Source of the DNA: a virus
Lineage: Duplodnaviria; Heunggongvirae; Uroviricota; Caudoviricetes
DNA length: 64,000 nucleotides
Reading direction: 5' to 3' (one strand)
IMG/VR virus record: IMGVR_UViG_3300032330_001391
Coordinates: 53,103-117,102 of that record
Shown: positions 1 to 64,000 of the stretch, piece after piece
How the letters are laid out: the number at the start of each line of letters is the position of its first letter
Position numbering within the stretch: position 1 is the first letter of the stretch
Notes under the pieces: generated by a model
What the model was told of the DNA's origin: nothing
Database searches by the model: none
What the model saw: only the letters and a program-made list of their open reading frames with translations
Translations under genes and position numbers: made by a program

Positions 1-174
1 GTTGTTGGATTAGAACCAGATATCCATGGGTTTGAATTTATATTCTCTCCCAAGAATCTGTCTATACCAACTGTTGAAGCAGTCAATCCCGAACCACTAA
101 AGGCAAACGCTTTGTTTACCTCGAATGGTGTCACTATGACATCAGATGCTAAAAGTTGTTTGTATGCTATCATT
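1..174 (-). CDS. structural protein, N-terminal fragment (gene runs off window start)
   Basis: Minus-strand ATG at 172-174 opens an ORF (MIAYKQLLASDVIVTPFEVNKAF...) with no stop before position 1. Composition resembles neighbouring virion proteins. Confidence 0.4.
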
Positions 175-176
175 CA

Positions 177-1220
177 TTAAAAATCAAGCTTAATCCTCAC
201 TAATGCTTCTTTCGTGAAGTTCTTAAGTAATGGTCTAGATAATTTAGCTACTGCTAATAATTCATTTGTATCGTTATATAATCCAATTGTGGTAATATAT
301 GTCTGTGGATTATTAATAAAATAAGGATAAATTACTTCACCTGTTGAACCAGATATATACGATGGATTTTCAGAATAGTTGTACTCAGCACTTCTTGGTC
401 TAACAAATACATAATCTGACGTAATTGTTTCTTGACTATTAAGTGTAAATAAAGCTGATCCACTTATAGCTCTAAATAAACTAGCATTAGGTGATGTAAC
501 TATAGATGGTGATAAACCACTAGCTGATCCACTATATTGGAATCCTATACCACCACTTGTAGCGAAATCGGCCAATGCTAATGGATTTAATATGATTGTT
601 CCTATATCTGGTAATAACCAACCGTATGAACCTGAGTTTTTAGAGTAGCCATCTGCTGTATTTGCAGCTCCTATAGTGGCTTTTGTACCTTGTGAACCAG
701 TAATAAGTTGAAATACTCTACCAGCTTCACAGTATTGTACAGCAGAAACATAATTACTATTATCAGTTAATGTTATAGATCCTGAACTACCAGATAATTT
801 TAGAGCCAATGAGCCTAAGAATAAAGATTCTTTATATCTTGTTCTATCCATAGATAAAGCATAAAATTGAGATGATATAATTGTACCAAATGTAAAATTG
901 GTATTTTCATCACCTATTACTAAATCTTGCCATTGACCAAAAATAGTACCTGTTGGAGATTTTCCATTTACAGCGGCGTTATAACATAAACTACCACTAC
1001 CATCAGCATTACCATAGGCAATAGCAAATTGAATAGCAGCAGCGGCATCTGTAGATGCTGTTTGATATACATTTAAGTAAAAATTTCCTGACGAACCAGC
1101 AGCTTGTGTTGATGATGTAAAGAATGTAGTTAACGTTGGACTACCATTTGACCATAAGGTTGATGATATAGCGTCCGAACTTACTACAAAATCTTCAGGG
1201 GCTAAGGGACTAAATGCCAT
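177..1220 (-). CDS. virion structural protein (Ser/Thr/Gly/Asn-rich, fiber/baseplate-associated candidate)
   Basis: 347-aa ORF. Low-charge S/T/G/N/Y-rich composition typical of phage fibers. Lies in a contiguous block with baseplate genes. Confidence 0.5.
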   Translation of the reverse strand: MAFSPLAPEDFVVSSDAISSTLWSNGSPTLTTFFTSSTQAAGSSGNFYLNVYQTASTDAAAAIQFAIAYGNADGSGSLCYNAAVNGKSPTGTIFGQWQDLVIGDENTNFTFGTIISSQFYALSMDRTRYKESLFLGSLALKLSGSSGSITLTDNSNYVSAVQYCEAGRVFQLITGSQGTKATIGAANTADGYSKNSGSYGWLLPDIGTIILNPLALADFATSGGIGFQYSGSASGLSPSIVTSPNASLFRAISGSALFTLNSQETITSDYVFVRPRSAEYNYSENPSYISGSTGEVIYPYFINNPQTYITTIGLYNDTNELLAVAKLSRPLLKNFTKEALVRIKLDF

Positions 1221-1241
1221 AATATTTTATATTTTTTATTT

Positions 1242-1895
1242 TTATGATACTTTTGTTACAGTTACTGGAATAGATAATCTAGCACCACTATCTCTACCTA
1301 CTACAGTTAATGTAGTATATAACGCTGTATTAGTGCCAAATAACGTGTTTACTGTAGTAGCACGTAAGTTTATGGTAGTACCAACTACCGTTTTAGATAC
1401 ACTTGTACCTAATGTTGTAGTGGTGTTTAAAGCGGTTGCTTGTGGTGTATTAATACCTACACCTTCAAATGTTTGCATTGTTCTAACATCACCTATAGTA
1501 GCAGTATAACCACTTGTTTCATATGTATTACCTCCTAAGTAATTTAATGTTTGTGGTGTGATAGCTAATGAAGCTCCTTGTTTAATTACAATAGCTGTAT
1601 ATCCTAAATCAAGGATAGGCATCTTAGCAGTACCACGAGGTAGTGTGATGAGTTTATATTTCATCATCTGGTTTTCTTGAGGAAATGCTTCAAGTAAAGG
1701 CATGTTGTCAATTGCCTCACCATAATATGCTGAACCAGATGGGTGATTAGGATTATATAAAGTATAATCTATTTCATCATCAGCTAATGCAAATTGTGTT
1801 ATACGAAATGAACCATCATTTTGTGCCATTAATTGGCGACCTTTAGTTGTTAGGATGGCGTCTACTGTTACTATACTGTTATTTAAATAGCCCAT
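1242..1895 (-). CDS. virion structural protein
   Basis: 217-aa ORF, T/G/N-rich, tightly packed in the structural block. Confidence 0.45.
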   Translation of the reverse strand: MGYLNNSIVTVDAILTTKGRQLMAQNDGSFRITQFALADDEIDYTLYNPNHPSGSAYYGEAIDNMPLLEAFPQENQMMKYKLITLPRGTAKMPILDLGYTAIVIKQGASLAITPQTLNYLGGNTYETSGYTATIGDVRTMQTFEGVGINTPQATALNTTTTLGTSVSKTVVGTTINLRATTVNTLFGTNTALYTTLTVVGRDSGARLSIPVTVTKVS

Positions 1896-1924
1896 TTTAA
1901 ATGTTTGTTTATTATAAATATATG

Positions 1925-3898
1925 TTAATTAGGATTGTTACCATAAGTTTTAGTGATATAATCTATATTTTCAGTTATTACCTTTTTAGGGTACGGTGAT
2001 AATATATAACCTGTTCCTATTCCTGCAAAATTTAGACTTGGAACTCCATATATTGTTAAACCATTAGTTGGTGTGTCTGCTTTAGTTATTAACATACCTG
2101 TATTACATATACCTGAATCTGCTCCTACTATTAAAGGATTAGCACTACCTGTAAACCAATAGTTAACGTCATATACTCCTGATCCTGTTTTTAAGAATAT
2201 AAAAGCAGTTGAGGATGGTGTAGTAGAAGATGAAACATAACTTACTTCAAATGGATAACCATACTGACTTAATTTAGAACCACTAGCTATATATCCTAAT
2301 CCTGTATTTCCAGGACCAAATAATGATGAATTTCCACTTCCACTATATAAACTTATAAACCATCTACCACCACTATTAAGACTATTAGACATTTCTGTAA
2401 TTATATTATTAACTGGTTGTCTTATTCCTATGGTATTGTTATATGTTAAATACCCATTATTATCCACAGCAGCTCCGTAAAATCCTACAAGACTTGGGGA
2501 ATCTATTTTGATATAAGGGACGTTATAAGATGAAGTTGGATAAAAATATCCCATAGGAGAAGGAGCAGATGATTTATAACCTCTGTCTGTAGAAGTAACA
2601 TAATATTTAGCGCTTGGTAATCCTAAAGCACCATATGTTATATTTAATTGATTTGGTAAACCACTTACGTTAGAATATTGATATTGATATGCTGTAGAAC
2701 CAGATGGGAACATTTTAGCTAATAAATCATAATATATATCTACTCCGGATTTAATAATAGTAACATCATCTTTAGTTTCACCTACCAAATATATATTACC
2801 CATATTTATTCCCCCACCGTTAGCATTTTCAGGATAACCTCCTCCTCCCCAATTTACTTCATATATACAACTATCTAAAGATTGTACTATAATATTTCCT
2901 GGTACTGGTATACTTGGGGATGTTGCATCTCCAGGCCAAGAACCAGTAAATCCGTTTATAGATGGTGTTATAAATTGACTAGCACTTGTATAAACATTTA
3001 TAGCTATAGCATTTTGTTGTTTACCTAAATATCGTCCACTTATATTAGAAAAATATGAGTAATTCCATGATTGTACTTGAGCTCGTGCTGCTGTACCATT
3101 TAGTATGGATACTTGATTTTGGGCTACTATTGGACTATTTGTAAAATCTACGTCCATATAGAGTGGACTAATAACATTTACATCAACATTATTTTGTAAT
3201 ACATTACAATCACTGTTGTAAAAATTTTCACCAACGTATGGTTCAAGTACTGTTATATCGTATGTTGAGGATTGCGTTGCGAATGATTGAGTGATGAGTA
3301 TTTTTGAGTTATAGTAATTTGAACTATCATCTAATCTAAAACCATAACTATACCCTTCAATAGGAGTAAAAGAACCAGCACGGGTGACATATCCACTTAC
3401 TGTTGATGGAAAGTATAAATCAAGTACTGAGTTACCTATTGTTGCATTTGATGATGTATTATATGGATAAATAGACATTGTCACTACTACATTACTTTGA
3501 GACAATGAAAAAGATACATTTAATAGAATATTAGGTGTATTACCCATATTAAGATAAGTACCATTAAAATATCCTAAAGTATTAGTTCCAGGTTGAATAT
3601 TATAAACTGCTAATAAACCTCCTCCAGTTGGACCTCCATCACTTGCTGATACCTTATAATTTAATATTTCTTGATCTGCAGATGATGTAACGTCAGTAGG
3701 TACAATAGTATATAGATAATATGTTGGATATTCATTTATAGCACCAACATTATATTGTGTAACGTTAGGTACATCTGAGAATTTAATTCTAATATCAGTT
3801 AAACTTTGTAACTCAATTGATTGATCTACACTACCACTATCTAGTTTAGCAATTTTAATATATTTGACCCCTCTTGTATATGCGTTTGTTTGTGGCAT
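1925..3898 (-). CDS. tail fiber / baseplate-associated structural protein
   Basis: 657-aa ORF, S/T/N/G/Y-rich with Gly-rich patches (GGGGYPENANGGG), fiber-like. Confidence 0.5.
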   Translation of the reverse strand: MPQTNAYTRGVKYIKIAKLDSGSVDQSIELQSLTDIRIKFSDVPNVTQYNVGAINEYPTYYLYTIVPTDVTSSADQEILNYKVSASDGGPTGGGLLAVYNIQPGTNTLGYFNGTYLNMGNTPNILLNVSFSLSQSNVVVTMSIYPYNTSSNATIGNSVLDLYFPSTVSGYVTRAGSFTPIEGYSYGFRLDDSSNYYNSKILITQSFATQSSTYDITVLEPYVGENFYNSDCNVLQNNVDVNVISPLYMDVDFTNSPIVAQNQVSILNGTAARAQVQSWNYSYFSNISGRYLGKQQNAIAINVYTSASQFITPSINGFTGSWPGDATSPSIPVPGNIIVQSLDSCIYEVNWGGGGYPENANGGGINMGNIYLVGETKDDVTIIKSGVDIYYDLLAKMFPSGSTAYQYQYSNVSGLPNQLNITYGALGLPSAKYYVTSTDRGYKSSAPSPMGYFYPTSSYNVPYIKIDSPSLVGFYGAAVDNNGYLTYNNTIGIRQPVNNIITEMSNSLNSGGRWFISLYSGSGNSSLFGPGNTGLGYIASGSKLSQYGYPFEVSYVSSSTTPSSTAFIFLKTGSGVYDVNYWFTGSANPLIVGADSGICNTGMLITKADTPTNGLTIYGVPSLNFAGIGTGYILSPYPKKVITENIDYITKTYGNNPN

Positions 3899-3915
3899 TA
3901 TTAAATTATTTTATT

Positions 3916-6900
3916 TTATACAACTCCCCCACCTGTACCAGAACTATAAGCTGGTGTTGTAAGTGGTCCTGTACTTCCTGAATCCCAATATAAATATATT
4001 TCTCCTGGGTTTGGTGATGTATTAGGATCTAGGAATAGATTAAGTGCGTTATTACTTCCAGATAGTTGTGTTGATAAGTAAAATACTGGTTTGTATTTAG
4101 TTTCTATAGTATTAGCATATAAGTAAGGACAATAACTTAATTTACCAGTTTCTGCTACTATAACCGAACCACTAAATTCACCGTTGAAAAACTCATTTTG
4201 GTTAGATTGTGTAAACGCTACATTCCCAAGTAAACTTGGAGTTGTACCACCCCAACTTTGAGTAATATTAATGTACAAATTAGTAGACGCAGTCCCATTA
4301 AGTTGAGGTACTACTCCACCAGAACTACCTGTTGTTTGTTCTATTGGGAATGATTGGTATTGGTTAGATGACGTGTATATTCTTTGTCCATTTAACATTC
4401 CAGGTATGCCTCTTATTGAAGCTGTAATAGTAATATCCTCAAATGTATTAGGACTATTCCATGTTATACTTGGATTAGAACCACTACCATATACAGATTG
4501 AGTAGTAGTTAAATTTAATTGTGGTGTAGGATAACGATTACGTTCTAATAAATGTTGTTTAATTACAACACCAGATGCTAAATCAGTATGAGCAGGAACA
4601 AAATCCTGTATCATTTTAAATAGCGAGTTATCAAAGAATTTGATAAGTCTTACATAATTCCAAATATTATAATTTGAACTATATTTTTGGAAATACAAAT
4701 CACGTAACGCATCTAACGTTGGATAATGAGTATTTCTAGATGGTATTTCTCTTGGATCTCCAATATATTCACCAATGTTGAAATACCCAAATGTATCGTT
4801 TATATCGTCGTTTATTTCGTTTTGTGGTGAAAATGCTACTTCAACATAATCAATATTATTAGTATAAGAACTACTTATAGATGGTTGTTGTTGTATTGAT
4901 ATAAATGGTGATAATACATTAGCGTTAGGGATATTACTGTCACTGCTACTGTATGGTAATACTATATTTTTGTTTTGTATCTTCTCAGATATAGCGTTTT
5001 GTATACCAGCAGGTACTTGGTCGTAAAAGAATGTCTCATAATTACTAACAAATGAACCTGATGGGCTTATATATGCTCCATTTTTCCCATATGGTAAAGC
5101 TGAATTAAAAGATGATGTGGTAGCCCAAGAACCTGTTACTCTAGGGTGTATTGATGTGCTGCCTGTGTATAATTCACCTCCTAATGGTAAACGAAATGCT
5201 AAATAATTATACCCGTTTCCAACTCCATTACCTTCAATAGAATATGGATTCATTATATAATCTTTAACACTAGATTCATTTAAATTTATATTCCCATAAT
5301 AACGTATTTCTTGTAATGAACCAGAAAATTGACTATATGTTCTTGAATTATATACTATACTATTTTTAAAAAATGAAGATGTTACTCCTGTTGTCCAATC
5401 ACTAGGAGTTATTCTGCCTGAAGCTGACGCGTAATACCCTAATTGATTTCCATCATATCCATCATATTGTATATTTCCACCATATAAATAAGCATCATTC
5501 CCATTAACAATTGCTGTTATAGACCACCACTCTTCATTTAAAAATGGTAAATATATTGTTAATCCTTCAGCAGGAGTAGATGAAGGATAAAATGTTAATT
5601 CTGAATATAAATTGTATAGGTTTGGAATTGAGCCGTTATATGAACCACTAGCTAGTCCTGAACCAGTATAGTTTAGTACAATGCATGTTTTAGTCCCATC
5701 ACCTAAATTCCATAATACTTGTTGTGGAGTATTAAAGATATTGGTAGATGACGATACTTTAAATCTAAATTGTAATACTGTAGGTCTATTACTAGTTGAA
5801 TTCCATGATGAATCTAATTCCCAATTAGTTTGAACAGCTCGAGTAGATACTCCTGGAGATATGTAATTATAGGCATAGTTATACTCATCTTGCCAGTAGT
5901 CCCAAGTGTTACTATTTTTATCTTTTCCTCCAAACTCATTTATTCTTAATATAGTATCAGGAATACCATATGATGTTATTAAAGCACGTAAACCTTCAGG
6001 TGTACCTTTCTTTTTTAGAATATAAGGCAAGTTATGATAAATGCGTTTATATGTTTCAGCATTGATATCAAATGTAGGATCTAATGATGCTGTAGATGAG
6101 GCAGTAACATAATTGTTTATATACTCTAAAAATGAACCAGTAGGTACAGGTAAAGAAGTAGTTGTGTAAGGTAAATTATATAAACTACCTGATGGTGTAA
6201 TACCAAGTATAGCCGAGTATAAATCGTCTGTTGAAAAATTATTTTGATATATTTTTATACCTAGATCTCTTAAAACATCAGCTACTAAATCTTTAGATAT
6301 ACCATAATTTACTCGATTATCAGCATTATATTTGTTAGTAACATCTTTAATATAAACCCAAACACTATCAAAGTTTTGACCTACCATATCAACAAATAAC
6401 ATATATTGATCATTAGCATTATCTTCTCTAATATATGATGGTATAGAGTTTACTAAACGATCATTATTATTTGAATCATATAATGATGCTGTCGCTGATT
6501 GAGCTGTCAAAAATGCTAAACCAGCAACTGAACCAGTAGAAGCATTAATATAAGGATATGTTGAATTAGTTTTAGGCCAAGCATTACTACCTGATTCATA
6601 ATATAAGTAATACTCATAGCCATCAAATCCAGTTATTATTTCATCTATTTTATTTAACCATATGTTACTACTAGATGATATATATGGATTTGTAGTACTT
6701 GTAATTAAATTAGCATTTGATTGATATTGACCAATTAATGATAGTTTATAATAAAAATTTTCTAAACGTGTTTGGGCTGATGAGAAAAATACAAATTCAG
6801 AATAATCTGAGTAGTCTATATTAATTTCTAGTCCTTTTTCTGCTAGTACACTATTAATTTGATATTGTAAACTACCTGTACCTAAAGTAGATGAATTATT

Positions 6901-7665
6901 AACTAAACTATTATAATTAATCTGTGGAGTAGAGTTATTAATTTGATCTTTTACAGCTATATTAGTATTAGGACCTTTTAAATAAATATTTTGATCTAAA
7001 ACATCAAATGTTTGAGTTATATTAATATTGTAAGCTACCGGGTCAGCTATAGACTCTACCACCCAACATTGAGATTGCATATCTAATGCTTGAGGGAGTG
7101 GTTCATATAATTTAATAAGAACTGTAGGATCTGTCGGATTAGTAGTAATATCTAATAAAATATTATTAGCAATAATAAGATTATTATCACTAAAATCTAG
7201 ATAAAAATCAATAAATACACTACTACTATTTCTATAATTTATAAATTCTTGAGTACTAGTTATTAAATCAACATTAGGGATAGTTGTAGTATTTAATCTA
7301 ATTTCTGTTCTATCTGAACTAATTTGATCAATGTAATATCTATTAAGTGGATTTGATGATAATCTATTTTTTAAGAAATTATATACTGTGTTGTAATTTC
7401 CTTCTTCATATCCTTGACGTTTTAAATCGGCTTCAGGATCAATAACAACATTATTATCTATTAATTTAAAGTAAGGATATCCAGTAACATTAGAAAATAA
7501 AATACTTTTATTTAAATCATATATAAAATATTCAACATGATCTACACTAGAATCAAAATTCTCATATACATCTGTTGTTGGTATAAGATTAATATCTTCT
7601 GGAGTATATGTTTGTGCCTCAAATGTTTGAGGATTGATAGGTTGTATGTTAACTATTTCAGCCAT
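3916..7665 (-). CDS. large tail fiber / baseplate structural protein
   Basis: 1249-aa ORF, largest in the window, N/S/T/Y-rich. Lies adjacent to baseplate wedge genes. Confidence 0.5.
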   Translation of the reverse strand: MAEIVNIQPINPQTFEAQTYTPEDINLIPTTDVYENFDSSVDHVEYFIYDLNKSILFSNVTGYPYFKLIDNNVVIDPEADLKRQGYEEGNYNTVYNFLKNRLSSNPLNRYYIDQISSDRTEIRLNTTTIPNVDLITSTQEFINYRNSSSVFIDFYLDFSDNNLIIANNILLDITTNPTDPTVLIKLYEPLPQALDMQSQCWVVESIADPVAYNINITQTFDVLDQNIYLKGPNTNIAVKDQINNSTPQINYNSLVNNSSTLGTGSLQYQINSVLAEKGLEINIDYSDYSEFVFFSSAQTRLENFYYKLSLIGQYQSNANLITSTTNPYISSSSNIWLNKIDEIITGFDGYEYYLYYESGSNAWPKTNSTYPYINASTGSVAGLAFLTAQSATASLYDSNNNDRLVNSIPSYIREDNANDQYMLFVDMVGQNFDSVWVYIKDVTNKYNADNRVNYGISKDLVADVLRDLGIKIYQNNFSTDDLYSAILGITPSGSLYNLPYTTTSLPVPTGSFLEYINNYVTASSTASLDPTFDINAETYKRIYHNLPYILKKKGTPEGLRALITSYGIPDTILRINEFGGKDKNSNTWDYWQDEYNYAYNYISPGVSTRAVQTNWELDSSWNSTSNRPTVLQFRFKVSSSTNIFNTPQQVLWNLGDGTKTCIVLNYTGSGLASGSYNGSIPNLYNLYSELTFYPSSTPAEGLTIYLPFLNEEWWSITAIVNGNDAYLYGGNIQYDGYDGNQLGYYASASGRITPSDWTTGVTSSFFKNSIVYNSRTYSQFSGSLQEIRYYGNINLNESSVKDYIMNPYSIEGNGVGNGYNYLAFRLPLGGELYTGSTSIHPRVTGSWATTSSFNSALPYGKNGAYISPSGSFVSNYETFFYDQVPAGIQNAISEKIQNKNIVLPYSSSDSNIPNANVLSPFISIQQQPSISSSYTNNIDYVEVAFSPQNEINDDINDTFGYFNIGEYIGDPREIPSRNTHYPTLDALRDLYFQKYSSNYNIWNYVRLIKFFDNSLFKMIQDFVPAHTDLASGVVIKQHLLERNRYPTPQLNLTTTQSVYGSGSNPSITWNSPNTFEDITITASIRGIPGMLNGQRIYTSSNQYQSFPIEQTTGSSGGVVPQLNGTASTNLYINITQSWGGTTPSLLGNVAFTQSNQNEFFNGEFSGSVIVAETGKLSYCPYLYANTIETKYKPVFYLSTQLSGSNNALNLFLDPNTSPNPGEIYLYWDSGSTGPLTTPAYSSGTGGGVV

Positions 7666-7666
7666 G

Positions 7667-8017
7667 TTATTGTGTTCTAGTTATATTTACGACATTTTGT
7701 TGTAAGTCTAGATTTTCTTGTCTTAATTGATTTATTTCTTCAAGTAAAGATTGTATTAGTTCTTCATTAGAATCTAATGTTGTACCAATGTATTCTGTAC
7801 TTGTTTTTATAAGATACTCATGAGAATTGACTTCTCCAAATTTAGGTATAGTAAAAAATAATTGTTGATAATAAGTAAAAAACTGTTGAATAGATATAGG
7901 AGGATTAGCAGTTGTATCAACAACCGGTTGAGTAAGTTGATTAAAAGAAGTATTAATTACTTTCTCATACGAATTTTTATTAAATGAAGGTTTTACCAAT
8001 GTTATTTGATCTGCCAT
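7667..8017 (-). CDS. hypothetical protein with C-terminal coiled coil (assembly/chaperone candidate)
   Basis: 116-aa ORF. C-terminal leucine heptad (LIQSLLEEINQLRQENLDLQQ). Stop/start abut neighbouring genes. Confidence 0.4.
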   Translation of the reverse strand: MADQITLVKPSFNKNSYEKVINTSFNQLTQPVVDTTANPPISIQQFFTYYQQLFFTIPKFGEVNSHEYLIKTSTEYIGTTLDSNEELIQSLLEEINQLRQENLDLQQNVVNITRTQ

Positions 8018-9198
8018 TATCCATTTATAATTTTAAAGCTATAATTATTATTAAATACTAATGTTGAACCATTAATTGTACTTTTAATTAAGACTGTATA
8101 ATAACGTTCTGTTTGTAATCCATTCATGTTAATATCAAAATAACTACCACTAATATCAGCGTTAAGTTGTGTGAATTGAGTATCAAAATCTATAACAAAT
8201 TCATTTGTATCTAAATCTTTTATAGCCCAATATGAAGCTGTAGGTAAGTAATAGTTTTGAGTATAGATTGAAGATGTCTGCCAAACCTGAGGTGGATATT
8301 CTGGTCTAGCATTTACTCTAAATCTATTTACACTTCCTGAATAAAAATATCCTGGGTTTTGAGCTAATGTTACTACTGCAGGTAATGTATCAAGAATAGT
8401 TAAACCTGATGAACCAGTATTCCATGTATAATCTCTCCATTTAAACTCTAATTGAGGTGGGTAAATAGTATGAGTATCAACTGAAAAGAATTTAAGTTCA
8501 GGTTGTACGTTAATGTTATTTATAAATTCTGTAGCATCCGATAATTTAACTATAAAACCATTATCAGCTATTGCTCCAGTATACCATGCTCTAATAATAT
8601 TAGAAACATTCATATTGATATCTTTATCACTAGAATAACTAAATATTTGTGATGCTGTGATAGGATATGTATTTGAGTTAAAATAAGATACATTAGAACC
8701 AGTATACCATGTTCCTCCTCCAGCTACAGCATAATTTAAATTATATGAACCAGTAACATTTAAAGGATAAGGACCTGTACTCCATCGGGTAGAACCAGAA
8801 TAATCTAACCATATCCAACTTGTACCATTAGATACTTCAGGTTCATCTAAGTACTTACCAGTACCCATTCCCCAATTTCCACATATTGGATAACAATCTA
8901 TTTGAGTGTTTAACGCTAATCCAGTCTCAGTTGCTATAAAACATTTTAATGTAGCTGTCCAAGATGAAGTATTCATAAGTTGGGCTGAGCTGCTTATTCC
9001 TATTTTATCTTCTAAGATACTATCTATTTCATCTGATGCAAATTGGACAAGAAATCTACTAACCTGTGGATTACCATTATTTTCTGTTGCTATTTGAGTT
9101 TGGGTAGACTCAATAATTTCATCTAATCCTGTGTTCATACTAGGGAACATAGAATATAATGTCGCGTCTTGGGAGGGAAATATTTTATATACTGCCAT
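8017..9198 (-). CDS. virion structural protein
   Basis: 393-aa ORF. ATG overlaps upstream stop. S/T/N/G/Y-rich. Confidence 0.45.
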   Translation of the reverse strand: MAVYKIFPSQDATLYSMFPSMNTGLDEIIESTQTQIATENNGNPQVSRFLVQFASDEIDSILEDKIGISSSAQLMNTSSWTATLKCFIATETGLALNTQIDCYPICGNWGMGTGKYLDEPEVSNGTSWIWLDYSGSTRWSTGPYPLNVTGSYNLNYAVAGGGTWYTGSNVSYFNSNTYPITASQIFSYSSDKDINMNVSNIIRAWYTGAIADNGFIVKLSDATEFINNINVQPELKFFSVDTHTIYPPQLEFKWRDYTWNTGSSGLTILDTLPAVVTLAQNPGYFYSGSVNRFRVNARPEYPPQVWQTSSIYTQNYYLPTASYWAIKDLDTNEFVIDFDTQFTQLNADISGSYFDINMNGLQTERYYTVLIKSTINGSTLVFNNNYSFKIING

Positions 9199-9207
9199 AG
9201 TTTAATA

Positions 9208-11082
9208 TTATAATGGTACTACTTTACCTTGTATGTCTTGATTTAAATATTTTATTTCAAAAATAGATGGATCTAATGAAGGATATACAACATTGGCTGA
9301 TGTTGCTCCTTTAATATCATAAGCGTAAGGGCTATATCCTAAATTCTCACCAACTAAATTTACTATTTCAACGTTTTTAACAGTCTGTACGCCTTGTATT
9401 TTATTTAATAATATATATAATTCTCTTAATATAATTGGTTGATTTATTTGCCAATTATCTATTGCAAAATATGTTTTAAGAGCGTCGATACATTTAATTA
9501 AAACTTCATTATTATTGTAATTAGGTAATACTATTATTTCAAAATTTACTCCTATATTAACAATAAATCCATCTTTAATATTAACAGCATCTCCTATCAT
9601 TCGATATTGAGATAAATATGTTGTTAAATTCTGCTTTAAAGCTGTTGTAGCTGTACGTAATGTGTTATCAATATTATAACTTAATATATATAAATCTAAC
9701 ACTGAATTAGATTCTCCAGCTGATACTAGAGCGTCTCTTTTAGTTGGTTCTATATATGCTTTAGATATAACTCCATATTTAGCAGGCATTGATAGTGCTC
9801 TTACTAAATAGTCATCTTGAGTTACGTTACGTAACTGTGAAGCAAAATTAGCCATTGAATTTTGTCTAATTTCTTCAATTGTATCTCCATCTCCACCTCC
9901 ATCAGCAGCTAAAGGATTAGTTACAGCTAATGAATTAAATACAGTAGTTGCTGTAGTAGAATTTAAATTAGTATTTAAAAATGTTGGAGTAGAGTTTAAT
10001 GTATTTAAAACATTAGCATTAACATTAGCTGTAACTCCCCCACCAGTTAAATATCTTACAGTTAACGTAGTGTTAGAAGGAGCAATACCGTATGTTTTGG
10101 TAAATAAGAAATTAGATGGAGAATACGCGGTTGTAAGTTTAGTTTTTTCAAAAGGTAAACCTATACCTACATTATTTGGATTTGGTGTTATTTCTTCATC
10201 ACTATCGTTTACTGTACCTGCTCCAAATTGAAATTGTAATGTAGTTGAATTAATAAATCGTGTTACAAATCGACGCTGTTGTTTTTCTAATTTAAGAAGA
10301 TAAGGAGCGTTTCCTTGATTTATGTAAAAATTAGGATCGTTAGGATTAGTATTTTTTACAGAAGTATAAACCATTTCTTGACCTAAATGATCTACTTCAT
10401 ACCATTGATTTCCATTAGAATCAAATACATCTAATACACCAATAACTTTATCATCTGTTAAATTTACAGTAGAAAATTTCTGTGGATTGCCAAAACTAAA
10501 TGATGTAGTGTTTATAGTTGCTGATATAGCTTTTCTACTTTTTTTAAGTAAAAAATAATTTGGATTACCTCCTGATACAGAATATACAGTTACTTCAGTA
10601 GGATCTTGAGATGACGATACTGTAAAATCAACTGGATCTTCAATTATAAAAGTAGAAGTAATATTGGTTAAAGTAGATGATACTGTAGAATTAGCGGGTA
10701 CAAATAAAGCATAAGTAAAGTCAGGCACATACAAACTTCCAGATAAAACAGAAGGCACTTGTTGATAAAAATCAACTTCAGTTATAGCTACTTGTGTAAC
10801 ATTTGGTTTATATCCAAACATATATGCTAATTCAAATAAATTATTTGTCTGACGAGCATATTGTAAAAAGTTTTCTTGAAATTGATTATCAAGATAAAAA
10901 GATAAAACATCACCAACATACGCAGCCATTTCCATAAACATTGTACCTGGAGATGTAGGGCTAAAATCATTATACGTTGTAGGAAAATACGTTTGAGCAT
11001 AGTTTATTAAACTAGCCTTTAACTCTGTAAAATCCTTGTTTATATATTTTATATCTTTTTTAGTATTATTATTTGTAGCCAT
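9208..11082 (-). CDS. baseplate wedge protein, gp6 / baseplate-J-like candidate
   Basis: 624-aa ORF immediately upstream of a gp25-like gene with an ATGA overlap at 11082. Size and position fit the J/gp6 family. No motif-level proof. Confidence 0.45.
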   Translation of the reverse strand: MATNNNTKKDIKYINKDFTELKASLINYAQTYFPTTYNDFSPTSPGTMFMEMAAYVGDVLSFYLDNQFQENFLQYARQTNNLFELAYMFGYKPNVTQVAITEVDFYQQVPSVLSGSLYVPDFTYALFVPANSTVSSTLTNITSTFIIEDPVDFTVSSSQDPTEVTVYSVSGGNPNYFLLKKSRKAISATINTTSFSFGNPQKFSTVNLTDDKVIGVLDVFDSNGNQWYEVDHLGQEMVYTSVKNTNPNDPNFYINQGNAPYLLKLEKQQRRFVTRFINSTTLQFQFGAGTVNDSDEEITPNPNNVGIGLPFEKTKLTTAYSPSNFLFTKTYGIAPSNTTLTVRYLTGGGVTANVNANVLNTLNSTPTFLNTNLNSTTATTVFNSLAVTNPLAADGGGDGDTIEEIRQNSMANFASQLRNVTQDDYLVRALSMPAKYGVISKAYIEPTKRDALVSAGESNSVLDLYILSYNIDNTLRTATTALKQNLTTYLSQYRMIGDAVNIKDGFIVNIGVNFEIIVLPNYNNNEVLIKCIDALKTYFAIDNWQINQPIILRELYILLNKIQGVQTVKNVEIVNLVGENLGYSPYAYDIKGATSANVVYPSLDPSIFEIKYLNQDIQGKVVPL

Positions 11083-11489
11083 TATTGAAATGTTATTTGT
11101 AATTGATCTGTTATACCTGTATTTATTATATTATATTTTAAGATCATTGTTACTTCATTGTAGTCAGGAGCTGATGTAAGTTCTAACGACACTACTAAAA
11201 CATTTGGAAAATATAATGCTATTTTAGATTGAATATCTTGTTTTAAATTATCTAAGTTTCCTGTAGTAATTTGTTCAAAAATAAACGCTCTTAAATTAGC
11301 ACCAAATGTAGGATTTAAATATATCTCATCTGTATTAGTTAAGAAATAATTAATAAGATTAGTTTTAATCGCTTCTTTAGTTGTATAAGTTGATTGAAAT
11401 ACATTAGAAGCGTTAAATGGTAAACCTACTCCAACCGCTGTTCCAGGTTGGGTATCAATAGGAAATATTTTTTTTGCGCCGAATGCCAT
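11082..11489 (-). CDS. baseplate wedge protein, gp25/GPW-like
   Basis: 135 aa. Length and conserved pattern (...PTFGANLRAFIFEQ...) match the phage GPW/gp25 family. Confidence 0.65.
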   Translation of the reverse strand: MAFGAKKIFPIDTQPGTAVGVGLPFNASNVFQSTYTTKEAIKTNLINYFLTNTDEIYLNPTFGANLRAFIFEQITTGNLDNLKQDIQSKIALYFPNVLVVSLELTSAPDYNEVTMILKYNIINTGITDQLQITFQ

Positions 11490-11836
11490 TATTTATTCAT
11501 TAATCCCATTATTTGACTTAAATCAACTTCACCTTCAGGTAGTGTACCATTCAGTGGATCAATATTGCCCGTAGGTCTAAAAGGTACATTTTCAGTTGTA
11601 GCTCTACCACCAACCTGCATATCTTCCAGTATGTTACCAAACATAGCTCTACGCTCAGCTGGTGTTAATTGTTTAGGTTGTGCGACATGTGGTTGAGCAT
11701 AAGTATTAGGTTGTACTGTTTCTGTAACTATGTTTTTAGGAGCTTTTACAGCTTCTAGTAAGATATCACGTAATTCTTCTTGAATTACTTCTCTTACTGA
11801 TTCTTTAATAATTTTTTTAAATTTGGTAATATCCAT
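11489..11836 (-). CDS. hypothetical protein (baseplate module)
   Basis: 115-aa ORF, ATGA overlap with gp25-like gene. Confidence 0.4.
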   Translation of the reverse strand: MDITKFKKIIKESVREVIQEELRDILLEAVKAPKNIVTETVQPNTYAQPHVAQPKQLTPAERRAMFGNILEDMQVGGRATTENVPFRPTGNIDPLNGTLPEGEVDLSQIMGLMNK

Positions 11837-11854
11837 ATGTTATAAATATTAAGG

Positions 11855-12844
11855 TTAATAAGCTTTTAAATTATCTCTATCAATCATTAATTTTAATTCA
11901 TTAATTAATAATTCATCTTGAGTAGTAAATGATAGTTCTGTTTGTATTAATTTAATACCACTTTGATTTTTTCCCACAGCTCTTCTACGATTTACTGTTG
12001 GGGTGTATGGTATTTCTTCAATTTCTATCACAAAACCAGCATATGTGGTATTATTTTGTGTTTGTTCAGCTTTAGTTTGAAGTATTGATATTGATATTAA
12101 GTTTGGATCTATTGGGGCAAGACTAGAAGCTAAATTATTATTACATTTTTTAATTTTAACATCTATTGCACTTAATATAATTATTATTACTTGTATATAT
12201 CCATTTATTATTGATATAGCTAATGACGCTGATGCTATCGAACTAGATACTTTAGGTAAACGAGGTGTACCATCTTTTTCAAATAAAAGTTTATTTATAT
12301 TATCTTCTAAATCACTTAAAATTGAAGACACAACCCCAGGAGTACCTGGAGGAGATGGAACAGTCTTTACAGCTAAAGATGTTGATGTCTTGATAGTTTT
12401 AATAGTATCTATAGCTGCTTGACTTATTTCAAGAAAATTATTTAATCCAGTTACAGCTTTAGTTAATCTATCTAATTGTTTATTTATATTATTTAACTGC
12501 GCTATTAAAGCATTACGTTGAGCTAATATAGCTAATAATTTAGGTTCAGTAGGACATCCATCTTTAGATAAGATATTTTCTTTTATATTACCTAATTGGT
12601 CTTGAGCTACAGAAGCACCTAATTCTTTAGCTATACCTATTGCAATAGGGGTAAGTACTGTATATATTTTTTTACCTATTAATGTTATAGTATTACCTAA
12701 TTTAGCACTACCTTGAGGTTTTAAAGAACCAGGAGTAGCCTTTTGAATTGAAGATAAATTAACATCTAGTATTTTACTACTATCACTTTTAGCTTGTTCA
12801 GCCGCTTTTTTTCTTATATTTTCTATATCTAAAGGAGAGGCCAT
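11855..12844 (-). CDS. hypothetical baseplate/tail-associated protein
   Basis: 329-aa ORF with a hydrophobic segment and coiled regions, inside the structural block. Confidence 0.4.
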   Translation of the reverse strand: MASPLDIENIRKKAAEQAKSDSSKILDVNLSSIQKATPGSLKPQGSAKLGNTITLIGKKIYTVLTPIAIGIAKELGASVAQDQLGNIKENILSKDGCPTEPKLLAILAQRNALIAQLNNINKQLDRLTKAVTGLNNFLEISQAAIDTIKTIKTSTSLAVKTVPSPPGTPGVVSSILSDLEDNINKLLFEKDGTPRLPKVSSSIASASLAISIINGYIQVIIIILSAIDVKIKKCNNNLASSLAPIDPNLISISILQTKAEQTQNNTTYAGFVIEIEEIPYTPTVNRRRAVGKNQSGIKLIQTELSFTTQDELLINELKLMIDRDNLKAY

Positions 12845-14088
12845 TACGCTGTTTTAACATATTTTGATTTAGTATTCTCTAAATTAGTACTAATTTGTTC
12901 CAACGTTGTATTAAGTTGAGAAGCTACTGCGTTTAATGGTGCTAAAGGAGCACCAGATGGAGTACTTACTAATGTGCTACATATTTGCATAAAAGACTGT
13001 AAATTTTGTATTAATGTCTTTAATAATGAAACTGTTGTATCACCTAGTAATACTGATTCCGTAGCATCTTTAGACCCTAAATATACATTAGTTGATTGTA
13101 TTATAGTATCAGGGGCATCAATATTAACTGATGATACTGCATTTAAATTAATAGATTTTTTAGAACTTAATAATATATGATCCTGAGTAGTATTAAATAC
13201 TAGTCGGCCTGAATTTAGTATTATTTGTGAGCTATTAGAATATTCTTTAGGGTTAGTAGGTGCATCTGATTTATAACTTACATAACTAATACTTGAAGCT
13301 TCTAATGGTATTTTTTGAGTACTTGTACTGTATATAGAAGATAAATCTTTATTTATATCTTCAGTAATAGGTACCCAACCCTCATCACTAGCATCTGTTG
13401 ATTGTCCATTACGTATTAAGATAATTGGGTCACCATTAGTACCTATAGATGACCAATTATTTTGTCTACCATTAACAGTAGAACCAAAACGTATACTATT
13501 ACCCCATCTGCCTTCTTGTATAACATCTCCTTCAAATGGAAGAAGTGGATGTATATTAGAACGTTCTTTAAATGTTTGCCCTAAAAATATTTCAGTACTT
13601 TGATCAGTAACTCGTCTAACACTACCAGCTTGAGTTTGAGTATAATCTTTAGCTTGTGATGATGGTGGTGTATTTGGATTCTCAGGATAAGCGTTATGAT
13701 GTGGATGATTCCATAATGAAACTAAACTAACATAATATGATCTAGCGGCATTATAAGTTAATCCAATTCCAGTACTAGGTAATGAAATTAAAAATACAAT
13801 TTCATTTATAAGTGGATAATTTTTAATATTAGGATATAAAGGATAAGCTATTGAATATTGCCCTGATGTTGCTTCTAATGGATTATTAACTGCTTGATAT
13901 TCTATAGCTCCTAATGAATTCCACTCTCCTAATTCTTTAAATCTTGGATGAGTACTATCTAATATAATACTTTTAATACGTACAGGTACCATTTGGTTAC
14001 TTAACGCAGATAAAGTCTGCGATAAGCTAACCTGGTTTTGTACGTTTTGAGTTTTATTATATGCTTGGTATCCGTATGATTGAGGCAT
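12844..14088 (-). CDS. baseplate hub/spike-like structural protein candidate
   Basis: 414-aa ORF, S/T/N-rich. Position between wedge genes and downstream genes suggests a hub. Inference only. Confidence 0.35.
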   Translation of the reverse strand: MPQSYGYQAYNKTQNVQNQVSLSQTLSALSNQMVPVRIKSIILDSTHPRFKELGEWNSLGAIEYQAVNNPLEATSGQYSIAYPLYPNIKNYPLINEIVFLISLPSTGIGLTYNAARSYYVSLVSLWNHPHHNAYPENPNTPPSSQAKDYTQTQAGSVRRVTDQSTEIFLGQTFKERSNIHPLLPFEGDVIQEGRWGNSIRFGSTVNGRQNNWSSIGTNGDPIILIRNGQSTDASDEGWVPITEDINKDLSSIYSTSTQKIPLEASSISYVSYKSDAPTNPKEYSNSSQIILNSGRLVFNTTQDHILLSSKKSINLNAVSSVNIDAPDTIIQSTNVYLGSKDATESVLLGDTTVSLLKTLIQNLQSFMQICSTLVSTPSGAPLAPLNAVASQLNTTLEQISTNLENTKSKYVKTA

Positions 14089-14091
14089 TAG

Positions 14092-14430
14092 CTATTTATT
14101 TGGTCCATTGATCTTATCAATCTCAGCTAATAATTGTGCTTTTTCCTCTTCTGAGATGCCTAAGCTACCTTCTCCGGATGTATTACTTAATATTCTTTGA
14201 ACTATAGTTGCCATTTTAATAAGTTGTTCATCATTTTTAACACTTATTTCTAAGTATTCTTTAATCAATGGAACAATTAAAGTAGCATCACCTATATCAT
14301 TTATTAAAGGTTTTAATTCAGATATTAGAGCAGATATTTGTTTTTCTTTTTTCTTTTGGTTATCATATATCTCTTCTAATATATCACTGAATTTCTTCTT
14401 ACCAAAGATTACGCTTTCTAGTGAGCTCAT
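14092..14430 (-). CDS. hypothetical protein
   Basis: 112-aa ORF, charged/helical. Confidence 0.4.
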   Translation of the reverse strand: MSSLESVIFGKKKFSDILEEIYDNQKKKEKQISALISELKPLINDIGDATLIVPLIKEYLEISVKNDEQLIKMATIVQRILSNTSGEGSLGISEEEKAQLLAEIDKINGPNK

Positions 14431-14459
14431 ATATCTTATTTTAGTTATAAATATGTGTA

Positions 14460-15179
14460 CTAAAAATTCGTATACCCATATTCTAGATAAAACATATATT
14501 TCTTTTTAAATATATCATATAGTCTATCTGCTACTTTAGTAATTTTTGATGTTTTTACATCTATTATCTCACGAATATATATGTAAAGTGCTTTTTTATT
14601 AAAAATATCTAAACTATCTCGTTTACGGAATAATTCTAAAATAGCGTCAGCTATCTGAGCGTCTAGTTCTTTAGGAAATAATTCAAATATATTATTAGTA
14701 CAATATTCAATATACTTATCCATAAACTTAGATAAATTACTATGGGCTACTGTAGTATTAACATCATCTAATTGATATGAAAATTTTTCATCTTCTTCAA
14801 TATGAGATACAGGAAGTGCATCTATACGTTTTTTATAATTAGTCTGATTTGATAATATTAAATATCGTTTAGCTATGGTGCCAAAATAAGAAAAAGCTTT
14901 AGTACCTTTAGTTTGATCATATAGATGAATCTTACTGAGTAAGAATGTAATTACTTCATGTTGTAAATCTTCAATATTATCTACTTCAGTATAATAAAAT
15001 TTAAATGTATGAATGATATTTTCTGTAAGTTTAAAAAACGCATAATGGATTTTCTCATTATACAATTTATTACGTTCGTCCATATCATTACTAGCAACAT
15101 ACGCTACAATAGCGTCTTCTGTTTCTTTAGTAAAATATACATTTGATGTTTTCTTTTTCTTCTTAACCTCTAATTCCAT
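14460..15179 (-). CDS. hypothetical protein (possible transcription regulator)
   Basis: 239-aa ORF, Lys-rich N-terminus. Not confidently assignable. Confidence 0.35.
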   Translation of the reverse strand: MELEVKKKKKTSNVYFTKETEDAIVAYVASNDMDERNKLYNEKIHYAFFKLTENIIHTFKFYYTEVDNIEDLQHEVITFLLSKIHLYDQTKGTKAFSYFGTIAKRYLILSNQTNYKKRIDALPVSHIEEDEKFSYQLDDVNTTVAHSNLSKFMDKYIEYCTNNIFELFPKELDAQIADAILELFRKRDSLDIFNKKALYIYIREIIDVKTSKITKVADRLYDIFKKKYMFYLEYGYTNF

Positions 15180-15182
15180 TTT

Positions 15183-15479
15183 TTATATATTCTTTATATT
15201 GAACTGATCCAATACACTTTGTATTGATTTCAATTGTTCAAAGAAAAATCCAACCTCATCATCACTTTCAAAGGAACCTTTACTATCTACTTCTTTAAGA
15301 CGTTTATTTGAATGACTAATAATATCTGATACTTTATTTAGATATGTCATATATCCAGCTAATATTTCAGTTTGCTCATTAACTATATCTTCTAATTTTT
15401 CATTTTTACGTAGAAGATTATAAGTTGTATAGCTTAAAATTAAGATAAACGCGATTAAAACAACTATTAGTACTATCAT
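15183..15479 (-). CDS. small membrane-anchored protein
   Basis: 98 aa, N-terminal hydrophobic helix (MIVLIVVLIAFILILSY), then coiled coil. Confidence 0.4.
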   Translation of the reverse strand: MIVLIVVLIAFILILSYTTYNLLRKNEKLEDIVNEQTEILAGYMTYLNKVSDIISHSNKRLKEVDSKGSFESDDEVGFFFEQLKSIQSVLDQFNIKNI

Positions 15480-16252
15480 ATATTATTCAATAAATTTTTA
15501 AGTCCCTCGGATTTTATACCTCCTAAAGCTTTAGTCTTAGGTGATCTATTTTCTTTGTTCGATTCCAATGTAATATTTTTCTTTGGCTTCTCCACATTTC
15601 CTTTAAATTTAGGTAACCATTCTCTTTCAAATTCAATCCTGGATGCCATTAAATCTGCTTGATGTAAAATATAAGGTAAAGATGTTCTTGGTTTTTGCTC
15701 TGGCATGAACGCTGTTAAGTACTTTTTATTAGATTCATCATACAATCCATCATGGGTTTGTATAGCTACCATTTCATTAAAAGAATACTTAATATTATGA
15801 GCCTGAAGCATATATAATCCTCTATCTGGAACTGATGCAAACGCTAAATTACTATTAAACATATAATCTTCTCCTAATTTATCTTTACGCCATTGATCGG
15901 TTTGAGGAATATATGATTCATATTGTTCATCTCCTATTTTACCTAGATCATGATTTAAAGCTGAGAATACTAATTCTTCAGTAGAATATGTAGAACTATC
16001 TACTCCCATTTGAGCCCAAACATTATTTAATTTAAGGGCACAATCTACTACTCTTATAACATGATCTACATATCCTCCAGGGAAAGCACTATGATATTCC
16101 TTTTTATAAGAGGCGGGCATCATCATAATACGTTCTGAGTATTTATTATAGAATCCTTTTAACTCAGACCTACGAGGTTCTGAGATGTATGCGTCTATTC
16201 GACTCATTAAAATACTCCAATTATCTTGGATTTGTTCTGCTGTTAAATTCAT
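15476..16252 (-). CDS. HD-domain phosphohydrolase
   Basis: 258 aa. H..HDLGK motif (ALNHDLGK) and downstream His/Asp residues typical of HD metal-dependent phosphohydrolases. Confidence 0.6.
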   Translation of the reverse strand: MNLTAEQIQDNWSILMSRIDAYISEPRRSELKGFYNKYSERIMMMPASYKKEYHSAFPGGYVDHVIRVVDCALKLNNVWAQMGVDSSTYSTEELVFSALNHDLGKIGDEQYESYIPQTDQWRKDKLGEDYMFNSNLAFASVPDRGLYMLQAHNIKYSFNEMVAIQTHDGLYDESNKKYLTAFMPEQKPRTSLPYILHQADLMASRIEFEREWLPKFKGNVEKPKKNITLESNKENRSPKTKALGGIKSEGLKNLLNNI

Positions 16253-16269
16253 AACTTATTAATTTTTTA

Positions 16270-16470
16270 TTAGATAGATGTGTTTAATTCTTCTCCAGTT
16301 CTAGGCTCATACTCAACGTAAGATTTAAGTTCATCTATTAACTGCTTCATATATTCAGTTACTTCTAGATACTCATTAATGTTTCCATTACGTTTTAAAA
16401 TAAAGTCTAATTTACTCAGATTTGATTCTAATCTTTCCAATTTACTTCTTACAATTTCTCTTGATCTCAT
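16270..16470 (-). CDS. hypothetical small protein
   Basis: 66-aa ORF preceded by a purine-rich 5' leader. Confidence 0.4.
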   Translation of the reverse strand: MRSREIVRSKLERLESNLSKLDFILKRNGNINEYLEVTEYMKQLIDELKSYVEYEPRTGEELNTSI

Positions 16471-16606
16471 AATTTATTGTTTAAATGTTATATTAAATGT
16501 TCAATCGTTCCCTCCCCCCTTGTTCCTACATCCTCATCCTACATCCTCTCTCCTCCTCATTAACTAAATTCCCTTAAACCCGTAATTTAAATATAATATC
16601 TATTTT

Positions 16607-17041
16607 TTACGCTTCCAAGCTTTCTTGCGCAAAATCTAAAATTTTCTTTAAAACCGTGCATTTCTCATATTCTTCAGTACTGATGAAGTAGTTCAAAGCC
16701 ATGATTAAATTGTTAATTAAATAACTATGTTTGGCCCTGGCTCTTACAGCCATTTGATGATCCTCATTATTTATATCAATTAATTCCAAGAACGCGTAGG
16801 CTCGATTATATACAATAGCATTACTAGCATCTGATAGCAATTCATGATTAAAATCTTTACTATCAGATAATACTTTTTCAAGTTGGTGTTTGAATATATT
16901 ATTATTTTGTATTAATCTTTCAAACATACCAACCCAAAATAACGGTTTTTCATATAAAGCGATAATATTATTATCTTCTTCAGATAATGGTTTATCTTCG
17001 TTTTTATAATCGAATAAAGCGAATATTCTATCTAAGTTCAT
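16607..17041 (-). CDS. hypothetical protein
   Basis: 144-aa ORF. Confidence 0.4.
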   Translation of the reverse strand: MNLDRIFALFDYKNEDKPLSEEDNNIIALYEKPLFWVGMFERLIQNNNIFKHQLEKVLSDSKDFNHELLSDASNAIVYNRAYAFLELIDINNEDHQMAVRARAKHSYLINNLIMALNYFISTEEYEKCTVLKKILDFAQESLEA

Positions 17042-17070
17042 ATATATAAATATATGGCAGAATAAAAAAG

Positions 17071-17091
17071 CACCAACATTACATTGGTGCT
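17071..17091 (-). terminator. rho-independent terminator hairpin closing the tRNA cluster
   Basis: gcaccaa-cattaca-ttggtgc hairpin. On the minus strand the stem is followed by TTTTTTATT. Confidence 0.5.
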
Positions 17092-17127
17092 AAAAAATAA
17101 AAAACAATAAATCATTAAACATACATG

Positions 17128-17207
17128 TACCCTCGATCGGACTTGAACCGATACGTCTCTCGACACGGCTTCTAAGACCGCTGTGTATACCATTCCACCA
17201 CGAGGGC
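17128..17207 (-). tRNA. tRNA-Leu (anticodon TAG), class II with long variable arm
   Basis: Hand-folded: acceptor GCCCTCG/CGAGGGT, D-arm, anticodon loop CTTAGAA, variable hairpin GTCGAGAGAC, T-arm TCGG-TTCAAGT-CCGA, discriminator A. Confidence 0.6.
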
Positions 17208-17324
17208 ATATTTGCTAGGTCACCGATGCCACCTAGCGTGGAGAGTAAAGTTTTGTCTAATTTCTCTTATGAGACATAGTCGCAGGATCTCTCTTATTCT
17301 TCAACCCGAATCGGTATTAAGGTG

Positions 17325-17411
17325 TAGTCAGGACAGGATTCGAACCTGCGACAATATAACCAATTTTTATTGGATAGCATAAACTACTTTGCCATTACAT
17401 ATTACCTGACT
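17325..17411 (-). tRNA. tRNA-like gene, 87 nt, aberrant internal structure
   Basis: Perfect 7-bp acceptor AGTCAGG/CCTGACT and canonical T-arm GCAGG-TTCGAAT-CCTGT. D/anticodon region does not fold canonically: a CCAAT-AAAA-ATTGG hairpin and a candidate 6-nt loop. Confidence 0.4.
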
Positions 17412-17552
17412 GTGTTTTAAAAAACGATTAAATATACTACAGTAAAAGCAGCTGAGATCATTAAAAATGCGACTACTAGTGACATAAGATACATCTCAAC
17501 TGGGTGCATTTTACTCAACATAAATTCTAGTTTCTTTTTCATAATTTTTATG

Positions 17553-17677
17553 CAGTCAGGACAGGATTCGAACCTGTATGTGATATCTTTCACATTATCT
17601 ACTTAACCATTTAGCTCGGGATTTTCGAACTTTTTACTGTTAAGCAATTCAGCATCTACCAATTGCGCCACCTGACT
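17553..17677 (-). tRNA. tRNA-like gene, about 125 nt, with roughly 50-nt extra internal sequence
   Basis: 3' half (T-arm plus acceptor, 23 nt) identical to the 17325..17411 element. Matching 5' acceptor AGTCAGG at 17671-17677. 6-bp hairpin ATGTGA-AAGATA-TCACAT just 5' of the T-arm. Interior too long for a canonical tRNA. Confidence 0.35.
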
Positions 17678-17688
17678 ATGTTCTCTTG

Positions 17689-17760
17689 TAGTCCCATCAA
17701 GAATCGAACTTGAAATAACAGCTTAGAAGGCTGTGGTTATATCCATTTAACTATAGGACC
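17689..17760 (-). tRNA. tRNA-Arg (anticodon TCT)
   Basis: Hand-folded: acceptor GGTCCTA/TGGGACT (2 G-U pairs), D-arm GTTA-AATGGATA-TAAC, anticodon stem ACAGC/GCTGT with loop CTTCTAA, T-arm TCAAG-TTCGATT-CTTGA. Confidence 0.6.
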
Positions 17761-17766
17761 AATAAC

Positions 17767-17903
17767 CTACTTAGATAATGTTGTATCTGTAACTACTGTT
17801 GTAGTATCTGTTGTAGGTGTGGTGGTACTTTGTGTTCCTGTAGAACTGCAAGAAACAACAAACATTGTTGCGATCATAATCGCGGCTAAAACTACTTTTT
17901 TCA
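17767..17903 (-). CDS. small lipoprotein (45 aa), first gene of the tRNA transcription unit
   Basis: MKKVVLAAIMIATMFVVSC... signal peptide with a lipobox-like VVSC, followed by a Thr-rich tail. Below the 60-aa ORF-track cutoff. Confidence 0.4.
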
Positions 17904-17925
17904 TATTTTTAAATTTTAATTTACA

Positions 17926-17960
17926 CTAAATATACTATTAAATCTTTTAAAGGCCAAATT
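17926..17960 (-). promoter_or_regulatory. conserved phage promoter (Bacteroidetes -33/-7 type) driving lipoprotein + tRNA cluster
   Basis: Plus strand reads actaaatatactatta...aaggccaaatttt. Reverse complement gives TTTGG-N-TATATTTAGT. Confidence 0.5.
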
Positions 17961-17962
17961 TT

Positions 17963-18421
17963 TTAAATATATCTTTTACCTATTTCTTTTATCACATCAA
18001 TGGCTTCATTAATGTCTATTTTAAAGAATTCCCTATTACTATTGACCCGGTACGAATCTAAGTATATATGGATATCATTTTCTAAGAATTCACCTTCATG
18101 ACACTTAAATGCAAACTCAACTTTAAATGGTATAGGAACACCAGTAGATGCAGATATTTGTTTAGCACGTTCTTCTGGAGTTAATTTAGTAATTCCTATC
18201 TTAACTATATTAGGCATGGATTCATTAGATAAAATATATACCCAATATTTCCCTTCACCTTCTCTATGGATAGGATATTTTTTCTGATCTGTATAGTAAA
18301 AGACATAATCCCATTTTCCTTCAGAACATGGTATACGAGTAAAGTATGATGCTGGTTGCCCTAAAATATCATCTTGTGTACTTATATATTTCTCTGCTTC
18401 ATATGGTGTTATATACCTCAT
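17963..18421 (-). CDS. T5orf172 (GIY-YIG-like) domain protein
   Basis: 152 aa. The YWVYILSNESMPNIVKIGITK...RAKQISASTGVPIPF pattern is characteristic of the T5orf172/MUG113 domain. Confidence 0.55.
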   Translation of the reverse strand: MRYITPYEAEKYISTQDDILGQPASYFTRIPCSEGKWDYVFYYTDQKKYPIHREGEGKYWVYILSNESMPNIVKIGITKLTPEERAKQISASTGVPIPFKVEFAFKCHEGEFLENDIHIYLDSYRVNSNREFFKIDINEAIDVIKEIGKRYI

Positions 18422-18440
18422 AATTCACTTAAATATATAC

Positions 18441-18995
18441 CTATATAATATGGTCTATAACACCATAACTATTGGCCTCTTCTGCGGACATATACCAATC
18501 TCTATGTTCACGTTTTACAATATCTAATTGCATTTTGGTTAGATTAGTGCGCTCCAATACAATAGAATCGTATATATCCATTATACGTTTACCTTCTTCC
18601 ACCTCATTTCTATGTGTGGATAAATTTGAATCATGTAATGACCATAGTAATTCGTGATACATGAACGTGCTATTTTTACTAGCTACACGATAATGCCCGG
18701 CAGCCATAATTACAAAACCCATTGATAATGCTGAACCATAACATATTGTATGTACTGGTGTTGTACTGGACATAATAATGTCCGCAACTCCTAATCCTCT
18801 ATATATATCTCCACCATATGAATTGATGATGAGTTTGATAGGCTCACGTTTATCTACATCTTTTCCCTCATCCACATGATTTATCTCACAAATAAATTGT
18901 ATAACTTCATTTGTGTTTTCATCATTTATATCACCTAATGATATTATGCGATGGCTTGGGGGCGACTTTTTCATAAAACGTAGTTTATAATACAT
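18441..18995 (-). CDS. ClpP-family serine protease (prohead protease candidate)
   Basis: ClpP/S14 hallmarks: INSYGGDIYRGLGVADIIM...HTICYGSALSMGFVIMAAG (Ser in the GSALSMG context). The ORF track extends to 19049 and overlaps the upstream gene. The internal Met (MYYKLRF) is the likely start. Confidence 0.65.
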   Translation of the reverse strand: MYYKLRFMKKSPPSHRIISLGDINDENTNEVIQFICEINHVDEGKDVDKREPIKLIINSYGGDIYRGLGVADIIMSSTTPVHTICYGSALSMGFVIMAAGHYRVASKNSTFMYHELLWSLHDSNLSTHRNEVEEGKRIMDIYDSIVLERTNLTKMQLDIVKREHRDWYMSAEEANSYGVIDHII

Positions 18996-18996
18996 A

Positions 18997-19518
18997 TTAT
19001 TCTTGCTTCTTTTTCCGGCCACGTTTTCCACCTTTACGAGCAAGTGCATACGCTAATTTCTCGGCTTTTTGCTCTGGTGTGTATTTTGATGGACGGCCTT
19101 TTTTACCCGATGATTGAGCTTTTTGTTCCTCACGTTTCATTTTCTCCTCTGGAGATAATGGTTTCCTACCACGTTTTCCAGGTGTTGTATTGGTCTCTTT
19201 TATAATTTTAATTTTGGTTGTGTCTTTGTCATTACCAAACTTTTTAATACCTAAAACATAAGGATGGACAATTACTTGGTCTAAACCATAATTGTACATA
19301 CATCCATTATCATGATATACCTCAAATCCACCATCGGGAAATGATTTTTTCTCTCCTGGTTGATACATTGCTTTTAATGTGAGGAATTCATTGGGTTGAT
19401 CAAAATATTCCGCCGGCAATACTCTTACGTGTTTAACAAAATTTAAAAACCGAGAATCAACGTCTTCATACACTTTATATGGAATATATCCATCCTTAAT
19501 TTTAGTAGTTATTTTCAT
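18997..19518 (-). CDS. hypothetical protein with basic K/R-rich C-terminal tail (nucleic-acid binding candidate)
   Basis: 173 aa. C-terminus PGKRGRKPLSPEEKMKREEQK...KGGKRGRKKKQE is AT-hook-like. Confidence 0.45.
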   Translation of the reverse strand: MKITTKIKDGYIPYKVYEDVDSRFLNFVKHVRVLPAEYFDQPNEFLTLKAMYQPGEKKSFPDGGFEVYHDNGCMYNYGLDQVIVHPYVLGIKKFGNDKDTTKIKIIKETNTTPGKRGRKPLSPEEKMKREEQKAQSSGKKGRPSKYTPEQKAEKLAYALARKGGKRGRKKKQE

Positions 19519-19944
19519 ATATATTTTGTCGATGCGACTTTTTTATAAAAGGATCTTTTTTAACCTCTGTGATTTTATTGTGTTTTTGGTAAATCGAAAG
19601 TTGAGTATATGAGTATATACTGTCGATGTAGAAAGGTATAAGAGTTATATTCATCACTCAAATCACCCCCGGATAACATACCCACCATATATGGATATCA
19701 ACGATGATGGGAGATTATACCGTGGTTACCTCCTACACCGTACGTACGTACGCCGGGAATATCCGGCGACGCTTTGTACACACAATAAAATAAAGAACTA
19801 ATATTTTGTGTGAATAAATTGAGGTTCGAACTCATTAAAACAGGCCATTACTGTATTTATTCGTTTGTGGTTTTTTGGCGTTCGCCACTTTCACTGACAG
19901 GGCAGGAAACGTAATTGTTTCCCACCCTTAATCAATGTTACTTA

Positions 19945-20295
19945 CTATTCAACATCGGCCGTCGCTTCAACTTTAACTTGTTTTGGACGACCTAACTTAA
20001 CTTCTATCCCCTGTGCGATGCGTTCCGCTTTAATAGCCAAACTTATTTGACGTTTACTTCCTTCAACAGTTGGTCTACCGCGTTTTAATTCCATCCCCAT
20101 AGCCAATTTGGCTTTGCGTGCCTCGAGTACCGCTTGGTTTTTACTTCCTTCAACCGCTGGTCGACCTCTCTTTGGCTGTATTCCGGCTGCGGCCATTGCT
20201 GCTTTTGCTGCTAATAACATTTGACGTTTGCTTCCTTCTACAACTGGACGTCCTAATCTTGTTTCTTGTGTTTGTGTTGGTGTTTGTGTGTTCAT
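19945..20295 (-). CDS. AT-hook-like tandem-repeat protein
   Basis: 116 aa containing three roughly 30-aa repeats (R/L)GRP-x-VEGSK(R/N)Q...K. GRP cores resemble AT-hooks. Confidence 0.5.
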   Translation of the reverse strand: MNTQTPTQTQETRLGRPVVEGSKRQMLLAAKAAMAAAGIQPKRGRPAVEGSKNQAVLEARKAKLAMGMELKRGRPTVEGSKRQISLAIKAERIAQGIEVKLGRPKQVKVEATADVE

Positions 20296-20323
20296 AACCT
20301 TTATTTTTATTTTTTAATTTAAT

Positions 20324-20360
20324 TAAATATACGTTTATTTTTTAGGTGAGCCAAATTTAT
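20324..20360 (-). promoter_or_regulatory. conserved phage early promoter
   Basis: taaatatacgtttatttttt aggtgagccaaattt. One of two tandem copies upstream of the start at 20295. Confidence 0.5.
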
Positions 20361-20393
20361 TTTTTATTACCTTTTTTAACTTTTTATTTATAA

Positions 20394-20430
20394 CTAAATA
20401 TACGTTACTAATTTTAGGTAACCAAATTTA
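20394..20430 (-). promoter_or_regulatory. conserved phage early promoter (tandem second copy)
   Basis: actaaatatacgttactaattttaggtaaccaaattt. Confidence 0.5.
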
Positions 20431-20670
20431 TTTTAAATTAACACTCATACCCTCATACTTAAGTAAACTGTTACAAATGTAAGTTTGGAATTTAACAATC
20501 GTTTTAATATCGTCCAATTGTCTTAATATTGTTTTTTTATCCTCCTCTTTAATGTTTTTACCATTAATGAACTCGGTAGTAAATGTTTTGGCCTCATTAA
20601 GGTTGGTCATTTGAAATACCTGTTCAGCGATTTGTTCAAACACTGATTTGATGTTTACTTTCGTTTTCAT
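20428..20670 (-). CDS. small hypothetical early protein
   Basis: 80-aa ORF directly downstream of a conserved promoter. Confidence 0.45.
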   Translation of the reverse strand: MKTKVNIKSVFEQIAEQVFQMTNLNEAKTFTTEFINGKNIKEEDKKTILRQLDDIKTIVKFQTYICNSLLKYEGMSVNLK

Positions 20671-20692
20671 AACTTTTTATTTTAATTTAAAC

Positions 20693-20728
20693 TAAATATA
20701 CGCCTAATATTTTGGGTAGCCAAACTTA
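20693..20728 (-). promoter_or_regulatory. conserved phage early promoter
   Basis: actaaatatacgcctaatattttgggtagccaaactt. Reverse complement is TTTGGCTACCC-N-TATATTTAGT. Confidence 0.55.
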
Positions 20729-20732
20729 TCTT

Positions 20733-20972
20733 TCACCATAGTTCAATACCGTGTTCACCCATTACAGAAATGAATTCCTGGATTAATATATCGTCATCCT
20801 CTGTTAATGCGAATTCATCATAGGCATCCTTACCTGTTATGTATGATATAACATCCATCCAGTCTTCACCACCCGATTCTATTCCTTCTTGTTCGATTTC
20901 ATCTATGTCCATTCCTAGGTCTTCAAATGTTTTGTACACATAATCAATGTTTACTTCGTTCATGTTATTCAT
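20733..20972 (-). CDS. small highly acidic early protein (DNA-mimic / anti-restriction candidate)
   Basis: 79 aa, about 30% D/E (DIDEIEQEGIESGGEDWMD...TEDDDIL). Behind its own promoter. Confidence 0.45.
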   Translation of the reverse strand: MNNMNEVNIDYVYKTFEDLGMDIDEIEQEGIESGGEDWMDVISYITGKDAYDEFALTEDDDILIQEFISVMGEHGIELW

Positions 20973-20992
20973 ATTTTTTATTTTTATTTAAA

Positions 20993-21030
20993 CTAAATAT
21001 ACGTTCTTAATTTTAGGTAACCAAACTTAT
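20993..21030 (-). promoter_or_regulatory. conserved phage early promoter
   Basis: actaaatatacgttcttaattttaggtaaccaaactt. Confidence 0.55.
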
Positions 21031-21182
21031 CCTTATCCTTTTTATAGAGCGTTAGTATATAATTGTCTATAACAGGGGTGGGAGGGGGCGGAACATGTTT
21101 ATTCGATTTTTGAAAACCCGGTTTTACCGTTATCACCATTTTATACCACATACTATTCCTCCCCATCCCTGTTTATCACACA

Positions 21183-21425
21183 TCAACCAACATCGTTTGT
21201 CACCCTTTCATACTCCCATATCCGTTCCTTCAACATATTAATTATTTTCTCGTCCGTCACCTCCTCATTATCATCAGCATCAACCACACACCACTCATTC
21301 ATTATACCGTCCATTACATCCGGTTGTTCCGTCACCATATATGTTTTGGTTGTTATATCATCTATATCCGGTTGTGTTACTTCTATCGTGTATATGTTTG
21401 TTGTGTATGTTTCTTTCTGTACCAT
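21183..21425 (-). CDS. small acidic hypothetical protein
   Basis: 80-aa ORF, acidic (DIDDITTKTYMVTEQPDVMDG). Confidence 0.4.
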   Translation of the reverse strand: MVQKETYTTNIYTIEVTQPDIDDITTKTYMVTEQPDVMDGIMNEWCVVDADDNEEVTDEKIINMLKERIWEYERVTNDVG

Positions 21426-21689
21426 ATTGTTGTGTTTGTGTTTGTTTCTGGATTATTCTTATTCTTCTTATGCGAACCATTTTGGTTCTTGTTTCCATCC
21501 ACCTGTTGGTGTTCTTGATTCAATTACATAGTCGCTGTTGTATTGTTTGTTTTCGGGGTGTGTCAGTCATATTCTTATATGTTCATGGTCTATTTTTAGT
21601 TCATCCCCGTCCCAGGCTTGTTCCATTGTTTCTAATTCGTTTAGGTCTTGTTGTGTGAAGTTTAGGTTCATAACTGTTGTGTTGTGTTT

Positions 21690-21899
21690 TTATTGATTTG
21701 TTTGTTTGTTGTATTGTTCTACACATTCAGGACACGCGGCGTGTGTTAGTTTTTCTATTCGTGCCCAGTTAGTACTCAGTGCAGGTGTACCGCATAGGTT
21801 GCCTTGACCCGACTTGTATATGTGTGCTGTGTTTGACCACACTGTACCTTTGTTACCGAAAATTGAATATTCCGGTTTTAATTCTGTTACTTTAATCAT
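21690..21899 (-). CDS. small Cys4 zinc-ribbon protein
   Basis: 69 aa with C-x-x-...-CPEC spacing (CGTPALS...ACPEC). Confidence 0.4.
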   Translation of the reverse strand: MIKVTELKPEYSIFGNKGTVWSNTAHIYKSGQGNLCGTPALSTNWARIEKLTHAACPECVEQYNKQTNQ

Positions 21900-21923
21900 A
21901 TAACCTTTATTTTTTAATTTAAT

Positions 21924-21960
21924 TAAATATACGCTTTGAAACTTGGGTAACCAAATTTAC
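21924..21960 (-). promoter_or_regulatory. conserved phage early promoter
   Basis: attaaatatacgctttgaaacttgggtaaccaaattt. Confidence 0.55.
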
Positions 21961-21962
21961 TT

Positions 21963-22178
21963 TTAATGTTCAAACATATTATAAACATCCGAGAAATCAA
22001 TCTTTGGTGAATCCAATACATCCGTTAAATAATTTACTACATCAAATCTTAAATGAGATATGAAATTACTGTTTTCCAACCCATCAACAACAAATTGTTT
22101 TATGGACGGGTATTGGTCATACATTTCATTTAACTTTTGTTTGTGTTCTGGTTTGAGGCGTTCAAATAAATTTTCCAT
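21963..22178 (-). CDS. small hypothetical early protein
   Basis: 71-aa ORF behind a promoter. Confidence 0.4.
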   Translation of the reverse strand: MENLFERLKPEHKQKLNEMYDQYPSIKQFVVDGLENSNFISHLRFDVVNYLTDVLDSPKIDFSDVYNMFEH

Positions 22179-22194
22179 TTTTTATTTTTGTTTA

Positions 22195-22233
22195 ACTAAA
22201 TATACGTTATAAGACTCGGGTAACCAAATTTAC
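22195..22233 (-). promoter_or_regulatory. conserved phage early promoter
   Basis: actaaatatacgttataagactcgggtaaccaaattt. Confidence 0.55.
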
Positions 22234-22238
22234 TTATT

Positions 22239-22481
22239 TTACTTATCTAACACCGTTGTTGTTAGTTGTGCTGCGATTTGGTCAAATTCATCTATATCAT
22301 AATCATAACCATAATCATTTATGTCCTCAACCCATTCTGCTTCATCATTAGTCATGACCCTAGCTAATATGTTACCAGCATTTTCTACTACATACTCTAT
22401 ATCTTCAGTCATGTCATATAACTGTTGAATACGTTGTTTAAATTCATTTTGTTGTTCGGGTGTAAGTAATTGTTGTTCCAT
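22239..22481 (-). CDS. small highly acidic early protein (DNA-mimic candidate)
   Basis: 80 aa, D/E-rich (EDINDYGYDYDIDEFDQ). Confidence 0.45.
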   Translation of the reverse strand: MEQQLLTPEQQNEFKQRIQQLYDMTEDIEYVVENAGNILARVMTNDEAEWVEDINDYGYDYDIDEFDQIAAQLTTTVLDK

Positions 22482-22502
22482 AACTTTTTATTTTTATTTG
22501 AA

Positions 22503-22535
22503 TTAAATATACGTAAAAAGATTTGATAATTTATT
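22503..22535 (-). promoter_or_regulatory. degenerate copy of the conserved promoter
   Basis: attaaatatacgtaaaaagatttgataattt. Retains the TATATTTA box; -33 region diverged. Confidence 0.35.
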
Positions 22536-22725
22536 AATCATTTAACCATTTTAATTTAACATCACCTGTCACCTCAATAATTTCATACTCACCTTTTACT
22601 TTTTTTAATAATTCATCAAATGTGATTTCATCCGAGTCATAACCACAACCTTCAATAACTTCTTCTTCAGTGTTACAAATACTACTAAATTGTTCTTGAT
22701 AATCGATTTTAATAAATTTTCTCAT
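22534..22725 (-). CDS. small hypothetical early protein
   Basis: 63-aa ORF. Confidence 0.4.
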   Translation of the reverse strand: MRKFIKIDYQEQFSSICNTEEEVIEGCGYDSDEITFDELLKKVKGEYEIIEVTGDVKLKWLND

Positions 22726-22745
22726 TTTTTTATTTTTTTGTTTAG

Positions 22746-22785
22746 TTAAATATACGTTCTAAAATTCGGGTAACCAAATTTACCT
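22746..22785 (-). promoter_or_regulatory. conserved phage early promoter
   Basis: gttaaatatacgttctaaaattcgggtaaccaaattt. Confidence 0.55.
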
Positions 22786-23171
22786 TAAATAAAATCTGAA
22801 CAACTTCTTAGTTCGCCTTTTTCAAATATCATCCAATCCAATAATCTCATGTCATCCCAATCCGTTATTAAGTTTGCTTCAATTAATGAATCGACAAAAT
22901 TATTTCGTTCACATTCAATCTTACAATAACTGTTTACATCACCTGCGTCTGGGAATATTAAGTAAGTGTTGTCTGTGTTTGTATTGTTTTGGATTAGCCC
23001 TTCTGATTTCAGTTCATGTAGGTGTTCTTCTACCATGTTGGGATATTTGGTTGTTAGTTGTATAGCCATTTGTTCATCCATACCTATTTGTTCAAGTATA
23101 TATTGGGTCGTTTCACCATCTATATCCATGTTACGGAGTGTTTGGATTATGTTTTCTAATTCGTTGTTCAT
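22785..23171 (-). CDS. hypothetical early protein
   Basis: 128-aa ORF. Confidence 0.4.
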   Translation of the reverse strand: MNNELENIIQTLRNMDIDGETTQYILEQIGMDEQMAIQLTTKYPNMVEEHLHELKSEGLIQNNTNTDNTYLIFPDAGDVNSYCKIECERNNFVDSLIEANLITDWDDMRLLDWMIFEKGELRSCSDFI

Positions 23172-23176
23172 AACTT

Positions 23177-23413
23177 TTACTTTTTTAAATAATTGTGAAG
23201 TTCTACTAAATAATCTTCTAATTCATCATTTGCCTCTACGTTTAATATACCACTATTAAAAATATCACTTACTGCTTGTTCGATGTATGTCAATGCGTTG
23301 AAGTTTTGTTTTTCAAATTCCTCTCCATCAAATGTTGCTTCGAATTGATCTGCTACAGCCCATCCGTGATGACTGTTAATAAATGCTTTTACTAATTGTG
23401 TTGTGTTTATCAT
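23177..23413 (-). CDS. small hypothetical early protein
   Basis: 78-aa ORF. Confidence 0.4.
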   Translation of the reverse strand: MINTTQLVKAFINSHHGWAVADQFEATFDGEEFEKQNFNALTYIEQAVSDIFNSGILNVEANDELEDYLVELHNYLKK

Positions 23414-23436
23414 AACCTTTATTTTTTATTTGAATT

Positions 23437-23472
23437 AAATATACGTTATAAGACTCGGGTAACCAAATTTAT
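23437..23472 (-). promoter_or_regulatory. conserved phage early promoter
   Basis: attaaatatacgttataagactcgggtaaccaaattt. Confidence 0.55.
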
Positions 23473-23657
23473 TCTTCTTCCTCTTCTTCACTACTTGCCA
23501 ACACCTCATCATACTCATCTACAATGGATTGACATAGTTCGACAAGTCTTTGTCTATACTCATGTTCATTCTCACTACAAAAACTGTTTATGTTGTAATA
23601 ACAATCCAACAAATCCTTAAATGTGTTTTCAAATCTGCAATAACTCATGTTTGCCAT
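23469..23657 (-). CDS. small acidic early protein
   Basis: 62 aa, ends in SSEEEEEE. Confidence 0.4.
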   Translation of the reverse strand: MANMSYCRFENTFKDLLDCYYNINSFCSENEHEYRQRLVELCQSIVDEYDEVLASSEEEEEE

Positions 23658-23679
23658 AACCTTTATTTTTAAATTTAAC

Positions 23680-23718
23680 TAAATATACGTTCTAAAATTC
23701 GGGTAACCAAATTTACTT
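23680..23718 (-). promoter_or_regulatory. conserved phage early promoter
   Basis: actaaatatacgttctaaaattcgggtaaccaaattt, immediately 3' of the tRNA at 23721. Confidence 0.55.
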
Positions 23719-23720
23719 TG

Positions 23721-23792
23721 CAGCACGGACAGGATTCGAACCTGCATCTCCTATCTACAATGATAAGGCGTTACCAGTTACGCCACCGTGCT
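23721..23792 (-). tRNA. tRNA (anticodon region TTGTA; candidate Thr-TGT) with unusual 6-nt anticodon loop
   Basis: Acceptor AGCACGG/CCGTGCT, D-arm GCGT-AACTGGTA-ACGC, T-arm GCAGG-TTCGAAT-CCTGT. Anticodon stem best folds as CTTATC/GATAGG closing a 6-nt loop ATTGTA. Confidence 0.45.
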
Positions 23793-23798
23793 TATATA

Positions 23799-24503
23799 CT
23801 ACTTACCTTTCTTGGTAGGCACTACAACCCAACCACCACACTCAGTTTCGTGGAACTCCCAATTATATTGGTCACTCAAATAGAAACCTTTATTCTTATA
23901 CTCACCATCCAAAATAGCCTCAGCAATCTGTATAAAACCATTACCATTAAACCCAGCAGCTTTTGCTTCTTCATGAGTAAAAATAGTAGAAAACCCACCA
24001 TCACGTCTCAAACTCTTCAAATTAAAATACTTACTATGTTCAGGGAAGACCTCAGGATGGTTACTCATAATAATCTTTTCCCACTTGTCACAGGCAATGT
24101 TACGAAGACCTTTAATAGCGTCTACAGTGGTAGTACCGTCAAGCTGGAAATGCTTGTTGATGTATTCACGCTGTTCAGTTGTAGCAGCATCCCAGTAACC
24201 ATTGAGTATCTCTCGACTAATCTTGATTGTATTAGATTCTTCACGTAAACGTAAACCGTTTTCACTCATTACATGTTGAGTTCCTGCTAAGCTCTCGATA
24301 CCATATAACAATACACGCTCATCATCGTGTACATTTCTTGCAACAATTGTAGCTACTACTCCATTGTTTACACTATTAGTGCGATTACTATTCCACTTAT
24401 TAAGCCCCATTTTTAAAGCCATTGTATCATAACTGCTGTATTGCTGTCCACAATCTGATACTACTACTCTGTCTCCGATTTGAAATTTGAATTGTTTACT
24501 CAT
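23799..24503 (-). CDS. paralog family A, member 1 (N-terminal KOW/SH3-like domain; conserved C-terminal NHPE-FPE module)
   Basis: 234 aa. N-terminus MSKQFKFQIGDRVVV... and C-terminus IACDKWEKIIMSNHPEVFPE...IFTHEEAKAAGF...GEYKNKGFYL..YNWE align with the next two paralogs. Confidence 0.5.
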   Translation of the reverse strand: MSKQFKFQIGDRVVVSDCGQQYSSYDTMALKMGLNKWNSNRTNSVNNGVVATIVARNVHDDERVLLYGIESLAGTQHVMSENGLRLREESNTIKISREILNGYWDAATTEQREYINKHFQLDGTTTVDAIKGLRNIACDKWEKIIMSNHPEVFPEHSKYFNLKSLRRDGGFSTIFTHEEAKAAGFNGNGFIQIAEAILDGEYKNKGFYLSDQYNWEFHETECGGWVVVPTKKGK

Positions 24504-24524
24504 AACTTTTTATTTTTAAATTTA

Positions 24525-24563
24525 ACTAAATATACGTCTTAAAACTTGGGTAGCCAAATTTAC
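24525..24563 (-). promoter_or_regulatory. conserved phage early promoter
   Basis: actaaatatacgtcttaaaacttgggtagccaaattt. Confidence 0.55.
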
Positions 24564-24662
24564 CTTTTTAATTAACAATAAATGGATGTAGCTGTTTTAA
24601 GAGAACCTCAACTCATACAACAGATTCGCTACGTTGGCTTTTTAACCTACATCCAATGATGA

Positions 24663-25586
24663 CTATTTCTTGGTTGGAAGTAATACTAACACACCATTAG
24701 AGTCGTTAACAATTTCCCAATTGTAATCGGGGTGTAGGTAGAAACCTTTATTTTCGTATTCACCACAACCACGCACTTGAAAAAAATGATAACTACCAAA
24801 CCCAGCGTTCCTACCTTGTTCATGTGTGAATATATAGTTTCCATCAGATTTATCCTTTTTAAGTCCGCTCAAGTCAAAGTATTTATTTTCAGGAAAACAT
24901 TCAGGATGGTTTTTCTTAATAATAGGTTTCCATTTGGTGCAAGCAATGTCGTGTAAACCAATAATACCTTGTACGGTTGTTGTTCCGCTTAATTTGAAAT
25001 GCTCATCCATATACTCTTTCTGAGAGTCAGTGGCAGCTTCATAGTATGCGTACAGTTGTTCTTTTGTGATTTTGATTGTTTGTGTTGTGTCTAATGGTTT
25101 CATTGTATTTGTATTTTTATTTTTCCATGGTTTATAAACAAGTTCTAAGAAATCATCATATGATATTTCTGTACCCAATTCATATCCTGAATCTCTCCAC
25201 CATCCTGTTTCAGAAATTGTACCCTTTGTATTCCAACTAACACTCTTCATAGCCTCTTTCCTCCATTCTGCTAACTCGGGTGTATCATCTATATTATCTG
25301 TACACTTAACATACCATTGTGATGGTAGTTGTTTTACCAATTTCAATCCATCCTCATGGATTATGGCTTGCTTTCCATTATCAATTTGAATACCATATAA
25401 TATTTCATTAGGCAAACTGATGTGAGGTTTCACATTAACAATTACCGCGGTGGTACTATTTGTAAATTCATTTCCCTTCTTCCAATTTTCTAATCCCATT
25501 AACTTAGCCATCTCTTCATATGTAGAGTATGTCTCTCCATCATTTACTACTACTACTCGCTGTCCAATTTTAAATTTGTTGTTCAT
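24663..25586 (-). CDS. paralog family A, member 2
   Basis: 307 aa. MNNKFKIGQRVVVV... N-terminus and IACTKWKPIIKKNHPECFPE...IFTHEQGRNAGF...GEYENKGFYLHPDYNWE C-terminus. Confidence 0.5.
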   Translation of the reverse strand: MNNKFKIGQRVVVVNDGETYSTYEEMAKLMGLENWKKGNEFTNSTTAVIVNVKPHISLPNEILYGIQIDNGKQAIIHEDGLKLVKQLPSQWYVKCTDNIDDTPELAEWRKEAMKSVSWNTKGTISETGWWRDSGYELGTEISYDDFLELVYKPWKNKNTNTMKPLDTTQTIKITKEQLYAYYEAATDSQKEYMDEHFKLSGTTTVQGIIGLHDIACTKWKPIIKKNHPECFPENKYFDLSGLKKDKSDGNYIFTHEQGRNAGFGSYHFFQVRGCGEYENKGFYLHPDYNWEIVNDSNGVLVLLPTKK

Positions 25587-25607
25587 AACTTTTATTTTTT
25601 ATTTATA

Positions 25608-25640
25608 CTAAATATACGTCTTAAAACTCGGGTAGCCAAA
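25608..25640 (-). promoter_or_regulatory. conserved phage early promoter
   Basis: actaaatatacgtcttaaaactcgggtagccaaa. Confidence 0.5.
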
Positions 25641-25653
25641 AAAGTCTATTTAC

Positions 25654-25851
25654 CTAACCTTTTAACACACTGTCCAGTGATAGTATTTGCTCGGGTGTTT
25701 CTAACACACTATATGTTTGTCCTGACCTCATCATAATATTTGTATATGTTTGTGATGGTAGAACATCAGAATATATTTCAATTGATTGAATCATTGATTT
25801 GTTAATCCACAATGGTGCGTTTTTTCTGTAGTAGTTTGTTAGTTTTATCAT
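25654..25851 (-). CDS. small hypothetical protein
   Basis: 65-aa ORF. Confidence 0.4.
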   Translation of the reverse strand: MIKLTNYYRKNAPLWINKSMIQSIEIYSDVLPSQTYTNIMMRSGQTYSVLETPEQILSLDSVLKG

Positions 25852-25860
25852 ATTTATTTT

Positions 25861-26565
25861 TTAGTCATTCCATTTAATATAAAGATAATCGGCGTTGTTA
25901 TGGTTGTCTCTATGTACCGGATAAGATTTTGGATATGCTTTACAAAACTTCATTACCCATTCAAATGCTGCGAATGTCCAAGATGTATTAGCGTTTGGTA
26001 ATTCAACTAATATATGTTCATCTTTAATTGACACTGTACAACCACTAAAATTAGGTTTGCCTATATTTTCAACCGCTAATTCAATAGCAGATTTAGTTAC
26101 CGGAAAACATTCGGGATGATTCTTTTTAATAATAGGTTTCCATGTACCACAAGCAATCTCATATAACCCTGTAATTGCTTTTACAGTTGTTTTACCACTT
26201 AGTGTAAAATGTTCATCCAAATATTCACGTTGAGTTTCAGTTGCAGCGTCATAGTATTGATTAAGTATACCTCGGTCAATAGTAATAGCATCTGTAGGGT
26301 TGATAGTTTCAGTCATTTCTGTTATTTGTTTAAATTGTTCTAAGGTAATTTTTTTGTATTGTGGACTACATTCGTTAAAAGATTCTTCAGTATTACACCA
26401 ATAATAACTGGTATCACTAGGGTGTTCTGATAATAATAAATGACCTACCATTAAATCACCTTTCCAAGTACTACTAGCAACTTTATTATGCCATTTATGT
26501 AATACTGAAAAATTGTCTTCGGTTACTTTAATGTACCAATTTTTTGGGTGTGTTTGTTTATTCAT
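25861..26565 (-). CDS. paralog family A, member 3 (diverged)
   Basis: 234 aa. Shares ...DAATETQREYLDEHF.LSGKTTV.AI.GL..IACGTWKPIIKKNHPECFP with members 1 and 2. Confidence 0.45.
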   Translation of the reverse strand: MNKQTHPKNWYIKVTEDNFSVLHKWHNKVASSTWKGDLMVGHLLLSEHPSDTSYYWCNTEESFNECSPQYKKITLEQFKQITEMTETINPTDAITIDRGILNQYYDAATETQREYLDEHFTLSGKTTVKAITGLYEIACGTWKPIIKKNHPECFPVTKSAIELAVENIGKPNFSGCTVSIKDEHILVELPNANTSWTFAAFEWVMKFCKAYPKSYPVHRDNHNNADYLYIKWND

Positions 26566-26588
26566 AACTTTTATTTTAATATTTTGAG

Positions 26589-26662
26589 TGGACCCTGCAG
26601 GGCTTGAACCTGCGACCCCCTGATTATGAGTCAGGTGCTCTAACCAACTGAGCTAAAGGTCC
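26589..26662 (-). tRNA. tRNA-Met/Ile2 (anticodon CAT)
   Basis: GGACCTT-TA-GCTC-AGTTGGTTA-GAGC-A-CCTGA-CTCATAA-TCAGG-GGGTC-GCAGG-TTCAAGC-CCTGC-AGGGTCC-A folds as a canonical cloverleaf. Confidence 0.7.
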
Positions 26663-26693
26663 AATTAACCTACTTATCCTTATTTTCTTTAAA

Positions 26694-26730
26694 CTAAATA
26701 TACGCTTAAAATTTAGGAAAGCCAAACTTT
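26694..26730 (-). promoter_or_regulatory. conserved phage promoter directly driving tRNA(CAT)
   Basis: actaaatatacgcttaaaatttaggaaagccaaactt, about 30 nt upstream of the tRNA 5' end. Confidence 0.5.
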
Positions 26731-26731
26731 T

Positions 26732-26941
26732 TTAACACCCTCCCCATCCATCTACGTCATGATGTTTTGAATTACTTTTAACAGCAGTAACTTTATCTAT
26801 TTCACTATTAATAAAATCATCTACATCTACTTGACTTAGCCCATTTAAGCCCATAATAGCGTAATTCTGTCCACTTGAATGAGCGGTTCGTAATAATTGT
26901 TCCAGTTCTGCTTTAGATAAAATAATGTAGTTGTATGCCAT
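26732..26941 (-). CDS. small hypothetical protein
   Basis: 69-aa ORF. Confidence 0.4.
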   Translation of the reverse strand: MAYNYIILSKAELEQLLRTAHSSGQNYAIMGLNGLSQVDVDDFINSEIDKVTAVKSNSKHHDVDGWGGC

Positions 26942-26952
26942 GTTAAATTTAA

Positions 26953-28035
26953 TTATTCAAAATCTCTTATACATATCACTTTAGGAAAACGAGGTACACC
27001 ATCTGTTGTCAGCTCAAAATACTTCACTGTAGCCATTTTACCTATTAAACCGTCTCTGCTATGCCATAAACGCTCAATATATTCCCAATCACCATTAACC
27101 GCAGCGTCAAATGTTTTATCATTTATTTTAAAATTAAGACGTCCCACTTTTCCTGTTAGATTTCCTTTCCCTTCTTCAACACCTAATATTTCAAACTCAC
27201 CATCAACAAATGATTTATGTTTTAAAAGTGATTTAGAACGTTTATTCTCATACAATCCATCTAAACGAATTATTTGACCTTCATATCCCCATTCAATATA
27301 ATCTTCATACCAATCATTTACTATATCTTTACCTCCACAAACATCTGTTCTAACTCGTTCACAACAATCAGGTAAATTCATTTCAACTAACGCTGTATAT
27401 CTTTGTGTAAATGTACCTGAATGGCTTGGTAAATCATAAATCCAATATTGAATTTTCTTAGACGTTTCTAAGTCTGCTTTAGTTGGTTTTGTTTTACGAA
27501 CACAAGAAATAATTGTATTAAAATCAGCTACTTCCCCATTAACAAATAACTCACCATCTAATATTAAATCAGGATTCTGTTCAAATAATGGTTTAAGTGC
27601 TTCAAATATATGCGGGGCAGAAATGATTGGTTTACCGTTACGAGACCACATCCCGTTAGTTTTAATAATGCATCTAACACCATCAAGTTTTGGTTGGCTG
27701 TAAACAGGAAATGTAATTTTATCCTTATAATCATTGTAATCATGAGCCAGCATTGGTTTGAAATGGACTGGAGAGTCAATGTCACTAATATTCTCAAATG
27801 AGCCCGCTTCTTTACGTTTAGTCCACATTGCTAATGCTTCAGCACTTGCTTGTTCAGCAGGATTAGTAGCATTTTTCTTACCAACATTTTTTGCTTCACA
27901 ACACGTCCATTCAGATAAGGTTTTAACTCCGTCCGTGTAACCAGATATTGTTCTAAAACAATTATCTTTCACTTCAACTTCCCACTCTAATGTTTTCCCG
28001 TTTACAGACCGTTTAAATAGTTTAGGTAGTCTCAT
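26953..28035 (-). CDS. ATP-dependent DNA ligase
   Basis: 360 aa. Nucleotidyltransferase motif I KxDG (SQPKLDGVRCII) and downstream motifs (DGELF, EGQIIRLD, LLKHK) typical of small ATP-dependent DNA ligases. Confidence 0.7.
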   Translation of the reverse strand: MRLPKLFKRSVNGKTLEWEVEVKDNCFRTISGYTDGVKTLSEWTCCEAKNVGKKNATNPAEQASAEALAMWTKRKEAGSFENISDIDSPVHFKPMLAHDYNDYKDKITFPVYSQPKLDGVRCIIKTNGMWSRNGKPIISAPHIFEALKPLFEQNPDLILDGELFVNGEVADFNTIISCVRKTKPTKADLETSKKIQYWIYDLPSHSGTFTQRYTALVEMNLPDCCERVRTDVCGGKDIVNDWYEDYIEWGYEGQIIRLDGLYENKRSKSLLKHKSFVDGEFEILGVEEGKGNLTGKVGRLNFKINDKTFDAAVNGDWEYIERLWHSRDGLIGKMATVKYFELTTDGVPRFPKVICIRDFE

Positions 28036-28154
28036 TCTTTTTTTTATGTTTAGTTTTACGAGTATATTTTTTCTTACTTTTATGGATTGATGGTTTAGTC
28101 ATCATCCAAATTTCTTGCATTGTTACCTCAATCTTTTTCATTTCCATAAATATG

Positions 28155-28394
28155 TTATTCATATTCAGTAATGTCATAGTAATGAACTGCTTGGTAAGCA
28201 TTATAATCAATACCATGATTATTTAAAGTATCAATAGCCTTATTATACTCTTCTTCAGAATGGATTGGATAATCAACTGATGATTCTTTAGATTTATAAT
28301 TCATTCTAACCATATCATAGTTGTCTATATAACCTCTACTTCTGGCTTCCATATAATCGCTTTCTGTCTTAAATGTAAACTTAAAATTTTCCAT
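28155..28394 (-). CDS. small hypothetical protein
   Basis: 79-aa ORF behind a promoter. Confidence 0.4.
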   Translation of the reverse strand: MENFKFTFKTESDYMEARSRGYIDNYDMVRMNYKSKESSVDYPIHSEEEYNKAIDTLNNHGIDYNAYQAVHYYDITEYE

Positions 28395-28424
28395 AACCTT
28401 TTATTTTTTATTTAAACTAAATAT

Positions 28425-28460
28425 ACGTCTTAAAACTTGGGTAGCCAAATTTACCTTTTA
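28425..28460 (-). promoter_or_regulatory. conserved phage early promoter
   Basis: actaaatatacgtcttaaaacttgggtagccaaattt. Confidence 0.55.
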
Positions 28461-28871
28461 CACAGTGTGTGGTACAATCCATCTAACACAATCTTGAGGT
28501 AATCGATGTATGTGGAGGTAATTGTTGATGTAGCCCATCATATTAGCTGCACCAACCGCATTAGCTGAATGTATTTTAACGGGTACTACTTTACCTCCAT
28601 TCAACCACTGCTCAACCAACCACTTAGTACAATCCATACCTGTTTTCTCAGTAATGTTATTATAATCTAATGTGTAGTTAACATAAACGTTTGTATGCCA
28701 CTCTCTCATAGCTGAATCACCTAAGTCGTGGTCTAATGATATTAGAGCTATATTGTCTAATCCAATTTCAGTTACTTTAGTAATAAACTCATCATAGTTA
28801 CGAACAACAATCCAGTCAGATTCAATTGGTGTTCTAACATCATCTAAATAAATGTAATATAATTTTTTCAT
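28458..28871 (-). CDS. hypothetical protein
   Basis: 137-aa ORF. Confidence 0.4.
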   Translation of the reverse strand: MKKLYYIYLDDVRTPIESDWIVVRNYDEFITKVTEIGLDNIALISLDHDLGDSAMREWHTNVYVNYTLDYNNITEKTGMDCTKWLVEQWLNGGKVVPVKIHSANAVGAANMMGYINNYLHIHRLPQDCVRWIVPHTV

Positions 28872-28873
28872 TG

Positions 28874-29527
28874 TTATTTCTTTTTAAATTGTTCAAACCA
28901 ATTTTCAAAACATTCATATACAGGAGGCATATCCTTTTCAAAGATAAAAGCATTCCTTGACTGTTTAAAAGCTTCCATTAAATCTTCCTTACTATACATT
29001 CTTTCAGCTTGCCATTTAGCACCTTTTTCAAATCCTTCAATCCATGAATATTTAGAATCTAAATCATCATGACCTTCAGTCAATCTTTTTACCGCTTCTT
29101 CAAGTGTTTCTTGTTTAGGTTCTTCTTTTGAAAAAACTACATTATACAAAACTTTATTTCCCATTGAAAAAGTATCTAAATCAACCCTTTCACAACTTGG
29201 ATTCTTAACAAACCATTCAAGAAACTCCTCATCAATAGCTTGTACACCATCATTGATTAGGTCTTGGTCTGTTGTTAGGATGATTTTTTTAAATACATCA
29301 TTTCTTTTATTATAATAATCTAATCCTTCTTTATCAACTTTTTTGTAATAACCTCTTTGAATATTTAATCTGTAATCTCCTTCTTTAATTTCTTCATCAT
29401 TAGTGATGTAGATGTGTTGACCATTGATAGTATTTTTACCAAAATTCAAATCACATAAGACTAAACCTGAATTTCCTAAATGTAACCTACTTGGTTTATC
29501 TGTTGGTAATACGTGAATGTTTTTCAT
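28874..29527 (-). CDS. mosaic family B protein (N-terminal MKNIH domain + C-terminal KGAKWQ module)
   Basis: 217 aa. Shares ...KKIILTTDQDL..GVQAIDEEFLEWFVKNPSCE... with 31020..31487. C-terminal EGFEKGAKWQAERMYS module is repeated in 30506..30703 and 30706..31017. Confidence 0.5.
   Translation of the reverse strand: MKNIHVLPTDKPSRLHLGNSGLVLCDLNFGKNTINGQHIYITNDEEIKEGDYRLNIQRGYYKKVDKEGLDYYNKRNDVFKKIILTTDQDLINDGVQAIDEEFLEWFVKNPSCERVDLDTFSMGNKVLYNVVFSKEEPKQETLEEAVKRLTEGHDDLDSKYSWIEGFEKGAKWQAERMYSKEDLMEAFKQSRNAFIFEKDMPPVYECFENWFEQFKKK
28991..29112. repeat. 121-bp direct repeat, copy 1 (near-identical to 30575..30695)
   Basis: actatacattctttcagcttgccatttagcacctttttcaaatccttcaatccatgaatatttagaatctaaatcatcatgaccttcagtcaatctttttaccgcttcttcaagtgtttc occurs twice. 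Confidence 0.7.
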
Positions 29528-29564
29528 TGTGTGTATATTTATAATGATTCGTAATGCTACTTTG

Positions 29565-30056
29565 TTATATCTTTTCTATTTCTATATTCCATGATTTAGG
29601 TTGAGATACAAACTTTCTTGTTTTAACTTCAAACATCATTCTGCTCTCTGCATCCCGTAAAAGTTCCATCAACTTAAACACATCTTCCGTGGTAAACCTT
29701 TTATCAGATAGAAGTTCTTGTGCTTTTTGGAAACCTTCAATATAAGCCATTATTAATTTATGACCACAATTTTCCTTGTTATGTTTATTAGCATGTTCAA
29801 AAGCATTATTTCTTATAATTTGCGTAAACCATTCAATTCTTTTCTGTTCTTCTTCTGTTAAGTTAGAGAAATCTATTTGGTCTTGTTGTGCTATTACCTG
29901 TTTAGTTATTTCATTTATCCCATACTCTGCTCCATTTGTGTTTTTAACTTTATTAATATATGTGTCTAAATACAATCCATTTACAGGTTGTTGATTGGAT
30001 GTTATAATAAATCCTTCTGGTAATTTGTGTAATGCATATGTTGGTTTTATTTCCAT
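29565..30056 (-). CDS. hypothetical protein
   Basis: 163-aa ORF. Confidence 0.4.
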   Translation of the reverse strand: MEIKPTYALHKLPEGFIITSNQQPVNGLYLDTYINKVKNTNGAEYGINEITKQVIAQQDQIDFSNLTEEEQKRIEWFTQIIRNNAFEHANKHNKENCGHKLIMAYIEGFQKAQELLSDKRFTTEDVFKLMELLRDAESRMMFEVKTRKFVSQPKSWNIEIEKI

Positions 30057-30070
30057 TTTAATGTTTTTAG

Positions 30071-30460
30071 TTATTTAACATCTCTTACCGCTCGAACATA
30101 GTAAGTGTTGCTCCTGTCGTCGTAGTACTGAAAGCCAACGTCGAAGACCTGAGGCCATGCGTAGAAACTATTGGCCTCACTGGAACTCCAATAGGAGGCA
30201 GCGGCAAAACCTCCAACACTTTCTCTATTAAGCCACATCACATGAAGTTCTTCTCTTGTAGGTAATCTCCATCCATCACCCAAGTCCTCACATATTTTCT
30301 TTGCATCTTCCCAATTGTGTTGACCTAAGTCTTTAGGATATACTTCAAACTTTAGATGTTGCTCTAACACTCTGTAAGTCTCTTTTTTTACAGGAGTAAG
30401 ACTGTATTCAACTCCATCAATATTTATTGTTTTCATTTTTAATGTTTTTAATCCCACCAT
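30071..30460 (-). CDS. DUF1566/Lcl-C-terminal-like (C-type-lectin-fold) domain protein
   Basis: 129 aa. GDGWRLPTREELHVMWLN...SYWSSS pattern typical of DUF1566. Confidence 0.45.
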   Translation of the reverse strand: MVGLKTLKMKTINIDGVEYSLTPVKKETYRVLEQHLKFEVYPKDLGQHNWEDAKKICEDLGDGWRLPTREELHVMWLNRESVGGFAAASYWSSSEANSFYAWPQVFDVGFQYYDDRSNTYYVRAVRDVK

Positions 30461-30505
30461 CTTTCAATGTGAGTGTCTAATAATTTAAATAATAATCTTT
30501 TTGCT

Positions 30506-30703
30506 TTAAGATGATTGTAACTTTTTATTGCATTGTAATACTGTTTGCTCAATGGCATTTTTCATATCTTCCTCACTATACATTCTTTCAGCTTGCCATT
30601 TAGCACCTTTTTCAAATCCTTCAATCCATGAATATTTAGAATCTAAATCATCATGACCTTCAGTCAATCTTTTTACCGCTTCTTCAAGTGTTTCTTTTTC
30701 CAT
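30506..30703 (-). CDS. stand-alone KGAKWQ module (recent duplicate of the 28874..29527 C-terminus)
   Basis: 65 aa, about 90% identical to the C-terminal 50 aa of 28874..29527. Lies in the 121-bp DNA repeat. Confidence 0.45.
   Translation of the reverse strand: MEKETLEEAVKRLTEGHDDLDSKYSWIEGFEKGAKWQAERMYSEEDMKNAIEQTVLQCNKKLQSS
30575..30695. repeat. 121-bp direct repeat, copy 2
   Basis: Identical to 28991..29112 by eye. A third, diverged partial copy lies at about 30849..30890. Confidence 0.7.
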
Positions 30704-30705
30704 TA

Positions 30706-31017
30706 TTATTTCTTTTTAAATTGTTCTAATAAATCAATAGTTCTTTCTGCTCCATCATATTTTGATTTAGCATGTAATATTTGACCATTTACATTTTTAT
30801 TTTTATCAGGATAAGTGGCTACAAACTCTGCAAACTCAATCATATCTTCCTCACTATACATTCTTTCTTGTTGCCATTTAGCACCTGTAATAAAACCTTT
30901 TTCAAAGCCATATTCAGCATATTCCCTATAATCTAAATCTGTTTCCCACGGTTTATAATCAACACTAAATTCAAATGCTTTTGATTTAGCAGCTTCTTCA
31001 ATTGTTTCTTTTTCCAT
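30706..31017 (-). CDS. KGAKWQ-module protein (diverged copy)
   Basis: 103 aa with ...GFEKGFITGAKWQQERMYSEEDM.... Confidence 0.45.
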   Translation of the reverse strand: MEKETIEEAAKSKAFEFSVDYKPWETDLDYREYAEYGFEKGFITGAKWQQERMYSEEDMIEFAEFVATYPDKNKNVNGQILHAKSKYDGAERTIDLLEQFKKK

Positions 31018-31019
31018 TA

Positions 31020-31487
31020 TTATTTCTTTTTAAATTGTTCTTTAAATATTTTAAACCAATAATCTTTTGCAGCATCAGACTTAGCACCTTCAATGAACAA
31101 ATTACCTAAATAACCACCTTTTTGATACTTTTCATTTAAGTATTTTTGAGCAGCTTCTTCAAGTGTTTCTTGTTTAGGTTCTTCTTGTGGTATATTAATT
31201 TCATAAATTACTTTATCAGCAAGAAATTCAGAAGGAATAATCTCAACAAACTCACAACTTGGATTCTTTACAAACCACTCTAAAAACTCATCATCAATAG
31301 CTTGTACACCATTTAAGTCTTTATCTGTTGTTAGGATGATTTTATAATATCTAACTCCAAAATCCCAAAAGAAATTAGGTGTAACTAAAGTTGGTTGTTC
31401 ATTACCTCTAATCATCCAATCTCCATCTTTAATTTCTTCATCAGAAGTGATGTAGATGTTGTTGTTTATTTTGTGTATGTTTTTCAT
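31020..31487 (-). CDS. mosaic family B protein (paralog of 28874..29527)
   Basis: ORF track extends to 31571. The promoter-like motif at 31509..31545 and the start MKNIHKINNN (paralogous to MKNIHVLPTD) support a start at 31487. Confidence 0.45.
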   Translation of the reverse strand: MKNIHKINNNIYITSDEEIKDGDWMIRGNEQPTLVTPNFFWDFGVRYYKIILTTDKDLNGVQAIDDEFLEWFVKNPSCEFVEIIPSEFLADKVIYEINIPQEEPKQETLEEAAQKYLNEKYQKGGYLGNLFIEGAKSDAAKDYWFKIFKEQFKKK

Positions 31488-31508
31488 AACCTTTACTTTT
31501 TTATTTAG

Positions 31509-31545
31509 ATTAAATATACGAAAGAGGATTTGAAAATCCAAACCC
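31509..31545 (-). promoter_or_regulatory. variant copy of conserved promoter with ggatttgaaaatcc palindrome
   Basis: taaatatacgaaagaggatttgaaaatccaaac. Confidence 0.4.
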
Positions 31546-31573
31546 TCTCTCATATTTCTTTTTTTAAGCAATA

Positions 31574-32413
31574 CTACTTGATTGTAGGTGAACTTACCAT
31601 CACATTACCACCTGTACCCATATAATATGTAGGTACCTTACAACCATACTTAGCCCAAGCTTCAATAGTCATCTTTTGTAGAATTTGTGATGTAAGACCT
31701 TTACTTAAGATAATATTCTCCTGTGCTTGTAATTCAGCCAATTCATTACGCTTACGTTGCTCAGCAATTTGTTGGTCTAATACTGAGATGTTAGTGTTTA
31801 CTTCATTACGAGTATCAATCTTCTGCTTTACCTTATCACTAAAGTCTAAGTTAGCTGAGAATGTGACTAATTCTAAACCCTTAGCTTCAAATGCTTTTCG
31901 TACTTTCTCCTGTACATCCTGTTCGAATCGAAGATTACCACCAGTAGCCATTAATGTATCTGTAGAGTATTTGCGTGATTCTTCTTTAATGATATCATAG
32001 ATGTTAGGTTCAAGCACATTATCCTCAAGTGACTTCATAAAATTATCTCCAGAACCTAAACGACTATTTTGGAATACAAGATCTACTACTCGGTTCTCAA
32101 TTACTTTATATGAGTATAGTGGTGAAGCATTAAATTCTGTATTGTCTGATGCTTTTAGATGTAATACTTTCTTGTCACCATTCGACTCAGTAAACTCAGC
32201 TCGTTGTTCCCAAGCTGGTACTTGGAATAATTCAACACCTGGTGCTGATATGTTCACACGTCCTTGTTGTCGTGCGTAATCTGATTTACCATTTTTACCA
32301 TAGTTTTCCATAAGTACACCATAGTAATTAGGTGCTACTCGTTCACAAGATGTAAAAGTAATTGACATTGTTGCTATTAGGAATAGCATGACCATCATTT
32401 TAATTGATTTCAT
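31574..32413 (-). CDS. SPFH/band-7 (stomatin/prohibitin-like) domain lipoprotein
   Basis: 279 aa. Signal peptide with ...FTSC lipobox-like cysteine, then a long SPFH-like domain (EDNVLEPNIYDIIKEESRKYSTDTLMATGGNLRFEQDVQEKVRKAFEAKGLELVTF...AELQAQ). Confidence 0.55.
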   Translation of the reverse strand: MKSIKMMVMLFLIATMSITFTSCERVAPNYYGVLMENYGKNGKSDYARQQGRVNISAPGVELFQVPAWEQRAEFTESNGDKKVLHLKASDNTEFNASPLYSYKVIENRVVDLVFQNSRLGSGDNFMKSLEDNVLEPNIYDIIKEESRKYSTDTLMATGGNLRFEQDVQEKVRKAFEAKGLELVTFSANLDFSDKVKQKIDTRNEVNTNISVLDQQIAEQRKRNELAELQAQENIILSKGLTSQILQKMTIEAWAKYGCKVPTYYMGTGGNVMVSSPTIK

Positions 32414-32425
32414 ATAACCTGTTTT

Positions 32426-32614
32426 TTATTTTTTAAAGTGTTTAACGACATAGTCTACTAATGCTGAGGATGTGATTACATAGCCCGCGATTCCAATCCA
32501 TGAGTTTACATGATTGTAAAGCCAATGAGATAGATACAATCCTCCGAAGCATAATATAAACGGTAATAATTGTTTAAGTGTTTTCATATAATATTTTGTT
32601 TTATATTCCGTCAT
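32426..32614 (-). CDS. small membrane protein
   Basis: 62 aa with two hydrophobic helices. Confidence 0.4.
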   Translation of the reverse strand: MTEYKTKYYMKTLKQLLPFILCFGGLYLSHWLYNHVNSWIGIAGYVITSSALVDYVVKHFKK

Positions 32615-32710
32615 TACTGAATATTAGAAGTAAGACAAGGATTAATATTAATAACCACATAATTTTTAGTTTTTATAATTAAGAAAAGAGAAAACTAAGT
32701 GTTCGCTGAA

Positions 32711-32760
32711 AAGTTTTGAGTTTTGAGTTTTCCAATTTTGAATATTAAGGTTTGAGTTTT
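32711..32760. repeat. RAGTTTT iterons (4 copies, 3 tandem) in a 250-bp noncoding gap
   Basis: aagttttgagttttgagttttcc...ggtttgagtttt. Confidence 0.45.
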
Positions 32761-32864
32761 AAGGCACCTATCAAAATCAATATCATAGCATCATGGTTTG
32801 ATATAAGATATAGAATCTTATCTTAGTATGGGCTACTAACTTAATTCTCTCTTATTCTTAACTA

Positions 32865-33299
32865 TTAAATTTTTGTTAACGCGTTATGTGATTCAATTTC
32901 TTCTTGAAGTGTTTCGATCTTTCCTTCCAATTCAGTAATAAGCATATCACGCTCAATTGTATTGATATAGGCTTTATACTCTACTAACTCATCAGTGCCA
33001 TACCCACGTTTACGGATCTTGCCACTATCGGTATCTACTCCTCTGAGTTGCTTGACCATGCTCTTTAATTCACCTAAACTGAAGATTTTATGAACAATAG
33101 GAACATTAGCTTGGTGAATTTTAGCTTTTAATTCAATTAATTCATTAGTTAAGCTAGTCCAGTCGGTGTATGCTTTTTCAGCTGAATACGTTGGCTCTAC
33201 TCCAACCTCATGTGAATTGCTTGCTCGGAAACGAGTATACGCTTCACCTGCTTGTTTAATTAATTTTTTCTTTAGCTTTAATGCTTTTGTTAAGTTCAT
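32865..33299 (-). CDS. coiled-coil hypothetical protein
   Basis: 144-aa ORF behind a conserved promoter. Confidence 0.4.
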   Translation of the reverse strand: MNLTKALKLKKKLIKQAGEAYTRFRASNSHEVGVEPTYSAEKAYTDWTSLTNELIELKAKIHQANVPIVHKIFSLGELKSMVKQLRGVDTDSGKIRKRGYGTDELVEYKAYINTIERDMLITELEGKIETLQEEIESHNALTKI

Positions 33300-33323
33300 A
33301 ACTTTTTATCTTTTTTATTTAAA

Positions 33324-33358
33324 TTAAATATACGTTTAAAATTTAGGGAAACCAAATC
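33324..33358 (-). promoter_or_regulatory. conserved phage promoter
   Basis: attaaatatacgtttaaaatttagggaaaccaaatctt. Confidence 0.5.
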
Positions 33359-33405
33359 TTTTTTTAGATAAAAATAAGGAGGAGCTTTCGCTCCTCCAAA
33401 TACTT

Positions 33406-33621
33406 TTAACGTGCCGCTTGTTCACGATTAGTCGGACGTTTACGACTAATGTTGTACATCACATCTGCTACTGGTTGTGGAACTGAACGATGTCCGTTCA
33501 TAATGTTCACAATGTGTGAGTAAGAATACCCTGTGTTTTCAGCGATGTGAGTGGCGTCACCTGATTTTTTACGTGCTGTAAAAAAAGCTAATTTAGCTGT
33601 TCGATTCATGTTTTTTTTCAT
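33406..33621 (-). CDS. small HTH DNA-binding protein candidate
   Basis: 71 aa. ...TGYSYSHIVNIMNGHRSVPQPVADVMYN resembles a helix-turn-helix. Confidence 0.4.
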   Translation of the reverse strand: MKKNMNRTAKLAFFTARKKSGDATHIAENTGYSYSHIVNIMNGHRSVPQPVADVMYNISRKRPTNREQAAR

Positions 33622-33823
33622 AATATAACTGTTTAAATTTTAACGTTGATATAATTGACTAACTTTTAAATTTTGAGCCCATTCATTAAACCCCATATGT
33701 GAATTAGGGTAAGTGGTCCTAATATTAGGTTTTTGCTCAATAAATGACGGTTCATTATTTTTAGATTTAAAACCTAATAAATAACTACTAATCCAATTTT
33801 TAATTGTGTTTTTCATAACTTTT

Positions 33824-33979
33824 ATTTTTTGTTGAATAAATTAACGTAAATACTAATGTATAAGAAAACTAATAATAGTATAGTTACTATATATGTTGTT
33901 ATTCCTAATTTAGAGAAACCATACATGGCCGCTACTAAACCAATCAAAGTCAAAGATGTTAATAGATGTTTTTTCATAT
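33824..33979 (-). CDS. small membrane protein (51 aa; holin-class candidate)
   Basis: MKKHLLTSLTLIGLVAAMYGFSKLGITTYIVTILLLVFLYISIYVNLFNKK, two transmembrane helices, own promoter. Below ORF-track cutoff. Confidence 0.35.
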
Positions 33980-33994
33980 GCTTTAAATTTATAA

Positions 33995-34030
33995 ACTAAA
34001 TATACGCTCAAAATTTAGGAAAGCCAAATC
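33995..34030 (-). promoter_or_regulatory. conserved phage promoter
   Basis: actaaatatacgctcaaaatttaggaaagccaaatctt. Confidence 0.5.
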
Positions 34031-34035
34031 TTTTT

Positions 34036-34347
34036 TTAAAAAAGATGAATTAAAAGATAAGACAGTTTATATCCCGCAAATGCTCCTAACGCTGATGGTA
34101 CTGGAAATACTATTAACTTGCCTAAGTCCGTAACATATTTGGGTCTATTAACAATCCTACCTACATAGAAATAATATATTAAATATCCTCCTAATACAGC
34201 TAAATCTATTTTAGTGGCAATAAATACCACTATTATAGCACCTAAAAAACCATATATAAAGTTATCTCTTATACCCTCCCATATCTCAGTCCTGGTTGCG
34301 CTCTTATATTCTTTTACTATTTTATTTACTTTTGGATGTTTGGGCAT
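34036..34347 (-). CDS. membrane protein (holin/lysis-accessory candidate)
   Basis: 103 aa, two to three transmembrane helices, immediately upstream of the cell-wall hydrolase. Confidence 0.4.
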   Translation of the reverse strand: MPKHPKVNKIVKEYKSATRTEIWEGIRDNFIYGFLGAIIVVFIATKIDLAVLGGYLIYYFYVGRIVNRPKYVTDLGKLIVFPVPSALGAFAGYKLSYLLIHLF

Positions 34348-34355
34348 TATGTAGT

Positions 34356-34826
34356 TTAACTTTTAAGGTTTTTTAAATAAAAATATAAATCAAATTTGGG
34401 GTCATCAAATCTACCAACGGCGTAGATTCTTTTTCTAACTGATGCTGTTAACTCACTCATTACTACTCCTGTACGTCTATTAGCTGCGTGTGCATATAAG
34501 TTATTGCCTAAATAAACAGCCACGTGCCATCCTGATGGACTCGCATCACTCATAAAGAATAATAAATCACCTAATGATATTTCATCTTTAGATATTTTAG
34601 TAGCGGCTTTATACTGCGTTTTAGCTGTTCGAGGAATTAATATATCAAATACATCTTCATACATTTTCTGTACAAAACCTGAACAATCAATACCATTGAG
34701 TGTTGTTCCACCATAACGATAAGGAGCACCTATCCATACATTAAGAAATGAGTCTAATTTAGATATTTGACTATAATCAGTTAGACTAAGTAAGCACAAC
34801 AGTGCTGTTATAATTAGTTTTTTCAT
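34356..34826 (-). CDS. NlpC/P60-family cell-wall peptidase (endolysin candidate) with signal peptide
   Basis: 156 aa. Catalytic Cys context NGIDCSGFVQKMY and downstream His (SGWHVAVYLG..YAHAA) typical of NlpC/P60. N-terminal signal sequence. Confidence 0.65.
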   Translation of the reverse strand: MKKLIITALLCLLSLTDYSQISKLDSFLNVWIGAPYRYGGTTLNGIDCSGFVQKMYEDVFDILIPRTAKTQYKAATKISKDEISLGDLLFFMSDASPSGWHVAVYLGNNLYAHAANRRTGVVMSELTASVRKRIYAVGRFDDPKFDLYFYLKNLKS

Positions 34827-34859
34827 GGTTATAAATATAATAAAAAAATTTGACAGAGC

Positions 34860-35096
34860 CTAGCGAATAATCTTTATTTCAGACTCTGTCTCAATAACAA
34901 CTCTTGCCCCACAGCTAAGTAATGGTTTAGCATCACAACCGCTGCCGCCATAAATAATCTTACTTGGACCTAATATTTCCACTTCATTACAATAAGTGTT
35001 AGTTTTACCCTGCTTTATTGTTATGACAGGTAATTCAGTACCTTTTGTTTTATTTGAGCGAATGTGATGCTGATTAACGTGTATGCGTGTTTTCAT
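34860..35096 (-). CDS. small hypothetical protein
   Basis: 78-aa ORF. Confidence 0.35.
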   Translation of the reverse strand: MKTRIHVNQHHIRSNKTKGTELPVITIKQGKTNTYCNEVEILGPSKIIYGGSGCDAKPLLSCGARVVIETESEIKIIR

Positions 35097-35299
35097 AGTT
35101 TAGAGAATGCTTCTGATTCTGAACGGTAGTGTGCTAATTGATCTTCATTGAAGATATGTAACATACCATAACCATCCATTTCACCAACAACTCTAATTTC
35201 ACCTTTAGTTGTTTTAAATATGCCTACAATTGTACAAGGAAACTTATATCCTTTTGGTTTGTAAGCTTTGTCTCCAATTTTAAATTTTGTGTTTTCCAT
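35093..35299 (-). CDS. small hypothetical protein
   Basis: 68-aa ORF, ATGA overlap. Confidence 0.35.
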   Translation of the reverse strand: MENTKFKIGDKAYKPKGYKFPCTIVGIFKTTKGEIRVVGEMDGYGMLHIFNEDQLAHYRSESEAFSKL

Positions 35300-35312
35300 A
35301 ATTTTATATTTT

Positions 35313-36434
35313 TTAATTTGATAAAGGTGCTTTAATTGTTGGGTGTGATTGATAGTTTTCTAATTCAAAATTAATTTGACCGTTTATAGCCTCATCGAAT
35401 CCTTTATGTTCTAAATTAGCTAAAAATATAGGATTGAATTTTAACGTTGGTAATTCAAATGATGTTCTACCAATCTGTTCTTTTGCTTGTTCAACATGGT
35501 TTGTATACAGGTGTACGTCTCCAAGATTTCCAATCAATTCGTCAGGCACCATATTAACTTCTTTAGCAATGATTTCAAGTAGCAATCCATATGATGCTAT
35601 GTTGAATGGTAAACCAAGGAATGTATCTACTGAACGTTGGTTCCACATTAAAGAGATTGCTCGTTTAGGTATATCATGATAATCAAGAAACGCGTGATGT
35701 CTGTTGTCATAATCAACTGTTCCATCTCTAGTTCTTTTTCTCATCAAATCTAATCTTTCATCCAAACTCAACTCTTTTGTGTAAACTTGCCAACTATAAT
35801 GACAAGGCGGAAGTACCATTTGGTCTATTTCACCTACATTCCAAGCTGAAACTATTAATCGTCTTGAGTCTGGATTTGTTTTAAGTTCGTTGATTAAACA
35901 CGATATTTGGTCAATAACTGTTTGGTCAGCTTCATCATAAATGTTTTCATATGAACCGTCAGTTGAAAGGTACATTTTCTTTTTAGTCCATCGCCTCCAT
36001 TGCTTACCATATACAGGACCTAAATCACCCCACTTCTTAGCAAACTCATCATCTGTTTTGATTTTGTTAATGAACTCTTCTTGTGTAAGCGGGTTATTTG
36101 ATATTTCATCACCCCATTTTTCTTTATATTCTTGCTGAGTTTTGTTTCTACTTTTTAAATAGGCTTGGTAGCAATCACCATCCCAAATATGACAATCGTT
36201 ATCAACTAAAAATTTAATGTTTGTATAGCCTCTTAAAAACCACAACAATTCAGTTACCATAGTTTTCCAAGCCATCTTCTTTGTGGTCAAGAGCGGAAAC
36301 CCATCACTCATTTTGTGTCTTATCTGTCTACCAAATAATGAGATTGTTCCTGTACCAGTACGGTCATTCTTAGTAGTACCGTTTTCCAAGATGTCTTGGA
36401 GTAGGTCTTGATATGCTTTATCTAATCTATTCAT
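35313..36434 (-). CDS. thyA: thymidylate synthase family (ThyA-type) enzyme with two insertions
   Basis: 373 aa. ThyA hallmarks RTGTGT, GDLGPVYGKQWR, DSRRLIVSAWNV, catalytic LPPCH, FLGLPFNIASY (Asn retained, consistent with dUMP). About 45-aa and 30-aa insertions relative to 264-aa bacterial ThyA. Confidence 0.75.
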   Translation of the reverse strand: MNRLDKAYQDLLQDILENGTTKNDRTGTGTISLFGRQIRHKMSDGFPLLTTKKMAWKTMVTELLWFLRGYTNIKFLVDNDCHIWDGDCYQAYLKSRNKTQQEYKEKWGDEISNNPLTQEEFINKIKTDDEFAKKWGDLGPVYGKQWRRWTKKKMYLSTDGSYENIYDEADQTVIDQISCLINELKTNPDSRRLIVSAWNVGEIDQMVLPPCHYSWQVYTKELSLDERLDLMRKRTRDGTVDYDNRHHAFLDYHDIPKRAISLMWNQRSVDTFLGLPFNIASYGLLLEIIAKEVNMVPDELIGNLGDVHLYTNHVEQAKEQIGRTSFELPTLKFNPIFLANLEHKGFDEAINGQINFELENYQSHPTIKAPLSN

Positions 36435-36440
36435 AACTTT

Positions 36441-36647
36441 CTATTGATTTATTAAATTATAAGATGACTCTGCCATATCGTATTCAGCATGATTATTGTA
36501 TAACCAACCTTTTTTCTCGGCAATATCTAATTCTTTTCTCGTAAAATACTTAATAATTTCCCTTTCACCAATTATCTCAACTCCACTGTAGTTTTTGTGT
36601 TTATTTGGTATAGTATTCCAAATTTCAATCATTTGTTCTTTATTCAT
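36441..36647 (-). CDS. small hypothetical protein
   Basis: 68-aa ORF in a run of seven overlapping small genes. Confidence 0.35.
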   Translation of the reverse strand: MNKEQMIEIWNTIPNKHKNYSGVEIIGEREIIKYFTRKELDIAEKKGWLYNNHAEYDMAESSYNLINQ

Positions 36648-36945
36648 AACTTTCTATTGTTTTATTGTTGTATGTTACTATGATTAGTTTGGTTGGTATA
36701 ACAGGAATCTTTTGGTCAATAATTCTTAACGGTGAATATAATTCTTTTTCATAATGAAAAATACTCTCCTCGTCACTTAACTCTCGTTCTTCAATCTTTA
36801 ATCCCCACTTTTCAGAGAACTCTGTATCGGTTTTACATTTGTTGATGAATTCTTCCTTATCTAATTCCCATTGTCTATCATCCCTCATATGGTTATAATA
36901 ATTCTCATACGCCTCATCCAATAATTCTTGTTGTTCTTTACTCAT
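36640..36945 (-). CDS. small hypothetical protein
   Basis: 101-aa ORF. Confidence 0.35.
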   Translation of the reverse strand: MSKEQQELLDEAYENYYNHMRDDRQWELDKEEFINKCKTDTEFSEKWGLKIEERELSDEESIFHYEKELYSPLRIIDQKIPVIPTKLIIVTYNNKTIESYE

Positions 36946-36951
36946 AACTTT

Positions 36952-37254
36952 CTATTTGTTGATCTGTTTATATAACTCTTTTAATTTATCTTTAAATGTT
37001 TCCATGACAATGTCTACTGCCACGAGATGACCGTATGGAGTAAGCATATCTTCACAGAGTTGGCATCCTAAGAAAACATTCTCTTCAAGGCCTAGCACGG
37101 TCATTTTAGTTGTAACACCAAGTTGCCCAATTGGATAATGTTCTGATGGTTCTGTTCTCGTCATTTCGCCAATGAACTCTACTTCTAAGCTATCATTAAC
37201 TCGTTTCATTAAGTCAACGGCTGCAATGATGATAGGACTAATTTCATTACTCAT
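36952..37254 (-). CDS. small hypothetical protein
   Basis: 100-aa ORF. Confidence 0.35.
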   Translation of the reverse strand: MSNEISPIIIAAVDLMKRVNDSLEVEFIGEMTRTEPSEHYPIGQLGVTTKMTVLGLEENVFLGCQLCEDMLTPYGHLVAVDIVMETFKDKLKELYKQINK

Positions 37255-37444
37255 AACTTTCTAATTTAATCATTGCAAAATATTCAAAATCTGATATAGT
37301 GAATTCTTCTGTCCTACCAGGTGTAGAATTTAGGTATTCAACAATTACCTTATCTTTTGTTACATCTTTAACAATCATTGATACAGGTGCCAATGACCCT
37401 AAATCTAAAGTAAACTTTTTACCTATTATTTTTTCTTTACTCAT
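37247..37444 (-). CDS. small hypothetical protein
   Basis: 65-aa ORF. Confidence 0.35.
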   Translation of the reverse strand: MSKEKIIGKKFTLDLGSLAPVSMIVKDVTKDKVIVEYLNSTPGRTEEFTISDFEYFAMIKLESYE

Positions 37445-37450
37445 AACTTT

Positions 37451-37663
37451 CTATTTTTTAATGGGGTCAATACTTATTGGGAGACCGGATTCTGGGTTTG
37501 ATAAACATACATTATACCATCCAGGGATTAATCCATAATAAAAATATATTTGTCTAATGGTTACAGTTTCTAACCAATACCACCCATCATCAAATCTTCT
37601 AGGAAACCATAAAAACTTGGTTTTATATCTATAGTCACCATCCTTTGGTCTATTAATTTTCAT
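37451..37663 (-). CDS. small hypothetical protein
   Basis: 70-aa ORF. Confidence 0.35.
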   Translation of the reverse strand: MKINRPKDGDYRYKTKFLWFPRRFDDGWYWLETVTIRQIYFYYGLIPGWYNVCLSNPESGLPISIDPIKK

Positions 37664-37669
37664 AACTTT

Positions 37670-37876
37670 CTATTGTTTTATATGTTCATAAGCACCATCA
37701 GGACCAATCTGGAAATCATCTGATATATAAGGTTCAGTATTACCTATCAATCCTTTTAATCGTTTAATTTCCTCAATCACATCATCACCTAATTCAATCT
37801 TGAACATTAAGGTAAGGTCTATTACTTGACTTTCAAGTAGTTTTATTAGTTGGTCTTTTGCTTGTTCTTTATTCAT
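37670..37876 (-). CDS. small hypothetical protein
   Basis: 68-aa ORF. Confidence 0.35.
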   Translation of the reverse strand: MNKEQAKDQLIKLLESQVIDLTLMFKIELGDDVIEEIKRLKGLIGNTEPYISDDFQIGPDGAYEHIKQ

Positions 37877-38108
37877 CTTCTAGTTTTATCAATTCGTTAA
37901 TTAATTCTATAGACCATCCACTTGCTACTAATAATCCTTTCATAGCACCCATAAGGTCATATATGTTTGTATCCCACGGTAACTCTGCTGAGAATTTTTT
38001 ACCGTGAATTTCAATTGTTAGTATTGTTGGATTCTCTTTCATACTTATGTAATGTGAATTCATTATTGTTATAGATAATATAAGTGTTATTTTCAATCCA
38101 ATCCCCAC
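37869..38108 (-). CDS. small hypothetical protein
   Basis: 79-aa ORF. Overlaps the 5' end of the next gene in another frame. Confidence 0.3.
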   Translation of the reverse strand: MGIGLKITLILSITIMNSHYISMKENPTILTIEIHGKKFSAELPWDTNIYDLMGAMKGLLVASGWSIELINELIKLEDE

Positions 38109-38739
38109 AATTTATATATGTTACATCCTCTATCTTCTTTATCACTGGAAAATGTATGTGTCCACATATAACATTATTACAATTTCTCTTTTTTCCTTGA
38201 TATATTATTTGGTCTTCAAATGATGTGATAAATTTCACTGCTCCTTTTACTTTATCTTTTAGATATTTGGATAACGACCTCTTATATCCCAGTTTTTTTA
38301 AAAATCTATCAAACATAATAGCTATATCATACCCAACACTACCAATAATCCCTAACCATTTTAATTTAACAATACCATCATACAAATCTCCATGGGTTAT
38401 GAATATGTCTTTGTAAACATACTCATTATGAAATTCAATATTACCAAACGATATCTCACCATATTGTCTCAAAAATTCATCATGGTTTCCAGGGATGTAT
38501 ATTACTTTAGTTCCGTCCTTTGAATATGATAATATCTTCCTTAAGACATTAGTATTAGACTGAGGCCAATATATTCTTCGTTTTAATAACCACCCATCAA
38601 TAATATCACCAACTAAAAACAAATATTCTGGTTCGTATTTCTTTAATACTGTTAATAGTTCTTTTGGATTGCTACCTTTAGAACCCAAATGTACGTCAGA
38701 TATGAATAACGCTTCAATTTTTATTGTACTCTTTTCCAT
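38011..38739 (-). CDS. calcineurin-like metallophosphoesterase
   Basis: 242 aa. MPP motifs D-x-H (SDVHLG), GD (VGDIIDGW), GNHDE, plus downstream His motifs. Confidence 0.6.
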   Translation of the reverse strand: MEKSTIKIEALFISDVHLGSKGSNPKELLTVLKKYEPEYLFLVGDIIDGWLLKRRIYWPQSNTNVLRKILSYSKDGTKVIYIPGNHDEFLRQYGEISFGNIEFHNEYVYKDIFITHGDLYDGIVKLKWLGIIGSVGYDIAIMFDRFLKKLGYKRSLSKYLKDKVKGAVKFITSFEDQIIYQGKKRNCNNVICGHIHFPVIKKIEDVTYINCGDWIENNTYIIYNNNEFTLHKYERESNNTNN

Positions 38740-38795
38740 TTATTATAAATATTAATAAATAAAAACACTAAATTTAACAAAGTGTAAACAATTGT

Positions 38796-39410
38796 TTAAT
38801 CCCACCAGCCTCTAATGTCTCGATTCAGTAACTTAAATAGTAAATCTTGAGCTTTCATCTCATTATATCTCCCTACATTCATAGCAAGGTGTCGCTTATA
38901 ATCATCTCCATCTAATTTAAAGACCTGTAATGACTTATCAGCTAATACTTTTCTAACACTGGCTTTATACTTGTTAAGATAATCATCAAAGTTTTCAGAT
39001 GTAGTTTCTGTGTTCATTTCATAGCTATCTGGTCTATCAAGGCACTCAACGAATGTAGTCTTGATATCATAATAATCTGCATATTCCATTTGATAGTACT
39101 CATCTCGAACTTTCTCAATAAGCCTAGCACACAACCTCATTCTTTGAGCATCATATTGTGCTTGTGTATGTCTATCACGCTTACTAATATAAGCCGCTTG
39201 CTTAATTAACTTGAATTTGAGTACTTCCCAAATATAATAGTCATCCCAATCTCTATCTTTCCATATAACAGGAAACCAACGAATCAAGTTTTTAACACTT
39301 AATGTGAAGTTTCTTAATCTATAGCCTATTAGATCCCAATAGATGTCATCAAGCTTATCACCAAGCGCTCTTGGGTGCATACATTTTAGTATTTGGTTTA
39401 GTTTCAACAT
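38796..39410 (-). CDS. hypothetical protein
   Basis: 204-aa ORF. Overlaps a 66-aa K/R-rich ORF (39358..39558) by 53 nt in another frame. Confidence 0.4.
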   Translation of the reverse strand: MLKLNQILKCMHPRALGDKLDDIYWDLIGYRLRNFTLSVKNLIRWFPVIWKDRDWDDYYIWEVLKFKLIKQAAYISKRDRHTQAQYDAQRMRLCARLIEKVRDEYYQMEYADYYDIKTTFVECLDRPDSYEMNTETTSENFDDYLNKYKASVRKVLADKSLQVFKLDGDDYKRHLAMNVGRYNEMKAQDLLFKLLNRDIRGWWD

Positions 39411-39558
39411 TTTTATTTATTTTAGTTGGTTTACGACCACGTTTTTTATATGTAGTAGTTTCATTATTATCATCTCGCCCCCATGAGTCTGTTTGTCTTC
39501 TTAAAGATTTAAGAAATTGTTCTCTATGGATTGGATATAGTATATCTAGTTCTCGCAT
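39358..39558 (-). CDS. small K/R-rich hypothetical protein (may be a frameshift-fused N-terminus of 38796..39410)
   Basis: 66-aa ORF, KKRGRKPTK motif. Confidence 0.3.
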   Translation of the reverse strand: MRELDILYPIHREQFLKSLRRQTDSWGRDDNNETTTYKKRGRKPTKINKNVETKPNTKMYAPKSAW

Positions 39559-39935
39559 TATTCTGTATGTACGTTATAAAAGTAAATAAGATTATTATAT
39601 TCAACAAACATAACACCAATACTCTTGTCTTCTTCGGATGCTTTGATTGTTACATTGCATTTAATATTATCTTGGTCAGTGCAACGGTACATAGAGTAAT
39701 CTTTTTCGTCTGCGAGTTGTTCAATGTAATGAAATGTTTGCATTTTTTGACAATGTACTGTTATCACTCCTGATTGGATAGTAATAAGAATATTCACTGG
39801 TTGGTTTTCTGTTGTCCATCTTACACCAGCATCTTCTTTGTAACCGAAGCTTAGACTATAAGCTCGTATATAGGATTGTGCTTGTGTACATAAAGTACTG
39901 AGGATGAGTACTGCTGTGATTAATAATTTTTTCAT
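39558..39935 (-). CDS. secreted/lipoprotein candidate
   Basis: 125 aa with N-terminal signal peptide (MKKLLITAVLILSTLCTQA). Variant promoter upstream. Confidence 0.4.
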   Translation of the reverse strand: MKKLLITAVLILSTLCTQAQSYIRAYSLSFGYKEDAGVRWTTENQPVNILITIQSGVITVHCQKMQTFHYIEQLADEKDYSMYRCTDQDNIKCNVTIKASEEDKSIGVMFVEYNNLIYFYNVHTE

Positions 39936-39947
39936 TTTTTTATTTTA

Positions 39948-39985
39948 ATTAAATATAAGGATAAAATTTTAGGATTCCAAACTTT
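39948..39985 (-). promoter_or_regulatory. variant copy of conserved promoter
   Basis: attaaatataaggataaaattttaggattccaaactt. Confidence 0.4.
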
Positions 39986-40269
39986 TATAGTTTTTGTATT
40001 TCTTGTTTTACTTGTTCTCTATACCATTTAGCACCTTTTCTAAATCCATCCTTTATCCAACCTTCACTTCCACCACCCCAACTGATATTTCGGTGTGCTG
40101 CTGTATCTATTTCTTCATCAGATATTTCTTGCTGTTCCATTGGCAAATACGTAGTTTCAATTACCATTTCAATAGCTTGATAACACCTACCCCATTCTGC
40201 AGGTAATGGTAATTTACTTCTTTCTTCTCTCAACTGATTGAGAAGTTGTTGCATTGGTGTTTCTTTCAT
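39985..40269 (-). CDS. hypothetical protein with KGAKW-like motif
   Basis: 94 aa, ...GFRKGAKWYREQ.... Confidence 0.35.
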   Translation of the reverse strand: MKETPMQQLLNQLREERSKLPLPAEWGRCYQAIEMVIETTYLPMEQQEISDEEIDTAAHRNISWGGGSEGWIKDGFRKGAKWYREQVKQEIQKL

Positions 40270-40272
40270 ACT

Positions 40273-40467
40273 TTATTCTGTTTCTTTTATTTCTTGATGC
40301 TGTTGGGCTCTGTAGATACACTTTGATGTATGGTCTATAAACGCTTCAATTAAATCTACTTCAGCGGTTAGTGCTCTTAATTCTTCTCTTTTGTTACGCT
40401 CCATATTTCTATATTCGTCATATAAAGTTTTTAGAGTGTGTATATCTAATTTTAAATAATCTATCAT
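40273..40467 (-). CDS. small hypothetical protein
   Basis: 64-aa ORF. Confidence 0.35.
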   Translation of the reverse strand: MIDYLKLDIHTLKTLYDEYRNMERNKREELRALTAEVDLIEAFIDHTSKCIYRAQQHQEIKETE

Positions 40468-40586
40468 AATTTATTTTTATTTAATGTTTAAATAGACTGA
40501 CAATCAATCCTACAATAAGAAGTATAATAATACCACCTTCTATTGAAGCAAACCCATACAATATATCTAACCAAGTAATTTTATGT

Positions 40587-40844
40587 TTATTCATTATTTG
40601 GATTGTTTAAGTATTGAATAATATAATTTATATCTTCATCCCATACTTCTCTATCTGGAAACATAGCACCATAGCCTAACCCATGTGTTATAGCTTTTCT
40701 AACTTGCTCTTCAGTGTACATAGTTTGTTTAAGCTTATAAAATTCAGCGTCAATATAAAAAGCAGCATCATCTATTGCTTCATTAATTCCTTTATATTCA
40801 TTTAAAGAATTATGTATTTGTTCTATGATTTCTTCTTTAGTCAT
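40587..40844 (-). CDS. small hypothetical protein
   Basis: 85-aa ORF. Confidence 0.35.
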   Translation of the reverse strand: MTKEEIIEQIHNSLNEYKGINEAIDDAAFYIDAEFYKLKQTMYTEEQVRKAITHGLGYGAMFPDREVWDEDINYIIQYLNNPNNE

Positions 40845-41590
40845 AATTTACCTACTTTTACTTTTTCATTTGAATTAAATATAAGATATTCTTTTGAAGT
40901 TTCCAAACAATCAATGTAATAATATCTTCCTCCTGTAGACTTACCCTTTGCATCTATACTATCTACGGCTGTGTGCCCTACCACTTGAATTACCTTTTTA
41001 CGAAGTGTTTTGTGATTAGCAAATTGTAGAGAACGTGGCCTAATCCAAATTGGACTTTGTTGTACATCATCACCATATGGATCTAATCCAGCAAACTTAA
41101 AACTCTTTGGTTTATAATACCATAAGTCGTTTAGTTGGTCACTTATAGTTTCAACACTCCATCCACCATATCCAAATACGTGATTCATAAACACACTACT
41201 AACTCCAGCATGAGTGCAAAGTATATCATCAAACTGATATGCCATTTGTAAATGGTGTCTGTTTTCGTTTACTAAATGTTCAATATTAAATCTAGCTCCT
41301 GCCTGATAACCTGAGTATTGTTGATTTCCTATTTCTGGAAAGTAATGGAAGTCGTGATTACCTATTAACATAATGACCTCTGTCTTATGTTGGTTATCTT
41401 GACCATCATTAGTAAAAGCTGTTTCTTTATACTCAATAATATCTTTAAAATTCTGCATTTGTATTACAGCAGGCATATCATAATTGTCAAAGTAGTCTCC
41501 AATAAAGATAACCTTATCTGGATTTTCTTTGGCTACTATTTGTTTCCAAATATCTCTACCATGTGTATCACCAAGTATAATCGTTTTCAT
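40841..41590 (-). CDS. metallophosphoesterase (PP-lambda/Pnkp-phosphatase-like)
   Basis: 249 aa. GDTHGR, GDYFDNYD, GNHDFHY motifs of calcineurin-like phosphatases. Confidence 0.6.
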   Translation of the reverse strand: MKTIILGDTHGRDIWKQIVAKENPDKVIFIGDYFDNYDMPAVIQMQNFKDIIEYKETAFTNDGQDNQHKTEVIMLIGNHDFHYFPEIGNQQYSGYQAGARFNIEHLVNENRHHLQMAYQFDDILCTHAGVSSVFMNHVFGYGGWSVETISDQLNDLWYYKPKSFKFAGLDPYGDDVQQSPIWIRPRSLQFANHKTLRKKVIQVVGHTAVDSIDAKGKSTGGRYYYIDCLETSKEYLIFNSNEKVKVGKL

Positions 41591-41608
41591 ATTATTTGTT
41601 TTTTATTA

Positions 41609-42748
41609 TTAATGTGAATCACCCACATCATGTTTTTCTCCATAAATTAAATAGTCTGGATTAATTACTTTAGCTACTTTATGTCTATCTCCACTTATAT
41701 GTTTAATTACAATACCTTCGTGTGGTACTTTGGTTCCTTCAATAAAGTTATTGAATGTGAACTTATCTTGAATTTCTTGAGACCAATTGCCTTCATACAA
41801 AATAGGTGTCACAGGTAAATTCAACTCATACTTTAAAATATTGAGCTTTGTACTAACATCACAATAATTTCCATCCATGGTAACATCAAAACCAACAAAC
41901 TCAATACCTTTCAAACCATAATCATAATTTTTTTGGATTCCGGCTCCATAAATTTCTCCATAAATAACAATTCCTGATCCAAGATCAAGACTATACTTAC
42001 CTGATTTAAAGAACTCCCACAACAATTCTCTGATTGCATATTTTTCAGCAATAGTTTTCCAAACATCAGTTGAATAAAATCCTTGTGAATCAGAACCTTT
42101 TTCTACATTATGTGAACCATAAACATACTCAAATTCAACCCATTTATTTCCAAAGAAACGTCTTACTTTATCCCATAATGATAATTTATTTTTTCTAACA
42201 ATACCATAACGAGCATTTGTACCATGTACCTTGCGAGTGATTTCAACCACATCTTCTTCTGTAAACATTCCTGGAACATTCCTTGAATTAGGAAATTTAT
42301 AGTAAATACCAAAGTTGGGATTTTGATGGTATTTAATCTTTTTACCTGATGATAATTGTACTTCTACAGCTGGTGGTTCATATTTGAATATCTTTAACAC
42401 ATCCATCATATCCTCTCCTTCATCCCATTTAGTATTAGCATAACCAGTTGCCTTAGTAGCCATACTTATAGGTATAATTAAACACTCTGAATATGTTCCC
42501 CTTAATTTAACAGTACGTACACGTTGACCTTTACGTAAGTAATTAGTTACATTCATTGCATCTGAAAGCTCTTGAGGTATAACAGCATCTGTAGTTGCTA
42601 CTACAACTAATCCACCTTCAGCATATTGTCCTTTTTGTATAATACAATTCCATCCACCAACAACTGCTTGTTCAATATTATCTGCTCCAGGAATTGGTTT
42701 AATTTCGTTTATACGTGCTACATAGCACACACTATTTTGATTTTCCAT
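41609..42748 (-). CDS. RNA ligase, Rnl2-like nucleotidyltransferase with N-terminal OB/tRNA-binding-like domain
   Basis: 379 aa. Motif I KVHGTNARYG (compare T4 Rnl2 KIHGTN). N-terminal ARINEIKPIPGADNIEQAVVGGW resembles EMAP/Myf tRNA-binding OB folds. Confidence 0.55.
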   Translation of the reverse strand: MENQNSVCYVARINEIKPIPGADNIEQAVVGGWNCIIQKGQYAEGGLVVVATTDAVIPQELSDAMNVTNYLRKGQRVRTVKLRGTYSECLIIPISMATKATGYANTKWDEGEDMMDVLKIFKYEPPAVEVQLSSGKKIKYHQNPNFGIYYKFPNSRNVPGMFTEEDVVEITRKVHGTNARYGIVRKNKLSLWDKVRRFFGNKWVEFEYVYGSHNVEKGSDSQGFYSTDVWKTIAEKYAIRELLWEFFKSGKYSLDLGSGIVIYGEIYGAGIQKNYDYGLKGIEFVGFDVTMDGNYCDVSTKLNILKYELNLPVTPILYEGNWSQEIQDKFTFNNFIEGTKVPHEGIVIKHISGDRHKVAKVINPDYLIYGEKHDVGDSH

Positions 42749-42749
42749 G

Positions 42750-43016
42750 TTATTTGTTTTTATCTATTAAATTAAAGTCAGTACAATAAATTCTAACTTC
42801 TTCTATTTCAGTTTCTCCTGTTTTCCCATCCAGTACATGATATTCAATATACCCTTCATAATCATCAGGATACTTAGAAACATAAGGATACCAAACACCT
42901 CTTTTATTTTCTGGACCATAATAGTCATCTAATGCATCTATTACTCCATCAAATGTATTAGATGCAACAATTGGTTTTTTATATTCAGGGTGGTATGCTA
43001 CAAAAATGTATGTCAT
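42750..43016 (-). CDS. small hypothetical protein
   Basis: 88-aa ORF. Confidence 0.35.
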   Translation of the reverse strand: MTYIFVAYHPEYKKPIVASNTFDGVIDALDDYYGPENKRGVWYPYVSKYPDDYEGYIEYHVLDGKTGETEIEEVRIYCTDFNLIDKNK

Positions 43017-43017
43017 G

Positions 43018-43431
43018 TTATTTTTGTTTTACTATTTCTATTAATTTTTTAAGACATTCAAGTTCTGCTTCTTCATATGAATCACAAAATTTTGTTGTAG
43101 TTGGGTAATATTTTAATCCTATCTCTGATTTAATACTTATTACTCCTTGTCTATCATTACCTGCAAAACCTTCGTTTACCCATCCACTTATACCATGCTT
43201 CTCTCTAAACCATCTAAATGCTTGTTGGTAAAGTGGTGCTAGTATTGTAATTTCTGTCTGTTTAATATATTGACCAAACTCAAAAACCAATTCTGTTTCT
43301 CCTGAATTTGGGTTTAACATGGGATATGATTCCTTGTAATAATATCTTCCAAAACAAGGTTCATCAAATCCAATTGACTTCATATCAAGAGCAATCTCAT
43401 ATGATACAAATTCTTTTTCTAAATTATTCAT
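43018..43431 (-). CDS. hypothetical protein
   Basis: 137-aa ORF. Confidence 0.35.
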   Translation of the reverse strand: MNNLEKEFVSYEIALDMKSIGFDEPCFGRYYYKESYPMLNPNSGETELVFEFGQYIKQTEITILAPLYQQAFRWFREKHGISGWVNEGFAGNDRQGVISIKSEIGLKYYPTTTKFCDSYEEAELECLKKLIEIVKQK

Positions 43432-43433
43432 AA

Positions 43434-43724
43434 TTATTTATTTTTCTTAGGACGACCACGTTTACCTGTTTTATTAGACGTTGTTTTTTCGTTTATTTTT
43501 TTCATTTGGCGCTCTGTACGTCTATCATCTTTTGCTTGTTTTGCCCGTTTTTCCCAATTTTTATCAATATTATTTTTATAGGTAATATTAACCTCTACAG
43601 GACCATTTGATCTATCTAAATCATATTTCCATATAGTAATAGTTTCATCGTCTTCATAACGACGTTCAAACTTAGTTAAATTTTGGACCTCATTTTCGAG
43701 CTTTGGTCGACCTTGTTTTATCAT
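43434..43724 (-). CDS. small basic protein with AT-hook-like tail
   Basis: 96 aa, ends ...KTGKRGRPKKNK. Own promoter. Confidence 0.4.
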   Translation of the reverse strand: MIKQGRPKLENEVQNLTKFERRYEDDETITIWKYDLDRSNGPVEVNITYKNNIDKNWEKRAKQAKDDRRTERQMKKINEKTTSNKTGKRGRPKKNK

Positions 43725-43727
43725 AAC

Positions 43728-43768
43728 CTTAATTTAAATATGTTGTAAATATACGATAAAAAATTTAG
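43728..43768 (-). promoter_or_regulatory. conserved phage promoter
   Basis: taaatatacgataaaaaatttaggtagccaaatttt. Confidence 0.5.
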
Positions 43769-44001
43769 GTAGCCAAATTTTCTTTTTCAAAAAATCCTAC
43801 GCCTAAAGCTAAACACATCATATATAAACAGCTTCTATCATATCGTATCATGTCTATAAGTAATTCATCTGATATTGTGTTGAATGCCTCTAATGCTGTG
43901 TTAGGCGAATATTGACTATCTTCCTTGTCCAACATATGCTTTTGGTTTTGGGGTATGTTTATTATGAGATTTTTTAGCTTTACCTTTTTTTCTTTTACCA
44001 A
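43765..44001 (-). CDS. small hypothetical protein
   Basis: 78-aa ORF. Confidence 0.35.
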   Translation of the reverse strand: MVKEKKVKLKNLIINIPQNQKHMLDKEDSQYSPNTALEAFNTISDELLIDMIRYDRSCLYMMCLALGVGFFEKENLAT

Positions 44002-44018
44002 AAGATATCTTACTTACT

Positions 44019-44345
44019 TCACTTCTTGTTACTTTTGCCATTTTCTTTAATATTTTTTAATTGATTAATAGCGTCTACAATACGCCTACAATCTTCATAT
44101 TTTTCTTGTTCAATAAAATATTTTAAATTCTCTTCTAATGTTTCAATAAAAAATTTTCTCTCTAATGTCATATCTAATACTGAACCTTCCTCTAAGAGAT
44201 TAACAGTCATGATATGTACATTTTGTTTTTTAGTAGTTACATTATTAAGTATAGAATTAACTATAGATTCAGATATTCTAAAATCTTTACTATCTATAAT
44301 ATTTTGAAATTCTTCTGTGTTGTTTACTGTTAGTTCTAAGGCCAT
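44019..44345 (-). CDS. hypothetical protein
   Basis: 108-aa ORF. Confidence 0.35.
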   Translation of the reverse strand: MALELTVNNTEEFQNIIDSKDFRISESIVNSILNNVTTKKQNVHIMTVNLLEEGSVLDMTLERKFFIETLEENLKYFIEQEKYEDCRRIVDAINQLKNIKENGKSNKK

Positions 44346-44348
44346 GTT

Positions 44349-44505
44349 AAAATAATTTTAAAAATTTTAAACTTGTTTCTTTACTTTTCAATTTAGAAAA
44401 CTTCTCATCATTCTCAAGCATCTTACTAGCTAACTTTTCTAAATGTTTAGCCTTTTGAGTTTCATAATCCTTAATGACTTCTTGATGTTTTTTTACTTTT
44501 TTCAT
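44349..44505 (-). CDS. small Lys-rich protein (52 aa)
   Basis: MKKVKKHQEVIKDYETQKAKHLEK.... Below ORF-track cutoff. Confidence 0.3.
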
Positions 44506-44519
44506 CTTATTAATAAATA

Positions 44520-45191
44520 TTATAAGTCATTTACTCTACGCTCTTTATTTCTGGATACTAATGAGTATGGATCATCCTCTACTTTATTATCATATAGTCC
44601 CAGTTCTTCTAATCGTTTCTTTGTGTAATCGTCTACTTCCCAAGTTGGTAATTTTTCTCTTGTTGGTAAATGGTCTTCCATTTTCTCTATTTGTTTGTCT
44701 TCAAACACATTACCTTGATATAGGAAATAACAATTATAACATAGTAATTGTATATTACTTGGTTCCCAATGTTTTTTATTACCATCTTTAAAATGTAACA
44801 TGAGTGGCATCTTATAATCAAGTACTCTACGCTCATGAAACCCACACACGTTACATTCTTCTTTTAAGTAGCCTTGTTGAATCATCCTCTGTTTTATTTT
44901 TTGAGGATTAAATGAAGATGGATCTTCAGTTCCGTCTATAATTTTTTCTATACTTGGTTCATTTTTACCCCAAGGTCTATTACTTAAAAATTTAGGTATT
45001 CCTTTACCTGATGGATTCTTATGTTGTTCAAATAAATTAGAATATGCTGGATCTGTCGCCTCATAGAACTTAGCCCATTTCTTATAATGTATGTAACTGC
45101 AATTAAGGTACCTACATGCTGCTCGATTTGATTTAGTTTGGCTCATTGCAGCTAATATGTCTTGTTTCGATAACGGACGAGCTTTAGGCAT
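44520..45191 (-). CDS. HNH endonuclease (homing-endonuclease candidate)
   Basis: 223 aa. CNVCGFHE...H..DGN..HWEPSNIQLLCYNC arrangement typical of the HNH fold. Confidence 0.65.
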   Translation of the reverse strand: MPKARPLSKQDILAAMSQTKSNRAACRYLNCSYIHYKKWAKFYEATDPAYSNLFEQHKNPSGKGIPKFLSNRPWGKNEPSIEKIIDGTEDPSSFNPQKIKQRMIQQGYLKEECNVCGFHERRVLDYKMPLMLHFKDGNKKHWEPSNIQLLCYNCYFLYQGNVFEDKQIEKMEDHLPTREKLPTWEVDDYTKKRLEELGLYDNKVEDDPYSLVSRNKERRVNDL

Positions 45192-45194
45192 GAT

Positions 45195-45452
45195 TTATTC
45201 GTTTGGTATGTCTAATCCTGATGATAAGCGTTTTCTAAATTTATTTTCTTCTGTTTTGTACTTAACATAATCCTCATGATCTAAAACTACAGTTTCAGTA
45301 TATGTGTGATCACCTTCACCTCGTTGAATTATAACAGGCTTTTTAGTTTGTACGTCAGAACATTTTACACATGTGTGTGTATTAGGTAATATTTTTAATC
45401 TAGCAGATGGAATTTGTTCTCCGCATTTGCAATATTTGATTACTTCATTCAT
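45195..45452 (-). CDS. small zinc-ribbon protein
   Basis: 85 aa, CKCGEQ...CVKC. Confidence 0.4.
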   Translation of the reverse strand: MNEVIKYCKCGEQIPSARLKILPNTHTCVKCSDVQTKKPVIIQRGEGDHTYTETVVLDHEDYVKYKTEENKFRKRLSSGLDIPNE

Positions 45453-45841
45453 GATTTATTAATTGTATTTAAAATTTTATTTATAATTTTCCATAATTCG
45501 TTAGGTGTTTTAATTATCATCTCTACAGGTTCTTTATCTTCTTCTTCATATATGAGTGGATACACCTTTCCATCTTCATCCACTCGGTCATACAAGTACC
45601 AAAATACAATTTCACTCACAACCTCTCCATACTTTATCAAAAATAAGTTTTCAATTATTTTAATAAAATATTCTTCATAAGAATAAATATCAATACTAAA
45701 ATCTCCATATAATAGATCTGATCGTTTGAGACAATGTTCTAGTAATGTAATTGTTTCAATAAATACTTCTTTTTCTTTTTTGACTCTAATTGTTTTAGAT
45801 TCTTCTAATTTGATTCGTTGTCCGAAATTTCTTATATCCAT
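45449..45841 (-). CDS. hypothetical protein
   Basis: 130-aa ORF. Confidence 0.35.
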   Translation of the reverse strand: MDIRNFGQRIKLEESKTIRVKKEKEVFIETITLLEHCLKRSDLLYGDFSIDIYSYEEYFIKIIENLFLIKYGEVVSEIVFWYLYDRVDEDGKVYPLIYEEEDKEPVEMIIKTPNELWKIINKILNTINKS

Positions 45842-45992
45842 AGTCGTTTTACGCTGTATATTTTTAAGAATGATTTTAAGGGTAATTGTTTTTTATTAGC
45901 AAAATACTTTGCTGCTTCTAATCTAGACAAGCTAACAACTCGATTAATTATCTCTTGTTTAGAGTCTGATTTAATATAGAATCCGTGTACCA
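45832..45992 (-). CDS. small hypothetical protein (53 aa)
   Basis: MVHGFYIKSDSKQEIINRVVSL.... Stop overlaps the start of 45449..45841. Confidence 0.3.
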
Positions 45993-46008
45993 TTTTAATA
46001 TAAATAGG

Positions 46009-46893
46009 TTAAATAATTTCATATTCAATTTCGGTATTAGCAAAACCCCAACTATCATCATTTTGTGATTCTGTAAACCACTCTACCCATTCCCAAGGAT
46101 CATTATACAATTGAGGTAGTTTTTTAGCGTTATCATGAAGTGTGTCTAAATTTCCACCTTGAGGAACCATATTTTTATGAGATAAATGATATAACGGTAA
46201 ATCAAAATGTGCCTCTAAACTATATCCGTTTAATACTGATTTTTTCTGGATGTTGGTGTCTCCGAAACAAGCATACAACATTTGTTCTTCAAATCCTTTT
46301 ATTTTATGCCATACATCTCTGTGAGCTAGTTGGAAGTCCCCACAGCAGTTAATTAAACTATATTTATCATTAGGAGTTACTTGAGCAGTAATGCATCTAG
46401 GTATACTCTCAATATCCATTTTGTTTCTGAATTCTTTCCAATTTTCAAATCCTATTTTTTCTAAATTTTCATATTCTGCTTCTCTTCGTGAAATAGAATA
46501 AAAAGTATTTTTATTCGCTTTGGATACAAAACTATCTAAATATTCTTTTTTAGGAGCAATAATATCAATAACAGTACTAGTAATCCAATCAGCTGTGCAT
46601 CTACGTAATAGTATATTTTGAGCTAAAATAAAAGCGTAAGGACTAATATTTTTATTTTCTTTAGTTATTTCATTTACTACTTCTTCTGGAATTATAAAGT
46701 GTTTTATTTTCCCTGTTTTTGGAATTTGGTCTTTCAGCTTCCATAGAATGGGTCCACTATTTGCTGGTGAACCCCAATCACAGAATAATACCTCATCAAA
46801 TGTTTCAACCATTGATGATAAACATACTATTATTCTTTCATCTTCTTTATATCCATCATTGCGGCAGCCTAGTACCGCTCCTTTTGTTTCCAT
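46009..46893 (-). CDS. hypothetical protein of the glycan island (possible glycosyltransferase-like)
   Basis: 294-aa ORF. No confident motif. Confidence 0.35.
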   Translation of the reverse strand: METKGAVLGCRNDGYKEDERIIVCLSSMVETFDEVLFCDWGSPANSGPILWKLKDQIPKTGKIKHFIIPEEVVNEITKENKNISPYAFILAQNILLRRCTADWITSTVIDIIAPKKEYLDSFVSKANKNTFYSISRREAEYENLEKIGFENWKEFRNKMDIESIPRCITAQVTPNDKYSLINCCGDFQLAHRDVWHKIKGFEEQMLYACFGDTNIQKKSVLNGYSLEAHFDLPLYHLSHKNMVPQGGNLDTLHDNAKKLPQLYNDPWEWVEWFTESQNDDSWGFANTEIEYEII

Positions 46894-47684
46894 TAATTTA
46901 ATATTTCTTTTATAGATTTTTTATAATACCCAAATTTCCCTCCAGGTTTAAACTCAGCTTTCATTCTTCCCTTACCAACATAACCATCAACAAATTTTTC
47001 AACAGGATTAATTCTTATATCTATTGATACTCTAGAATCTTTTATTCTTGGTTGGTTAGTATGGATACATAATGAATCAAATAAAAATATTTTATTAGTA
47101 TCAGATTCTACTTCAAAACATAAAGAATCAGCTTTCTTGTTAAAATCTTTATCATTAATAGCTTTCTCAATAAATAATTCTTCATTATTATCAACTTCAT
47201 CTAACCATTTTTTACTAGTAGGATAATCCATAAAATAAAAACCAGAATGAGTATTATTTGTTAATGAAAACCAAACATTTATTTCTTGTGGAGGATGCCC
47301 ATAAAAACAATCACTGTGGTATCTAGGATAATGATGCTGATTTATAGCATCAGGACAATGAACTCTTATGGTTGGGCATTCTTGAAAATAAAAATCATAT
47401 CCTAATTTGTTATATAAATCCCTAAGAAATTCATTATATAATTCTAAAAATTTATTATCTACATCATAAAGAATTTTAGTAATACCATTAACACCAGAAT
47501 TAAAATCATAATCAGTTAAGGATTTATCTTTAACATATTGATGAATGTTTTCTAAATCATAAACATTATTATCAATAATATCTCTCTCTTTAAGGAGTCT
47601 TAAAGTTTCTTTTTGGAATTTAATATTCCATTCAGAATTTAAATACATATACCCATTGGGTGAAGTTTCATAAATTTTATTCAT
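46893..47684 (-). CDS. hypothetical protein (possible 2OG-Fe(II)/PhyH-like oxygenase)
   Basis: 263 aa. H.D...H-like spacing around RVHCPDAINQHHYPRYHSD. Weak. Confidence 0.3.
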   Translation of the reverse strand: MNKIYETSPNGYMYLNSEWNIKFQKETLRLLKERDIIDNNVYDLENIHQYVKDKSLTDYDFNSGVNGITKILYDVDNKFLELYNEFLRDLYNKLGYDFYFQECPTIRVHCPDAINQHHYPRYHSDCFYGHPPQEINVWFSLTNNTHSGFYFMDYPTSKKWLDEVDNNEELFIEKAINDKDFNKKADSLCFEVESDTNKIFLFDSLCIHTNQPRIKDSRVSIDIRINPVEKFVDGYVGKGRMKAEFKPGGKFGYYKKSIKEILN

Positions 47685-47687
47685 ATG

Positions 47688-48698
47688 TTATCGTTTTAAA
47701 AATTTTCGTCCTGATTTTACTTTATCTCTCCAATATTCTAATAAATCGTTCATTGTTTGTTCAAATGTATATTCTGGTTTCCATCCTGTATGATTTTGGA
47801 ATTTAGTTGTATCTGGTATTTGTAAGTCAGCATCAATCGGCCTGAGGCGTTCAGGATCAGTTACTATTTCAATATTAGATACGGTTGATTTACTTATTAA
47901 ATAATTAAGCATATCTGATACTTTACATGTGTAATTTCCTCCAATATTATAGTATTCACCAGATGTTGGGTTAATTGTTACTAACATATGATATGCTTTA
48001 ACAGCATCTCTAACGTCAGCATATGTTCTTAATGATTCAAGATTACCAACATATATTTTTGGTTCTTGTAATCCTGATTCAATCATTGCTATTTGTTTAG
48101 CAAATGTTGATTCTGAAAATACATCTCCTCTTCTAGGACCAGTATGAGTAAACATACGGGTTGTCATAATTGTCATCCCATATGCCTCAGCGTAGTATCT
48201 ACCTATTAGATCAGTTCCTACTTTTGAGATAGCATATGGTGACGCTGGATGGAATGTACATTCTTCATTTATAGGAAGTTTTTCTTTTGGTACTCTACCA
48301 AATACTTCACTTGAAGCACAAACATGAATAATAGCATTTTTATAGTTTGATCGCCTAATAACCTCCAATAGATTAGTAGTTCCTAAAATATTTGTTTGAA
48401 GTGTTTCAATTGGTGAATCAAAACTTGTTTGTGGATATGACTGTGCTGCTAAATGAAATACATAATTTGGTTTTGATTTATCTATAACTACTAATAGTGA
48501 GGCTAAATCATTTAAATCACCATATACTAATTCAATGCGATCTTTTTTATTTATTTCATCAGATAAATGTTCAATATTTTCTAATGAGTCATTCCATCTA
48601 CATAATCCATAAATTTTCCAATCAGTATTAGCTAATAAATAATCAGCTAAATGTGAACCAACCATTCCTGTAATTCCAGTAATTAATACTTTATTCAT
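47688..48698 (-). CDS. gmd: GDP-mannose 4,6-dehydratase-like (Gmd/heptose dehydratase family) extended SDR
   Basis: N-terminal Rossmann LITGITGMVGSHLADYLL, catalytic region, and overall Gmd-like layout. ORF track extends to 48770, overlapping the upstream gene. MNKVLITG is the likely start. Confidence 0.7.
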   Translation of the reverse strand: MNKVLITGITGMVGSHLADYLLANTDWKIYGLCRWNDSLENIEHLSDEINKKDRIELVYGDLNDLASLLVVIDKSKPNYVFHLAAQSYPQTSFDSPIETLQTNILGTTNLLEVIRRSNYKNAIIHVCASSEVFGRVPKEKLPINEECTFHPASPYAISKVGTDLIGRYYAEAYGMTIMTTRMFTHTGPRRGDVFSESTFAKQIAMIESGLQEPKIYVGNLESLRTYADVRDAVKAYHMLVTINPTSGEYYNIGGNYTCKVSDMLNYLISKSTVSNIEIVTDPERLRPIDADLQIPDTTKFQNHTGWKPEYTFEQTMNDLLEYWRDKVKSGRKFLKR

Positions 48699-48699
48699 T

Positions 48700-49674
48700 T
48701 TATGTTGTGTATGGGGCTTTATTAATTTTAGAAATATACCAATCAATTGTTTCTTTAATACCTTCTTCAAAAGTATAAGATGGTTTAAATCCTAATTCTG
48801 TTTGAATTCTTTCTGTACTTACAGCTCTAAAAGGTATTGTTGTTGGTTTTGTTTCGTCCCAGATTACTTCTGGTGTTTCACCTGTAACTTTTAAAATTGA
48901 ATTCACAATTTCACCAATTGTAATTCCACCACCGTATCCTAAATTGTATGGCTTCATTGACTCTCCATTTTCCAATATTAATAACGCTCCTTTAACTACA
49001 TCTTTAACATATAAGAAATCTCTAACAACATCTGGACTACCCCAAACAACGAATGGATTTTCTTTACTTAAATGTCTTTTAATAAGTGCTGGAACAACAT
49101 GGCATGTTTTTAAGTCAAAATTATCATATGGTCCAAATATTGCGGTACATCGAGCTAATGCTATATGCAGTCCTGAAAATTTAGATACATGTTCCATAAG
49201 TTTTTCTCTATATCTTCTAGCCCATCCGTATCCATAATATGACTTATAAGGCTCATCAACCCAATACTCATCTTCAGTTAATGGTTTTCTAATATCAGGA
49301 TATCCAGTAGAACTGTTTAAATCAAGAAACTTTTTAACACCTGTTTTAGCACATGCTTCTAATACATTACCTATTAAAGTTAATTGTTTTAATGATATTT
49401 GAATATCAGTTGGTACTGTAGATGGGTGTGCTACCTGTCCACCACAATGAATTACATATTCTGCTCCTTCAACTAATTTAATACAATCTTCTAATTTAGT
49501 TAGATCTATATTTTCATAAATTTCAATCCCATCCTTACTGACCTGTAAAGGTGAATGATGGGTATGTGTTCTTACTTTAGCTCCTCTTTTTACTAATTCA
49601 AGTAAAAAATGAGACCCAATAAAACCACTACCTCCAGTAACTACAACTGTTTTGTCTTTAAAATGATTTTCCAT
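48700..49674 (-). CDS. NAD-dependent epimerase/dehydratase (SDR; sugar 4-reductase/epimerase candidate)
   Basis: 324 aa. VVVTGGSGFIGSH Rossmann motif, YxxxK-type catalytic region. Confidence 0.65.
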   Translation of the reverse strand: MENHFKDKTVVVTGGSGFIGSHFLLELVKRGAKVRTHTHHSPLQVSKDGIEIYENIDLTKLEDCIKLVEGAEYVIHCGGQVAHPSTVPTDIQISLKQLTLIGNVLEACAKTGVKKFLDLNSSTGYPDIRKPLTEDEYWVDEPYKSYYGYGWARRYREKLMEHVSKFSGLHIALARCTAIFGPYDNFDLKTCHVVPALIKRHLSKENPFVVWGSPDVVRDFLYVKDVVKGALLILENGESMKPYNLGYGGGITIGEIVNSILKVTGETPEVIWDETKPTTIPFRAVSTERIQTELGFKPSYTFEEGIKETIDWYISKINKAPYTT

Positions 49675-49683
49675 ATTTTATTT

Positions 49684-50655
49684 TTAATGATTTATAAATG
49701 CGTTATAACGTTTATCTAAGATTTTTTTATTACTTAAAAACCACTCAGTAGTACGTTTTATACCTTCTTCTAATGATACGGATATGTTAAATCCATATGA
49801 TTTAGCTCTAGTCATATCAAATAAGCGAATTTTATCTCCAGCTGGTTTGTCAGTTAACCATTTAATTTCAAGCGGTTTACCAGCATGTTTAACTACCATT
49901 TCTACAACTTCTTTAATTGAATAGCCTTTACCAGATCCTAAATTAATAGGTTCTGTTATTTTATTTTCAACTGCAAATATCATTCCTAAAGCAACATCAT
50001 CTGCGTGAATAAAATCTCTAATAGTTGAACCATCACCCCATACTTCTAACACATTATTTTCTTGTGCTTTTCTAATTAATGATGGTACTACCATAGCATT
50101 AGCTGGATCGAAATTATCGTATGCTCCATAAACATTAGCTGGTCTTACGATTGATATATTTTTAATACCATATTGAATACCATATGCTTCTGCTTGAAGT
50201 TCACCTATCCTTTTTGCCCAACCTGCGAATCTATCATTAGGAGAAGGAAAAGTATTCCAAACTGTGTCTTCAACAAATACATCAGCAGGTGCATAAACAC
50301 CAACTGAACTAGTATATAGATACCATTTAACTTTTGCTCTGCGAGATGCTTCCATCATGTTAGTATTAAATTGAAGCATAGGTACCATAAAATCAGCAGG
50401 TTGTTCAGCACACATCTTAGGTGAACCTTTAATACCTACTAAATTAAATACATAATCCATTCCATTACAAATTTTTTCACATTGATCAAAATAACGTAAA
50501 TCAACTTTAACATAATTTACTTCATTTGGTAGATCAGATGGTTCTGTAAGATCTGCGATTGTAATTTTGGCTCCTTTTTCTAATAGGAGACTAACTAATG
50601 AGCGGCCAATCATTCCACCCCCACCAGTAACTAAAACTTTTTGATTTTCAAACAT
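49684..50655 (-). CDS. NAD-dependent epimerase/dehydratase (SDR), second copy
   Basis: 323 aa. VLVTGGGGMIGRSL Rossmann motif. Confidence 0.65.
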   Translation of the reverse strand: MFENQKVLVTGGGGMIGRSLVSLLLEKGAKITIADLTEPSDLPNEVNYVKVDLRYFDQCEKICNGMDYVFNLVGIKGSPKMCAEQPADFMVPMLQFNTNMMEASRRAKVKWYLYTSSVGVYAPADVFVEDTVWNTFPSPNDRFAGWAKRIGELQAEAYGIQYGIKNISIVRPANVYGAYDNFDPANAMVVPSLIRKAQENNVLEVWGDGSTIRDFIHADDVALGMIFAVENKITEPINLGSGKGYSIKEVVEMVVKHAGKPLEIKWLTDKPAGDKIRLFDMTRAKSYGFNISVSLEEGIKRTTEWFLSNKKILDKRYNAFINH

Positions 50656-50660
50656 ATTAT

Positions 50661-51278
50661 TTATTTATTAAAAGATACAATAGAATATCTAGGACTCAAA
50701 GCATATTCTTCTACAACACTTACAAAATGAGGAGCTCTAAATACTTTATTATTTAACAATACTACTCGATTAAATTTAGGAAATATAGGCTGACAAAATT
50801 CTTTTTCTTCATGGGATAAAACATTTAAAATTCCTCCCCAATCCCATCTCCATTCTTTATTAACATAGTAAATAAAATTAACTGAGCCCGCGTAATCATC
50901 ATTGTGTGATCGGTAGTAATTATTTTTATCTAATTTGTAACATCTAACATCAAATTCATTTATCACAAATGGAGATACTTGTTTTAATAAAGGAATAAAA
51001 TAATTATTAAAAGTATTTTTAATAAGATCTGTTGATTCTAAAGTTTTAGATCTATTAAATTTAGCTGAATAATGTTCGTTAGGGCGTGGAAGAAATTCAT
51101 TGTCCGATTTTAAAATACTATTATAATGATTTTCTCTAATTTGGTCTATAAACTCCCATTCTTTATTTTGAGAATACGCTTCATTAATCTCATTAGCTAA
51201 TTCTAAGGGTAACATATCATCTAGTAATGAAAACCCATTGCTGTTAAGTTCTTCACTTATTTTTTTATAATTTTTCAT
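50661..51278 (-). CDS. hypothetical protein (possible 2OG-Fe(II) oxygenase fold)
   Basis: 205 aa with an HND...H pattern. Weak. Confidence 0.3.
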   Translation of the reverse strand: MKNYKKISEELNSNGFSLLDDMLPLELANEINEAYSQNKEWEFIDQIRENHYNSILKSDNEFLPRPNEHYSAKFNRSKTLESTDLIKNTFNNYFIPLLKQVSPFVINEFDVRCYKLDKNNYYRSHNDDYAGSVNFIYYVNKEWRWDWGGILNVLSHEEKEFCQPIFPKFNRVVLLNNKVFRAPHFVSVVEEYALSPRYSIVSFNK

Positions 51279-51292
51279 AAGTTTAAATATAA

Positions 51293-52216
51293 TTAATTTT
51301 CTTTAATTTTCCAAATAATTACTGGGTTTCCTTCTATATAAAGAGATCCTATTTGAAGTCTTTTTTTTAGGATAATTTCTATTTTACCTTCTTTTTCTAA
51401 TTGTTCTAAATAAGATAGATATCCTTTTAAATAATTTCTTTTTTTAGTGTATAATACACATAACTGATCTACTAAATTATCTTCATCTAGAAACTCAACC
51501 ATAGGTTCAAAATTAATACATAACGCTGGTTTCTTCACTAAGAGATAATCAATAAATTCTTTATAATTTTCTCCTATTTGTTCTAAAGCATTGCATGTAA
51601 ATACAGCACTATTACCAGGAATATCTATAGTATAATCAGGGTTAAAAAAATCAAAATTATATCCTTTAATTTTACTATTAATCGCTAAGTTATTTATTTC
51701 TTTAATAATATTTTGAGAAGCTTCTGCCCAATCTAAACCTATTAAATTGATATTTTTATTAAAATTTCCAAAGCGTAATAGGTGATATGATGGGCCACAT
51801 CCAAATTCTAATAGATTATCATATTTTGTTCCAACATATTCATGCAATATAGCATCAACTAATACTACAAGTTGGTAATAATCAAAATATTTAGAATTAC
51901 CTTTTACAAAATCTTTTTTCCACCTAGCTATATTATATTTACCAAAATATTTAGGTACTAAAGTATTAATATTATTTCCACTTTTTAATAATTCTAAATT
52001 TTCATACCATCCCTTTTCCCATTTTTCCAACCGATGTTGGCCGGCTTTTTCTAAATCTAAATTAATATGGTTTATTATATCTAATATAATTTTATCTCGC
52101 TGACTTTGTTCTGGATATTCAAAACTAAGATCATAGTTTTCAATCATTTCTTTACAATGATTACTAATAGGGAATCCTACTATTTCTTCAATATCGTTTG
52201 ATGTTATTTTATTCAT
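51293..52216 (-). CDS. SAM-dependent methyltransferase candidate
   Basis: 307 aa. Motif I-like LEFGCGPSYHLL. Confidence 0.45.
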   Translation of the reverse strand: MNKITSNDIEEIVGFPISNHCKEMIENYDLSFEYPEQSQRDKIILDIINHINLDLEKAGQHRLEKWEKGWYENLELLKSGNNINTLVPKYFGKYNIARWKKDFVKGNSKYFDYYQLVVLVDAILHEYVGTKYDNLLEFGCGPSYHLLRFGNFNKNINLIGLDWAEASQNIIKEINNLAINSKIKGYNFDFFNPDYTIDIPGNSAVFTCNALEQIGENYKEFIDYLLVKKPALCINFEPMVEFLDEDNLVDQLCVLYTKKRNYLKGYLSYLEQLEKEGKIEIILKKRLQIGSLYIEGNPVIIWKIKEN

Positions 52217-52222
52217 TATTTT

Positions 52223-52708
52223 TTATTTATCTCTACTAAATAATATAGGATTATCATGTGGCCATTCAAATCCCCATTCAGGATCGTTCCATTTTATAAC
52301 AAACTGATTTTCAACATCATTGTATTGACCTTCAAAAGCTAATTTGTAATGAAAAACACATTCGTCACTTAAAACAAAATGAGCATTTCCACAGCCTGGT
52401 GGGATTAGTATTTGTTTTCTGTTTTTAGAAGATAAAATAAACCAATCCCATTGTTTATATGTAGGTGAATCAAATCGATTGTCTGCTACTATTAAATAAA
52501 ATTCTCCATACATACAATTAATTAATTTCCATGTGTTGGAATCTCCATGTAAACCACGCAGTACATTTTTTCTAGAATGAGAAAATTTATCTAAACGCCA
52601 ATTTAAATTAGGATATTTTTCATTATCCCATGTAGTGTATATGTCACCTCTGAAATCCTCAAAAGCATCTGGTGTGAAGATTTGTATATCTTTTATTTTA
52701 TTTGTCAT
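52223..52708 (-). CDS. dTDP-4-dehydrorhamnose 3,5-epimerase-like (RmlC cupin) sugar epimerase
   Basis: 161 aa. N-terminus IFTPDAFEDFRGDIYTTW and His/Tyr placements typical of RmlC-like cupins. Confidence 0.55.
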   Translation of the reverse strand: MTNKIKDIQIFTPDAFEDFRGDIYTTWDNEKYPNLNWRLDKFSHSRKNVLRGLHGDSNTWKLINCMYGEFYLIVADNRFDSPTYKQWDWFILSSKNRKQILIPPGCGNAHFVLSDECVFHYKLAFEGQYNDVENQFVIKWNDPEWGFEWPHDNPILFSRDK

Positions 52709-53237
52709 TGTAAAAATCTCCGTTTTCTATTAACAATGTTGATTTAGAATCTTCTCTCAATAGTGCCTTTTCAAACGCTGGGAATATTTCTTCTGGTTCA
52801 TTCAGTAATACTACTTCAATATGATCTCTACACATATCTGTAAATGCTTTAGTATAGTCTTGAGTATGTTGAACACCTCCATTTAATGGATTTGTTGATC
52901 CAATAGATGTCCTAATAATAACTCTAGGTTTCATCTGCCCTCTAGACATTAAATTTGCTTTATCTATGTGATTAATCATTTGATTAACAGCACAAATAAG
53001 AAAATCAAATCTAGGATAACATGTCACAGGTACAAATCCTTCAAGGGCTAAACCTAAAGACATTCCCATCTGAACATCTTCAAATACAGGAGTTTCAATT
53101 TTTCTATCATTAGGAATAGAAGATAGTGTGTTAAAAATAGCATTTCCTGAGTATGCTACTGATTGGCCTAAAAATAATACTCTTGGGTCATTGTTTAAAT
53201 ATTCCATTGACCTAATTAACTCGTCTTTATATTTCAT
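52698..53237 (-). CDS. transketolase-like, C-terminal/pyrimidine-binding subunit
   Basis: 179-aa ORF paired by ATG/stop overlap with the N-terminal subunit. Small for a true transketolase half. Confidence 0.45.
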   Translation of the reverse strand: MKYKDELIRSMEYLNNDPRVLFLGQSVAYSGNAIFNTLSSIPNDRKIETPVFEDVQMGMSLGLALEGFVPVTCYPRFDFLICAVNQMINHIDKANLMSRGQMKPRVIIRTSIGSTNPLNGGVQHTQDYTKAFTDMCRDHIEVVLLNEPEEIFPAFEKALLREDSKSTLLIENGDFYNDK

Positions 53238-53255
53238 TATTATATGTTTTAAAAT

Positions 53256-53885
53256 TTAAAATAAAATCCAACTTCCAGTTCCATGATGTGGAAATCCTCT
53301 CTCGTATGAGTAATAAATTACATCATCAGGCACAGAACGTTTTATACCGTTCCAAGTTAGATCTGTAGGTGTATTTGTACTCATATTATTATCTTCAACA
53401 ACAAATTGTAAAGGTAAATTAAAATTAGTAGCATATTTATGCACCTCATAAAACGTTCCTGTTTCAAATGTCATATCTCCAATAAAACACCATACTTTTC
53501 TTTTTGATTTTTTAAGATGTAATGCTTGTGCTGCTCCTAAAGCAATCGGAAGTATTCCGCCTACAATAGCAGATGAATAAAAATTATGTTCAGCTGAGTT
53601 AGTACTCATACTTCCTCCTGATACTATCCAATTAAATAGTTTATCTTGAGGGTATCCATGTAATAAAGCATGGTAGTGGTTTCTCCAGGATGAGAATACC
53701 CAATCTTCAGGGTGAATATATTGAAATATCTCAATTAATTGTTCTTCATTTCCTTTTGAAAGATGAATAGGAGCTTTAATACTTCCATTTTCGTATTCTT
53801 CTTTAATTTTAATTTCAAAATCTATTAGATCTTGAGGTGTTAAACTCACCTGTCTTTCTTTTTTTAAATATTTAGGTATATTCAT
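53256..53885 (-). CDS. transketolase-like, N-terminal TPP-binding subunit
   Basis: 209 aa. GDMTFETG...VVEDNNMS resembles the TPP-binding GDG-x-E...N motif. Confidence 0.5.
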   Translation of the reverse strand: MNIPKYLKKERQVSLTPQDLIDFEIKIKEEYENGSIKAPIHLSKGNEEQLIEIFQYIHPEDWVFSSWRNHYHALLHGYPQDKLFNWIVSGGSMSTNSAEHNFYSSAIVGGILPIALGAAQALHLKKSKRKVWCFIGDMTFETGTFYEVHKYATNFNLPLQFVVEDNNMSTNTPTDLTWNGIKRSVPDDVIYYSYERGFPHHGTGSWILF

Positions 53886-53982
53886 AATTTATTATTTTTA
53901 ACAATTTGTTTAAAAAATGTACTTTAGATAAATATAATTTATTTTTTTTAATTTTTCAAATTTTTCTTTAACACTATTTAGA

Positions 53983-54936
53983 TTAATTTATTGTTGTTAC
54001 TCCTGTTTTATCTATTTTAACATCTAATATACTTTCTTTATATTTCTCAATTATTTTTTCTTTTACTAATGGATTACATATTACACATACAAATCCACAT
54101 CCTCCACTACCTAATAATTTAGCACCATATGCTCCCATATTCATTACATCATCAATTATAGTTTTGATTTTACCATTTGATATATAAGGTGATATTCTTT
54201 CTTTACTTAACCAACCCTCATATACTAGTTCTCCTATACCTTTTAAATCTTCTTGTTCGAATAATTTATAAGCATTTTTAGCGGTTTCTAATATCTGGAG
54301 TCTGTTGTTGGTATCATCTTCATGTGACTTAGCAATTATATCATTATTCCGTTGTTCTTCAGTATAAATAAGAACCATTGAGTTTTGCAAAGTCTGTTCA
54401 AATTCTTCAGTAATCGGGAGTGGTTTAATATTATATGTCCCATCAGTTTTAATTTCTACAGATGAAAATCCTTTAGCAAAAGGCCATATTTGATCTTGAA
54501 TGCCCCCACTTTCTTTTAATATTTCTCTTTCAATTTTAATAGCTGTATCAATAATTTCTTTTGAATTAATATTTTCTTCTTTTAATTTCTTTATTAAATA
54601 GATCATTCCAACACAGTAAGATGAAGATCCACCTAATCCTGTTCTTGAAGGGATGTCTGAGAATGAGAATATTTCTACAGGTTTAACATCAAGAAATTTT
54701 AATGTTTCTCTAATTAACGGATTTTTTAATTTATCTATAGTGTCAACTAATTCATATTTAGAATATGTGCAAAAATACTGTTGAGGAAAAATTTTAGGCC
54801 TATATCTCATTGAGATATAACAATATTTGTCAATAGGGGTACCTATTAAAAAAGAACCATATTGTTCATAAAAACCTTTGTAATCTGTTGATCCACCGAA
54901 CAAAGATATTCGAAATGGAGATTTAATTGTAACCAT
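53983..54936 (-). CDS. GHMP-family sugar kinase (heptose-7-phosphate kinase HddA-like)
   Basis: 317 aa. N-terminal SPFRISLFGGSTDYKGFY, motif II PSRTGLGGSSS and motif III GAKLLGSGGCG. Confidence 0.6.
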   Translation of the reverse strand: MVTIKSPFRISLFGGSTDYKGFYEQYGSFLIGTPIDKYCYISMRYRPKIFPQQYFCTYSKYELVDTIDKLKNPLIRETLKFLDVKPVEIFSFSDIPSRTGLGGSSSYCVGMIYLIKKLKEENINSKEIIDTAIKIEREILKESGGIQDQIWPFAKGFSSVEIKTDGTYNIKPLPITEEFEQTLQNSMVLIYTEEQRNNDIIAKSHEDDTNNRLQILETAKNAYKLFEQEDLKGIGELVYEGWLSKERISPYISNGKIKTIIDDVMNMGAYGAKLLGSGGCGFVCVICNPLVKEKIIEKYKESILDVKIDKTGVTTIN

Positions 54937-55578
54937 TTATTTTGATTTTTTAATGTATAAAGCATTTCCGTAACCATTAAGAATATTTAAGTATTTTCTT
55001 TCAAAATTAAAAGTAGTTACATATTCATCAATTTCATTTAATAAAGCACAATCTACATAAATTTCTCTCTCATTTACTTCTGTATAGATAAAATCAAATT
55101 TTTCTAACAGATCTCCTAAACCTTTTAAGGCTAGTAACTCTGCTCCTTGAATATCCATTACTAGTAGATTAAATTTATCTTCTATATTATTTTCTTTTAA
55201 TATAGTGTTTAGTGTTTTTGTTTTTTTATTTAAATACTCTACATATTCTATATGTGGTGCTAGAATTTTATGTTCTCCTAATTCTAGCATAGATGAACTA
55301 AATGTATTATTAGTAATTTTAAAAGTAATTTCTTTTCCATCTTTATCCCCAACGCATTCGTTTATAATATTTAAATCAGGATTTAATTTTAAATTATTTT
55401 CTACTAAATAATCAATAGCTTCAACCCAGTATATGTTTTGATTATCTAAATAATCTAAGTATACTATTTGTTCTTCACATTTATGAGCACCAACATGTAA
55501 GACTCCTTTTAAATTAAGTTTAAAAAAATCAATCAATCCTTTAAGGGTTTCTCCGTAATAATTTTCAGTTATTGTCAT
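54937..55578 (-). CDS. FkbM-family methyltransferase
   Basis: 213 aa, VGAHKCEE...MDIQGAELLAL pattern of FkbM-type MTases. Confidence 0.5.
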   Translation of the reverse strand: MTITENYYGETLKGLIDFFKLNLKGVLHVGAHKCEEQIVYLDYLDNQNIYWVEAIDYLVENNLKLNPDLNIINECVGDKDGKEITFKITNNTFSSSMLELGEHKILAPHIEYVEYLNKKTKTLNTILKENNIEDKFNLLVMDIQGAELLALKGLGDLLEKFDFIYTEVNEREIYVDCALLNEIDEYVTTFNFERKYLNILNGYGNALYIKKSK

Positions 55579-55579
55579 T

Positions 55580-56467
55580 TTATATATTGTTTATTTGGAT
55601 AAATTCATTAAAAAACAATTTTAGTTTTTTATCAAATTTAATTTCTTGTTTAGCAATTTCATAATTAAAATCTATATATTGTTTTAATTCATAATATTTT
55701 TCTTCTGTTAAATTATTTATAATATGAATAAGTTCTTCTACGTTTTCAAATCTAATTATACCTCTTTCGTCATAACCATAATATGATATTTTAGGACACC
55801 CCCAATATATTGGTAATGTTTTAGTAAGAAAAGCCTCACTTATTTTTTCTGAAAAGTAGAAATCGTATTTTGTATTTTCTACACAGACATGAAACATAGA
55901 TTCTTTAAATAAGAGTTTTTTACCTTCAACTTGAGGCATAACTATTTTACCATCAATATACTCAGTATGGCTAGGTCTACCTACTCCTCCATTATTAAAA
56001 TCTTTCCAATTAAAATCATCAAGCACATAATACCATTTTTTAGGAATTGTAATTTGTTCTTCTATTTTATATATCTCTTGTCTTAATTTATGACCTTCTA
56101 CTAATTTTTTAGCTCCTGATAAAAAACTTACTTCAAACTTTTTACTTATATTTTTAAAATGGTTAATATAATCTTCATCTAAATAGTTACAACTATGATG
56201 AAATAAAATAGCATTATCACATTTTTCTAATACTTCTTCATTATATGTTAATACTCCAGTAAACAAATGATGATTTTGTAATATCCAACTATGCATTCCA
56301 AAAAATTCATTAGGCTCATGGAGCATAATAAAATTATAAGGATTAACTTGAAGTTGTTCTATATTTTGTGGAACATAATCATAAAAAAAAGTTATAGGTT
56401 TGTTTATTTGTTTTAAACCATCATATAAAGGATCAGATTCTGGTATGAAATTAGAAAATATTTTCAT
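55580..56467 (-). CDS. hypothetical protein of the glycan island
   Basis: 295-aa ORF. Confidence 0.35.
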   Translation of the reverse strand: MKIFSNFIPESDPLYDGLKQINKPITFFYDYVPQNIEQLQVNPYNFIMLHEPNEFFGMHSWILQNHHLFTGVLTYNEEVLEKCDNAILFHHSCNYLDEDYINHFKNISKKFEVSFLSGAKKLVEGHKLRQEIYKIEEQITIPKKWYYVLDDFNWKDFNNGGVGRPSHTEYIDGKIVMPQVEGKKLLFKESMFHVCVENTKYDFYFSEKISEAFLTKTLPIYWGCPKISYYGYDERGIIRFENVEELIHIINNLTEEKYYELKQYIDFNYEIAKQEIKFDKKLKLFFNEFIQINNI

Positions 56468-57348
56468 TATTTTTTAAGCATATTATTTTGTAAATGATTG
56501 ATCATTTTATTCCATCCTATTTGAAATAAATCTTGTTTTCTATTAATAGATTTTAAATACCTATCATATAATGTTCGATTAATATACTTATAATCCTCTG
56601 CTATTACAAGATTTTTTATTTTATACTGAGTAGTGTTAGGAATATATTTACAACATTCCATTATAAATGTATCTATAGGGCTGTATCCTTCTATATCTTT
56701 AGGAAATTGAATGTAGTCTAATAATTTTTTAGAATATAAAGTAAACCATGCTCCTCCCCATTTGTATGTTTCTAAGGGTTCTAAACTTAAATCCCCATAT
56801 GTGCTAATTGTATCTGTTATAGCGTCATTTTTCTTTTCATATCCATATGGCTCAGCTAAAAAATTATCGTTAACTAATACATCCCAACTGTTATCCCATA
56901 GTTTAACATATTCTGGAGTAATTACGTAGTTCGATTGTTTTTGTTTGATTTCTAAAGAAGATTCTAAGATTAAATTTAAAGTATAAGGATGAAATACAAT
57001 ATCTATATCTAACCATATCATATCATCAACATTTGGATACTTATAAATGTTATTTATACAACAATCAACACAACCTTTTACTTTATTATCTATATTAAAG
57101 GTATATTCATCACACCAATCAGCATATTTTTTAAGATTTTCAAATTTATTAGTAAAATAATCTTGCTTTAAAACTGAATTATTCCAATCTGTAAGATAAT
57201 CTGATATAGGAAGTGTTACATCTAGTATAACATAAAATTTATCTTTATCAATATAAGCTGATGCTTGTTTGAGTAATAATAAAGTTCGTTCTAGGTAATC
57301 TATTTCATTTACCATAGGAAATATTTGTATGGCTACTTTATGTTTCAT
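56467..57348 (-). CDS. hypothetical protein of the glycan island (glycosyltransferase-like)
   Basis: 293-aa ORF. Confidence 0.35.
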   Translation of the reverse strand: MKHKVAIQIFPMVNEIDYLERTLLLLKQASAYIDKDKFYVILDVTLPISDYLTDWNNSVLKQDYFTNKFENLKKYADWCDEYTFNIDNKVKGCVDCCINNIYKYPNVDDMIWLDIDIVFHPYTLNLILESSLEIKQKQSNYVITPEYVKLWDNSWDVLVNDNFLAEPYGYEKKNDAITDTISTYGDLSLEPLETYKWGGAWFTLYSKKLLDYIQFPKDIEGYSPIDTFIMECCKYIPNTTQYKIKNLVIAEDYKYINRTLYDRYLKSINRKQDLFQIGWNKMINHLQNNMLKK

Positions 57349-57983
57349 CTATTTGCTTTAGTATAAATTTCAAATTGTGATAAATCTGGATATGGTAGCT
57401 CTAAGTCAGCGTTATGTTTTTTAGTTCCATCTGTATTATAAAATTGATTCATAAGAAGTAATCCACGAGCTGCTAATTCAGGCATCATATAAAAATTCCA
57501 TCCCAACATATCAAAATGATCATCATGATATGAGCATTCATTTCTTCCACTATATCTAGCTCTTTTAAACCACTTGTAAGCATCTTCATCATCAGTTAAA
57601 ATAGCTCCCCCTTTACTTAATTTAAAGTGTTTGTAAGGACCAGTAAAAGATATACACATATGTGTCCCAGGAATATACATGTCTGCAGTAAACGACAATG
57701 CAGAATCCCAAACTCTAGTTGGTTTTAACTGGTATGCTCCTTTTAAAGTAGTTCCAATGACTGATTCAAAATTTATTTTAGCCCCAGCATGGACAATTTC
57801 ACACGGTACTGAAGGGTATGTTCTATTAGGAATAGTAATTTCTATCCCTTTAACTTTTTCATACATTAACGCTAAAAATAGACCATTTGATTGATTATCA
57901 ACGGTTACAACATACTGTGCTCCAGTATAATCTGCTAGCGCTTTTTCAAAATCTTCTGTTATTTTATATATTCCTTGTGCCAT
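57345..57983 (-). CDS. DegT/DnrJ/EryC1-like aminotransferase-fold protein, short (212 aa)
   Basis: N-terminal FEKALADYTGAQYVVTVDNQSNGLFLAL...IPNRTYPSVPCEIVHAGAKINF matches the DegT pattern, but is about 160 aa shorter than typical. Confidence 0.4.
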   Translation of the reverse strand: MAQGIYKITEDFEKALADYTGAQYVVTVDNQSNGLFLALMYEKVKGIEITIPNRTYPSVPCEIVHAGAKINFESVIGTTLKGAYQLKPTRVWDSALSFTADMYIPGTHMCISFTGPYKHFKLSKGGAILTDDEDAYKWFKRARYSGRNECSYHDDHFDMLGWNFYMMPELAARGLLLMNQFYNTDGTKKHNADLELPYPDLSQFEIYTKANR

Positions 57984-57984
57984 A

Positions 57985-58206
57985 TTATTTTTCTTTAAAA
58001 ACTTCTATACATAAAACATTATTATCATTAACCATTATCATACTGCCGTCTTCTTTAAAGAATTTAGTAAATTGACCTTGAGTTATAGATTCAGATTTAA
58101 TGTTATTAAATGTTCTTTTAACTCCTCCTTTAAAATGAATAATTTGAGTTACTGTTTTTCCTTGAAGATTTACAGTTGAGTTTAAATTTAAAAATTCTTT
58201 GCTCAT
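57985..58206 (-). CDS. small hypothetical protein
   Basis: 73-aa ORF. Confidence 0.3.
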   Translation of the reverse strand: MSKEFLNLNSTVNLQGKTVTQIIHFKGGVKRTFNNIKSESITQGQFTKFFKEDGSMIMVNDNNVLCIEVFKEK

Positions 58207-58832
58207 AATGTATTATAGTAATTATTTTGTTGTTCTTGTCTTTCAATTGTTTTTGGGTGATATAAACACCAATGTTCTTCATCTGGAAGATACGAATACG
58301 TTTTAGTACCCTCTACTCGCTCGTGAACTTTATTAATCCATTTTATATTATCGTCTTTACGGTATATTCTTGATTGATAATCAGGAAAATTAACCCATCC
58401 TTTATTATTAATATTCCAACCCCACTGTTTAATATGATCTTGAGTTATACCTTCTACTGTATTAATTCTAGGAACAATAAACATATCAACTGATGGATTT
58501 TGTTCTAATAAATTATGGATATTTAAGATCAAATATTCATGTGGATATTCATCAGCGTCAATATTAAAGATATAATCTCCTGTACAAAGTCTTGTTAGTG
58601 TATTTTTCCAATCAGCAAAATGATTATCAAAAGGTTTTCCTACCCAAACAAATCCTTGTAGATGAGCAATAGACATAGATCGTAAATATTCTTCTACATC
58701 TACTGTTCCATTTTTAGTGTCATATAATACCACTATTTCATCTTGTTCTCGTTTTGAATTTAAAAGTAAAGGTAATAATCTGCTTATTTCATTAAACTCA
58801 TTACAAACGGTAATTGCGTAACTTATTTTCAT
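58203..58832 (-). CDS. family-2 glycosyltransferase
   Basis: 209 aa. ISYAITVCNE opening and DAD-like (NIDADEY) motif typical of GT2. Confidence 0.55.
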   Translation of the reverse strand: MKISYAITVCNEFNEISRLLPLLLNSKREQDEIVVLYDTKNGTVDVEEYLRSMSIAHLQGFVWVGKPFDNHFADWKNTLTRLCTGDYIFNIDADEYPHEYLILNIHNLLEQNPSVDMFIVPRINTVEGITQDHIKQWGWNINNKGWVNFPDYQSRIYRKDDNIKWINKVHERVEGTKTYSYLPDEEHWCLYHPKTIERQEQQNNYYNTL

Positions 58833-59087
58833 TTAGTAAATTTTAATTATATTTCCATCTTTATTTAAAAGACTAGCAAGTTGAAATTTTGAATCGTAAT
58901 GTTTTCTTATAGTATTTACAACATTTCCCATGCCTATAAAACTAACGTATTGGTTAAACCACATATGGAATTCTCCTAAATTAAATTTAAACAATTCATT
59001 AGTATTAAATTCTGTATAGTACTCGTAAAATATACTAATATCAAAATTACCTGTTTTAATCATCTCAATATACTGTTCTCTTTTCAT
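58833..59087 (-). CDS. small hypothetical protein
   Basis: 84-aa ORF with own promoter. Confidence 0.35.
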   Translation of the reverse strand: MKREQYIEMIKTGNFDISIFYEYYTEFNTNELFKFNLGEFHMWFNQYVSFIGMGNVVNTIRKHYDSKFQLASLLNKDGNIIKIY

Positions 59088-59091
59088 ATAC

Positions 59092-59130
59092 CGTAAATAT
59101 ACGATAAAAAATTTAGGTAGCCAAATTTTC
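59092..59130 (-). promoter_or_regulatory. conserved phage promoter inside the glycan island
   Basis: taaatatacgataaaaaatttaggtagccaaatttt, near-identical to the copy at 43728. Confidence 0.5.
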
Positions 59131-59586
59131 TTCTTGAGGGAGGATACCTACAAAACTTAAGGCTTCCATATAGTCTCTTTCTTCAAAATGCTGTATGTTA
59201 TCCATATCCATTCTGAATTTGTAGTACTCACCTGGTTTAGACTTGATTGGGTATTTTTCTTTTTCTTCTTCTAAGACAGGAACTGCTTTCACAGCCGACC
59301 ACTTCCATAAATTAGCTCCTGTACCATTTGCAAATACCATCCCTTGATCAGGAATATTAATAGATGATGGCATCCAAATTTTATTTTCATCGTCTGTATA
59401 GAATAAGTCTTTATACAGTTCAGGTAAAATTTCTTTTTGCTCTTCAAAAAATGTTTCATCTTCTTTCATGAGTGAATTTGTAGTAAATCCACATCCTAAA
59501 CAGTGGTATGATTTCACACCACTGTACGGCTCAGATTCCATACATGCGTCTGAGCCGCATCTTTTACATATTACTAAATTATCCAT
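59113..59586 (-). CDS. hypothetical protein with N-terminal zinc ribbon
   Basis: 157 aa, CKRCGS...CLGC. Confidence 0.35.
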   Translation of the reverse strand: MDNLVICKRCGSDACMESEPYSGVKSYHCLGCGFTTNSLMKEDETFFEEQKEILPELYKDLFYTDDENKIWMPSSINIPDQGMVFANGTGANLWKWSAVKAVPVLEEEKEKYPIKSKPGEYYKFRMDMDNIQHFEERDYMEALSFVGILPQEENLAT

Positions 59587-60888
59587 TTATTCTGCTTTTT
59601 TAAGTTTTGGTAACTCGATTTTTTTAAGTTGAGGTAATTTAAGTTGAACTTGTTTTGGAAACTCAGGAATGTATTGTGTAAATAAAATATCCATTTTTTC
59701 TTTCATTTTATCCCAACTAAACTCCATTTTATTTCTATATGCTTGGCGTTTACCACCATCTATATAGTTTTTATAGTTTTCAAACATATCTTTCATATAA
59801 TGGCCTACTTGACCTTGATCAACAGATAACCATTGACTTTCTTTTAATAACCACTGATTAGCAGCACTTGGATGTACATTAGTCATTTGACCGGGTAACA
59901 TAGTTACAAATTCAGGATTTAAGAAATCAGTGTGACCACTCCAATTAGTTGTGATAATTGGTTTTTTAACTAAACTGAATTCAAGTAATGGACGACCAAA
60001 ACCTTCACCTCTAGTTAAATTAACCATAGCTTTTACTTTAGGATGGTTATATAATTCATTTATTTCTGAATCTGAAAATTCACCATGTAGTAAATAAACA
60101 TTAGGTAAATCTTTTGAATTAACTGTTTTCTTAATTAGTTTAATACGCTTAAGAATTTCTTCCCTATCAACATATGATGAACTAACCATTGATGTTTTTA
60201 AAATAAGTGCTGGTTTGTTCTTTTTGTTTTTAAATATCTCATAAAACGCCTTAATTAGTAGGCCAACGTTTTTGCGGTCTTCACCGATATCGCCTTGAAT
60301 CCAGTGTCCTACGAACAGATAAGCGAAATCTTCCTTGATTGAGTCAAGATTAATATTCTTGATTTGGTTTCGCTCTATTACTTTATACACATCTAAATTA
60401 GCTCCTTCAAATAATACCTCAACAGGTTTTTGAAGCTGTATTGTTCCTTCAATTTGATTTGTTTGTTGATTACGTCTTTCAAATTTACTCTCTTCAAATA
60501 CTTTTTTAGAATGATTAGATGAAACTAAATTTAAGTTCATTCTATTAAGACCCTCAATCCAATCAGGAGCACAGATAGTAGTTTCAATACCTGCTGTTAC
60601 ACCAATATTATATTTTCCTACAGGTTGAAATTCACTTGGTATTGAAATTTGCATCCATATTTCTGGTTGTTTAGGTAATTGATTATCATGTAGTACATGC
60701 TCTACTAAAAATGACCATTCAGGGTTATCTTTACAAAATCCCCAAGGTGTACTTCCCCAACGTTGTGATAATAATTTAACGTTGTATTTATCTGTTTCAA
60801 TAACAGCTTTAATAACATCTCTCGCTCTAGCACCATATCCTGAATAGGTATCAAATGGTGATGAGATTATAAATAATGGTTTACTCAT
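59587..60888 (-). CDS. glycosyltransferase (GT-B fold, GT4-like) candidate
   Basis: 433-aa ORF. C-terminal half has E-x7-E-like GT-B features. Confidence 0.45.
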   Translation of the reverse strand: MSKPLFIISSPFDTYSGYGARARDVIKAVIETDKYNVKLLSQRWGSTPWGFCKDNPEWSFLVEHVLHDNQLPKQPEIWMQISIPSEFQPVGKYNIGVTAGIETTICAPDWIEGLNRMNLNLVSSNHSKKVFEESKFERRNQQTNQIEGTIQLQKPVEVLFEGANLDVYKVIERNQIKNINLDSIKEDFAYLFVGHWIQGDIGEDRKNVGLLIKAFYEIFKNKKNKPALILKTSMVSSSYVDREEILKRIKLIKKTVNSKDLPNVYLLHGEFSDSEINELYNHPKVKAMVNLTRGEGFGRPLLEFSLVKKPIITTNWSGHTDFLNPEFVTMLPGQMTNVHPSAANQWLLKESQWLSVDQGQVGHYMKDMFENYKNYIDGGKRQAYRNKMEFSWDKMKEKMDILFTQYIPEFPKQVQLKLPQLKKIELPKLKKAE

Positions 60889-60900
60889 ATAACTTATTTT

Positions 60901-62334
60901 TTAATATACTAATTTATGGTTTACAGTATTGTCTTTAACTTCATTACAATTTATTAATTCATATTTTTCTCTTGGTTTCCAAGTATCAAACAAAATATCA
61001 AACGCTTCTATCACTCGTTTACCTTGTTCTTCTCCTGTAAATCCAGCTTCTTCTCCAATCGCCCATTCTCTACCTTTCAATCCTATACGTCTTAATTCTT
61101 CTCTACCTAAATTATAAACATTCATAATTTGAGCGGCAGCGTCTTCTGCGGTACATCTATCATCCCAAATATAAGGAGTAACTGGAGAACCTACAATTGA
61201 ACGATTAGTTGGGAATACTGGAAATGCCCATTCACCGCATTCTTTTACAGTACCATTATGGTTAGAAGGAAAATCAGCATCAAAATCAATCCATTTATTT
61301 TCTTTAGAGAAACGCATTTGATCTTGCATTCCACCTGTTACGTTTGCTATAATTGGACGACCAGCTAATATGGCTTCAGTTAAACTTAATCCCCATCCTT
61401 CATTTGAAGTTAATAGTATTTGAGCATCAGAACAATTATATAATAAGTTCATTTCTGCTGTATTGTATCTATTTGTAGAGAAATATACGTTGTATTGGTC
61501 TCCATTAAGAAATAATTCTCTAACAGCTTCTAAATCAGTACCATGTTCACTTACAATTTCAGTATGTAAAACAAAAGCACATTTTTTAGCTTTTTCTGGT
61601 GATAATTGATCTATAAACAATCTGTATGCTAACATAGCATCTGGGATTTGTTTACGTCTAATATTTCGAGAATTAAAAAATAATACAAAATCATATTCTT
61701 TATTTCCAAATAAATTTCTTTTAAATTGAACTAAACTAGGATCTTTTTCATCAAGCGGTTTCATAAGCTCATGATTTAAACCATGAGGTACATACTTAAT
61801 AATTCTATTTTTAGCTTTATCGCCTAATACTAATTTATTAATATTAACAGTTTGTTTTGAGATACCCATCAATAAATCACAGGCTTCATAAAATGCTCTG
61901 TTATATAATGGTGCCGGATAATCATCCCAAATGTTTAAATAAGCAATAGGAATTTTCTTTCTTATTTCATTTTCAATCTGGAAAATATGAATGAAATAAC
62001 GTGGATCAGTGATTAACATCAATGCATCTGGTTTTTCAATTTCAATTAATTGTCTAATTAATTCTTGACTACCATATCCACTTACTGGGTAAAGCATAAC
62101 GTTTGAATCTGTCAAACCGGTTGTAGTGTTGGTATCTTGAGATAAATCAAATCGTTTACCTTCATCTGGGTGCTGTATTGATCCTCCAATTGTGACCCAA
62201 TTAAAATGTTGTGCTGTATGTAGGACAATTTCTCTTCCTACAGTTGCTACTCCACTATGAACACGAATGTCATCTGTGATTAGCATTATTTTTTTCCTCT
62301 TTTCTGGAGGTAAATACGAAAACGTTGAATTCAT
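60901..62334 (-). CDS. glycosyltransferase (GT-B fold) candidate
   Basis: 477-aa ORF. Confidence 0.45.
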   Translation of the reverse strand: MNSTFSYLPPEKRKKIMLITDDIRVHSGVATVGREIVLHTAQHFNWVTIGGSIQHPDEGKRFDLSQDTNTTTGLTDSNVMLYPVSGYGSQELIRQLIEIEKPDALMLITDPRYFIHIFQIENEIRKKIPIAYLNIWDDYPAPLYNRAFYEACDLLMGISKQTVNINKLVLGDKAKNRIIKYVPHGLNHELMKPLDEKDPSLVQFKRNLFGNKEYDFVLFFNSRNIRRKQIPDAMLAYRLFIDQLSPEKAKKCAFVLHTEIVSEHGTDLEAVRELFLNGDQYNVYFSTNRYNTAEMNLLYNCSDAQILLTSNEGWGLSLTEAILAGRPIIANVTGGMQDQMRFSKENKWIDFDADFPSNHNGTVKECGEWAFPVFPTNRSIVGSPVTPYIWDDRCTAEDAAAQIMNVYNLGREELRRIGLKGREWAIGEEAGFTGEEQGKRVIEAFDILFDTWKPREKYELINCNEVKDNTVNHKLVY

Positions 62335-62356
62335 ATAACTTATTTTAATTTAATTT

Positions 62357-62554
62357 TTAATTTTTTTCTGATTTAATTTCAATGTTAGTGTGATTATGTA
62401 ATTGCTTTCGAAACTCCGGATCTGTTACATATAGATGCATTGCTCTGTCTGCTAATTTCTGAAATGAGAATTTGTATTTAACACATGAAATACGAAACTC
62501 ATCCCATATTGTGCTACTAATTTTAACACTGGTTAATACTTGTGTATCTTTCAT
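62357..62554 (-). CDS. small hypothetical protein
   Basis: ORF track gives 62357..62722, overlapping the nuclease gene. Internal Met (MKDTQVL) is the likely start. Confidence 0.3.
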   Translation of the reverse strand: MKDTQVLTSVKISSTIWDEFRISCVKYKFSFQKLADRAMHLYVTDPEFRKQLHNHTNIEIKSEKN

Positions 62555-62594
62555 AGGTTTAATTTTATATTGTTGTATATAAATATATGCTAAT

Positions 62595-63545
62595 TTATGA
62601 AGACACCCCCTTATCACAAAATTCTTTTTTATTAAAGGGACAGTATAAACAGTTATCACGGCTTGGATTAACAGCATAATGGTTATCTTTGTGTTTACCA
62701 TTTTCATTAAACGCTTCTTCAATAAAGTCAGTAACCGCTTTTGTTGCTTTACTTAGTTTAATCTTACCACTAGCCGGAGAGAATATTTGTATACGTTTTT
62801 GAGCAAATTCTGATTCTTCCCATATTTTTCTTTTAACAATAAAGAATTCAACTTGAATATTATCTACAGGAATATCATATATCTGACTAAAATACTGTTT
62901 GTACAGTATAAGTTGGAATTGTTTTAGTTCATCTTTTTTAGCTTTATCATTCCATCCTCGAGTACTAGTTTTAATATCTATAATCTTGATAGTGTGTGTA
63001 GCTTCATGATATAATACTAAGTCTAAATAACCTTTATAAATTACATTTTTATATTTAGGATGAGGAGCGAGTTGAATAGGCACTTCACATCCTACTAGAT
63101 ACCAATCTTTCTTACTAAAGTATGCTCCTTTTTTCTTTTTAAAGAAATCTAAAATAGCTAAACCGTCTTCATAAAATTCTCTTAGTTCAATTGGATTACT
63201 AAAATGTATATTTTTATTTGACTCATATTCTTTTCTATATACTTCTCCTAATTTGTCTTGAAAATATGATTCTATATCAATCCTATCAGCTTCAGCTCCA
63301 CTTATTTCATACATCACAGTAATATAATGCTGTAACGTTTCATGTAACGCTGTTCCAAACACCGCATGAACAGAAGGTCCAGAGATATAATTACCATCTT
63401 TATATTGTAGTTCCCATTTTTTAGGACAAGAACGAAATATAGACATTTGACTATAAGATATAGTTTTCATGTAACTGTAATCCATTTCTGGAAATTCATG
63501 TGTTTGAATTTCTTTTATTAGTCCTGGTATTTTCTTTTTGCTCAA
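62595..63545 (-). CDS. PD-(D/E)XK nuclease, Cas4/RecB-like with C-terminal Cys cluster
   Basis: 316 aa. GYLDLVLY...IIDIKTS (D...D/E-x-K) core, N-terminal Cys (FRSCPKKW) and C-terminal CLYCPF...C cluster. Confidence 0.5.
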   Translation of the reverse strand: MSKKKIPGLIKEIQTHEFPEMDYSYMKTISYSQMSIFRSCPKKWELQYKDGNYISGPSVHAVFGTALHETLQHYITVMYEISGAEADRIDIESYFQDKLGEVYRKEYESNKNIHFSNPIELREFYEDGLAILDFFKKKKGAYFSKKDWYLVGCEVPIQLAPHPKYKNVIYKGYLDLVLYHEATHTIKIIDIKTSTRGWNDKAKKDELKQFQLILYKQYFSQIYDIPVDNIQVEFFIVKRKIWEESEFAQKRIQIFSPASGKIKLSKATKAVTDFIEEAFNENGKHKDNHYAVNPSRDNCLYCPFNKKEFCDKGVSS

Positions 63546-63549
63546 AATA

Positions 63550-63915
63550 TTATTTCCATTTATTTCTTAAAACTAGCATTGCTATAATTCCGTAATTAGC
63601 TAAATCAATAAAACTGTCTATCATTGACTCGCCCTCTACATAATTTTGTCCGTTACGTTTGATTAAATTTTTTAACCTATTAATTTTATCATTACATCGT
63701 AACCAAATCCCCATTGTTGATAATTTAATATCTTCTTCATTTTCTAAAGTTGATCCTAAAGCAACGTTTTGTAATCCATAATCAAGCATTTTTTTAGCAA
63801 AAAGTTCATATTGTTCTGCTTGAATTTGTTTAAAACTCTCAGCTAAAGAAGGATATGTTTGTTCAAAATCGTTAATTGCTTTTTCCTTTCCAGAATCTAG
63901 TTTATTTTTTCTCAT
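63550..63915 (-). CDS. hypothetical protein
   Basis: 121-aa ORF. Confidence 0.35.
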   Translation of the reverse strand: MRKNKLDSGKEKAINDFEQTYPSLAESFKQIQAEQYELFAKKMLDYGLQNVALGSTLENEEDIKLSTMGIWLRCNDKINRLKNLIKRNGQNYVEGESMIDSFIDLANYGIIAMLVLRNKWK

Positions 63916-64000
63916 AATATTAAATCTTTTAATAATTTTTTCTGTTCTTTTTCATCTACCCCATGCTTAGTCAAAATACTTATAACACCATCTTTACCTA
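63912..64000 (-). CDS. C-terminal fragment of a gene entering from beyond the window end
   Basis: Open frame ...GKDGVISILTKHGVDEKEQKKLLKDLIL* ending in a TGA that overlaps the ATG of 63550..63915. Confidence 0.35.
   Translation of the reverse strand, partial: GKDGVISILTKHGVDEKEQKKLLKDLIL

Follow-up and report, generated by a model that had tools for sequence, protein, structure and literature searches.

A putative glycan locus with a conserved glycosyltransferase block and a variable sugar cassette in a large tailed phage

Gene content and phage setting

The window, i.e. the whole stretch of 64,000 nucleotides that was analysed, contains 22 ORFs of 73–477 aa that run head-to-tail on the minus strand from position 62334 down to 46009 (Table 1). 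Neighbouring ORFs overlap or lie no more than 25 nt apart, with the sole exception of a 97-nt gap at 53886–53982. All 22 are intact and tightly packed, and the majority bear clear hallmarks of sugar pathways. The original prediction that a tailed phage carries an uninterrupted island of nucleotide-sugar and glycosyltransferase genes is confirmed by this packing, by strong family matches and by the phage genes alongside. The latter include a PHROG 219 baseplate wedge protein that is 45% identical to one of Flavobacterium phage immuto, a DNA ligase, an RNA ligase and four tRNAs. The gene order of the window is syntenic with immuto, and an identical glycosyltransferase was found on a contig of 160,908 bp. 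Together these features establish a phage rather than a bacterial chromosome, with a genome of about 161 kb and the sugar island at 46009–62334. The phage is large and water-dwelling.

Table 1. Features of the locus and its flanks in gene order; all lie on the minus (-) strand. E-values and bit scores are from profile searches.
Positions	Feature	Length (aa)	Matches and remarks
63550-63915	DUF1599 protein		PF07659 E 2e-7; upstream flank
62595-63545	PD-(D/E)XK nuclease		PF12705 E 5e-20; upstream flank
62357-62554	Small ORF	~65	Directly upstream of first glycosyltransferase
60901-62334	Core glycosyltransferase 1 (GT477)	477	GT-B fold, GT4-like, predicted retaining; PF00534 26.9 bits, barely over Pfam cut-off
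59587-60888	Core glycosyltransferase 2 (GT433)	433	GT-B; PF00534 28.7 bits, barely over cut-off; PHROG 2170 E 5e-21
59113-59586	Protein with N-terminal zinc ribbon (Zn157)	157	Between GT-B pair and GT2; weak PF14354 match, E 0.0045
58833-59087	ORF	84	In 8 related loci only
58203-58832	Core glycosyltransferase 3 (GT2)	209	GT-A fold; PF00535 E 3e-9, 37.3 bits; final gene of conserved block
57985-58206	ORF	73	Cassette start
57345-57983	DegT-like protein	212	Short form, large domain only; PF01041 E 1e-15, profile positions 24-90 plus second stretch
56467-57348	293-aa protein	293	DxD-like 'DIDIV' and 'GGAWF' motifs
55580-56467	295-aa protein	295	Weak C-terminal fucosyltransferase-like GT10 match; PF00852 E 7e-4, 19.7 bits, under cut-off
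54937-55578	FkbM methyltransferase	213	PF05050 E 4e-14; TIGR01444 over cut-off
53983-54936	GHMP sugar kinase	317	N- and C-terminal domains
53256-53885	E1-alpha-like PP domain	209	GDM-X26-NN cofactor motif; TIGR03182 E 5e-27
52698-53237	E1-beta-like PYR domain	179	'ETPVFE' glutamate motif; PRK09212 E 6e-16
52223-52708	RmlC-fold cupin epimerase	161	PF00908 E 8e-36
51293-52216	307-aa protein	307	LEFGCGPS motif
50661-51278	2OG-Fe(II) oxygenase	205	PF13661 E 1e-10; PF13640 E 1e-9
49684-50655	Fcl-like extended SDR 1	323	PF01370 E 4e-44; NF047922 E 1e-43, under cut-off
48700-49674	Fcl-like extended SDR 2	324	PF01370 E 2e-42; NF047922 E 4e-38, under cut-off
47688-48698	NDP-sugar 4,6-dehydratase (extended SDR)	336 (from ATG at 48698)	PF16363 E 9e-80
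46893-47684	263-aa protein	263	TIGR04324 E 5e-13, far under cut-off; PF13759 E 0.006
46009-46893	GT-A fold glycosyltransferase	294	Semi-conserved; final gene ahead of right flank
44520-45841	130-aa protein, DksA/TraR zinc-finger protein, HNH endonuclease		Fixed right border; PF01258 E 4e-5 (zinc finger); PHROG 14736 HNH E 3e-10

Most of the originally proposed enzyme families were reproduced by Pfam and profile searches; the dehydratase type, a split transketolase, the number of methyltransferases and a DegT fragment had to be amended, and the interpretation built on the list is partly supported. Two 2OG-Fe(II) oxygenases, the shorter one with the stronger matches, had been missed. So had the organisation into a core and a swappable cassette and the putative heptose and branched-sugar chemistry.

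Conserved block, flanks and cassette

The conserved block spans 58203–62334 and comprises the two GT-B enzymes, the zinc-ribbon protein and the GT2 enzyme. It is common to hundreds of viral contigs and to the cultured phages immuto and Mel-JY01, and the conservation of its glycosyltransferases is among the highest in the lineage. For GT477, 259 relatives were counted in IMG/VR and no fewer than 8000 in metagenomes; it is 56% identical to immuto gp181. GT433, a distant paralogue of GT477 (BLASTP E 1e-8), is present in 77 related loci, the zinc-ribbon protein (no PHROG match) in 67, and the GT2 enzyme in 60, with 54% identity to immuto gp178. Family searches with the 84-aa ORF gave no match. The ORF of about 65 aa that precedes the block is conserved in 86 related loci (47–100% identity), and a 183-bp ORF occupies the equivalent position in immuto.

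The left border is fixed by the DUF1599 and PD-(D/E)XK genes, which lie outside the sugar chemistry; their homologues occur in 35 and 84 related loci, respectively, and their order is kept in immuto. The genes of the right border were found in 15–18 related loci, and immuto has the same downstream order, a DnaK suppressor and then HNH. The GT477-GT433-Zn157-GT2 block and the 45449/45195/44520 block are present in most related loci.

The cassette between the GT2 gene and the right flank is 12.4 kb long here and 3.8–14.9 kb in relatives, where its content falls into at least seven unrelated types and can differ completely even between close relatives. Among the 18 loci spanning both flanks, the shared cassette content ranges from 0 to 100%. 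Backbone identity is no guide to cassette type: a locus with an 85% identical glycosyltransferase (L017) shares 1% of the cassette, and another with 76% identity (L090) yet shares 82%. Alternative cassettes encode UDP-galactopyranose mutase with GT2 enzymes, or combine Zn-ADH, a PfkB kinase and an E1 alpha-beta fusion. All relatives examined retain some glycan cassette at this site. The cassette is exchanged horizontally among relatives, and we consider an architecture of conserved core, swappable cassette and fixed flanks very likely.

Several cassette genes are semi-conserved. The genes for the 293-aa and 295-aa proteins are paired in at least 14 loci; the former, judged from its motifs, is a possible GT-A glycosyltransferase and gave no match in Pfam, PHROG or PDB-profile searches. 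The 294-aa GT-A enzyme at the opposite end belongs to no Pfam family. The DegT-like protein, earlier regarded as a fragment, is a conserved short form rather than debris: proteins of equal length with 82–88% identity are encoded in three related loci (L028, L043 and L054), immuto gp172 (214 aa) is 78% identical, and a PLP-lysine-like motif 'SF..K..GG' can be read in the sequence.

Islands of this kind are known from other phages, and the description of the locus as unusual for a phage was overstated. As the proposed comparison with a Flavobacterium phage revealed, immuto carries a 10.8-kb version of equal architecture at the equivalent locus, and the architecture recurs at reduced length in Microcystis phage Mel-JY01. 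In Synechococcus phages Bellamy and SynMITS9220M01 the islands reach about 20–25 kb and include annotated heptose genes as well as a dehydratase 54% identical to the one described here. Hypervariable glycosyltransferase/LPS islands have been published for pelagi- and cyanomyophages (PMC7029224), and S-SCSM2R has 22 such genes (PMC12801897). With the sugar genes at the equivalent spot differing from one related phage to the next, the island belongs to a documented class of phage sugar islands and is no rarity.

Proposed sugar chemistry of the cassette

The 4,6-dehydratase was proposed to resemble GDP-mannose dehydratase. The 4,6-dehydratase assignment holds and is accompanied by SSE and YxxxK motifs; the closest structure is a GDP-D-glycero-D-manno-heptose 4,6-dehydratase (7us5; E 1.4e-109, 370 bits), whereas GDP-mannose dehydratases in PDB match at E 1e-43 or weaker. 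Homologues are 54% (Bellamy gp219) and 64–68% (Pelagibacter and Tara) identical. The cupin is closest to GDP-4-keto-heptose C3/C5 epimerases of C. jejuni (7ang, 8db5, 7m14 and 8dco at E ~1e-49, compared with 1e-22 for true RmlC). The GHMP kinase is closest to D-glycero-D-manno-heptose 7-phosphate kinases of the HddA/WcbL type (NF049969 E 6e-34, under the equivalog cut-off; 4n3o, 3k85 and 4usk at E 3e-26 to 3e-20). In the set of phage relatives fetched, it is confined to this cassette, and copies of 31–35% identity occur in matching bacterial loci. The two Fcl-like SDRs match Fcl in PDB at E 8e-30 and, partially, C. jejuni 7m13 and 7anc (labelled GDP-L-fucose synthase), and are candidate C4 or side-chain ketoreductases. 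Together, dehydratase, epimerase, kinase and reductases parallel the heptose toolbox of C. jejuni (PMC10680097). All equivalog HMM scores lie under curated cut-offs, so that the substrate assignments are only putative.

Tailoring functions are also represented. Two or three methyltransferases had been counted: the FkbM-family protein, probably a sugar O-methyltransferase, has Pfam support, and the 307-aa protein is probably a second SAM-dependent methyltransferase. The latter had no match in Pfam; it has the LEFGCG motif and a 37%-identical homologue on a bacterial Tara scaffold (L104), itself a weak Methyltransf_25 match. The 263-aa protein is weak kin of the 'sporadic carbohydrate cluster 2OG-Fe(II) oxygenase' family.

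[quoted passage not shown] Profile scores and cofactor motifs read from the sequence identify it as a predicted minimal two-chain E1 alpha/beta-like thiamine enzyme. Both chains are far shorter than E1 or transketolase subunits, and the alpha-like chain matches E1 alpha in PDB at E 2e-6. The pair has 6673 homologues; it is fused into a single protein in a related locus (L014, 400 aa) and in PHROG 34187 (405 aa), and it adjoins the 4,6-dehydratase in Pelagibacter and Tara bacterial polysaccharide loci. E1 alpha/beta-like pairs such as Plm8/Plm9 and AviB1/B2 put two-carbon branches on NDP-4-keto-6-deoxy sugars (PMC4802897). The pair described here is much shorter than these subunits, and by analogy with them we tentatively suggest a branching step, at somewhat less than even odds.

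Based on the closest characterised homologues, a heptose-type pathway is the favoured, though far from certain, reading of the cassette. The host would supply most of the GDP-D-glycero-D-manno-heptose, with the phage encoding only the HddA-like kinase. The dehydratase would form GDP-6-deoxy-4-keto-heptose, the cupin could epimerise C3 and/or C5, and the E1-like enzyme might put a pyruvate-derived two-carbon branch on the 4-keto carbon. Tailoring by both Fcl-like reductases, by one or two methyltransferases and by the pair of 2OG oxygenases could follow.

GmhA, GmhB, HddC and any nucleotidyltransferase motif were absent from the window, and the heptose pathway is therefore incomplete there. This gap would suit a cassette of host DNA that was captured not long ago and serves the phage little or not at all, or one making a soluble glycoconjugate or metabolite with no macromolecule decorated. 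The whole sugar module is found in Pelagibacter/Tara surface-polysaccharide loci (31–69% identity), a high identity to bacterial loci that fits such an origin, as does the GC content of 0.26–0.29 compared with about 0.31 in the remaining window; GT4 relatives of GT477 include the small-molecule glycosyltransferases MshA, BshA and GlgM. However, the island is intact throughout, some 19 viral contigs retain the sugar module at 50–90% identity, few genes of the lineage are better conserved than the core glycosyltransferases, and no relative examined has an empty site. We regard capture or a soluble product as improbable.

Possible acceptors of the glycan

As a whole, the locus is best explained as a two-layered glycan locus of an Immutovirus-like myophage, composed of the conserved block and the cassette (probability approximately 0.45). 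Glycan assembly would take place in the cytoplasm and involve four supported soluble glycosyltransferases and two weaker candidates, with the conserved enzymes building a common core and the cassette adding strain-specific outer sugars. Such an arrangement, if true, would be the phage counterpart of O-antigen serotypes. The acceptor would most likely be phage-encoded, and virion structural proteins are the putative candidates, at slightly below even probability. No transmembrane-like segments were found in any island protein, and genes for a flippase, polymerase, exporter or priming transferase are absent from the island; in contrast, bacterial polysaccharide loci have Wzm/Wzt. The conserved glycosyltransferases are common to phages of Flavobacterium, Microcystis and Rhodothermus, which speaks for an acceptor carried along by the phage itself. 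Mycobacteriophage virions glycosylated by phage glycosyltransferases provide a precedent (Freeman 2023, as cited in PMC12619734).

The AlphaFold2 model of GT477 (pLDDT 79, pTM 0.83) matches GlgM, MshA, PimB', BshA and B736L in Foldseek, a generic GT4 fold with no pointer to a particular acceptor. The best PDB sequence match, and closest solved sequence relative, is the chlorovirus NY-2A glycosyltransferase B736L (E 1e-9), which was counted toward a virion acceptor.

The phage sugars and glycosyltransferase steps could instead feed the undecaprenyl-linked O-antigen or capsule pathway of the host during infection. An altered surface could block superinfection or keep progeny off infected cells and debris. 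The sugar module closely copies (up to 64–69% identity) bacterial surface-polysaccharide genes located beside Wzm/Wzt exporters, and this is the reading proposed, as a proposal only, for pelagimyophage and cyanomyophage islands (PMC7029224, PMC12801897). The phage-encoded set lacks the priming and export functions named above, and the three core glycosyltransferases are kept across phages whose hosts belong to different phyla and differ in surface glycans. No integrase or lysogeny genes were found among the window ORFs scanned, and a lytic cycle gives a phage little time to remake the cell surface. O-antigen glycosyltransferases are likewise soluble or peripheral, so the missing transmembrane segments are compatible with surface remodelling. 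Undecaprenyl-linked primers, on which GT4 enzymes build adaptors as well, are universal; conservation across host phyla is thus compatible with a host lipid acceptor. We consider remodelling of the host surface the less likely reading but a serious rival, with virion proteins the preferred acceptor.

Sugar hypermodification of DNA, also proposed originally, is disfavoured and very improbable. The glycosyltransferases would put a complex glycan on a modified base, a means of evading restriction known from T-even phages, RB69/DLP3 and 5hmC glycan clusters. DNA glycosylation by phage enzymes that share the GT4/GT-B fold is documented, the sugars ranging from mono- to trisaccharides and including heptose (bioRxiv 10.1101/2023.12.21.572611; PMC13326640). 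The locus lies among DNA-metabolism genes, its DUF1599 neighbour is a 'nucleotide modification associated' protein, and DNA-glycan clusters are hypervariable too. However, LC-UV-MS/MS of immuto DNA detected only dA, dC, dT and fdPreQ1, with dG fully replaced and no glycosylated nucleosides (PMC10516641); this relative has the conserved glycosyltransferase block and a different cassette. DNA alpha-glucosyltransferases appear only far down the list in the fold search of GT477, and the ORFs scanned include neither a Tet/JBP-type dioxygenase nor a cytosine methyltransferase, which also counts against DNA as the acceptor. The nearby ThyA homologue was considered as a hydroxymethylase or 5-hydroxy-dCMP synthase; by the residue criteria of PMC13326640, its retention of L143, C146, D169 and N177 rules out both and makes it a canonical thymidylate synthase.

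Conserved glycosyltransferase core and exchangeable sugar cassette

The sugar and glycan genes of the window form a contiguous island of 22 ORFs (73-477 aa), all on the minus strand and extending from 62334 to 46009. Adjacent ORFs overlap or lie no more than 25 nt apart, the sole exception being a 97-nt gap at 53886-53982. Strong Pfam and NCBIfam matches to sugar-pathway families, including NDP-sugar enzymes and several glycosyltransferases, together with the phage-type neighbours and a gene order syntenic with that of the cultured Flavobacterium phage immuto, confirm a nucleotide-sugar and glycan island in a tailed phage. The original prediction holds for most of the sugar and glycosyltransferase families; its assignments of a Gmd-like dehydratase, a split transketolase and a DegT fragment are revised, and the proposed role in DNA modification is unlikely. 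The neighbours include a baseplate wedge protein, an ATP-dependent DNA ligase, an RNA ligase, a ClpP-like protease, a thymidylate synthase and four tRNAs; these genes and the synteny exclude a bacterial chromosome as the origin of the window. An identical copy of GT477, the 477-aa GT-B enzyme, is found on a 160,908-bp metagenomic contig, and the immuto genome is 160 kb long.

Features of the sugar island and of other parts of the window
Feature	Position	Strand	Basis or remark
tRNA-Leu	17127-17207		
tRNA-Arg(tct)	17688-17760		
Run of >10 small ORFs	20400-23700	-	45-128 aa
tRNA-like gene	23720-23792	-	ARAGORN
tRNA-Met	26588-26662		
Thymidylate synthase	35313-36434	-	373 aa
Two calcineurin-like metallophosphoesterases and Rnl-type RNA ligase	38011-38739, 40841-41590, 41609-42748	-	PHA02142 OB-fold domain in the ligase
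Second 2OG-Fe(II) oxygenase	46893-47684	-	Pfam/NCBIfam, weaker match
Extended-SDR 4,6-dehydratase	47688-48698	-	PF16363, E 9e-80
Two GDP-fucose-synthase-like SDRs	48700-49674, 49684-50655	-	Pfam/NCBIfam
2OG-Fe(II) oxygenase	50661-51278	-	Pfam/NCBIfam
RmlC-fold cupin	52223-52708	-	Pfam/NCBIfam
Mini-E1 beta chain	52698-53237	-	PRK09212
Mini-E1 alpha chain	53256-53885	-	TIGR03182
GHMP kinase	53983-54936	-	Pfam/NCBIfam
FkbM methyltransferase	54937-55578	-	Pfam/NCBIfam
DegT-like protein, 212 aa	57345-57983	-	Pfam/NCBIfam
GT2, 209 aa	58203-58832	-	Pfam/NCBIfam
Zinc-ribbon protein (Zn157)	59113-59586	-	
GT-B enzyme (GT433)	59587-60888	-	Pfam/NCBIfam
GT-B enzyme (GT477)	60901-62334	-	Pfam/NCBIfam

The island includes four supported glycosyltransferases and two candidates. 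Three of the supported enzymes are assigned by Pfam and the fourth, a 294-aa protein, by its predicted structure only. The candidates are a 295-aa protein with a GT10 match below the threshold and a 293-aa protein with glycosyltransferase-like motifs only. Profile searches against PDB sequences gave no meaningful match for the 294-aa and 293-aa proteins, and a Pfam rescan at high E-value added nothing for either. The DegT-like ORF is not a pseudogene fragment, since the short form has the same length in the relatives and in immuto. Proteins of this half-length family (~212 aa; gp172 in immuto, at 21564-22208 of the fetched locus) consist of the large domain, which bears a PLP-lysine-like motif, and lack the C-terminal domain; they retain 78-88% identity in phages whose cassettes otherwise differ.

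No match to the whole island was obtained by Megablast among 50,697 phage records, and relatives are seen at the protein level only. GT477 has 259 relatives in IMG/VR, the best 80 of which are at least 71% identical, and at least 8000 matches among metagenome proteins. Two layers emerged when every island protein was mapped to the loci retrieved. Most loci have an upstream block of a PD-(D/E)XK nuclease, a small ORF, GT477, GT433, Zn157 and the 209-aa GT2, preceded by DUF1599 in about one third of cases. The downstream flank, in most loci that extend there, includes a 130-aa protein, a DksA-like zinc finger and an HNH protein. Between these flanks lies a cassette of 3.8-14.9 kb in the 18 loci that span both of them, compared to 12.4 kb in the window. 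At least seven cassette types with essentially nothing in common were found in these 18 loci. Cassettes unlike that of the window include one with UDP-galactopyranose mutase, GT2 enzymes and a methyltransferase, and another with a Zn-dependent dehydrogenase with a fused E1 protein and a PfkB kinase.

The cassette type is uncoupled from the relatedness of the backbone. A viral locus with 85% glycosyltransferase identity (L017) has 1% of the cassette in common with the window, and another with 76% identity (L090) has 82%. The GC content of the variable cassette (0.257-0.289 at 50000-58000) is below that of most of the window (~0.30-0.34), as is also the case in bacterial O-antigen loci. In four viral loci (L005, L017, L019 and L068), ~700 bp are added between the two core GT-B genes (~11431-12180 in locus coordinates), which are adjacent in the window. 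Scans of the 44.5-64 kb region yielded 120 promoter-like sites (133±12 in shuffled sequence) and six terminator-like sites (4.6±2 in shuffled sequence), no excess over shuffled sequence in either case, and operon boundaries were not obtained from them.

The same architecture is present in immuto, where it is annotated in GenBank at 49172-59988, and in the Microcystis phage Mel-JY01. Both loci have the same position and order of a PD-(D/E)XK nuclease, a small ORF, two GT-B enzymes, a hypothetical protein, a GT2 and variable sugar genes; in immuto, the variable region is closed by a DksA-like protein and HNH. The three core glycosyltransferases are 56%, 58% and 54% identical to their immuto counterparts, and the short DegT-like protein is 78% identical. 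In contrast to the window, the immuto cassette encodes aminotransferases, an acetyltransferase-like 'pilin glycosylation protein', an epimerase and a mannosyltransferase, and lacks the heptose/E1-like module. A distant GT477 homologue occurs in Rhodothermus phage RM378. In the literature searched, we found neither a published function for the immuto or Mel-JY01 locus nor a description, for this non-T4 lineage, of a conserved core of three glycosyltransferases joined to a recombining cassette.

Large sugar islands of phages are already on record, and the window adds another example to those of Bellamy, SynMITS9220M01, pelagimyophages, S-SCSM2R and immuto. The islands of cyano- and pelagimyophages (P-SSM2, S-SCSM1/2R, Bellamy, SynMITS9220M01, PMPs) are similarly large contiguous sets of NDP-sugar and glycosyltransferase genes in lytic aquatic myophages, and vary between relatives. 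The pelagimyophages have 162 LPS-related proteins in total (PMC7029224), and S-SCSM2R has 13 glycosyltransferases (PMC12801897). The Synechococcus phages Bellamy and SynMITS9220M01, whose islands of ~20-25 kb include annotated heptose genes, encode a 54%-identical dehydratase along with heptose kinase and isomerase genes. Unlike the window, these phages have a T4-like backbone, a different genomic position of the island and different glycosyltransferases; neither a conserved three-glycosyltransferase core nor an E1-like thiamine enzyme is reported there.

Predicted heptose pathway and the mini-E1 pair

The dehydratase is not a plain Gmd: its top solved homologue is the GDP-D-glycero-D-manno-heptose 4,6-dehydratase 7us5 (E 1.4e-109), whereas GDP-mannose dehydratases match at 1e-43 or weaker, and no curated equivalog exists for it. 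The nearest solved proteins to the cupin are the GDP-4-keto-heptose C3/C5 epimerases of C. jejuni (E ~1e-49 versus 1e-22 for true RmlC). The kinase is closest to heptose-7-phosphate kinases, and the two Fcl-like SDRs score below the equivalog cut-off. C. jejuni makes 6-deoxyheptoses with a matching set of dehydratase, epimerase, kinase and Fcl-like reductases (PMC10680097). The closest assignment of the island enzymes, judged by sequence similarity, is a candidate 6-deoxyheptose set of the C. jejuni type. A suspected loss of the catalytic tyrosine in the 323-aa SDR was dropped, because the aligned position varies (Y, F, E, H) among homologues and so is not the catalytic residue.

The GDP-6-deoxyheptose pathway of C. 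jejuni and Yersinia (DdahA/DmhA, DdahB/MlghB, DdahC/MlghC, HddA) thus provides the closest solved homologues of the island dehydratase, epimerase and kinase, and the island reductases belong to the same Fcl-like class. In contrast to this pathway, the window lacks GmhA, GmhB and HddC: the GmhA, phosphatase and nucleotidyltransferase sequences of Bellamy and S9220 had no tblastn match in it, and a motif search of the window revealed no nucleotidyltransferase motif. The heptose supply route is incomplete within the window, the HddA-like kinase being its sole member present. The island also differs by the addition of a thiamine enzyme and 2OG oxygenases, and its substrates are predicted ones.

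The thiamine enzyme, originally described as a split transketolase, is a minimal pair resembling pyruvate dehydrogenase E1, hence termed mini-E1. The alpha chain is a 209-aa PP domain with the cofactor motif GDM-X26-NN (TIGR03182, E 5e-27), and the beta chain is a 179-aa PYR domain with the motif ETPVFE (PRK09212, E 6e-16). They match positions 16-176 of 315 and 9-177 of 327 of the E1 profiles, that is, about the first half only. The two domains are fused in a single 400-aa protein in the viral relative L014 (15685-16887) and in PHROG 34187, labelled 'unknown function', which supports joint action of the two chains. In L014, the fused protein adjoins the Zn-dependent dehydrogenase and PfkB kinase, a context that suggests a different sugar substrate and the same branching chemistry.

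The mini-E1 pair is co-located with the 4,6-dehydratase in the window and in ~19 viral contigs, and directly adjacent to it in bacterial loci. In paulomycose and eurekanate, C4 of a deoxysugar receives a two-carbon branch derived from pyruvate through E1 alpha/beta-like pairs whose genes neighbour those of a 4,6-dehydratase and a 3,5-epimerase (PMC4802897). The proteins of these pathways, AviB1/AviB2 (eurekanate) and Plm8/Plm9 (paulomycose), likewise are separate PDH-E1-type alpha (PP) and beta (PYR) chains with the same two genes alongside. In this comparison, made by description, the phage chains differ in retaining only the PP and PYR cores of the E1 profiles, in the nucleotide (probably GDP, versus dTDP) and in the setting, which is phage and SAR11-type polysaccharide loci versus actinomycete antibiotic clusters. 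By analogy, the mini-E1 pair beside a heptose dehydratase makes a good candidate for a new enzyme that branches the sugars of marine surface polysaccharides. In the literature searched, we found no description of such a branching candidate in phages or of a link between the mini-E1 module and SAR11-type loci.

For the alpha chain, 6673 homologues were found. Its gene directly follows that of the 4,6-dehydratase, amid Wzm/Wzt, Wzz and CpsB-type genes, on Tara scaffolds and in one marine genome assembly. The nearest GTDB species representatives are mostly Pelagibacter and Pelagibacteraceae with one uncultured alphaproteobacterium (57-65% identity), and two unclassified 'uncultured bacterium' MAGs have 68-69%. 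Identities between bacterial loci and the phage are 58-68% for the dehydratase in five of six loci (39% in L110), 57-69% for E1 alpha, 54-68% for E1 beta, 41-51% for the epimerase, 25-56% for the SDRs, 31-35% for the kinase and 32-37% for a 307-aa methyltransferase-like protein. Because the bacterial loci contain the whole set, the phage module is a copy of a bacterial surface-polysaccharide pathway minus its membrane and export parts.

The pair lies right behind a heptose-type 4,6-dehydratase in three loci of Pelagibacter and other marine bacteria (L104, 8795-11176; L107, 8842-11176; L109, 6203-8330), and L104 and L107 have an additional, separate full-length split transketolase. The SAR11-like GC content of the window (~0.30) is a possible hint to the host; in contrast, the nearest cultured phage infects Flavobacterium.

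Putative acceptor of the glycan

Sugar hypermodification of phage DNA, one of the uses first proposed for the island, is unlikely given the ThyA residues and the composition of immuto DNA. The ThyA homologue in the window retains L143, C146, D169 and N177, which by published criteria mark a true dTMP synthase and not a hydroxymethylase or 5-hydroxy-dCMP synthase (PMC13326640). The island oxygenases match 2OG-FeII_Oxy_3/4/5 and not Tet_JBP, and no enzyme that makes a hydroxyl-bearing acceptor base, either a ThyA variant or a methyltransferase with a Tet-like dioxygenase, was identified among the ORFs scanned in the part of the genome covered by the window. LC-UV-MS/MS of immuto DNA revealed canonical dA, dC and dT, full replacement of dG by fdPreQ1 and no glycosylated nucleosides (PMC10516641); the glycosyltransferase core is common to both phages, though the immuto cassette differs. 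All active-site residues of the unusually long thymidylate synthase are canonical; compared with E. coli ThyA, the protein is extended by an L. casei-type insertion and by a further insertion of ~38 aa (residues 223-261).

The acceptor is most likely phage-encoded, with virion proteins foremost. We favor it over the host surface because the core glycosyltransferases are well conserved and common to phages of hosts from different phyla, and because lipid-carrier machinery is not encoded. Conservation of the three core enzymes is at least equal to that of the baseplate wedge, the only structural protein used for comparison (56% identity to immuto versus 45%). Families of the Wzx, Wzy, ABC transporter or priming-transferase type were not found in the island, and its proteins contain no transmembrane-like segment, the Kyte-Doolittle maximum being 1.71 (19-residue window) at the E1 alpha cofactor loop. 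In this respect the island resembles, in its gene content, the virion glycosylation systems of chloroviruses, Megavirinae and mycobacteriophages, in which soluble enzymes encoded by the virus transfer sugars in the cytoplasm and no lipid-carrier machinery takes part. Megavirinae have clade-specific glycan clusters, and the glycosyltransferases of Che8-type phages also belong to this comparison. The island differs from the serotype-conversion systems of temperate phages (gtrABC/Oac) in the lack of membrane proteins (GtrA flippase, GtrB, membrane glycosyl- or acetyltransferase) and in its unrelated gene content. A phage-encoded acceptor is further favored because the best solved sequence relative of GT477 is chlorovirus B736L (E 1e-9, with only ~17% identity in the structural alignment) and because virion glycosylation has a precedent in mycobacteriophages (Freeman 2023, as cited in PMC12619734).

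Remodelling of the host surface is a serious rival, because GT4 enzymes also build adaptors on universal undecaprenyl-linked primers. The predicted fold of GT477 (pLDDT 79) is that of a generic retaining GT4 enzyme, and the generic GT4 enzymes returned by the fold search do not identify its acceptor. Host-surface remodelling has also been published, as a conjecture, for the islands of pelagimyophages and cyanomyophages (PMC7029224; PMC12801897).

Taking virion proteins as the acceptor, we speculate, with a probability of about 0.3, that Immutovirus-like phages have 'glyco-serotypes'. The core trio would glycosylate virion proteins, and exchanged cassettes would add strain-specific outer sugars, here a C-branched methylated 6-deoxyheptose made via the mini-E1 pair that would also be used in SAR11-type surface glycans; mini-E1 would then be a very abundant sugar-branching family. 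If so, the virion surface would evolve like the bacterial O-antigen. Glycans on the virion would make cassette swapping a new axis of phage diversity, with possible consequences for adsorption, grazing, particle stickiness and immune recognition. The mini-E1 pair beside a heptose dehydratase is abundant, with thousands of homologues, Pelagibacter included.

To our knowledge, the function of large sugar islands in aquatic phages has been demonstrated by nobody. The lineage offers a tractable test, as cultured immuto, growing on Flavobacterium sp. LMO8, has the same conserved glycosyltransferase block; further advantages are the already measured, sugar-free immuto DNA and the thousands of locus variants in metagenomes.

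Other features of the window

The metallophosphoesterase and RNA ligase genes may form a module for tRNA/RNA repair or anti-defence. In addition to the three normal tRNA genes, ARAGORN reported a tRNA-like gene with a two-base 'anticodon (tg)' and no identity. Across the window, AT skew is strongest (-0.29 at 20-22 kb) in the region of the run of small ORFs.

Follow-up and report, generated by a model that had tools for sequence, protein, structure and literature searches.

What sugar is made by a tightly packed block of nucleotide-sugar genes carried by a large marine phage, and where does that sugar go? The block occupies positions 47688-54936 on the minus strand of the window, the 64-kb stretch analysed here out of a source contig of ~161 kb, and all of its genes are co-directional. 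A preliminary description had tentatively read it as a GDP-6-deoxy-heptose pathway rather than GDP-fucose synthesis. In Campylobacter jejuni and Yersinia pseudotuberculosis such a route runs through GmhA, HddA, GmhB and HddC to a 4,6-dehydratase (DdahA/WcbK/DmhA), an epimerase (DdahB/MlghB) and a C4-reductase (DdahC/MlghC/DmhB) (PMC10680097). The chemistry encoded here is a variant of this already known pathway. We regard a heptose origin of the sugar, with 4,6-dehydration and epimerisation, as very probable, and on balance we favour a fuller reading, in which a phage-borne cassette with versions in SAR11 and other marine bacteria tailors an NDP-heptose, including proposed branching and host-glycan steps.

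Organization and occurrence of the cassette

Every gene named in the preliminary description was recovered in place on the minus strand, together with two that it had not listed, encoding a SAM methyltransferase and a 2OG-Fe(II) oxygenase. Intergenic gaps run from -11 to +18 nt, with a single exception of 97 nt. The co-directional cluster reaches beyond this interval on both sides, from ~46009 to 62334, and there adds glycosyltransferases, an FkbM methyltransferase, a second 2OG oxygenase and a short DegT-like protein. Domain matches of the cassette genes are well past chance (E 1e-9 to 1e-80), and the proteins miss every curated NCBIfam equivalog cut-off (HddA, gmd, rmlC, Fcl). The same cassette is also found in SAR11, abundant ocean bacteria, and in many other marine phages.

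Dehydratase, epimerase and kinase resemble heptose enzymes

The 337-aa dehydratase (47688..48701, minus strand) most likely starts at position 48701, where its ATG overlaps the stop codon of the upstream gene SDR2, rather than at the TTG at 48770. It aligns end to end with the C. jejuni heptose 4,6-dehydratase 7us5 (51.5% identity, 370 bits), compared with identities of 36.9% to Rmd, 31.1% to Escherichia coli Gmd (153 bits) and 27.5% to RfbB, and it scores 187 bits against the NCBIfam gmd equivalog, whose cut-off is 415. It carries the same catalytic SSE and YAISK motifs as the C. jejuni enzyme and, in a neighbour-joining tree, groups with 7us5 outside Rmd and Gmd; the preliminary description had left the choice between canonical Gmd and the heptose clades to phylogeny, and it falls with the latter. 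Homology, motifs and tree thus all place it in the DdahA/WcbK/DmhA clade of NDP-heptose 4,6-dehydratases.

The RmlC-like 3,5-epimerase of that description was likewise confirmed, as a 161-aa RmlC-fold protein (52223..52708, minus strand) matched best by the C. jejuni GDP-4-keto-heptose epimerases (171 bits, 47.8% identity), with which it shares the motif LRG[LI]HGD; its score against RmlC is about half as high (84 bits, 31% identity). By this homology it would be an NDP-4-keto-heptose C3 and/or C5 epimerase. The 317-aa sugar kinase (53983..54936, minus strand; Pfam GHMP_kinases_N and _C) has HddA as its best NCBIfam model (118 bits, under the cut-off of 600) and is nearest to HddA/WcbL. Among solved structures it comes closest to the heptose-7-phosphate kinases 4n3o, 3k85 and 4usk (76-95 bits), compared with 33-57 bits for mevalonate kinase and galactokinase, which bears out the HddA-type reading; an identical protein is annotated by JGI as heptose-7-phosphate kinase.

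Heptose activation and the nucleotide

Profile scans of ~50 ORFs (Pfam, NCBIfam) and tblastn with 12 reference proteins (E<=1) found no nucleotidyltransferase, GmhA or GmhB anywhere in the 64-kb window, which extends what had been noticed for the cassette itself; the phage therefore cannot run the pathway alone with the genes of this window. This absence, and carriage by a phage, set the cassette apart from the C. jejuni system, with which it nonetheless shares the placing of at least one activation gene outside the cluster, since in C. jejuni the gene for GmhB likewise lies away from the capsule cluster (PMC10680097).

Related loci point to the missing steps. Among 25 distinct loci carrying the TPP enzyme pair described below, the dehydratase is present in ~21, the Fcl-like protein SDR1 in 23 and the epimerase in 19, and in 19 of the 25 one or more heptose-activation genes lie within 10 kb: GmhA, HddA-type or RfaE-type kinases, RfaE-II adenylyltransferase or, in SAR11, a fused HddC-like/GmhB protein (123-136 bits to GmhB). 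In close relatives, whose dehydratases are 77-89% identical, a PfkB kinase of the RfaE-domain-I heptose type replaces the GHMP kinase, and in one locus (L042) a GHMP kinase occurs together with a CTP_transf_like transferase. Near-identical dehydratases follow HddA-type as well as RfaE-type kinases and are accompanied by both HddC-type and RfaE-II-type nucleotidyltransferases, so that, of the proposed GDP-6-deoxy-heptose, the heptose stands, on the enzyme matches and the gene context, and the GDP is not established. Judging from the RfaE-type kinases and adenylyltransferases of sister cassettes, the nucleotide may be GDP or ADP.

A miniature TPP enzyme pair

The most distinctive genes encode a mini E1alpha-like TPP-binding (PP-domain) subunit of 209 aa (53256..53885, minus strand; Pfam E1_dh, 52 bits) and a mini E1beta-like Pyr-domain subunit of 179 aa (52698..53237, minus strand; Pfam Transket_pyr). 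The former matches TIGR03182 with 94.6 bits over model positions 16-176 of 315 only and has no C-terminal half; the latter matches PRK09212 over positions 9-177 of 327 only and has no C-terminal E2-binding domain. Such truncation fits a stand-alone carboligase that works without an E2 partner. In 25 homologues the GD(M)...EDNN TPP/Mg motif of the alpha subunit is kept, and in the beta subunit neither the catalytic Glu (within PVFED) nor a His (within QHTQ) varies. Relatives of the alpha subunit form ~111 clusters (50% identity) at E<=1e-30, mostly of ~200 aa; the beta subunit always adjoins it, and the two are fused in the cyanophages S-SM2 and P-TIM68. In almost every locus the pair directly adjoins the dehydratase, epimerase, SDR1 or DegT, and it is a conserved core member of the cassette.

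We found no description in the literature of a role for the miniature pair in sugar chemistry. [quoted passage not shown] In enzyme type and context the phage pair resembles these enzymes of avilamycin (AviB) and paulomycin (Plm) synthesis: a two-subunit E1-type TPP enzyme, with TPP-binding and catalytic residues intact, lies beside an NDP-sugar 4,6-dehydratase and 3,5-epimerase and adjoins a ketoreductase-type partner gene. AviB1/B2 and Plm8/9 are full-length E1 subunits, unlike the phage subunits, which are cut to the PP and Pyr domains; they also differ in belonging to actinomycete antibiotic clusters, not marine bacteria and phages, and in acting on hexose or pentose where the presumed acceptor here is a heptose. 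YerE (yersiniose A) is comparable by function only. By analogy with AviB1/B2 and Plm8/9, and from gene adjacency for the acceptor, we tentatively suggest, at slightly less than even chances, that the pair may branch the 4-keto intermediate in a TPP-dependent reaction.

Reductase-like and tailoring genes

The two SDRs that had been called reductase-type have the right fold and lack the canonical YxxxK motif, a difference also from the C. jejuni route, with which they share Fcl likeness. SDR1 (49684..50655, minus strand; 323 aa), an Fcl/GME-like extended SDR (Fcl model 150 bits, cut-off 500), is the SDR that most constantly accompanies the TPP pair; it has F-A-G-W-A-K in place of YxxxK, the aromatic residue being Phe or Tyr among orthologues. 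SDR2 (48700..49674, minus strand; 324 aa; Fcl model 131 bits, cut-off 500) is Fcl-like, shares 32% identity with SDR1, has Y-G-W-A-R (Lys replaced by Arg) and keeps the counterpart of Fcl His179. Branching would consume C4 and leave no evident need for two further Fcl-like SDRs, an observation that counts against it.

The phage cassette also includes, as integral parts, two methyltransferases and two 2OG oxygenases, and in this, as in its mini-E1 pair, it is unlike the C. jejuni route. The 307-aa product of 51293..52216 (minus strand) has no Pfam, NCBIfam or PHROG match; its AlphaFold2 model (40-sequence alignment, pLDDT 90.8) identifies it as a class I SAM-dependent methyltransferase by predicted fold, the top Foldseek matches in the PDB all being SAM methyltransferases, among them the sugar O-methyltransferase AtmM. 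Its EFGCGP motif is invariant, and homologues occur in SAR11 modules. The FkbM-family methyltransferase (54937..55578, minus strand; 213 aa) matches Pfam Methyltransf_21 and exceeds the TIGR01444 cut-off. The first 2OG-Fe(II) oxygenase (50661..51278, minus strand; 205 aa; Pfam 2OG-FeII_Oxy_4 and _3, E 1e-10), a putative tailoring enzyme, is also found in the relatives L029, L035 and L044. The second, a 263-aa 2OG-Fe(II) oxygenase-like protein of the 'sporadic carbohydrate cluster' type (46893..47684, minus strand; TIGR04324 49 bits, cut-off 150), recurs downstream of the dehydratase in L029 (74% identity), L023 and L027 (63%), L036 and L044.

The upstream part of the cluster (55580..62334, minus strand) was annotated from Pfam and PHROG matches and is syntenic with the viral contig L029 and with L044 (53-87% identity). 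It encodes a GT10-like protein, a GT-A-like 293-aa protein, two small ORFs, the short DegT-like protein (57345-57983), a GT2 glycosyltransferase (58203-58832) and two GT1 glycosyltransferases (59587-60888 and 60901-62334). At the downstream end, a 294-aa protein (46009..46893, minus strand) has no Pfam, NCBIfam or PHROG match and is 65% identical to the gene following the kinase in L018; a GGFDE-like motif suggests that it is probably a GT-A-type glycosyltransferase.

Proposed pathway and alternatives

In the pathway that we propose, host enzymes would supply GmhA upstream, and GmhB and a nucleotidyltransferase downstream, to give an NDP-heptose. By homology, the DdahA-type dehydratase would convert this to an NDP-6-deoxy-4-keto-heptose, and the RmlC-like enzyme would epimerise it at C3 and/or C5. 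The mini E1alpha/beta enzyme might then decarboxylate pyruvate and transfer the resulting two carbons onto the carbonyl at C4, yielding a 4-C-acetyl branched 6-deoxyheptose of nine carbons, which SDR1 and SDR2, the two methyltransferases and the 2OG oxygenases could reduce and decorate before the flanking glycosyltransferases place it on a host envelope glycan.

The sugar could instead be an unbranched NDP-6-deoxyheptose of the plain C. jejuni type, since the kinase, dehydratase and epimerase together with the Fcl-like SDRs already make up the complete C. jejuni set (PMC10680097). The TPP pair would then serve some other step; as a minimal transketolase- or DXS-like enzyme, for instance, it might boost sedoheptulose-7-phosphate or make a different precursor. 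The pair does match DXS and transketolase models weakly (23-30 bits), yet E1 models outscore transketolase four-fold (94.6 vs 23.5 bits), profile scans with Pfam and NCBIfam found no Transketolase_N or _C domain, and we rejected the pair as a transketolase. SAR11 clusters, moreover, already hold a separate split transketolase beside it, and the pair is interleaved with nucleotide-sugar enzymes in essentially every locus; a pyruvate-using E1- or DXS-type enzyme would also be expected to form 1-deoxy-ketoses, unusable by GmhA. We therefore consider this route unlikely, and of the two roles that the preliminary description had offered for its transketolase-like pair, sugar branching is favoured over extra sedoheptulose-7-phosphate supply. 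A 6-deoxyhexose of the rhamnose, fucose or talose type, perhaps branched, made from GDP-mannose with the GHMP kinase as a hexose-1-kinase, is very improbable. It would suit the dehydratase's Pfam family (GDP_Man_Dehyd), its second-best solved relatives, the GDP-6-deoxy-D-lyxo-4-hexulose reductases (Rmd) 2pk3 and 6x3b, and the Fcl-like SDRs, and heptose dehydratases of the DdahA/WcbK/DmhA clade accept GDP-mannose in vitro. Against it stand the dehydratase's scores against the heptose enzyme and Gmd and its failed gmd cut-off, the RfaE-I heptose kinases that take the kinase's place in close relatives, the absence of any ManB- or ManC-type gene, and the GmhA, RfaE-II and GmhB fusions of related cassettes, GmhB being needed only for a 1,7-bisphosphate.

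With the same chemistry, the sugar might also be placed on capsid or tail proteins of the virion or on phage DNA, given that the cluster has its own glycosyltransferases and that the window showed no gene for a flippase, a polymerase or a lipid-carrier transferase. This we think improbable: the window's thymidylate synthase is bona fide (above cut-offs) and no hydroxymethylase, which leaves no hint of a hydroxymethyl base that could be glycosylated; homologous cassettes of SAR11 are embedded in glycan clusters that also hold genes of Wzm/Wzt-type ABC transporters; and LPS-type genes in marine myophages have been read as modifying the host O-chain (PMC7029224). The heptose/LPS clusters of marine myophages (Bellamy, SynMITS9220M01, S-SM2, P-TIM68 and the pelagimyophage host-recognition clusters) are likewise co-directional, lie in a hypervariable region and combine heptose-activation genes, SDRs and glycosyltransferases. 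The dehydratases of Bellamy and SynMITS9220M01 are 54-55% identical to that of our phage, and S-SM2 and P-TIM68 have their fused TPP enzyme beside GmhA and RfaE-type genes. Unlike these myophages, our phage has the full dehydratase-epimerase-TPP-SDR core and no GmhA or nucleotidyltransferase in the window, and it is of a different lineage: its baseplate protein shares 45% identity with its counterparts in Flavobacterium phage immuto and Microcystis phage Mel-JY01. We give the host surface an even chance of being the target of the sugar; if it is, modification of the host envelope glycan would change the phage receptor during infection.

Results

Organization of the gene cluster

The window, with a G+C content of about 30% and nearly every gene on the minus strand, is a portion of a large tailed phage and encodes a baseplate wedge protein, an ATP-dependent DNA ligase, a thymidylate synthase, an RNA ligase and four tRNAs. 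A protein identical to its GHMP kinase was found on a 160,908-bp metagenomic contig, near relatives occur on contigs of 159-170 kb, and the gene arrangement of the window is kept in a 167.9-kb relative. The interval 47688-54936, for which the preliminary description had suggested a GDP-6-deoxy-heptose pathway, runs exactly from the stop of a 4,6-dehydratase gene to the start of the kinase gene, and all the genes named there are present, although two of the nine in the interval had been overlooked. These nine are co-directional on the minus strand and almost abutting. In order of transcription they encode a GHMP kinase (53983-54936, 317 aa), E1alpha-like (53256-53885, 209 aa) and E1beta-like (52698-53237, 179 aa) subunits of a thiamine diphosphate (TPP) enzyme, an RmlC-like epimerase (52223-52708, 161 aa), a putative class I SAM methyltransferase (51293-52216, 307 aa), a 2OG-Fe(II) oxygenase (50661-51278, 205 aa), two Fcl-like extended SDRs, SDR1 (49684-50655, 323 aa) and SDR2 (48700-49674, 324 aa), and the 4,6-dehydratase (47688-48701, 337 aa). 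The cluster reaches past this interval on either side, from about 46009 to 62334, where it additionally encodes another 2OG oxygenase, a methyltransferase of the FkbM family and a short DegT-like protein and has at least five glycosyltransferase-like genes.

The mechanical ORF of the dehydratase (47688-48770, minus strand) takes as its start a TTG that lies 23 codons ahead of the conserved MNKVLITG. Most likely the true start is the ATG at 48701, whose overlap with the SDR2 stop codon suggests translational coupling. The 307-aa protein matched no family; it is predicted to be a class I SAM methyltransferase from its AlphaFold2 model (pLDDT 90.8 with a 40-homologue alignment, versus 45 from the single sequence), for which the best Foldseek matches in the PDB were all SAM-dependent small-molecule methyltransferases. 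When the phage collection was searched by megablast with the 12-kb cluster, no match was obtained; only protein-level searches were informative. A promoter and terminator scan returned counts not above those of shuffled sequence.

Other genes of the window

The short DegT/aminotransferase-like protein (57345-57983, minus strand, 212 aa; about 370-400 aa is usual for DegT) retains the N-terminal region and the SF..K..GG lysine motif and is without the C-terminal domain. It is no random fragment, since it is kept at 87% identity in the closest syntenic viral contig, L029 (IMGVR_UViG_3300032270_001418), which also has a full-length RfbH-like DegT. Between the short DegT-like and glycosyltransferase genes of that contig (5030-6503) lie a hexapeptide-repeat acyltransferase and a FabH/KAS III-like enzyme, hinting at an N-acylated amino sugar variant. 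The thymidylate synthase (35313-36434, minus strand, 373 aa) aligns with the family models in two or three separate segments, yet scores above the curated cut-offs, which implies an insertion of about 60-90 aa relative to typical ThyA. The tRNA genes, all on the minus strand (17127-17207, 17688-17760, 23720-23792 and 26588-26662), were read by ARAGORN as Leu-TAG, Arg-TCT, Met-CAT and a tRNA-??? with an irregular two-base anticodon. The ATP-dependent DNA ligase (26953-28035), two calcineurin-like metallophosphoesterases (38011-38739 and 40841-41590) and the RNA ligase (41609-42748), all on the minus strand and inside 16 kb, perhaps make up a set for the repair of RNA or tRNA. The same strand also encodes a T5orf172/MUG113-domain protein (17963-18421), a ClpP-like protease that is probably the prohead protease (18441-19049), an SPFH/band-7 protein (31574-32413) and an NlpC/P60 peptidase (34356-34826).

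Probable heptose rather than hexose enzymes

By sequence comparison the dehydratase is nearer to a heptose dehydratase of known function than it is to Gmd, Rmd or RmlB. It has the GxxGxxG, Ser/Thr-x-Glu and YxxxK motifs of extended SDRs, and its GITGMVG, CASSEVFG and SPYAISK stretches line up with both E. coli Gmd and 7us5, the solved heptose 4,6-dehydratase of C. jejuni. Identity to 7us5 is 51.5% (370 bits), compared with 36.9% to Rmd (167-195 bits for GDP-6-deoxy-4-hexulose reductases), 31.1% to E. coli Gmd (153 bits; about 120-153 bits for Gmd enzymes overall) and 27.5% to RfbB. The enzyme also misses the equivalog cut-off of canonical Gmd (NCBIfam TIGR01472) by a wide margin, with 187 against 415 bits. 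Phylogeny, proposed in the preliminary description as a check on the dehydratase, agrees: in a neighbour-joining tree the protein, its phage and SAR11 orthologues and the enzymes of cyanophages Bellamy and SynMITS9220M01 group with 7us5, with Rmd and Gmd outside.

The epimerase was rightly called RmlC-like with respect to fold (Pfam dTDP_sugar_isom, 123.7 bits), and it is nearer to the C. jejuni GDP-4-keto-heptose C3 and C3/C5 epimerases, with which it aligns over its full length (160-171 bits, 47.8% identity) and has the motif LRG[LI]HGD in common, than to RmlC itself (84 bits, 31.3% identity); the rmlC equivalog cut-off is missed (99.6 versus 155.75 bits). The kinase matches the N- and C-terminal GHMP domains of Pfam, and its top solved relatives are the heptose-7-phosphate kinases 4n3o, 3k85 and 4usk (76-95 bits), so that it does not belong among the mevalonate kinases and galactokinases (at most 42 bits). 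HddA is its best NCBIfam model, at 118 bits far under the cut-off of 600, and from these scores it would at best be a distant HddA family member. Neither of the groupings named beforehand as telling against the heptose reading, a dehydratase inside canonical Gmd and a kinase among the galacto- or mevalonate kinases, was observed. Because of these similarities, and of the related loci described below, a heptose origin of the pathway is well supported and in our judgement very likely.

A minimal E1-type TPP enzyme

The E1-like pair had been described as transketolase-like. Its domain content and scores rule out a transketolase: E1 models match best (E1_dh 52 bits, TIGR03182 94.6, PRK09212 58), whereas models of DXS and transketolase score no more than 23-30 bits, neither Transketolase_N (PF00456) nor Transketolase_C (PF02780) is matched, and the NCBIfam transketolase equivalog is missed with 23.5 against 488 bits. 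Both subunits are shortened to about 55% of E1 length. The alpha subunit spans model positions 16-176 of 315, without the C-terminal half of E1alpha, and the beta subunit covers positions 9-177 of 327 and thus is without the E1beta C-terminal domain, which docks onto E2 in the E1 components of 2-oxoacid dehydrogenases. Nonetheless, all 25 homologues keep the TPP/Mg motif GD(M)-x26-EDNN, together with the Glu of PVFED and the His of QHTQ. These mini-E1alpha proteins form a distinct family of 111 clusters (50% identity, E<=1e-30), mostly of 195-255 aa, with some alpha-beta fusions of about 400 aa. An intact active site in the absence of the E2-docking domain suggests, at the level of sequence, a stand-alone decarboxylating carboligase.

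Two functions had been envisaged for the pair, a greater supply of sedoheptulose-7-phosphate or the making of a branched-chain sugar. The former is disfavoured because SAR11 clusters hold a separate split transketolase adjoining the mini-E1 pair. In favour of the latter, the pair resembles known E1alpha/beta branching enzymes in being encoded by two adjacent genes with intact TPP/Mg motif and catalytic Glu, and lies beside a 4,6-dehydratase and an epimerase both here and in about 21 of 25 related loci. It constantly sits among the genes for dehydratase, epimerase and SDR1, joined in many loci by an RfbH-like DegT, and this placement suggests an NDP-4-keto sugar as the acceptor. The E1alpha/beta-like proteins Plm8/Plm9 and AviB1/AviB2 put a pyruvate-derived two-carbon chain on C4 of NDP-4-keto-6-deoxy sugars, after the action of a 4,6-dehydratase and a 3,5-epimerase (PMC4802897), and YerE makes the same C4 attachment in yersiniose A biosynthesis (PMC4802897; PMC10338323). 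The likeness to AviB1/B2 and Plm8/9 is one of gene content, adjacent E1alpha/beta-type genes beside dehydratase and epimerase. On this precedent we favour a 4-C-acetyl 6-deoxyheptose, possibly converted later to a 4-C-(1-hydroxyethyl) derivative, as the product that the pair would form, at a likelihood a little short of even.

Atypical SDRs, nucleotide and anomer

The two SDRs are Fcl-like, as had been noted, but they deviate from reductases of this type at the catalytic YxxxK. SDR1 has the motif F-A-G-W-A-K, in which the aromatic residue five positions ahead of the Lys is Phe in half of the orthologues and otherwise Tyr; SDR2 has Y-G-W-A-R, and SAR11 SDR paralogues have no Tyr at that position. 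The canonical Ser...YxxxK of Fcl-type C4-ketoreductases is found in neither protein, and with the Fcl model they score 150 and 131 bits, respectively, against a cut-off of 500. Since both depart from YxxxK, their assignment as simple C4-reductases is insecure.

As for the nucleotide, HddA and HddC form one canonical pair (alpha anomer, GDP), and both domains of HldE form the other (beta anomer, ADP). Dehydratases 74-89% identical to each other follow either kinase type, and the metagenomic phage-like contig L042 combines a GHMP kinase with a CTP_transf_like transferase, breaking the HddA/HddC and HldE-I/HldE-II pairs. Of the GDP-6-deoxy-heptose put forward in the preliminary description, the heptose is well supported, and the GDP therefore derives solely from similarity to 7us5.

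Missing activation steps

Neither GmhA, GmhB nor a nucleotidyltransferase was found in the 64-kb window, by Pfam and NCBIfam profiles on about 50 ORFs or by tblastn with reference proteins from Bellamy, cyanophage S-SM2, the comparison loci L006 and L042, SAR11 and E. coli, in agreement with the earlier remark that none was visible. The ORF 32865-33299 gave a weak match (E 0.12) and was rejected, having no HxGH motif, and the proteins 46009-46893 and 56467-57348, considered as cryptic nucleotidyltransferases, have motifs that look like those of GT-A glycosyltransferases instead. The window thus does not hold a self-sufficient NDP-heptose synthesis operon, all of GmhA, GmhB and a heptose-1-phosphate nucleotidyltransferase being absent from it. 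The phage brings the committing kinase and tailoring enzymes, and the remaining steps must come from the host or from other parts of the genome of about 161 kb. In C. jejuni, GmhB is likewise encoded outside the capsule cluster (PMC10680097).

Related loci in marine phages and SAR11

Using the strongly conserved mini-E1alpha gene we collected 25 distinct loci. SDR1 is present in 23 of them, the dehydratase in about 21 and the epimerase in 19, mostly directly adjoining the TPP pair, and in 19 of the 25 one or more heptose-activation genes lie no farther than 10 kb away. GHMP and PfkB are the two known families of heptose-7-phosphate kinases, and in three phage contigs (L016, L018 and L029), whose dehydratases are 77-89% identical to that of the window, a 245-aa PfkB kinase replaces the GHMP kinase; several other loci additionally have an RfaE-domain-II adenylyltransferase (126 bits) and GmhA. 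In SAR11 genomes (Ca. Pelagibacter communis AAA795-P11 and two Pelagibacteraceae single-cell genomes) the dehydratase, E1alpha, E1beta, SDR1, epimerase, SDR and GHMP kinase occur together in variable order. Adjoining this cassette is a fused protein, HddC-like in its N-terminal half (72-101 bits) and GmhB in its C-terminal half (123-136 bits), to which kinase homologues 31-35% identical to the window kinase are linked. GmhB, the heptose-1,7-bisphosphate phosphatase, is required only where the sugar bears a second phosphate, as with heptose.

In cyanophages S-SM2 and P-TIM68 a fused E1alpha-beta protein (8998-10206 of locus L008 and 9049-10194 of L009, respectively; 43-44% identical to the alpha and 37-43% to the beta subunit) is encoded next to GmhA, a PfkB kinase and a heptose adenylyltransferase. 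Because it sits among heptose genes, its label as a transketolase central region-containing protein is probably misleading. On L042 (8105-13726) the GHMP kinase is 67% identical to that of the window, and the gene directly after it encodes a CTP_transf_like nucleotidyltransferase of 141 aa; the mini-E1 pair and a DegT come next, and a B12-binding radical SAM enzyme and a cupin are encoded just upstream. Three different TPP enzymes neighbour one another in the cassettes on SAR11 and other marine bacterial contigs (L011, 116-3450; L003, 12167-15611; and L013). One is the mini-E1 pair, another is an enzyme of 553-557 aa of the acetolactate-synthase type, the class to which YerE belongs, and the third is a split transketolase (N-terminal subunit and Pyr/C-terminal subunit). 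A ketopantoate-hydroxymethyltransferase-like gene is present in L003 as well, and this enzyme set suggests that sugars undergo C-C bond chemistry of an unusually elaborate kind.

Discussion

The cluster has its own glycosyltransferases, and in bacteria the homologous cassettes belong to envelope-glycan clusters that include transporter genes of the Wzm/Wzt type. LPS-type genes of marine myophages have been read as altering the host O-chain and so blocking co-infection (PMC7029224). Alteration of the host O-chain or envelope glycan seems the most probable use of the present cassette, with a chance that we put at about even. It is possible that the sugar decorates the virion instead of the host envelope. 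Nothing speaks for hypermodification or glycosylation of DNA, since the gene resembling thymidylate synthase encodes a canonical ThyA, with scores that exceed the cut-offs. The sugar genes are similar to genes of SAR11 and of other marine bacteria with low G+C, but the baseplate protein is 45% identical to proteins of Flavobacterium phage immuto and Microcystis phage Mel-JY01; we claim no host.

Neither heptose genes in phages nor the 6-deoxy-heptose pathway of bacteria is new. In contrast to the 6-deoxy-heptose chemistry of C. jejuni, the dehydratase and epimerase are here joined to a minimal E1-type TPP enzyme and atypical SDRs. In curated families and the searchable literature we found neither this union with a DdahA-type dehydratase and epimerase, nor its wide spread across marine phages and SAR11, nor the free exchange of kinase types; literature searches likewise gave no earlier description of a TPP enzyme tied to heptose, or of a transketolase tied to cyanophage heptose genes. 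We tentatively propose, as a whole somewhat less probable than the branching step itself, that the mini-E1 pair may represent a new class of stand-alone TPP carboligase, which would transfer a pyruvate-derived two-carbon branch onto an NDP-6-deoxy-4-keto-heptose. The result would be a nine-carbon C-branched heptose, of a kind for which we found no description, made by SAR11 and a wide range of marine phages to remodel cell-surface glycans, with the alpha/GDP and beta/ADP pairings broken.

Surface glycans determine which phages attach to SAR11 and other dominant ocean bacteria. To our knowledge, the chemistry of these glycans is almost unexplored because the organisms are hard to grow, and the cassette supplies defined enzymes amenable to expression and testing. 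If our proposal is true, the 'transketolase' and 'pyruvate dehydrogenase E1' labels on many metagenomic and phage genes of the mini-E1 family would be corrected, and nucleotide-sugar biochemistry would gain a minimal thiamine-dependent enzyme forming C-C bonds. The kinase swaps and the partial retention of the pathway show which steps pay for a phage to carry, and the 6-deoxy-heptose chemistry of Campylobacter would be extended to SAR11 and marine phages.
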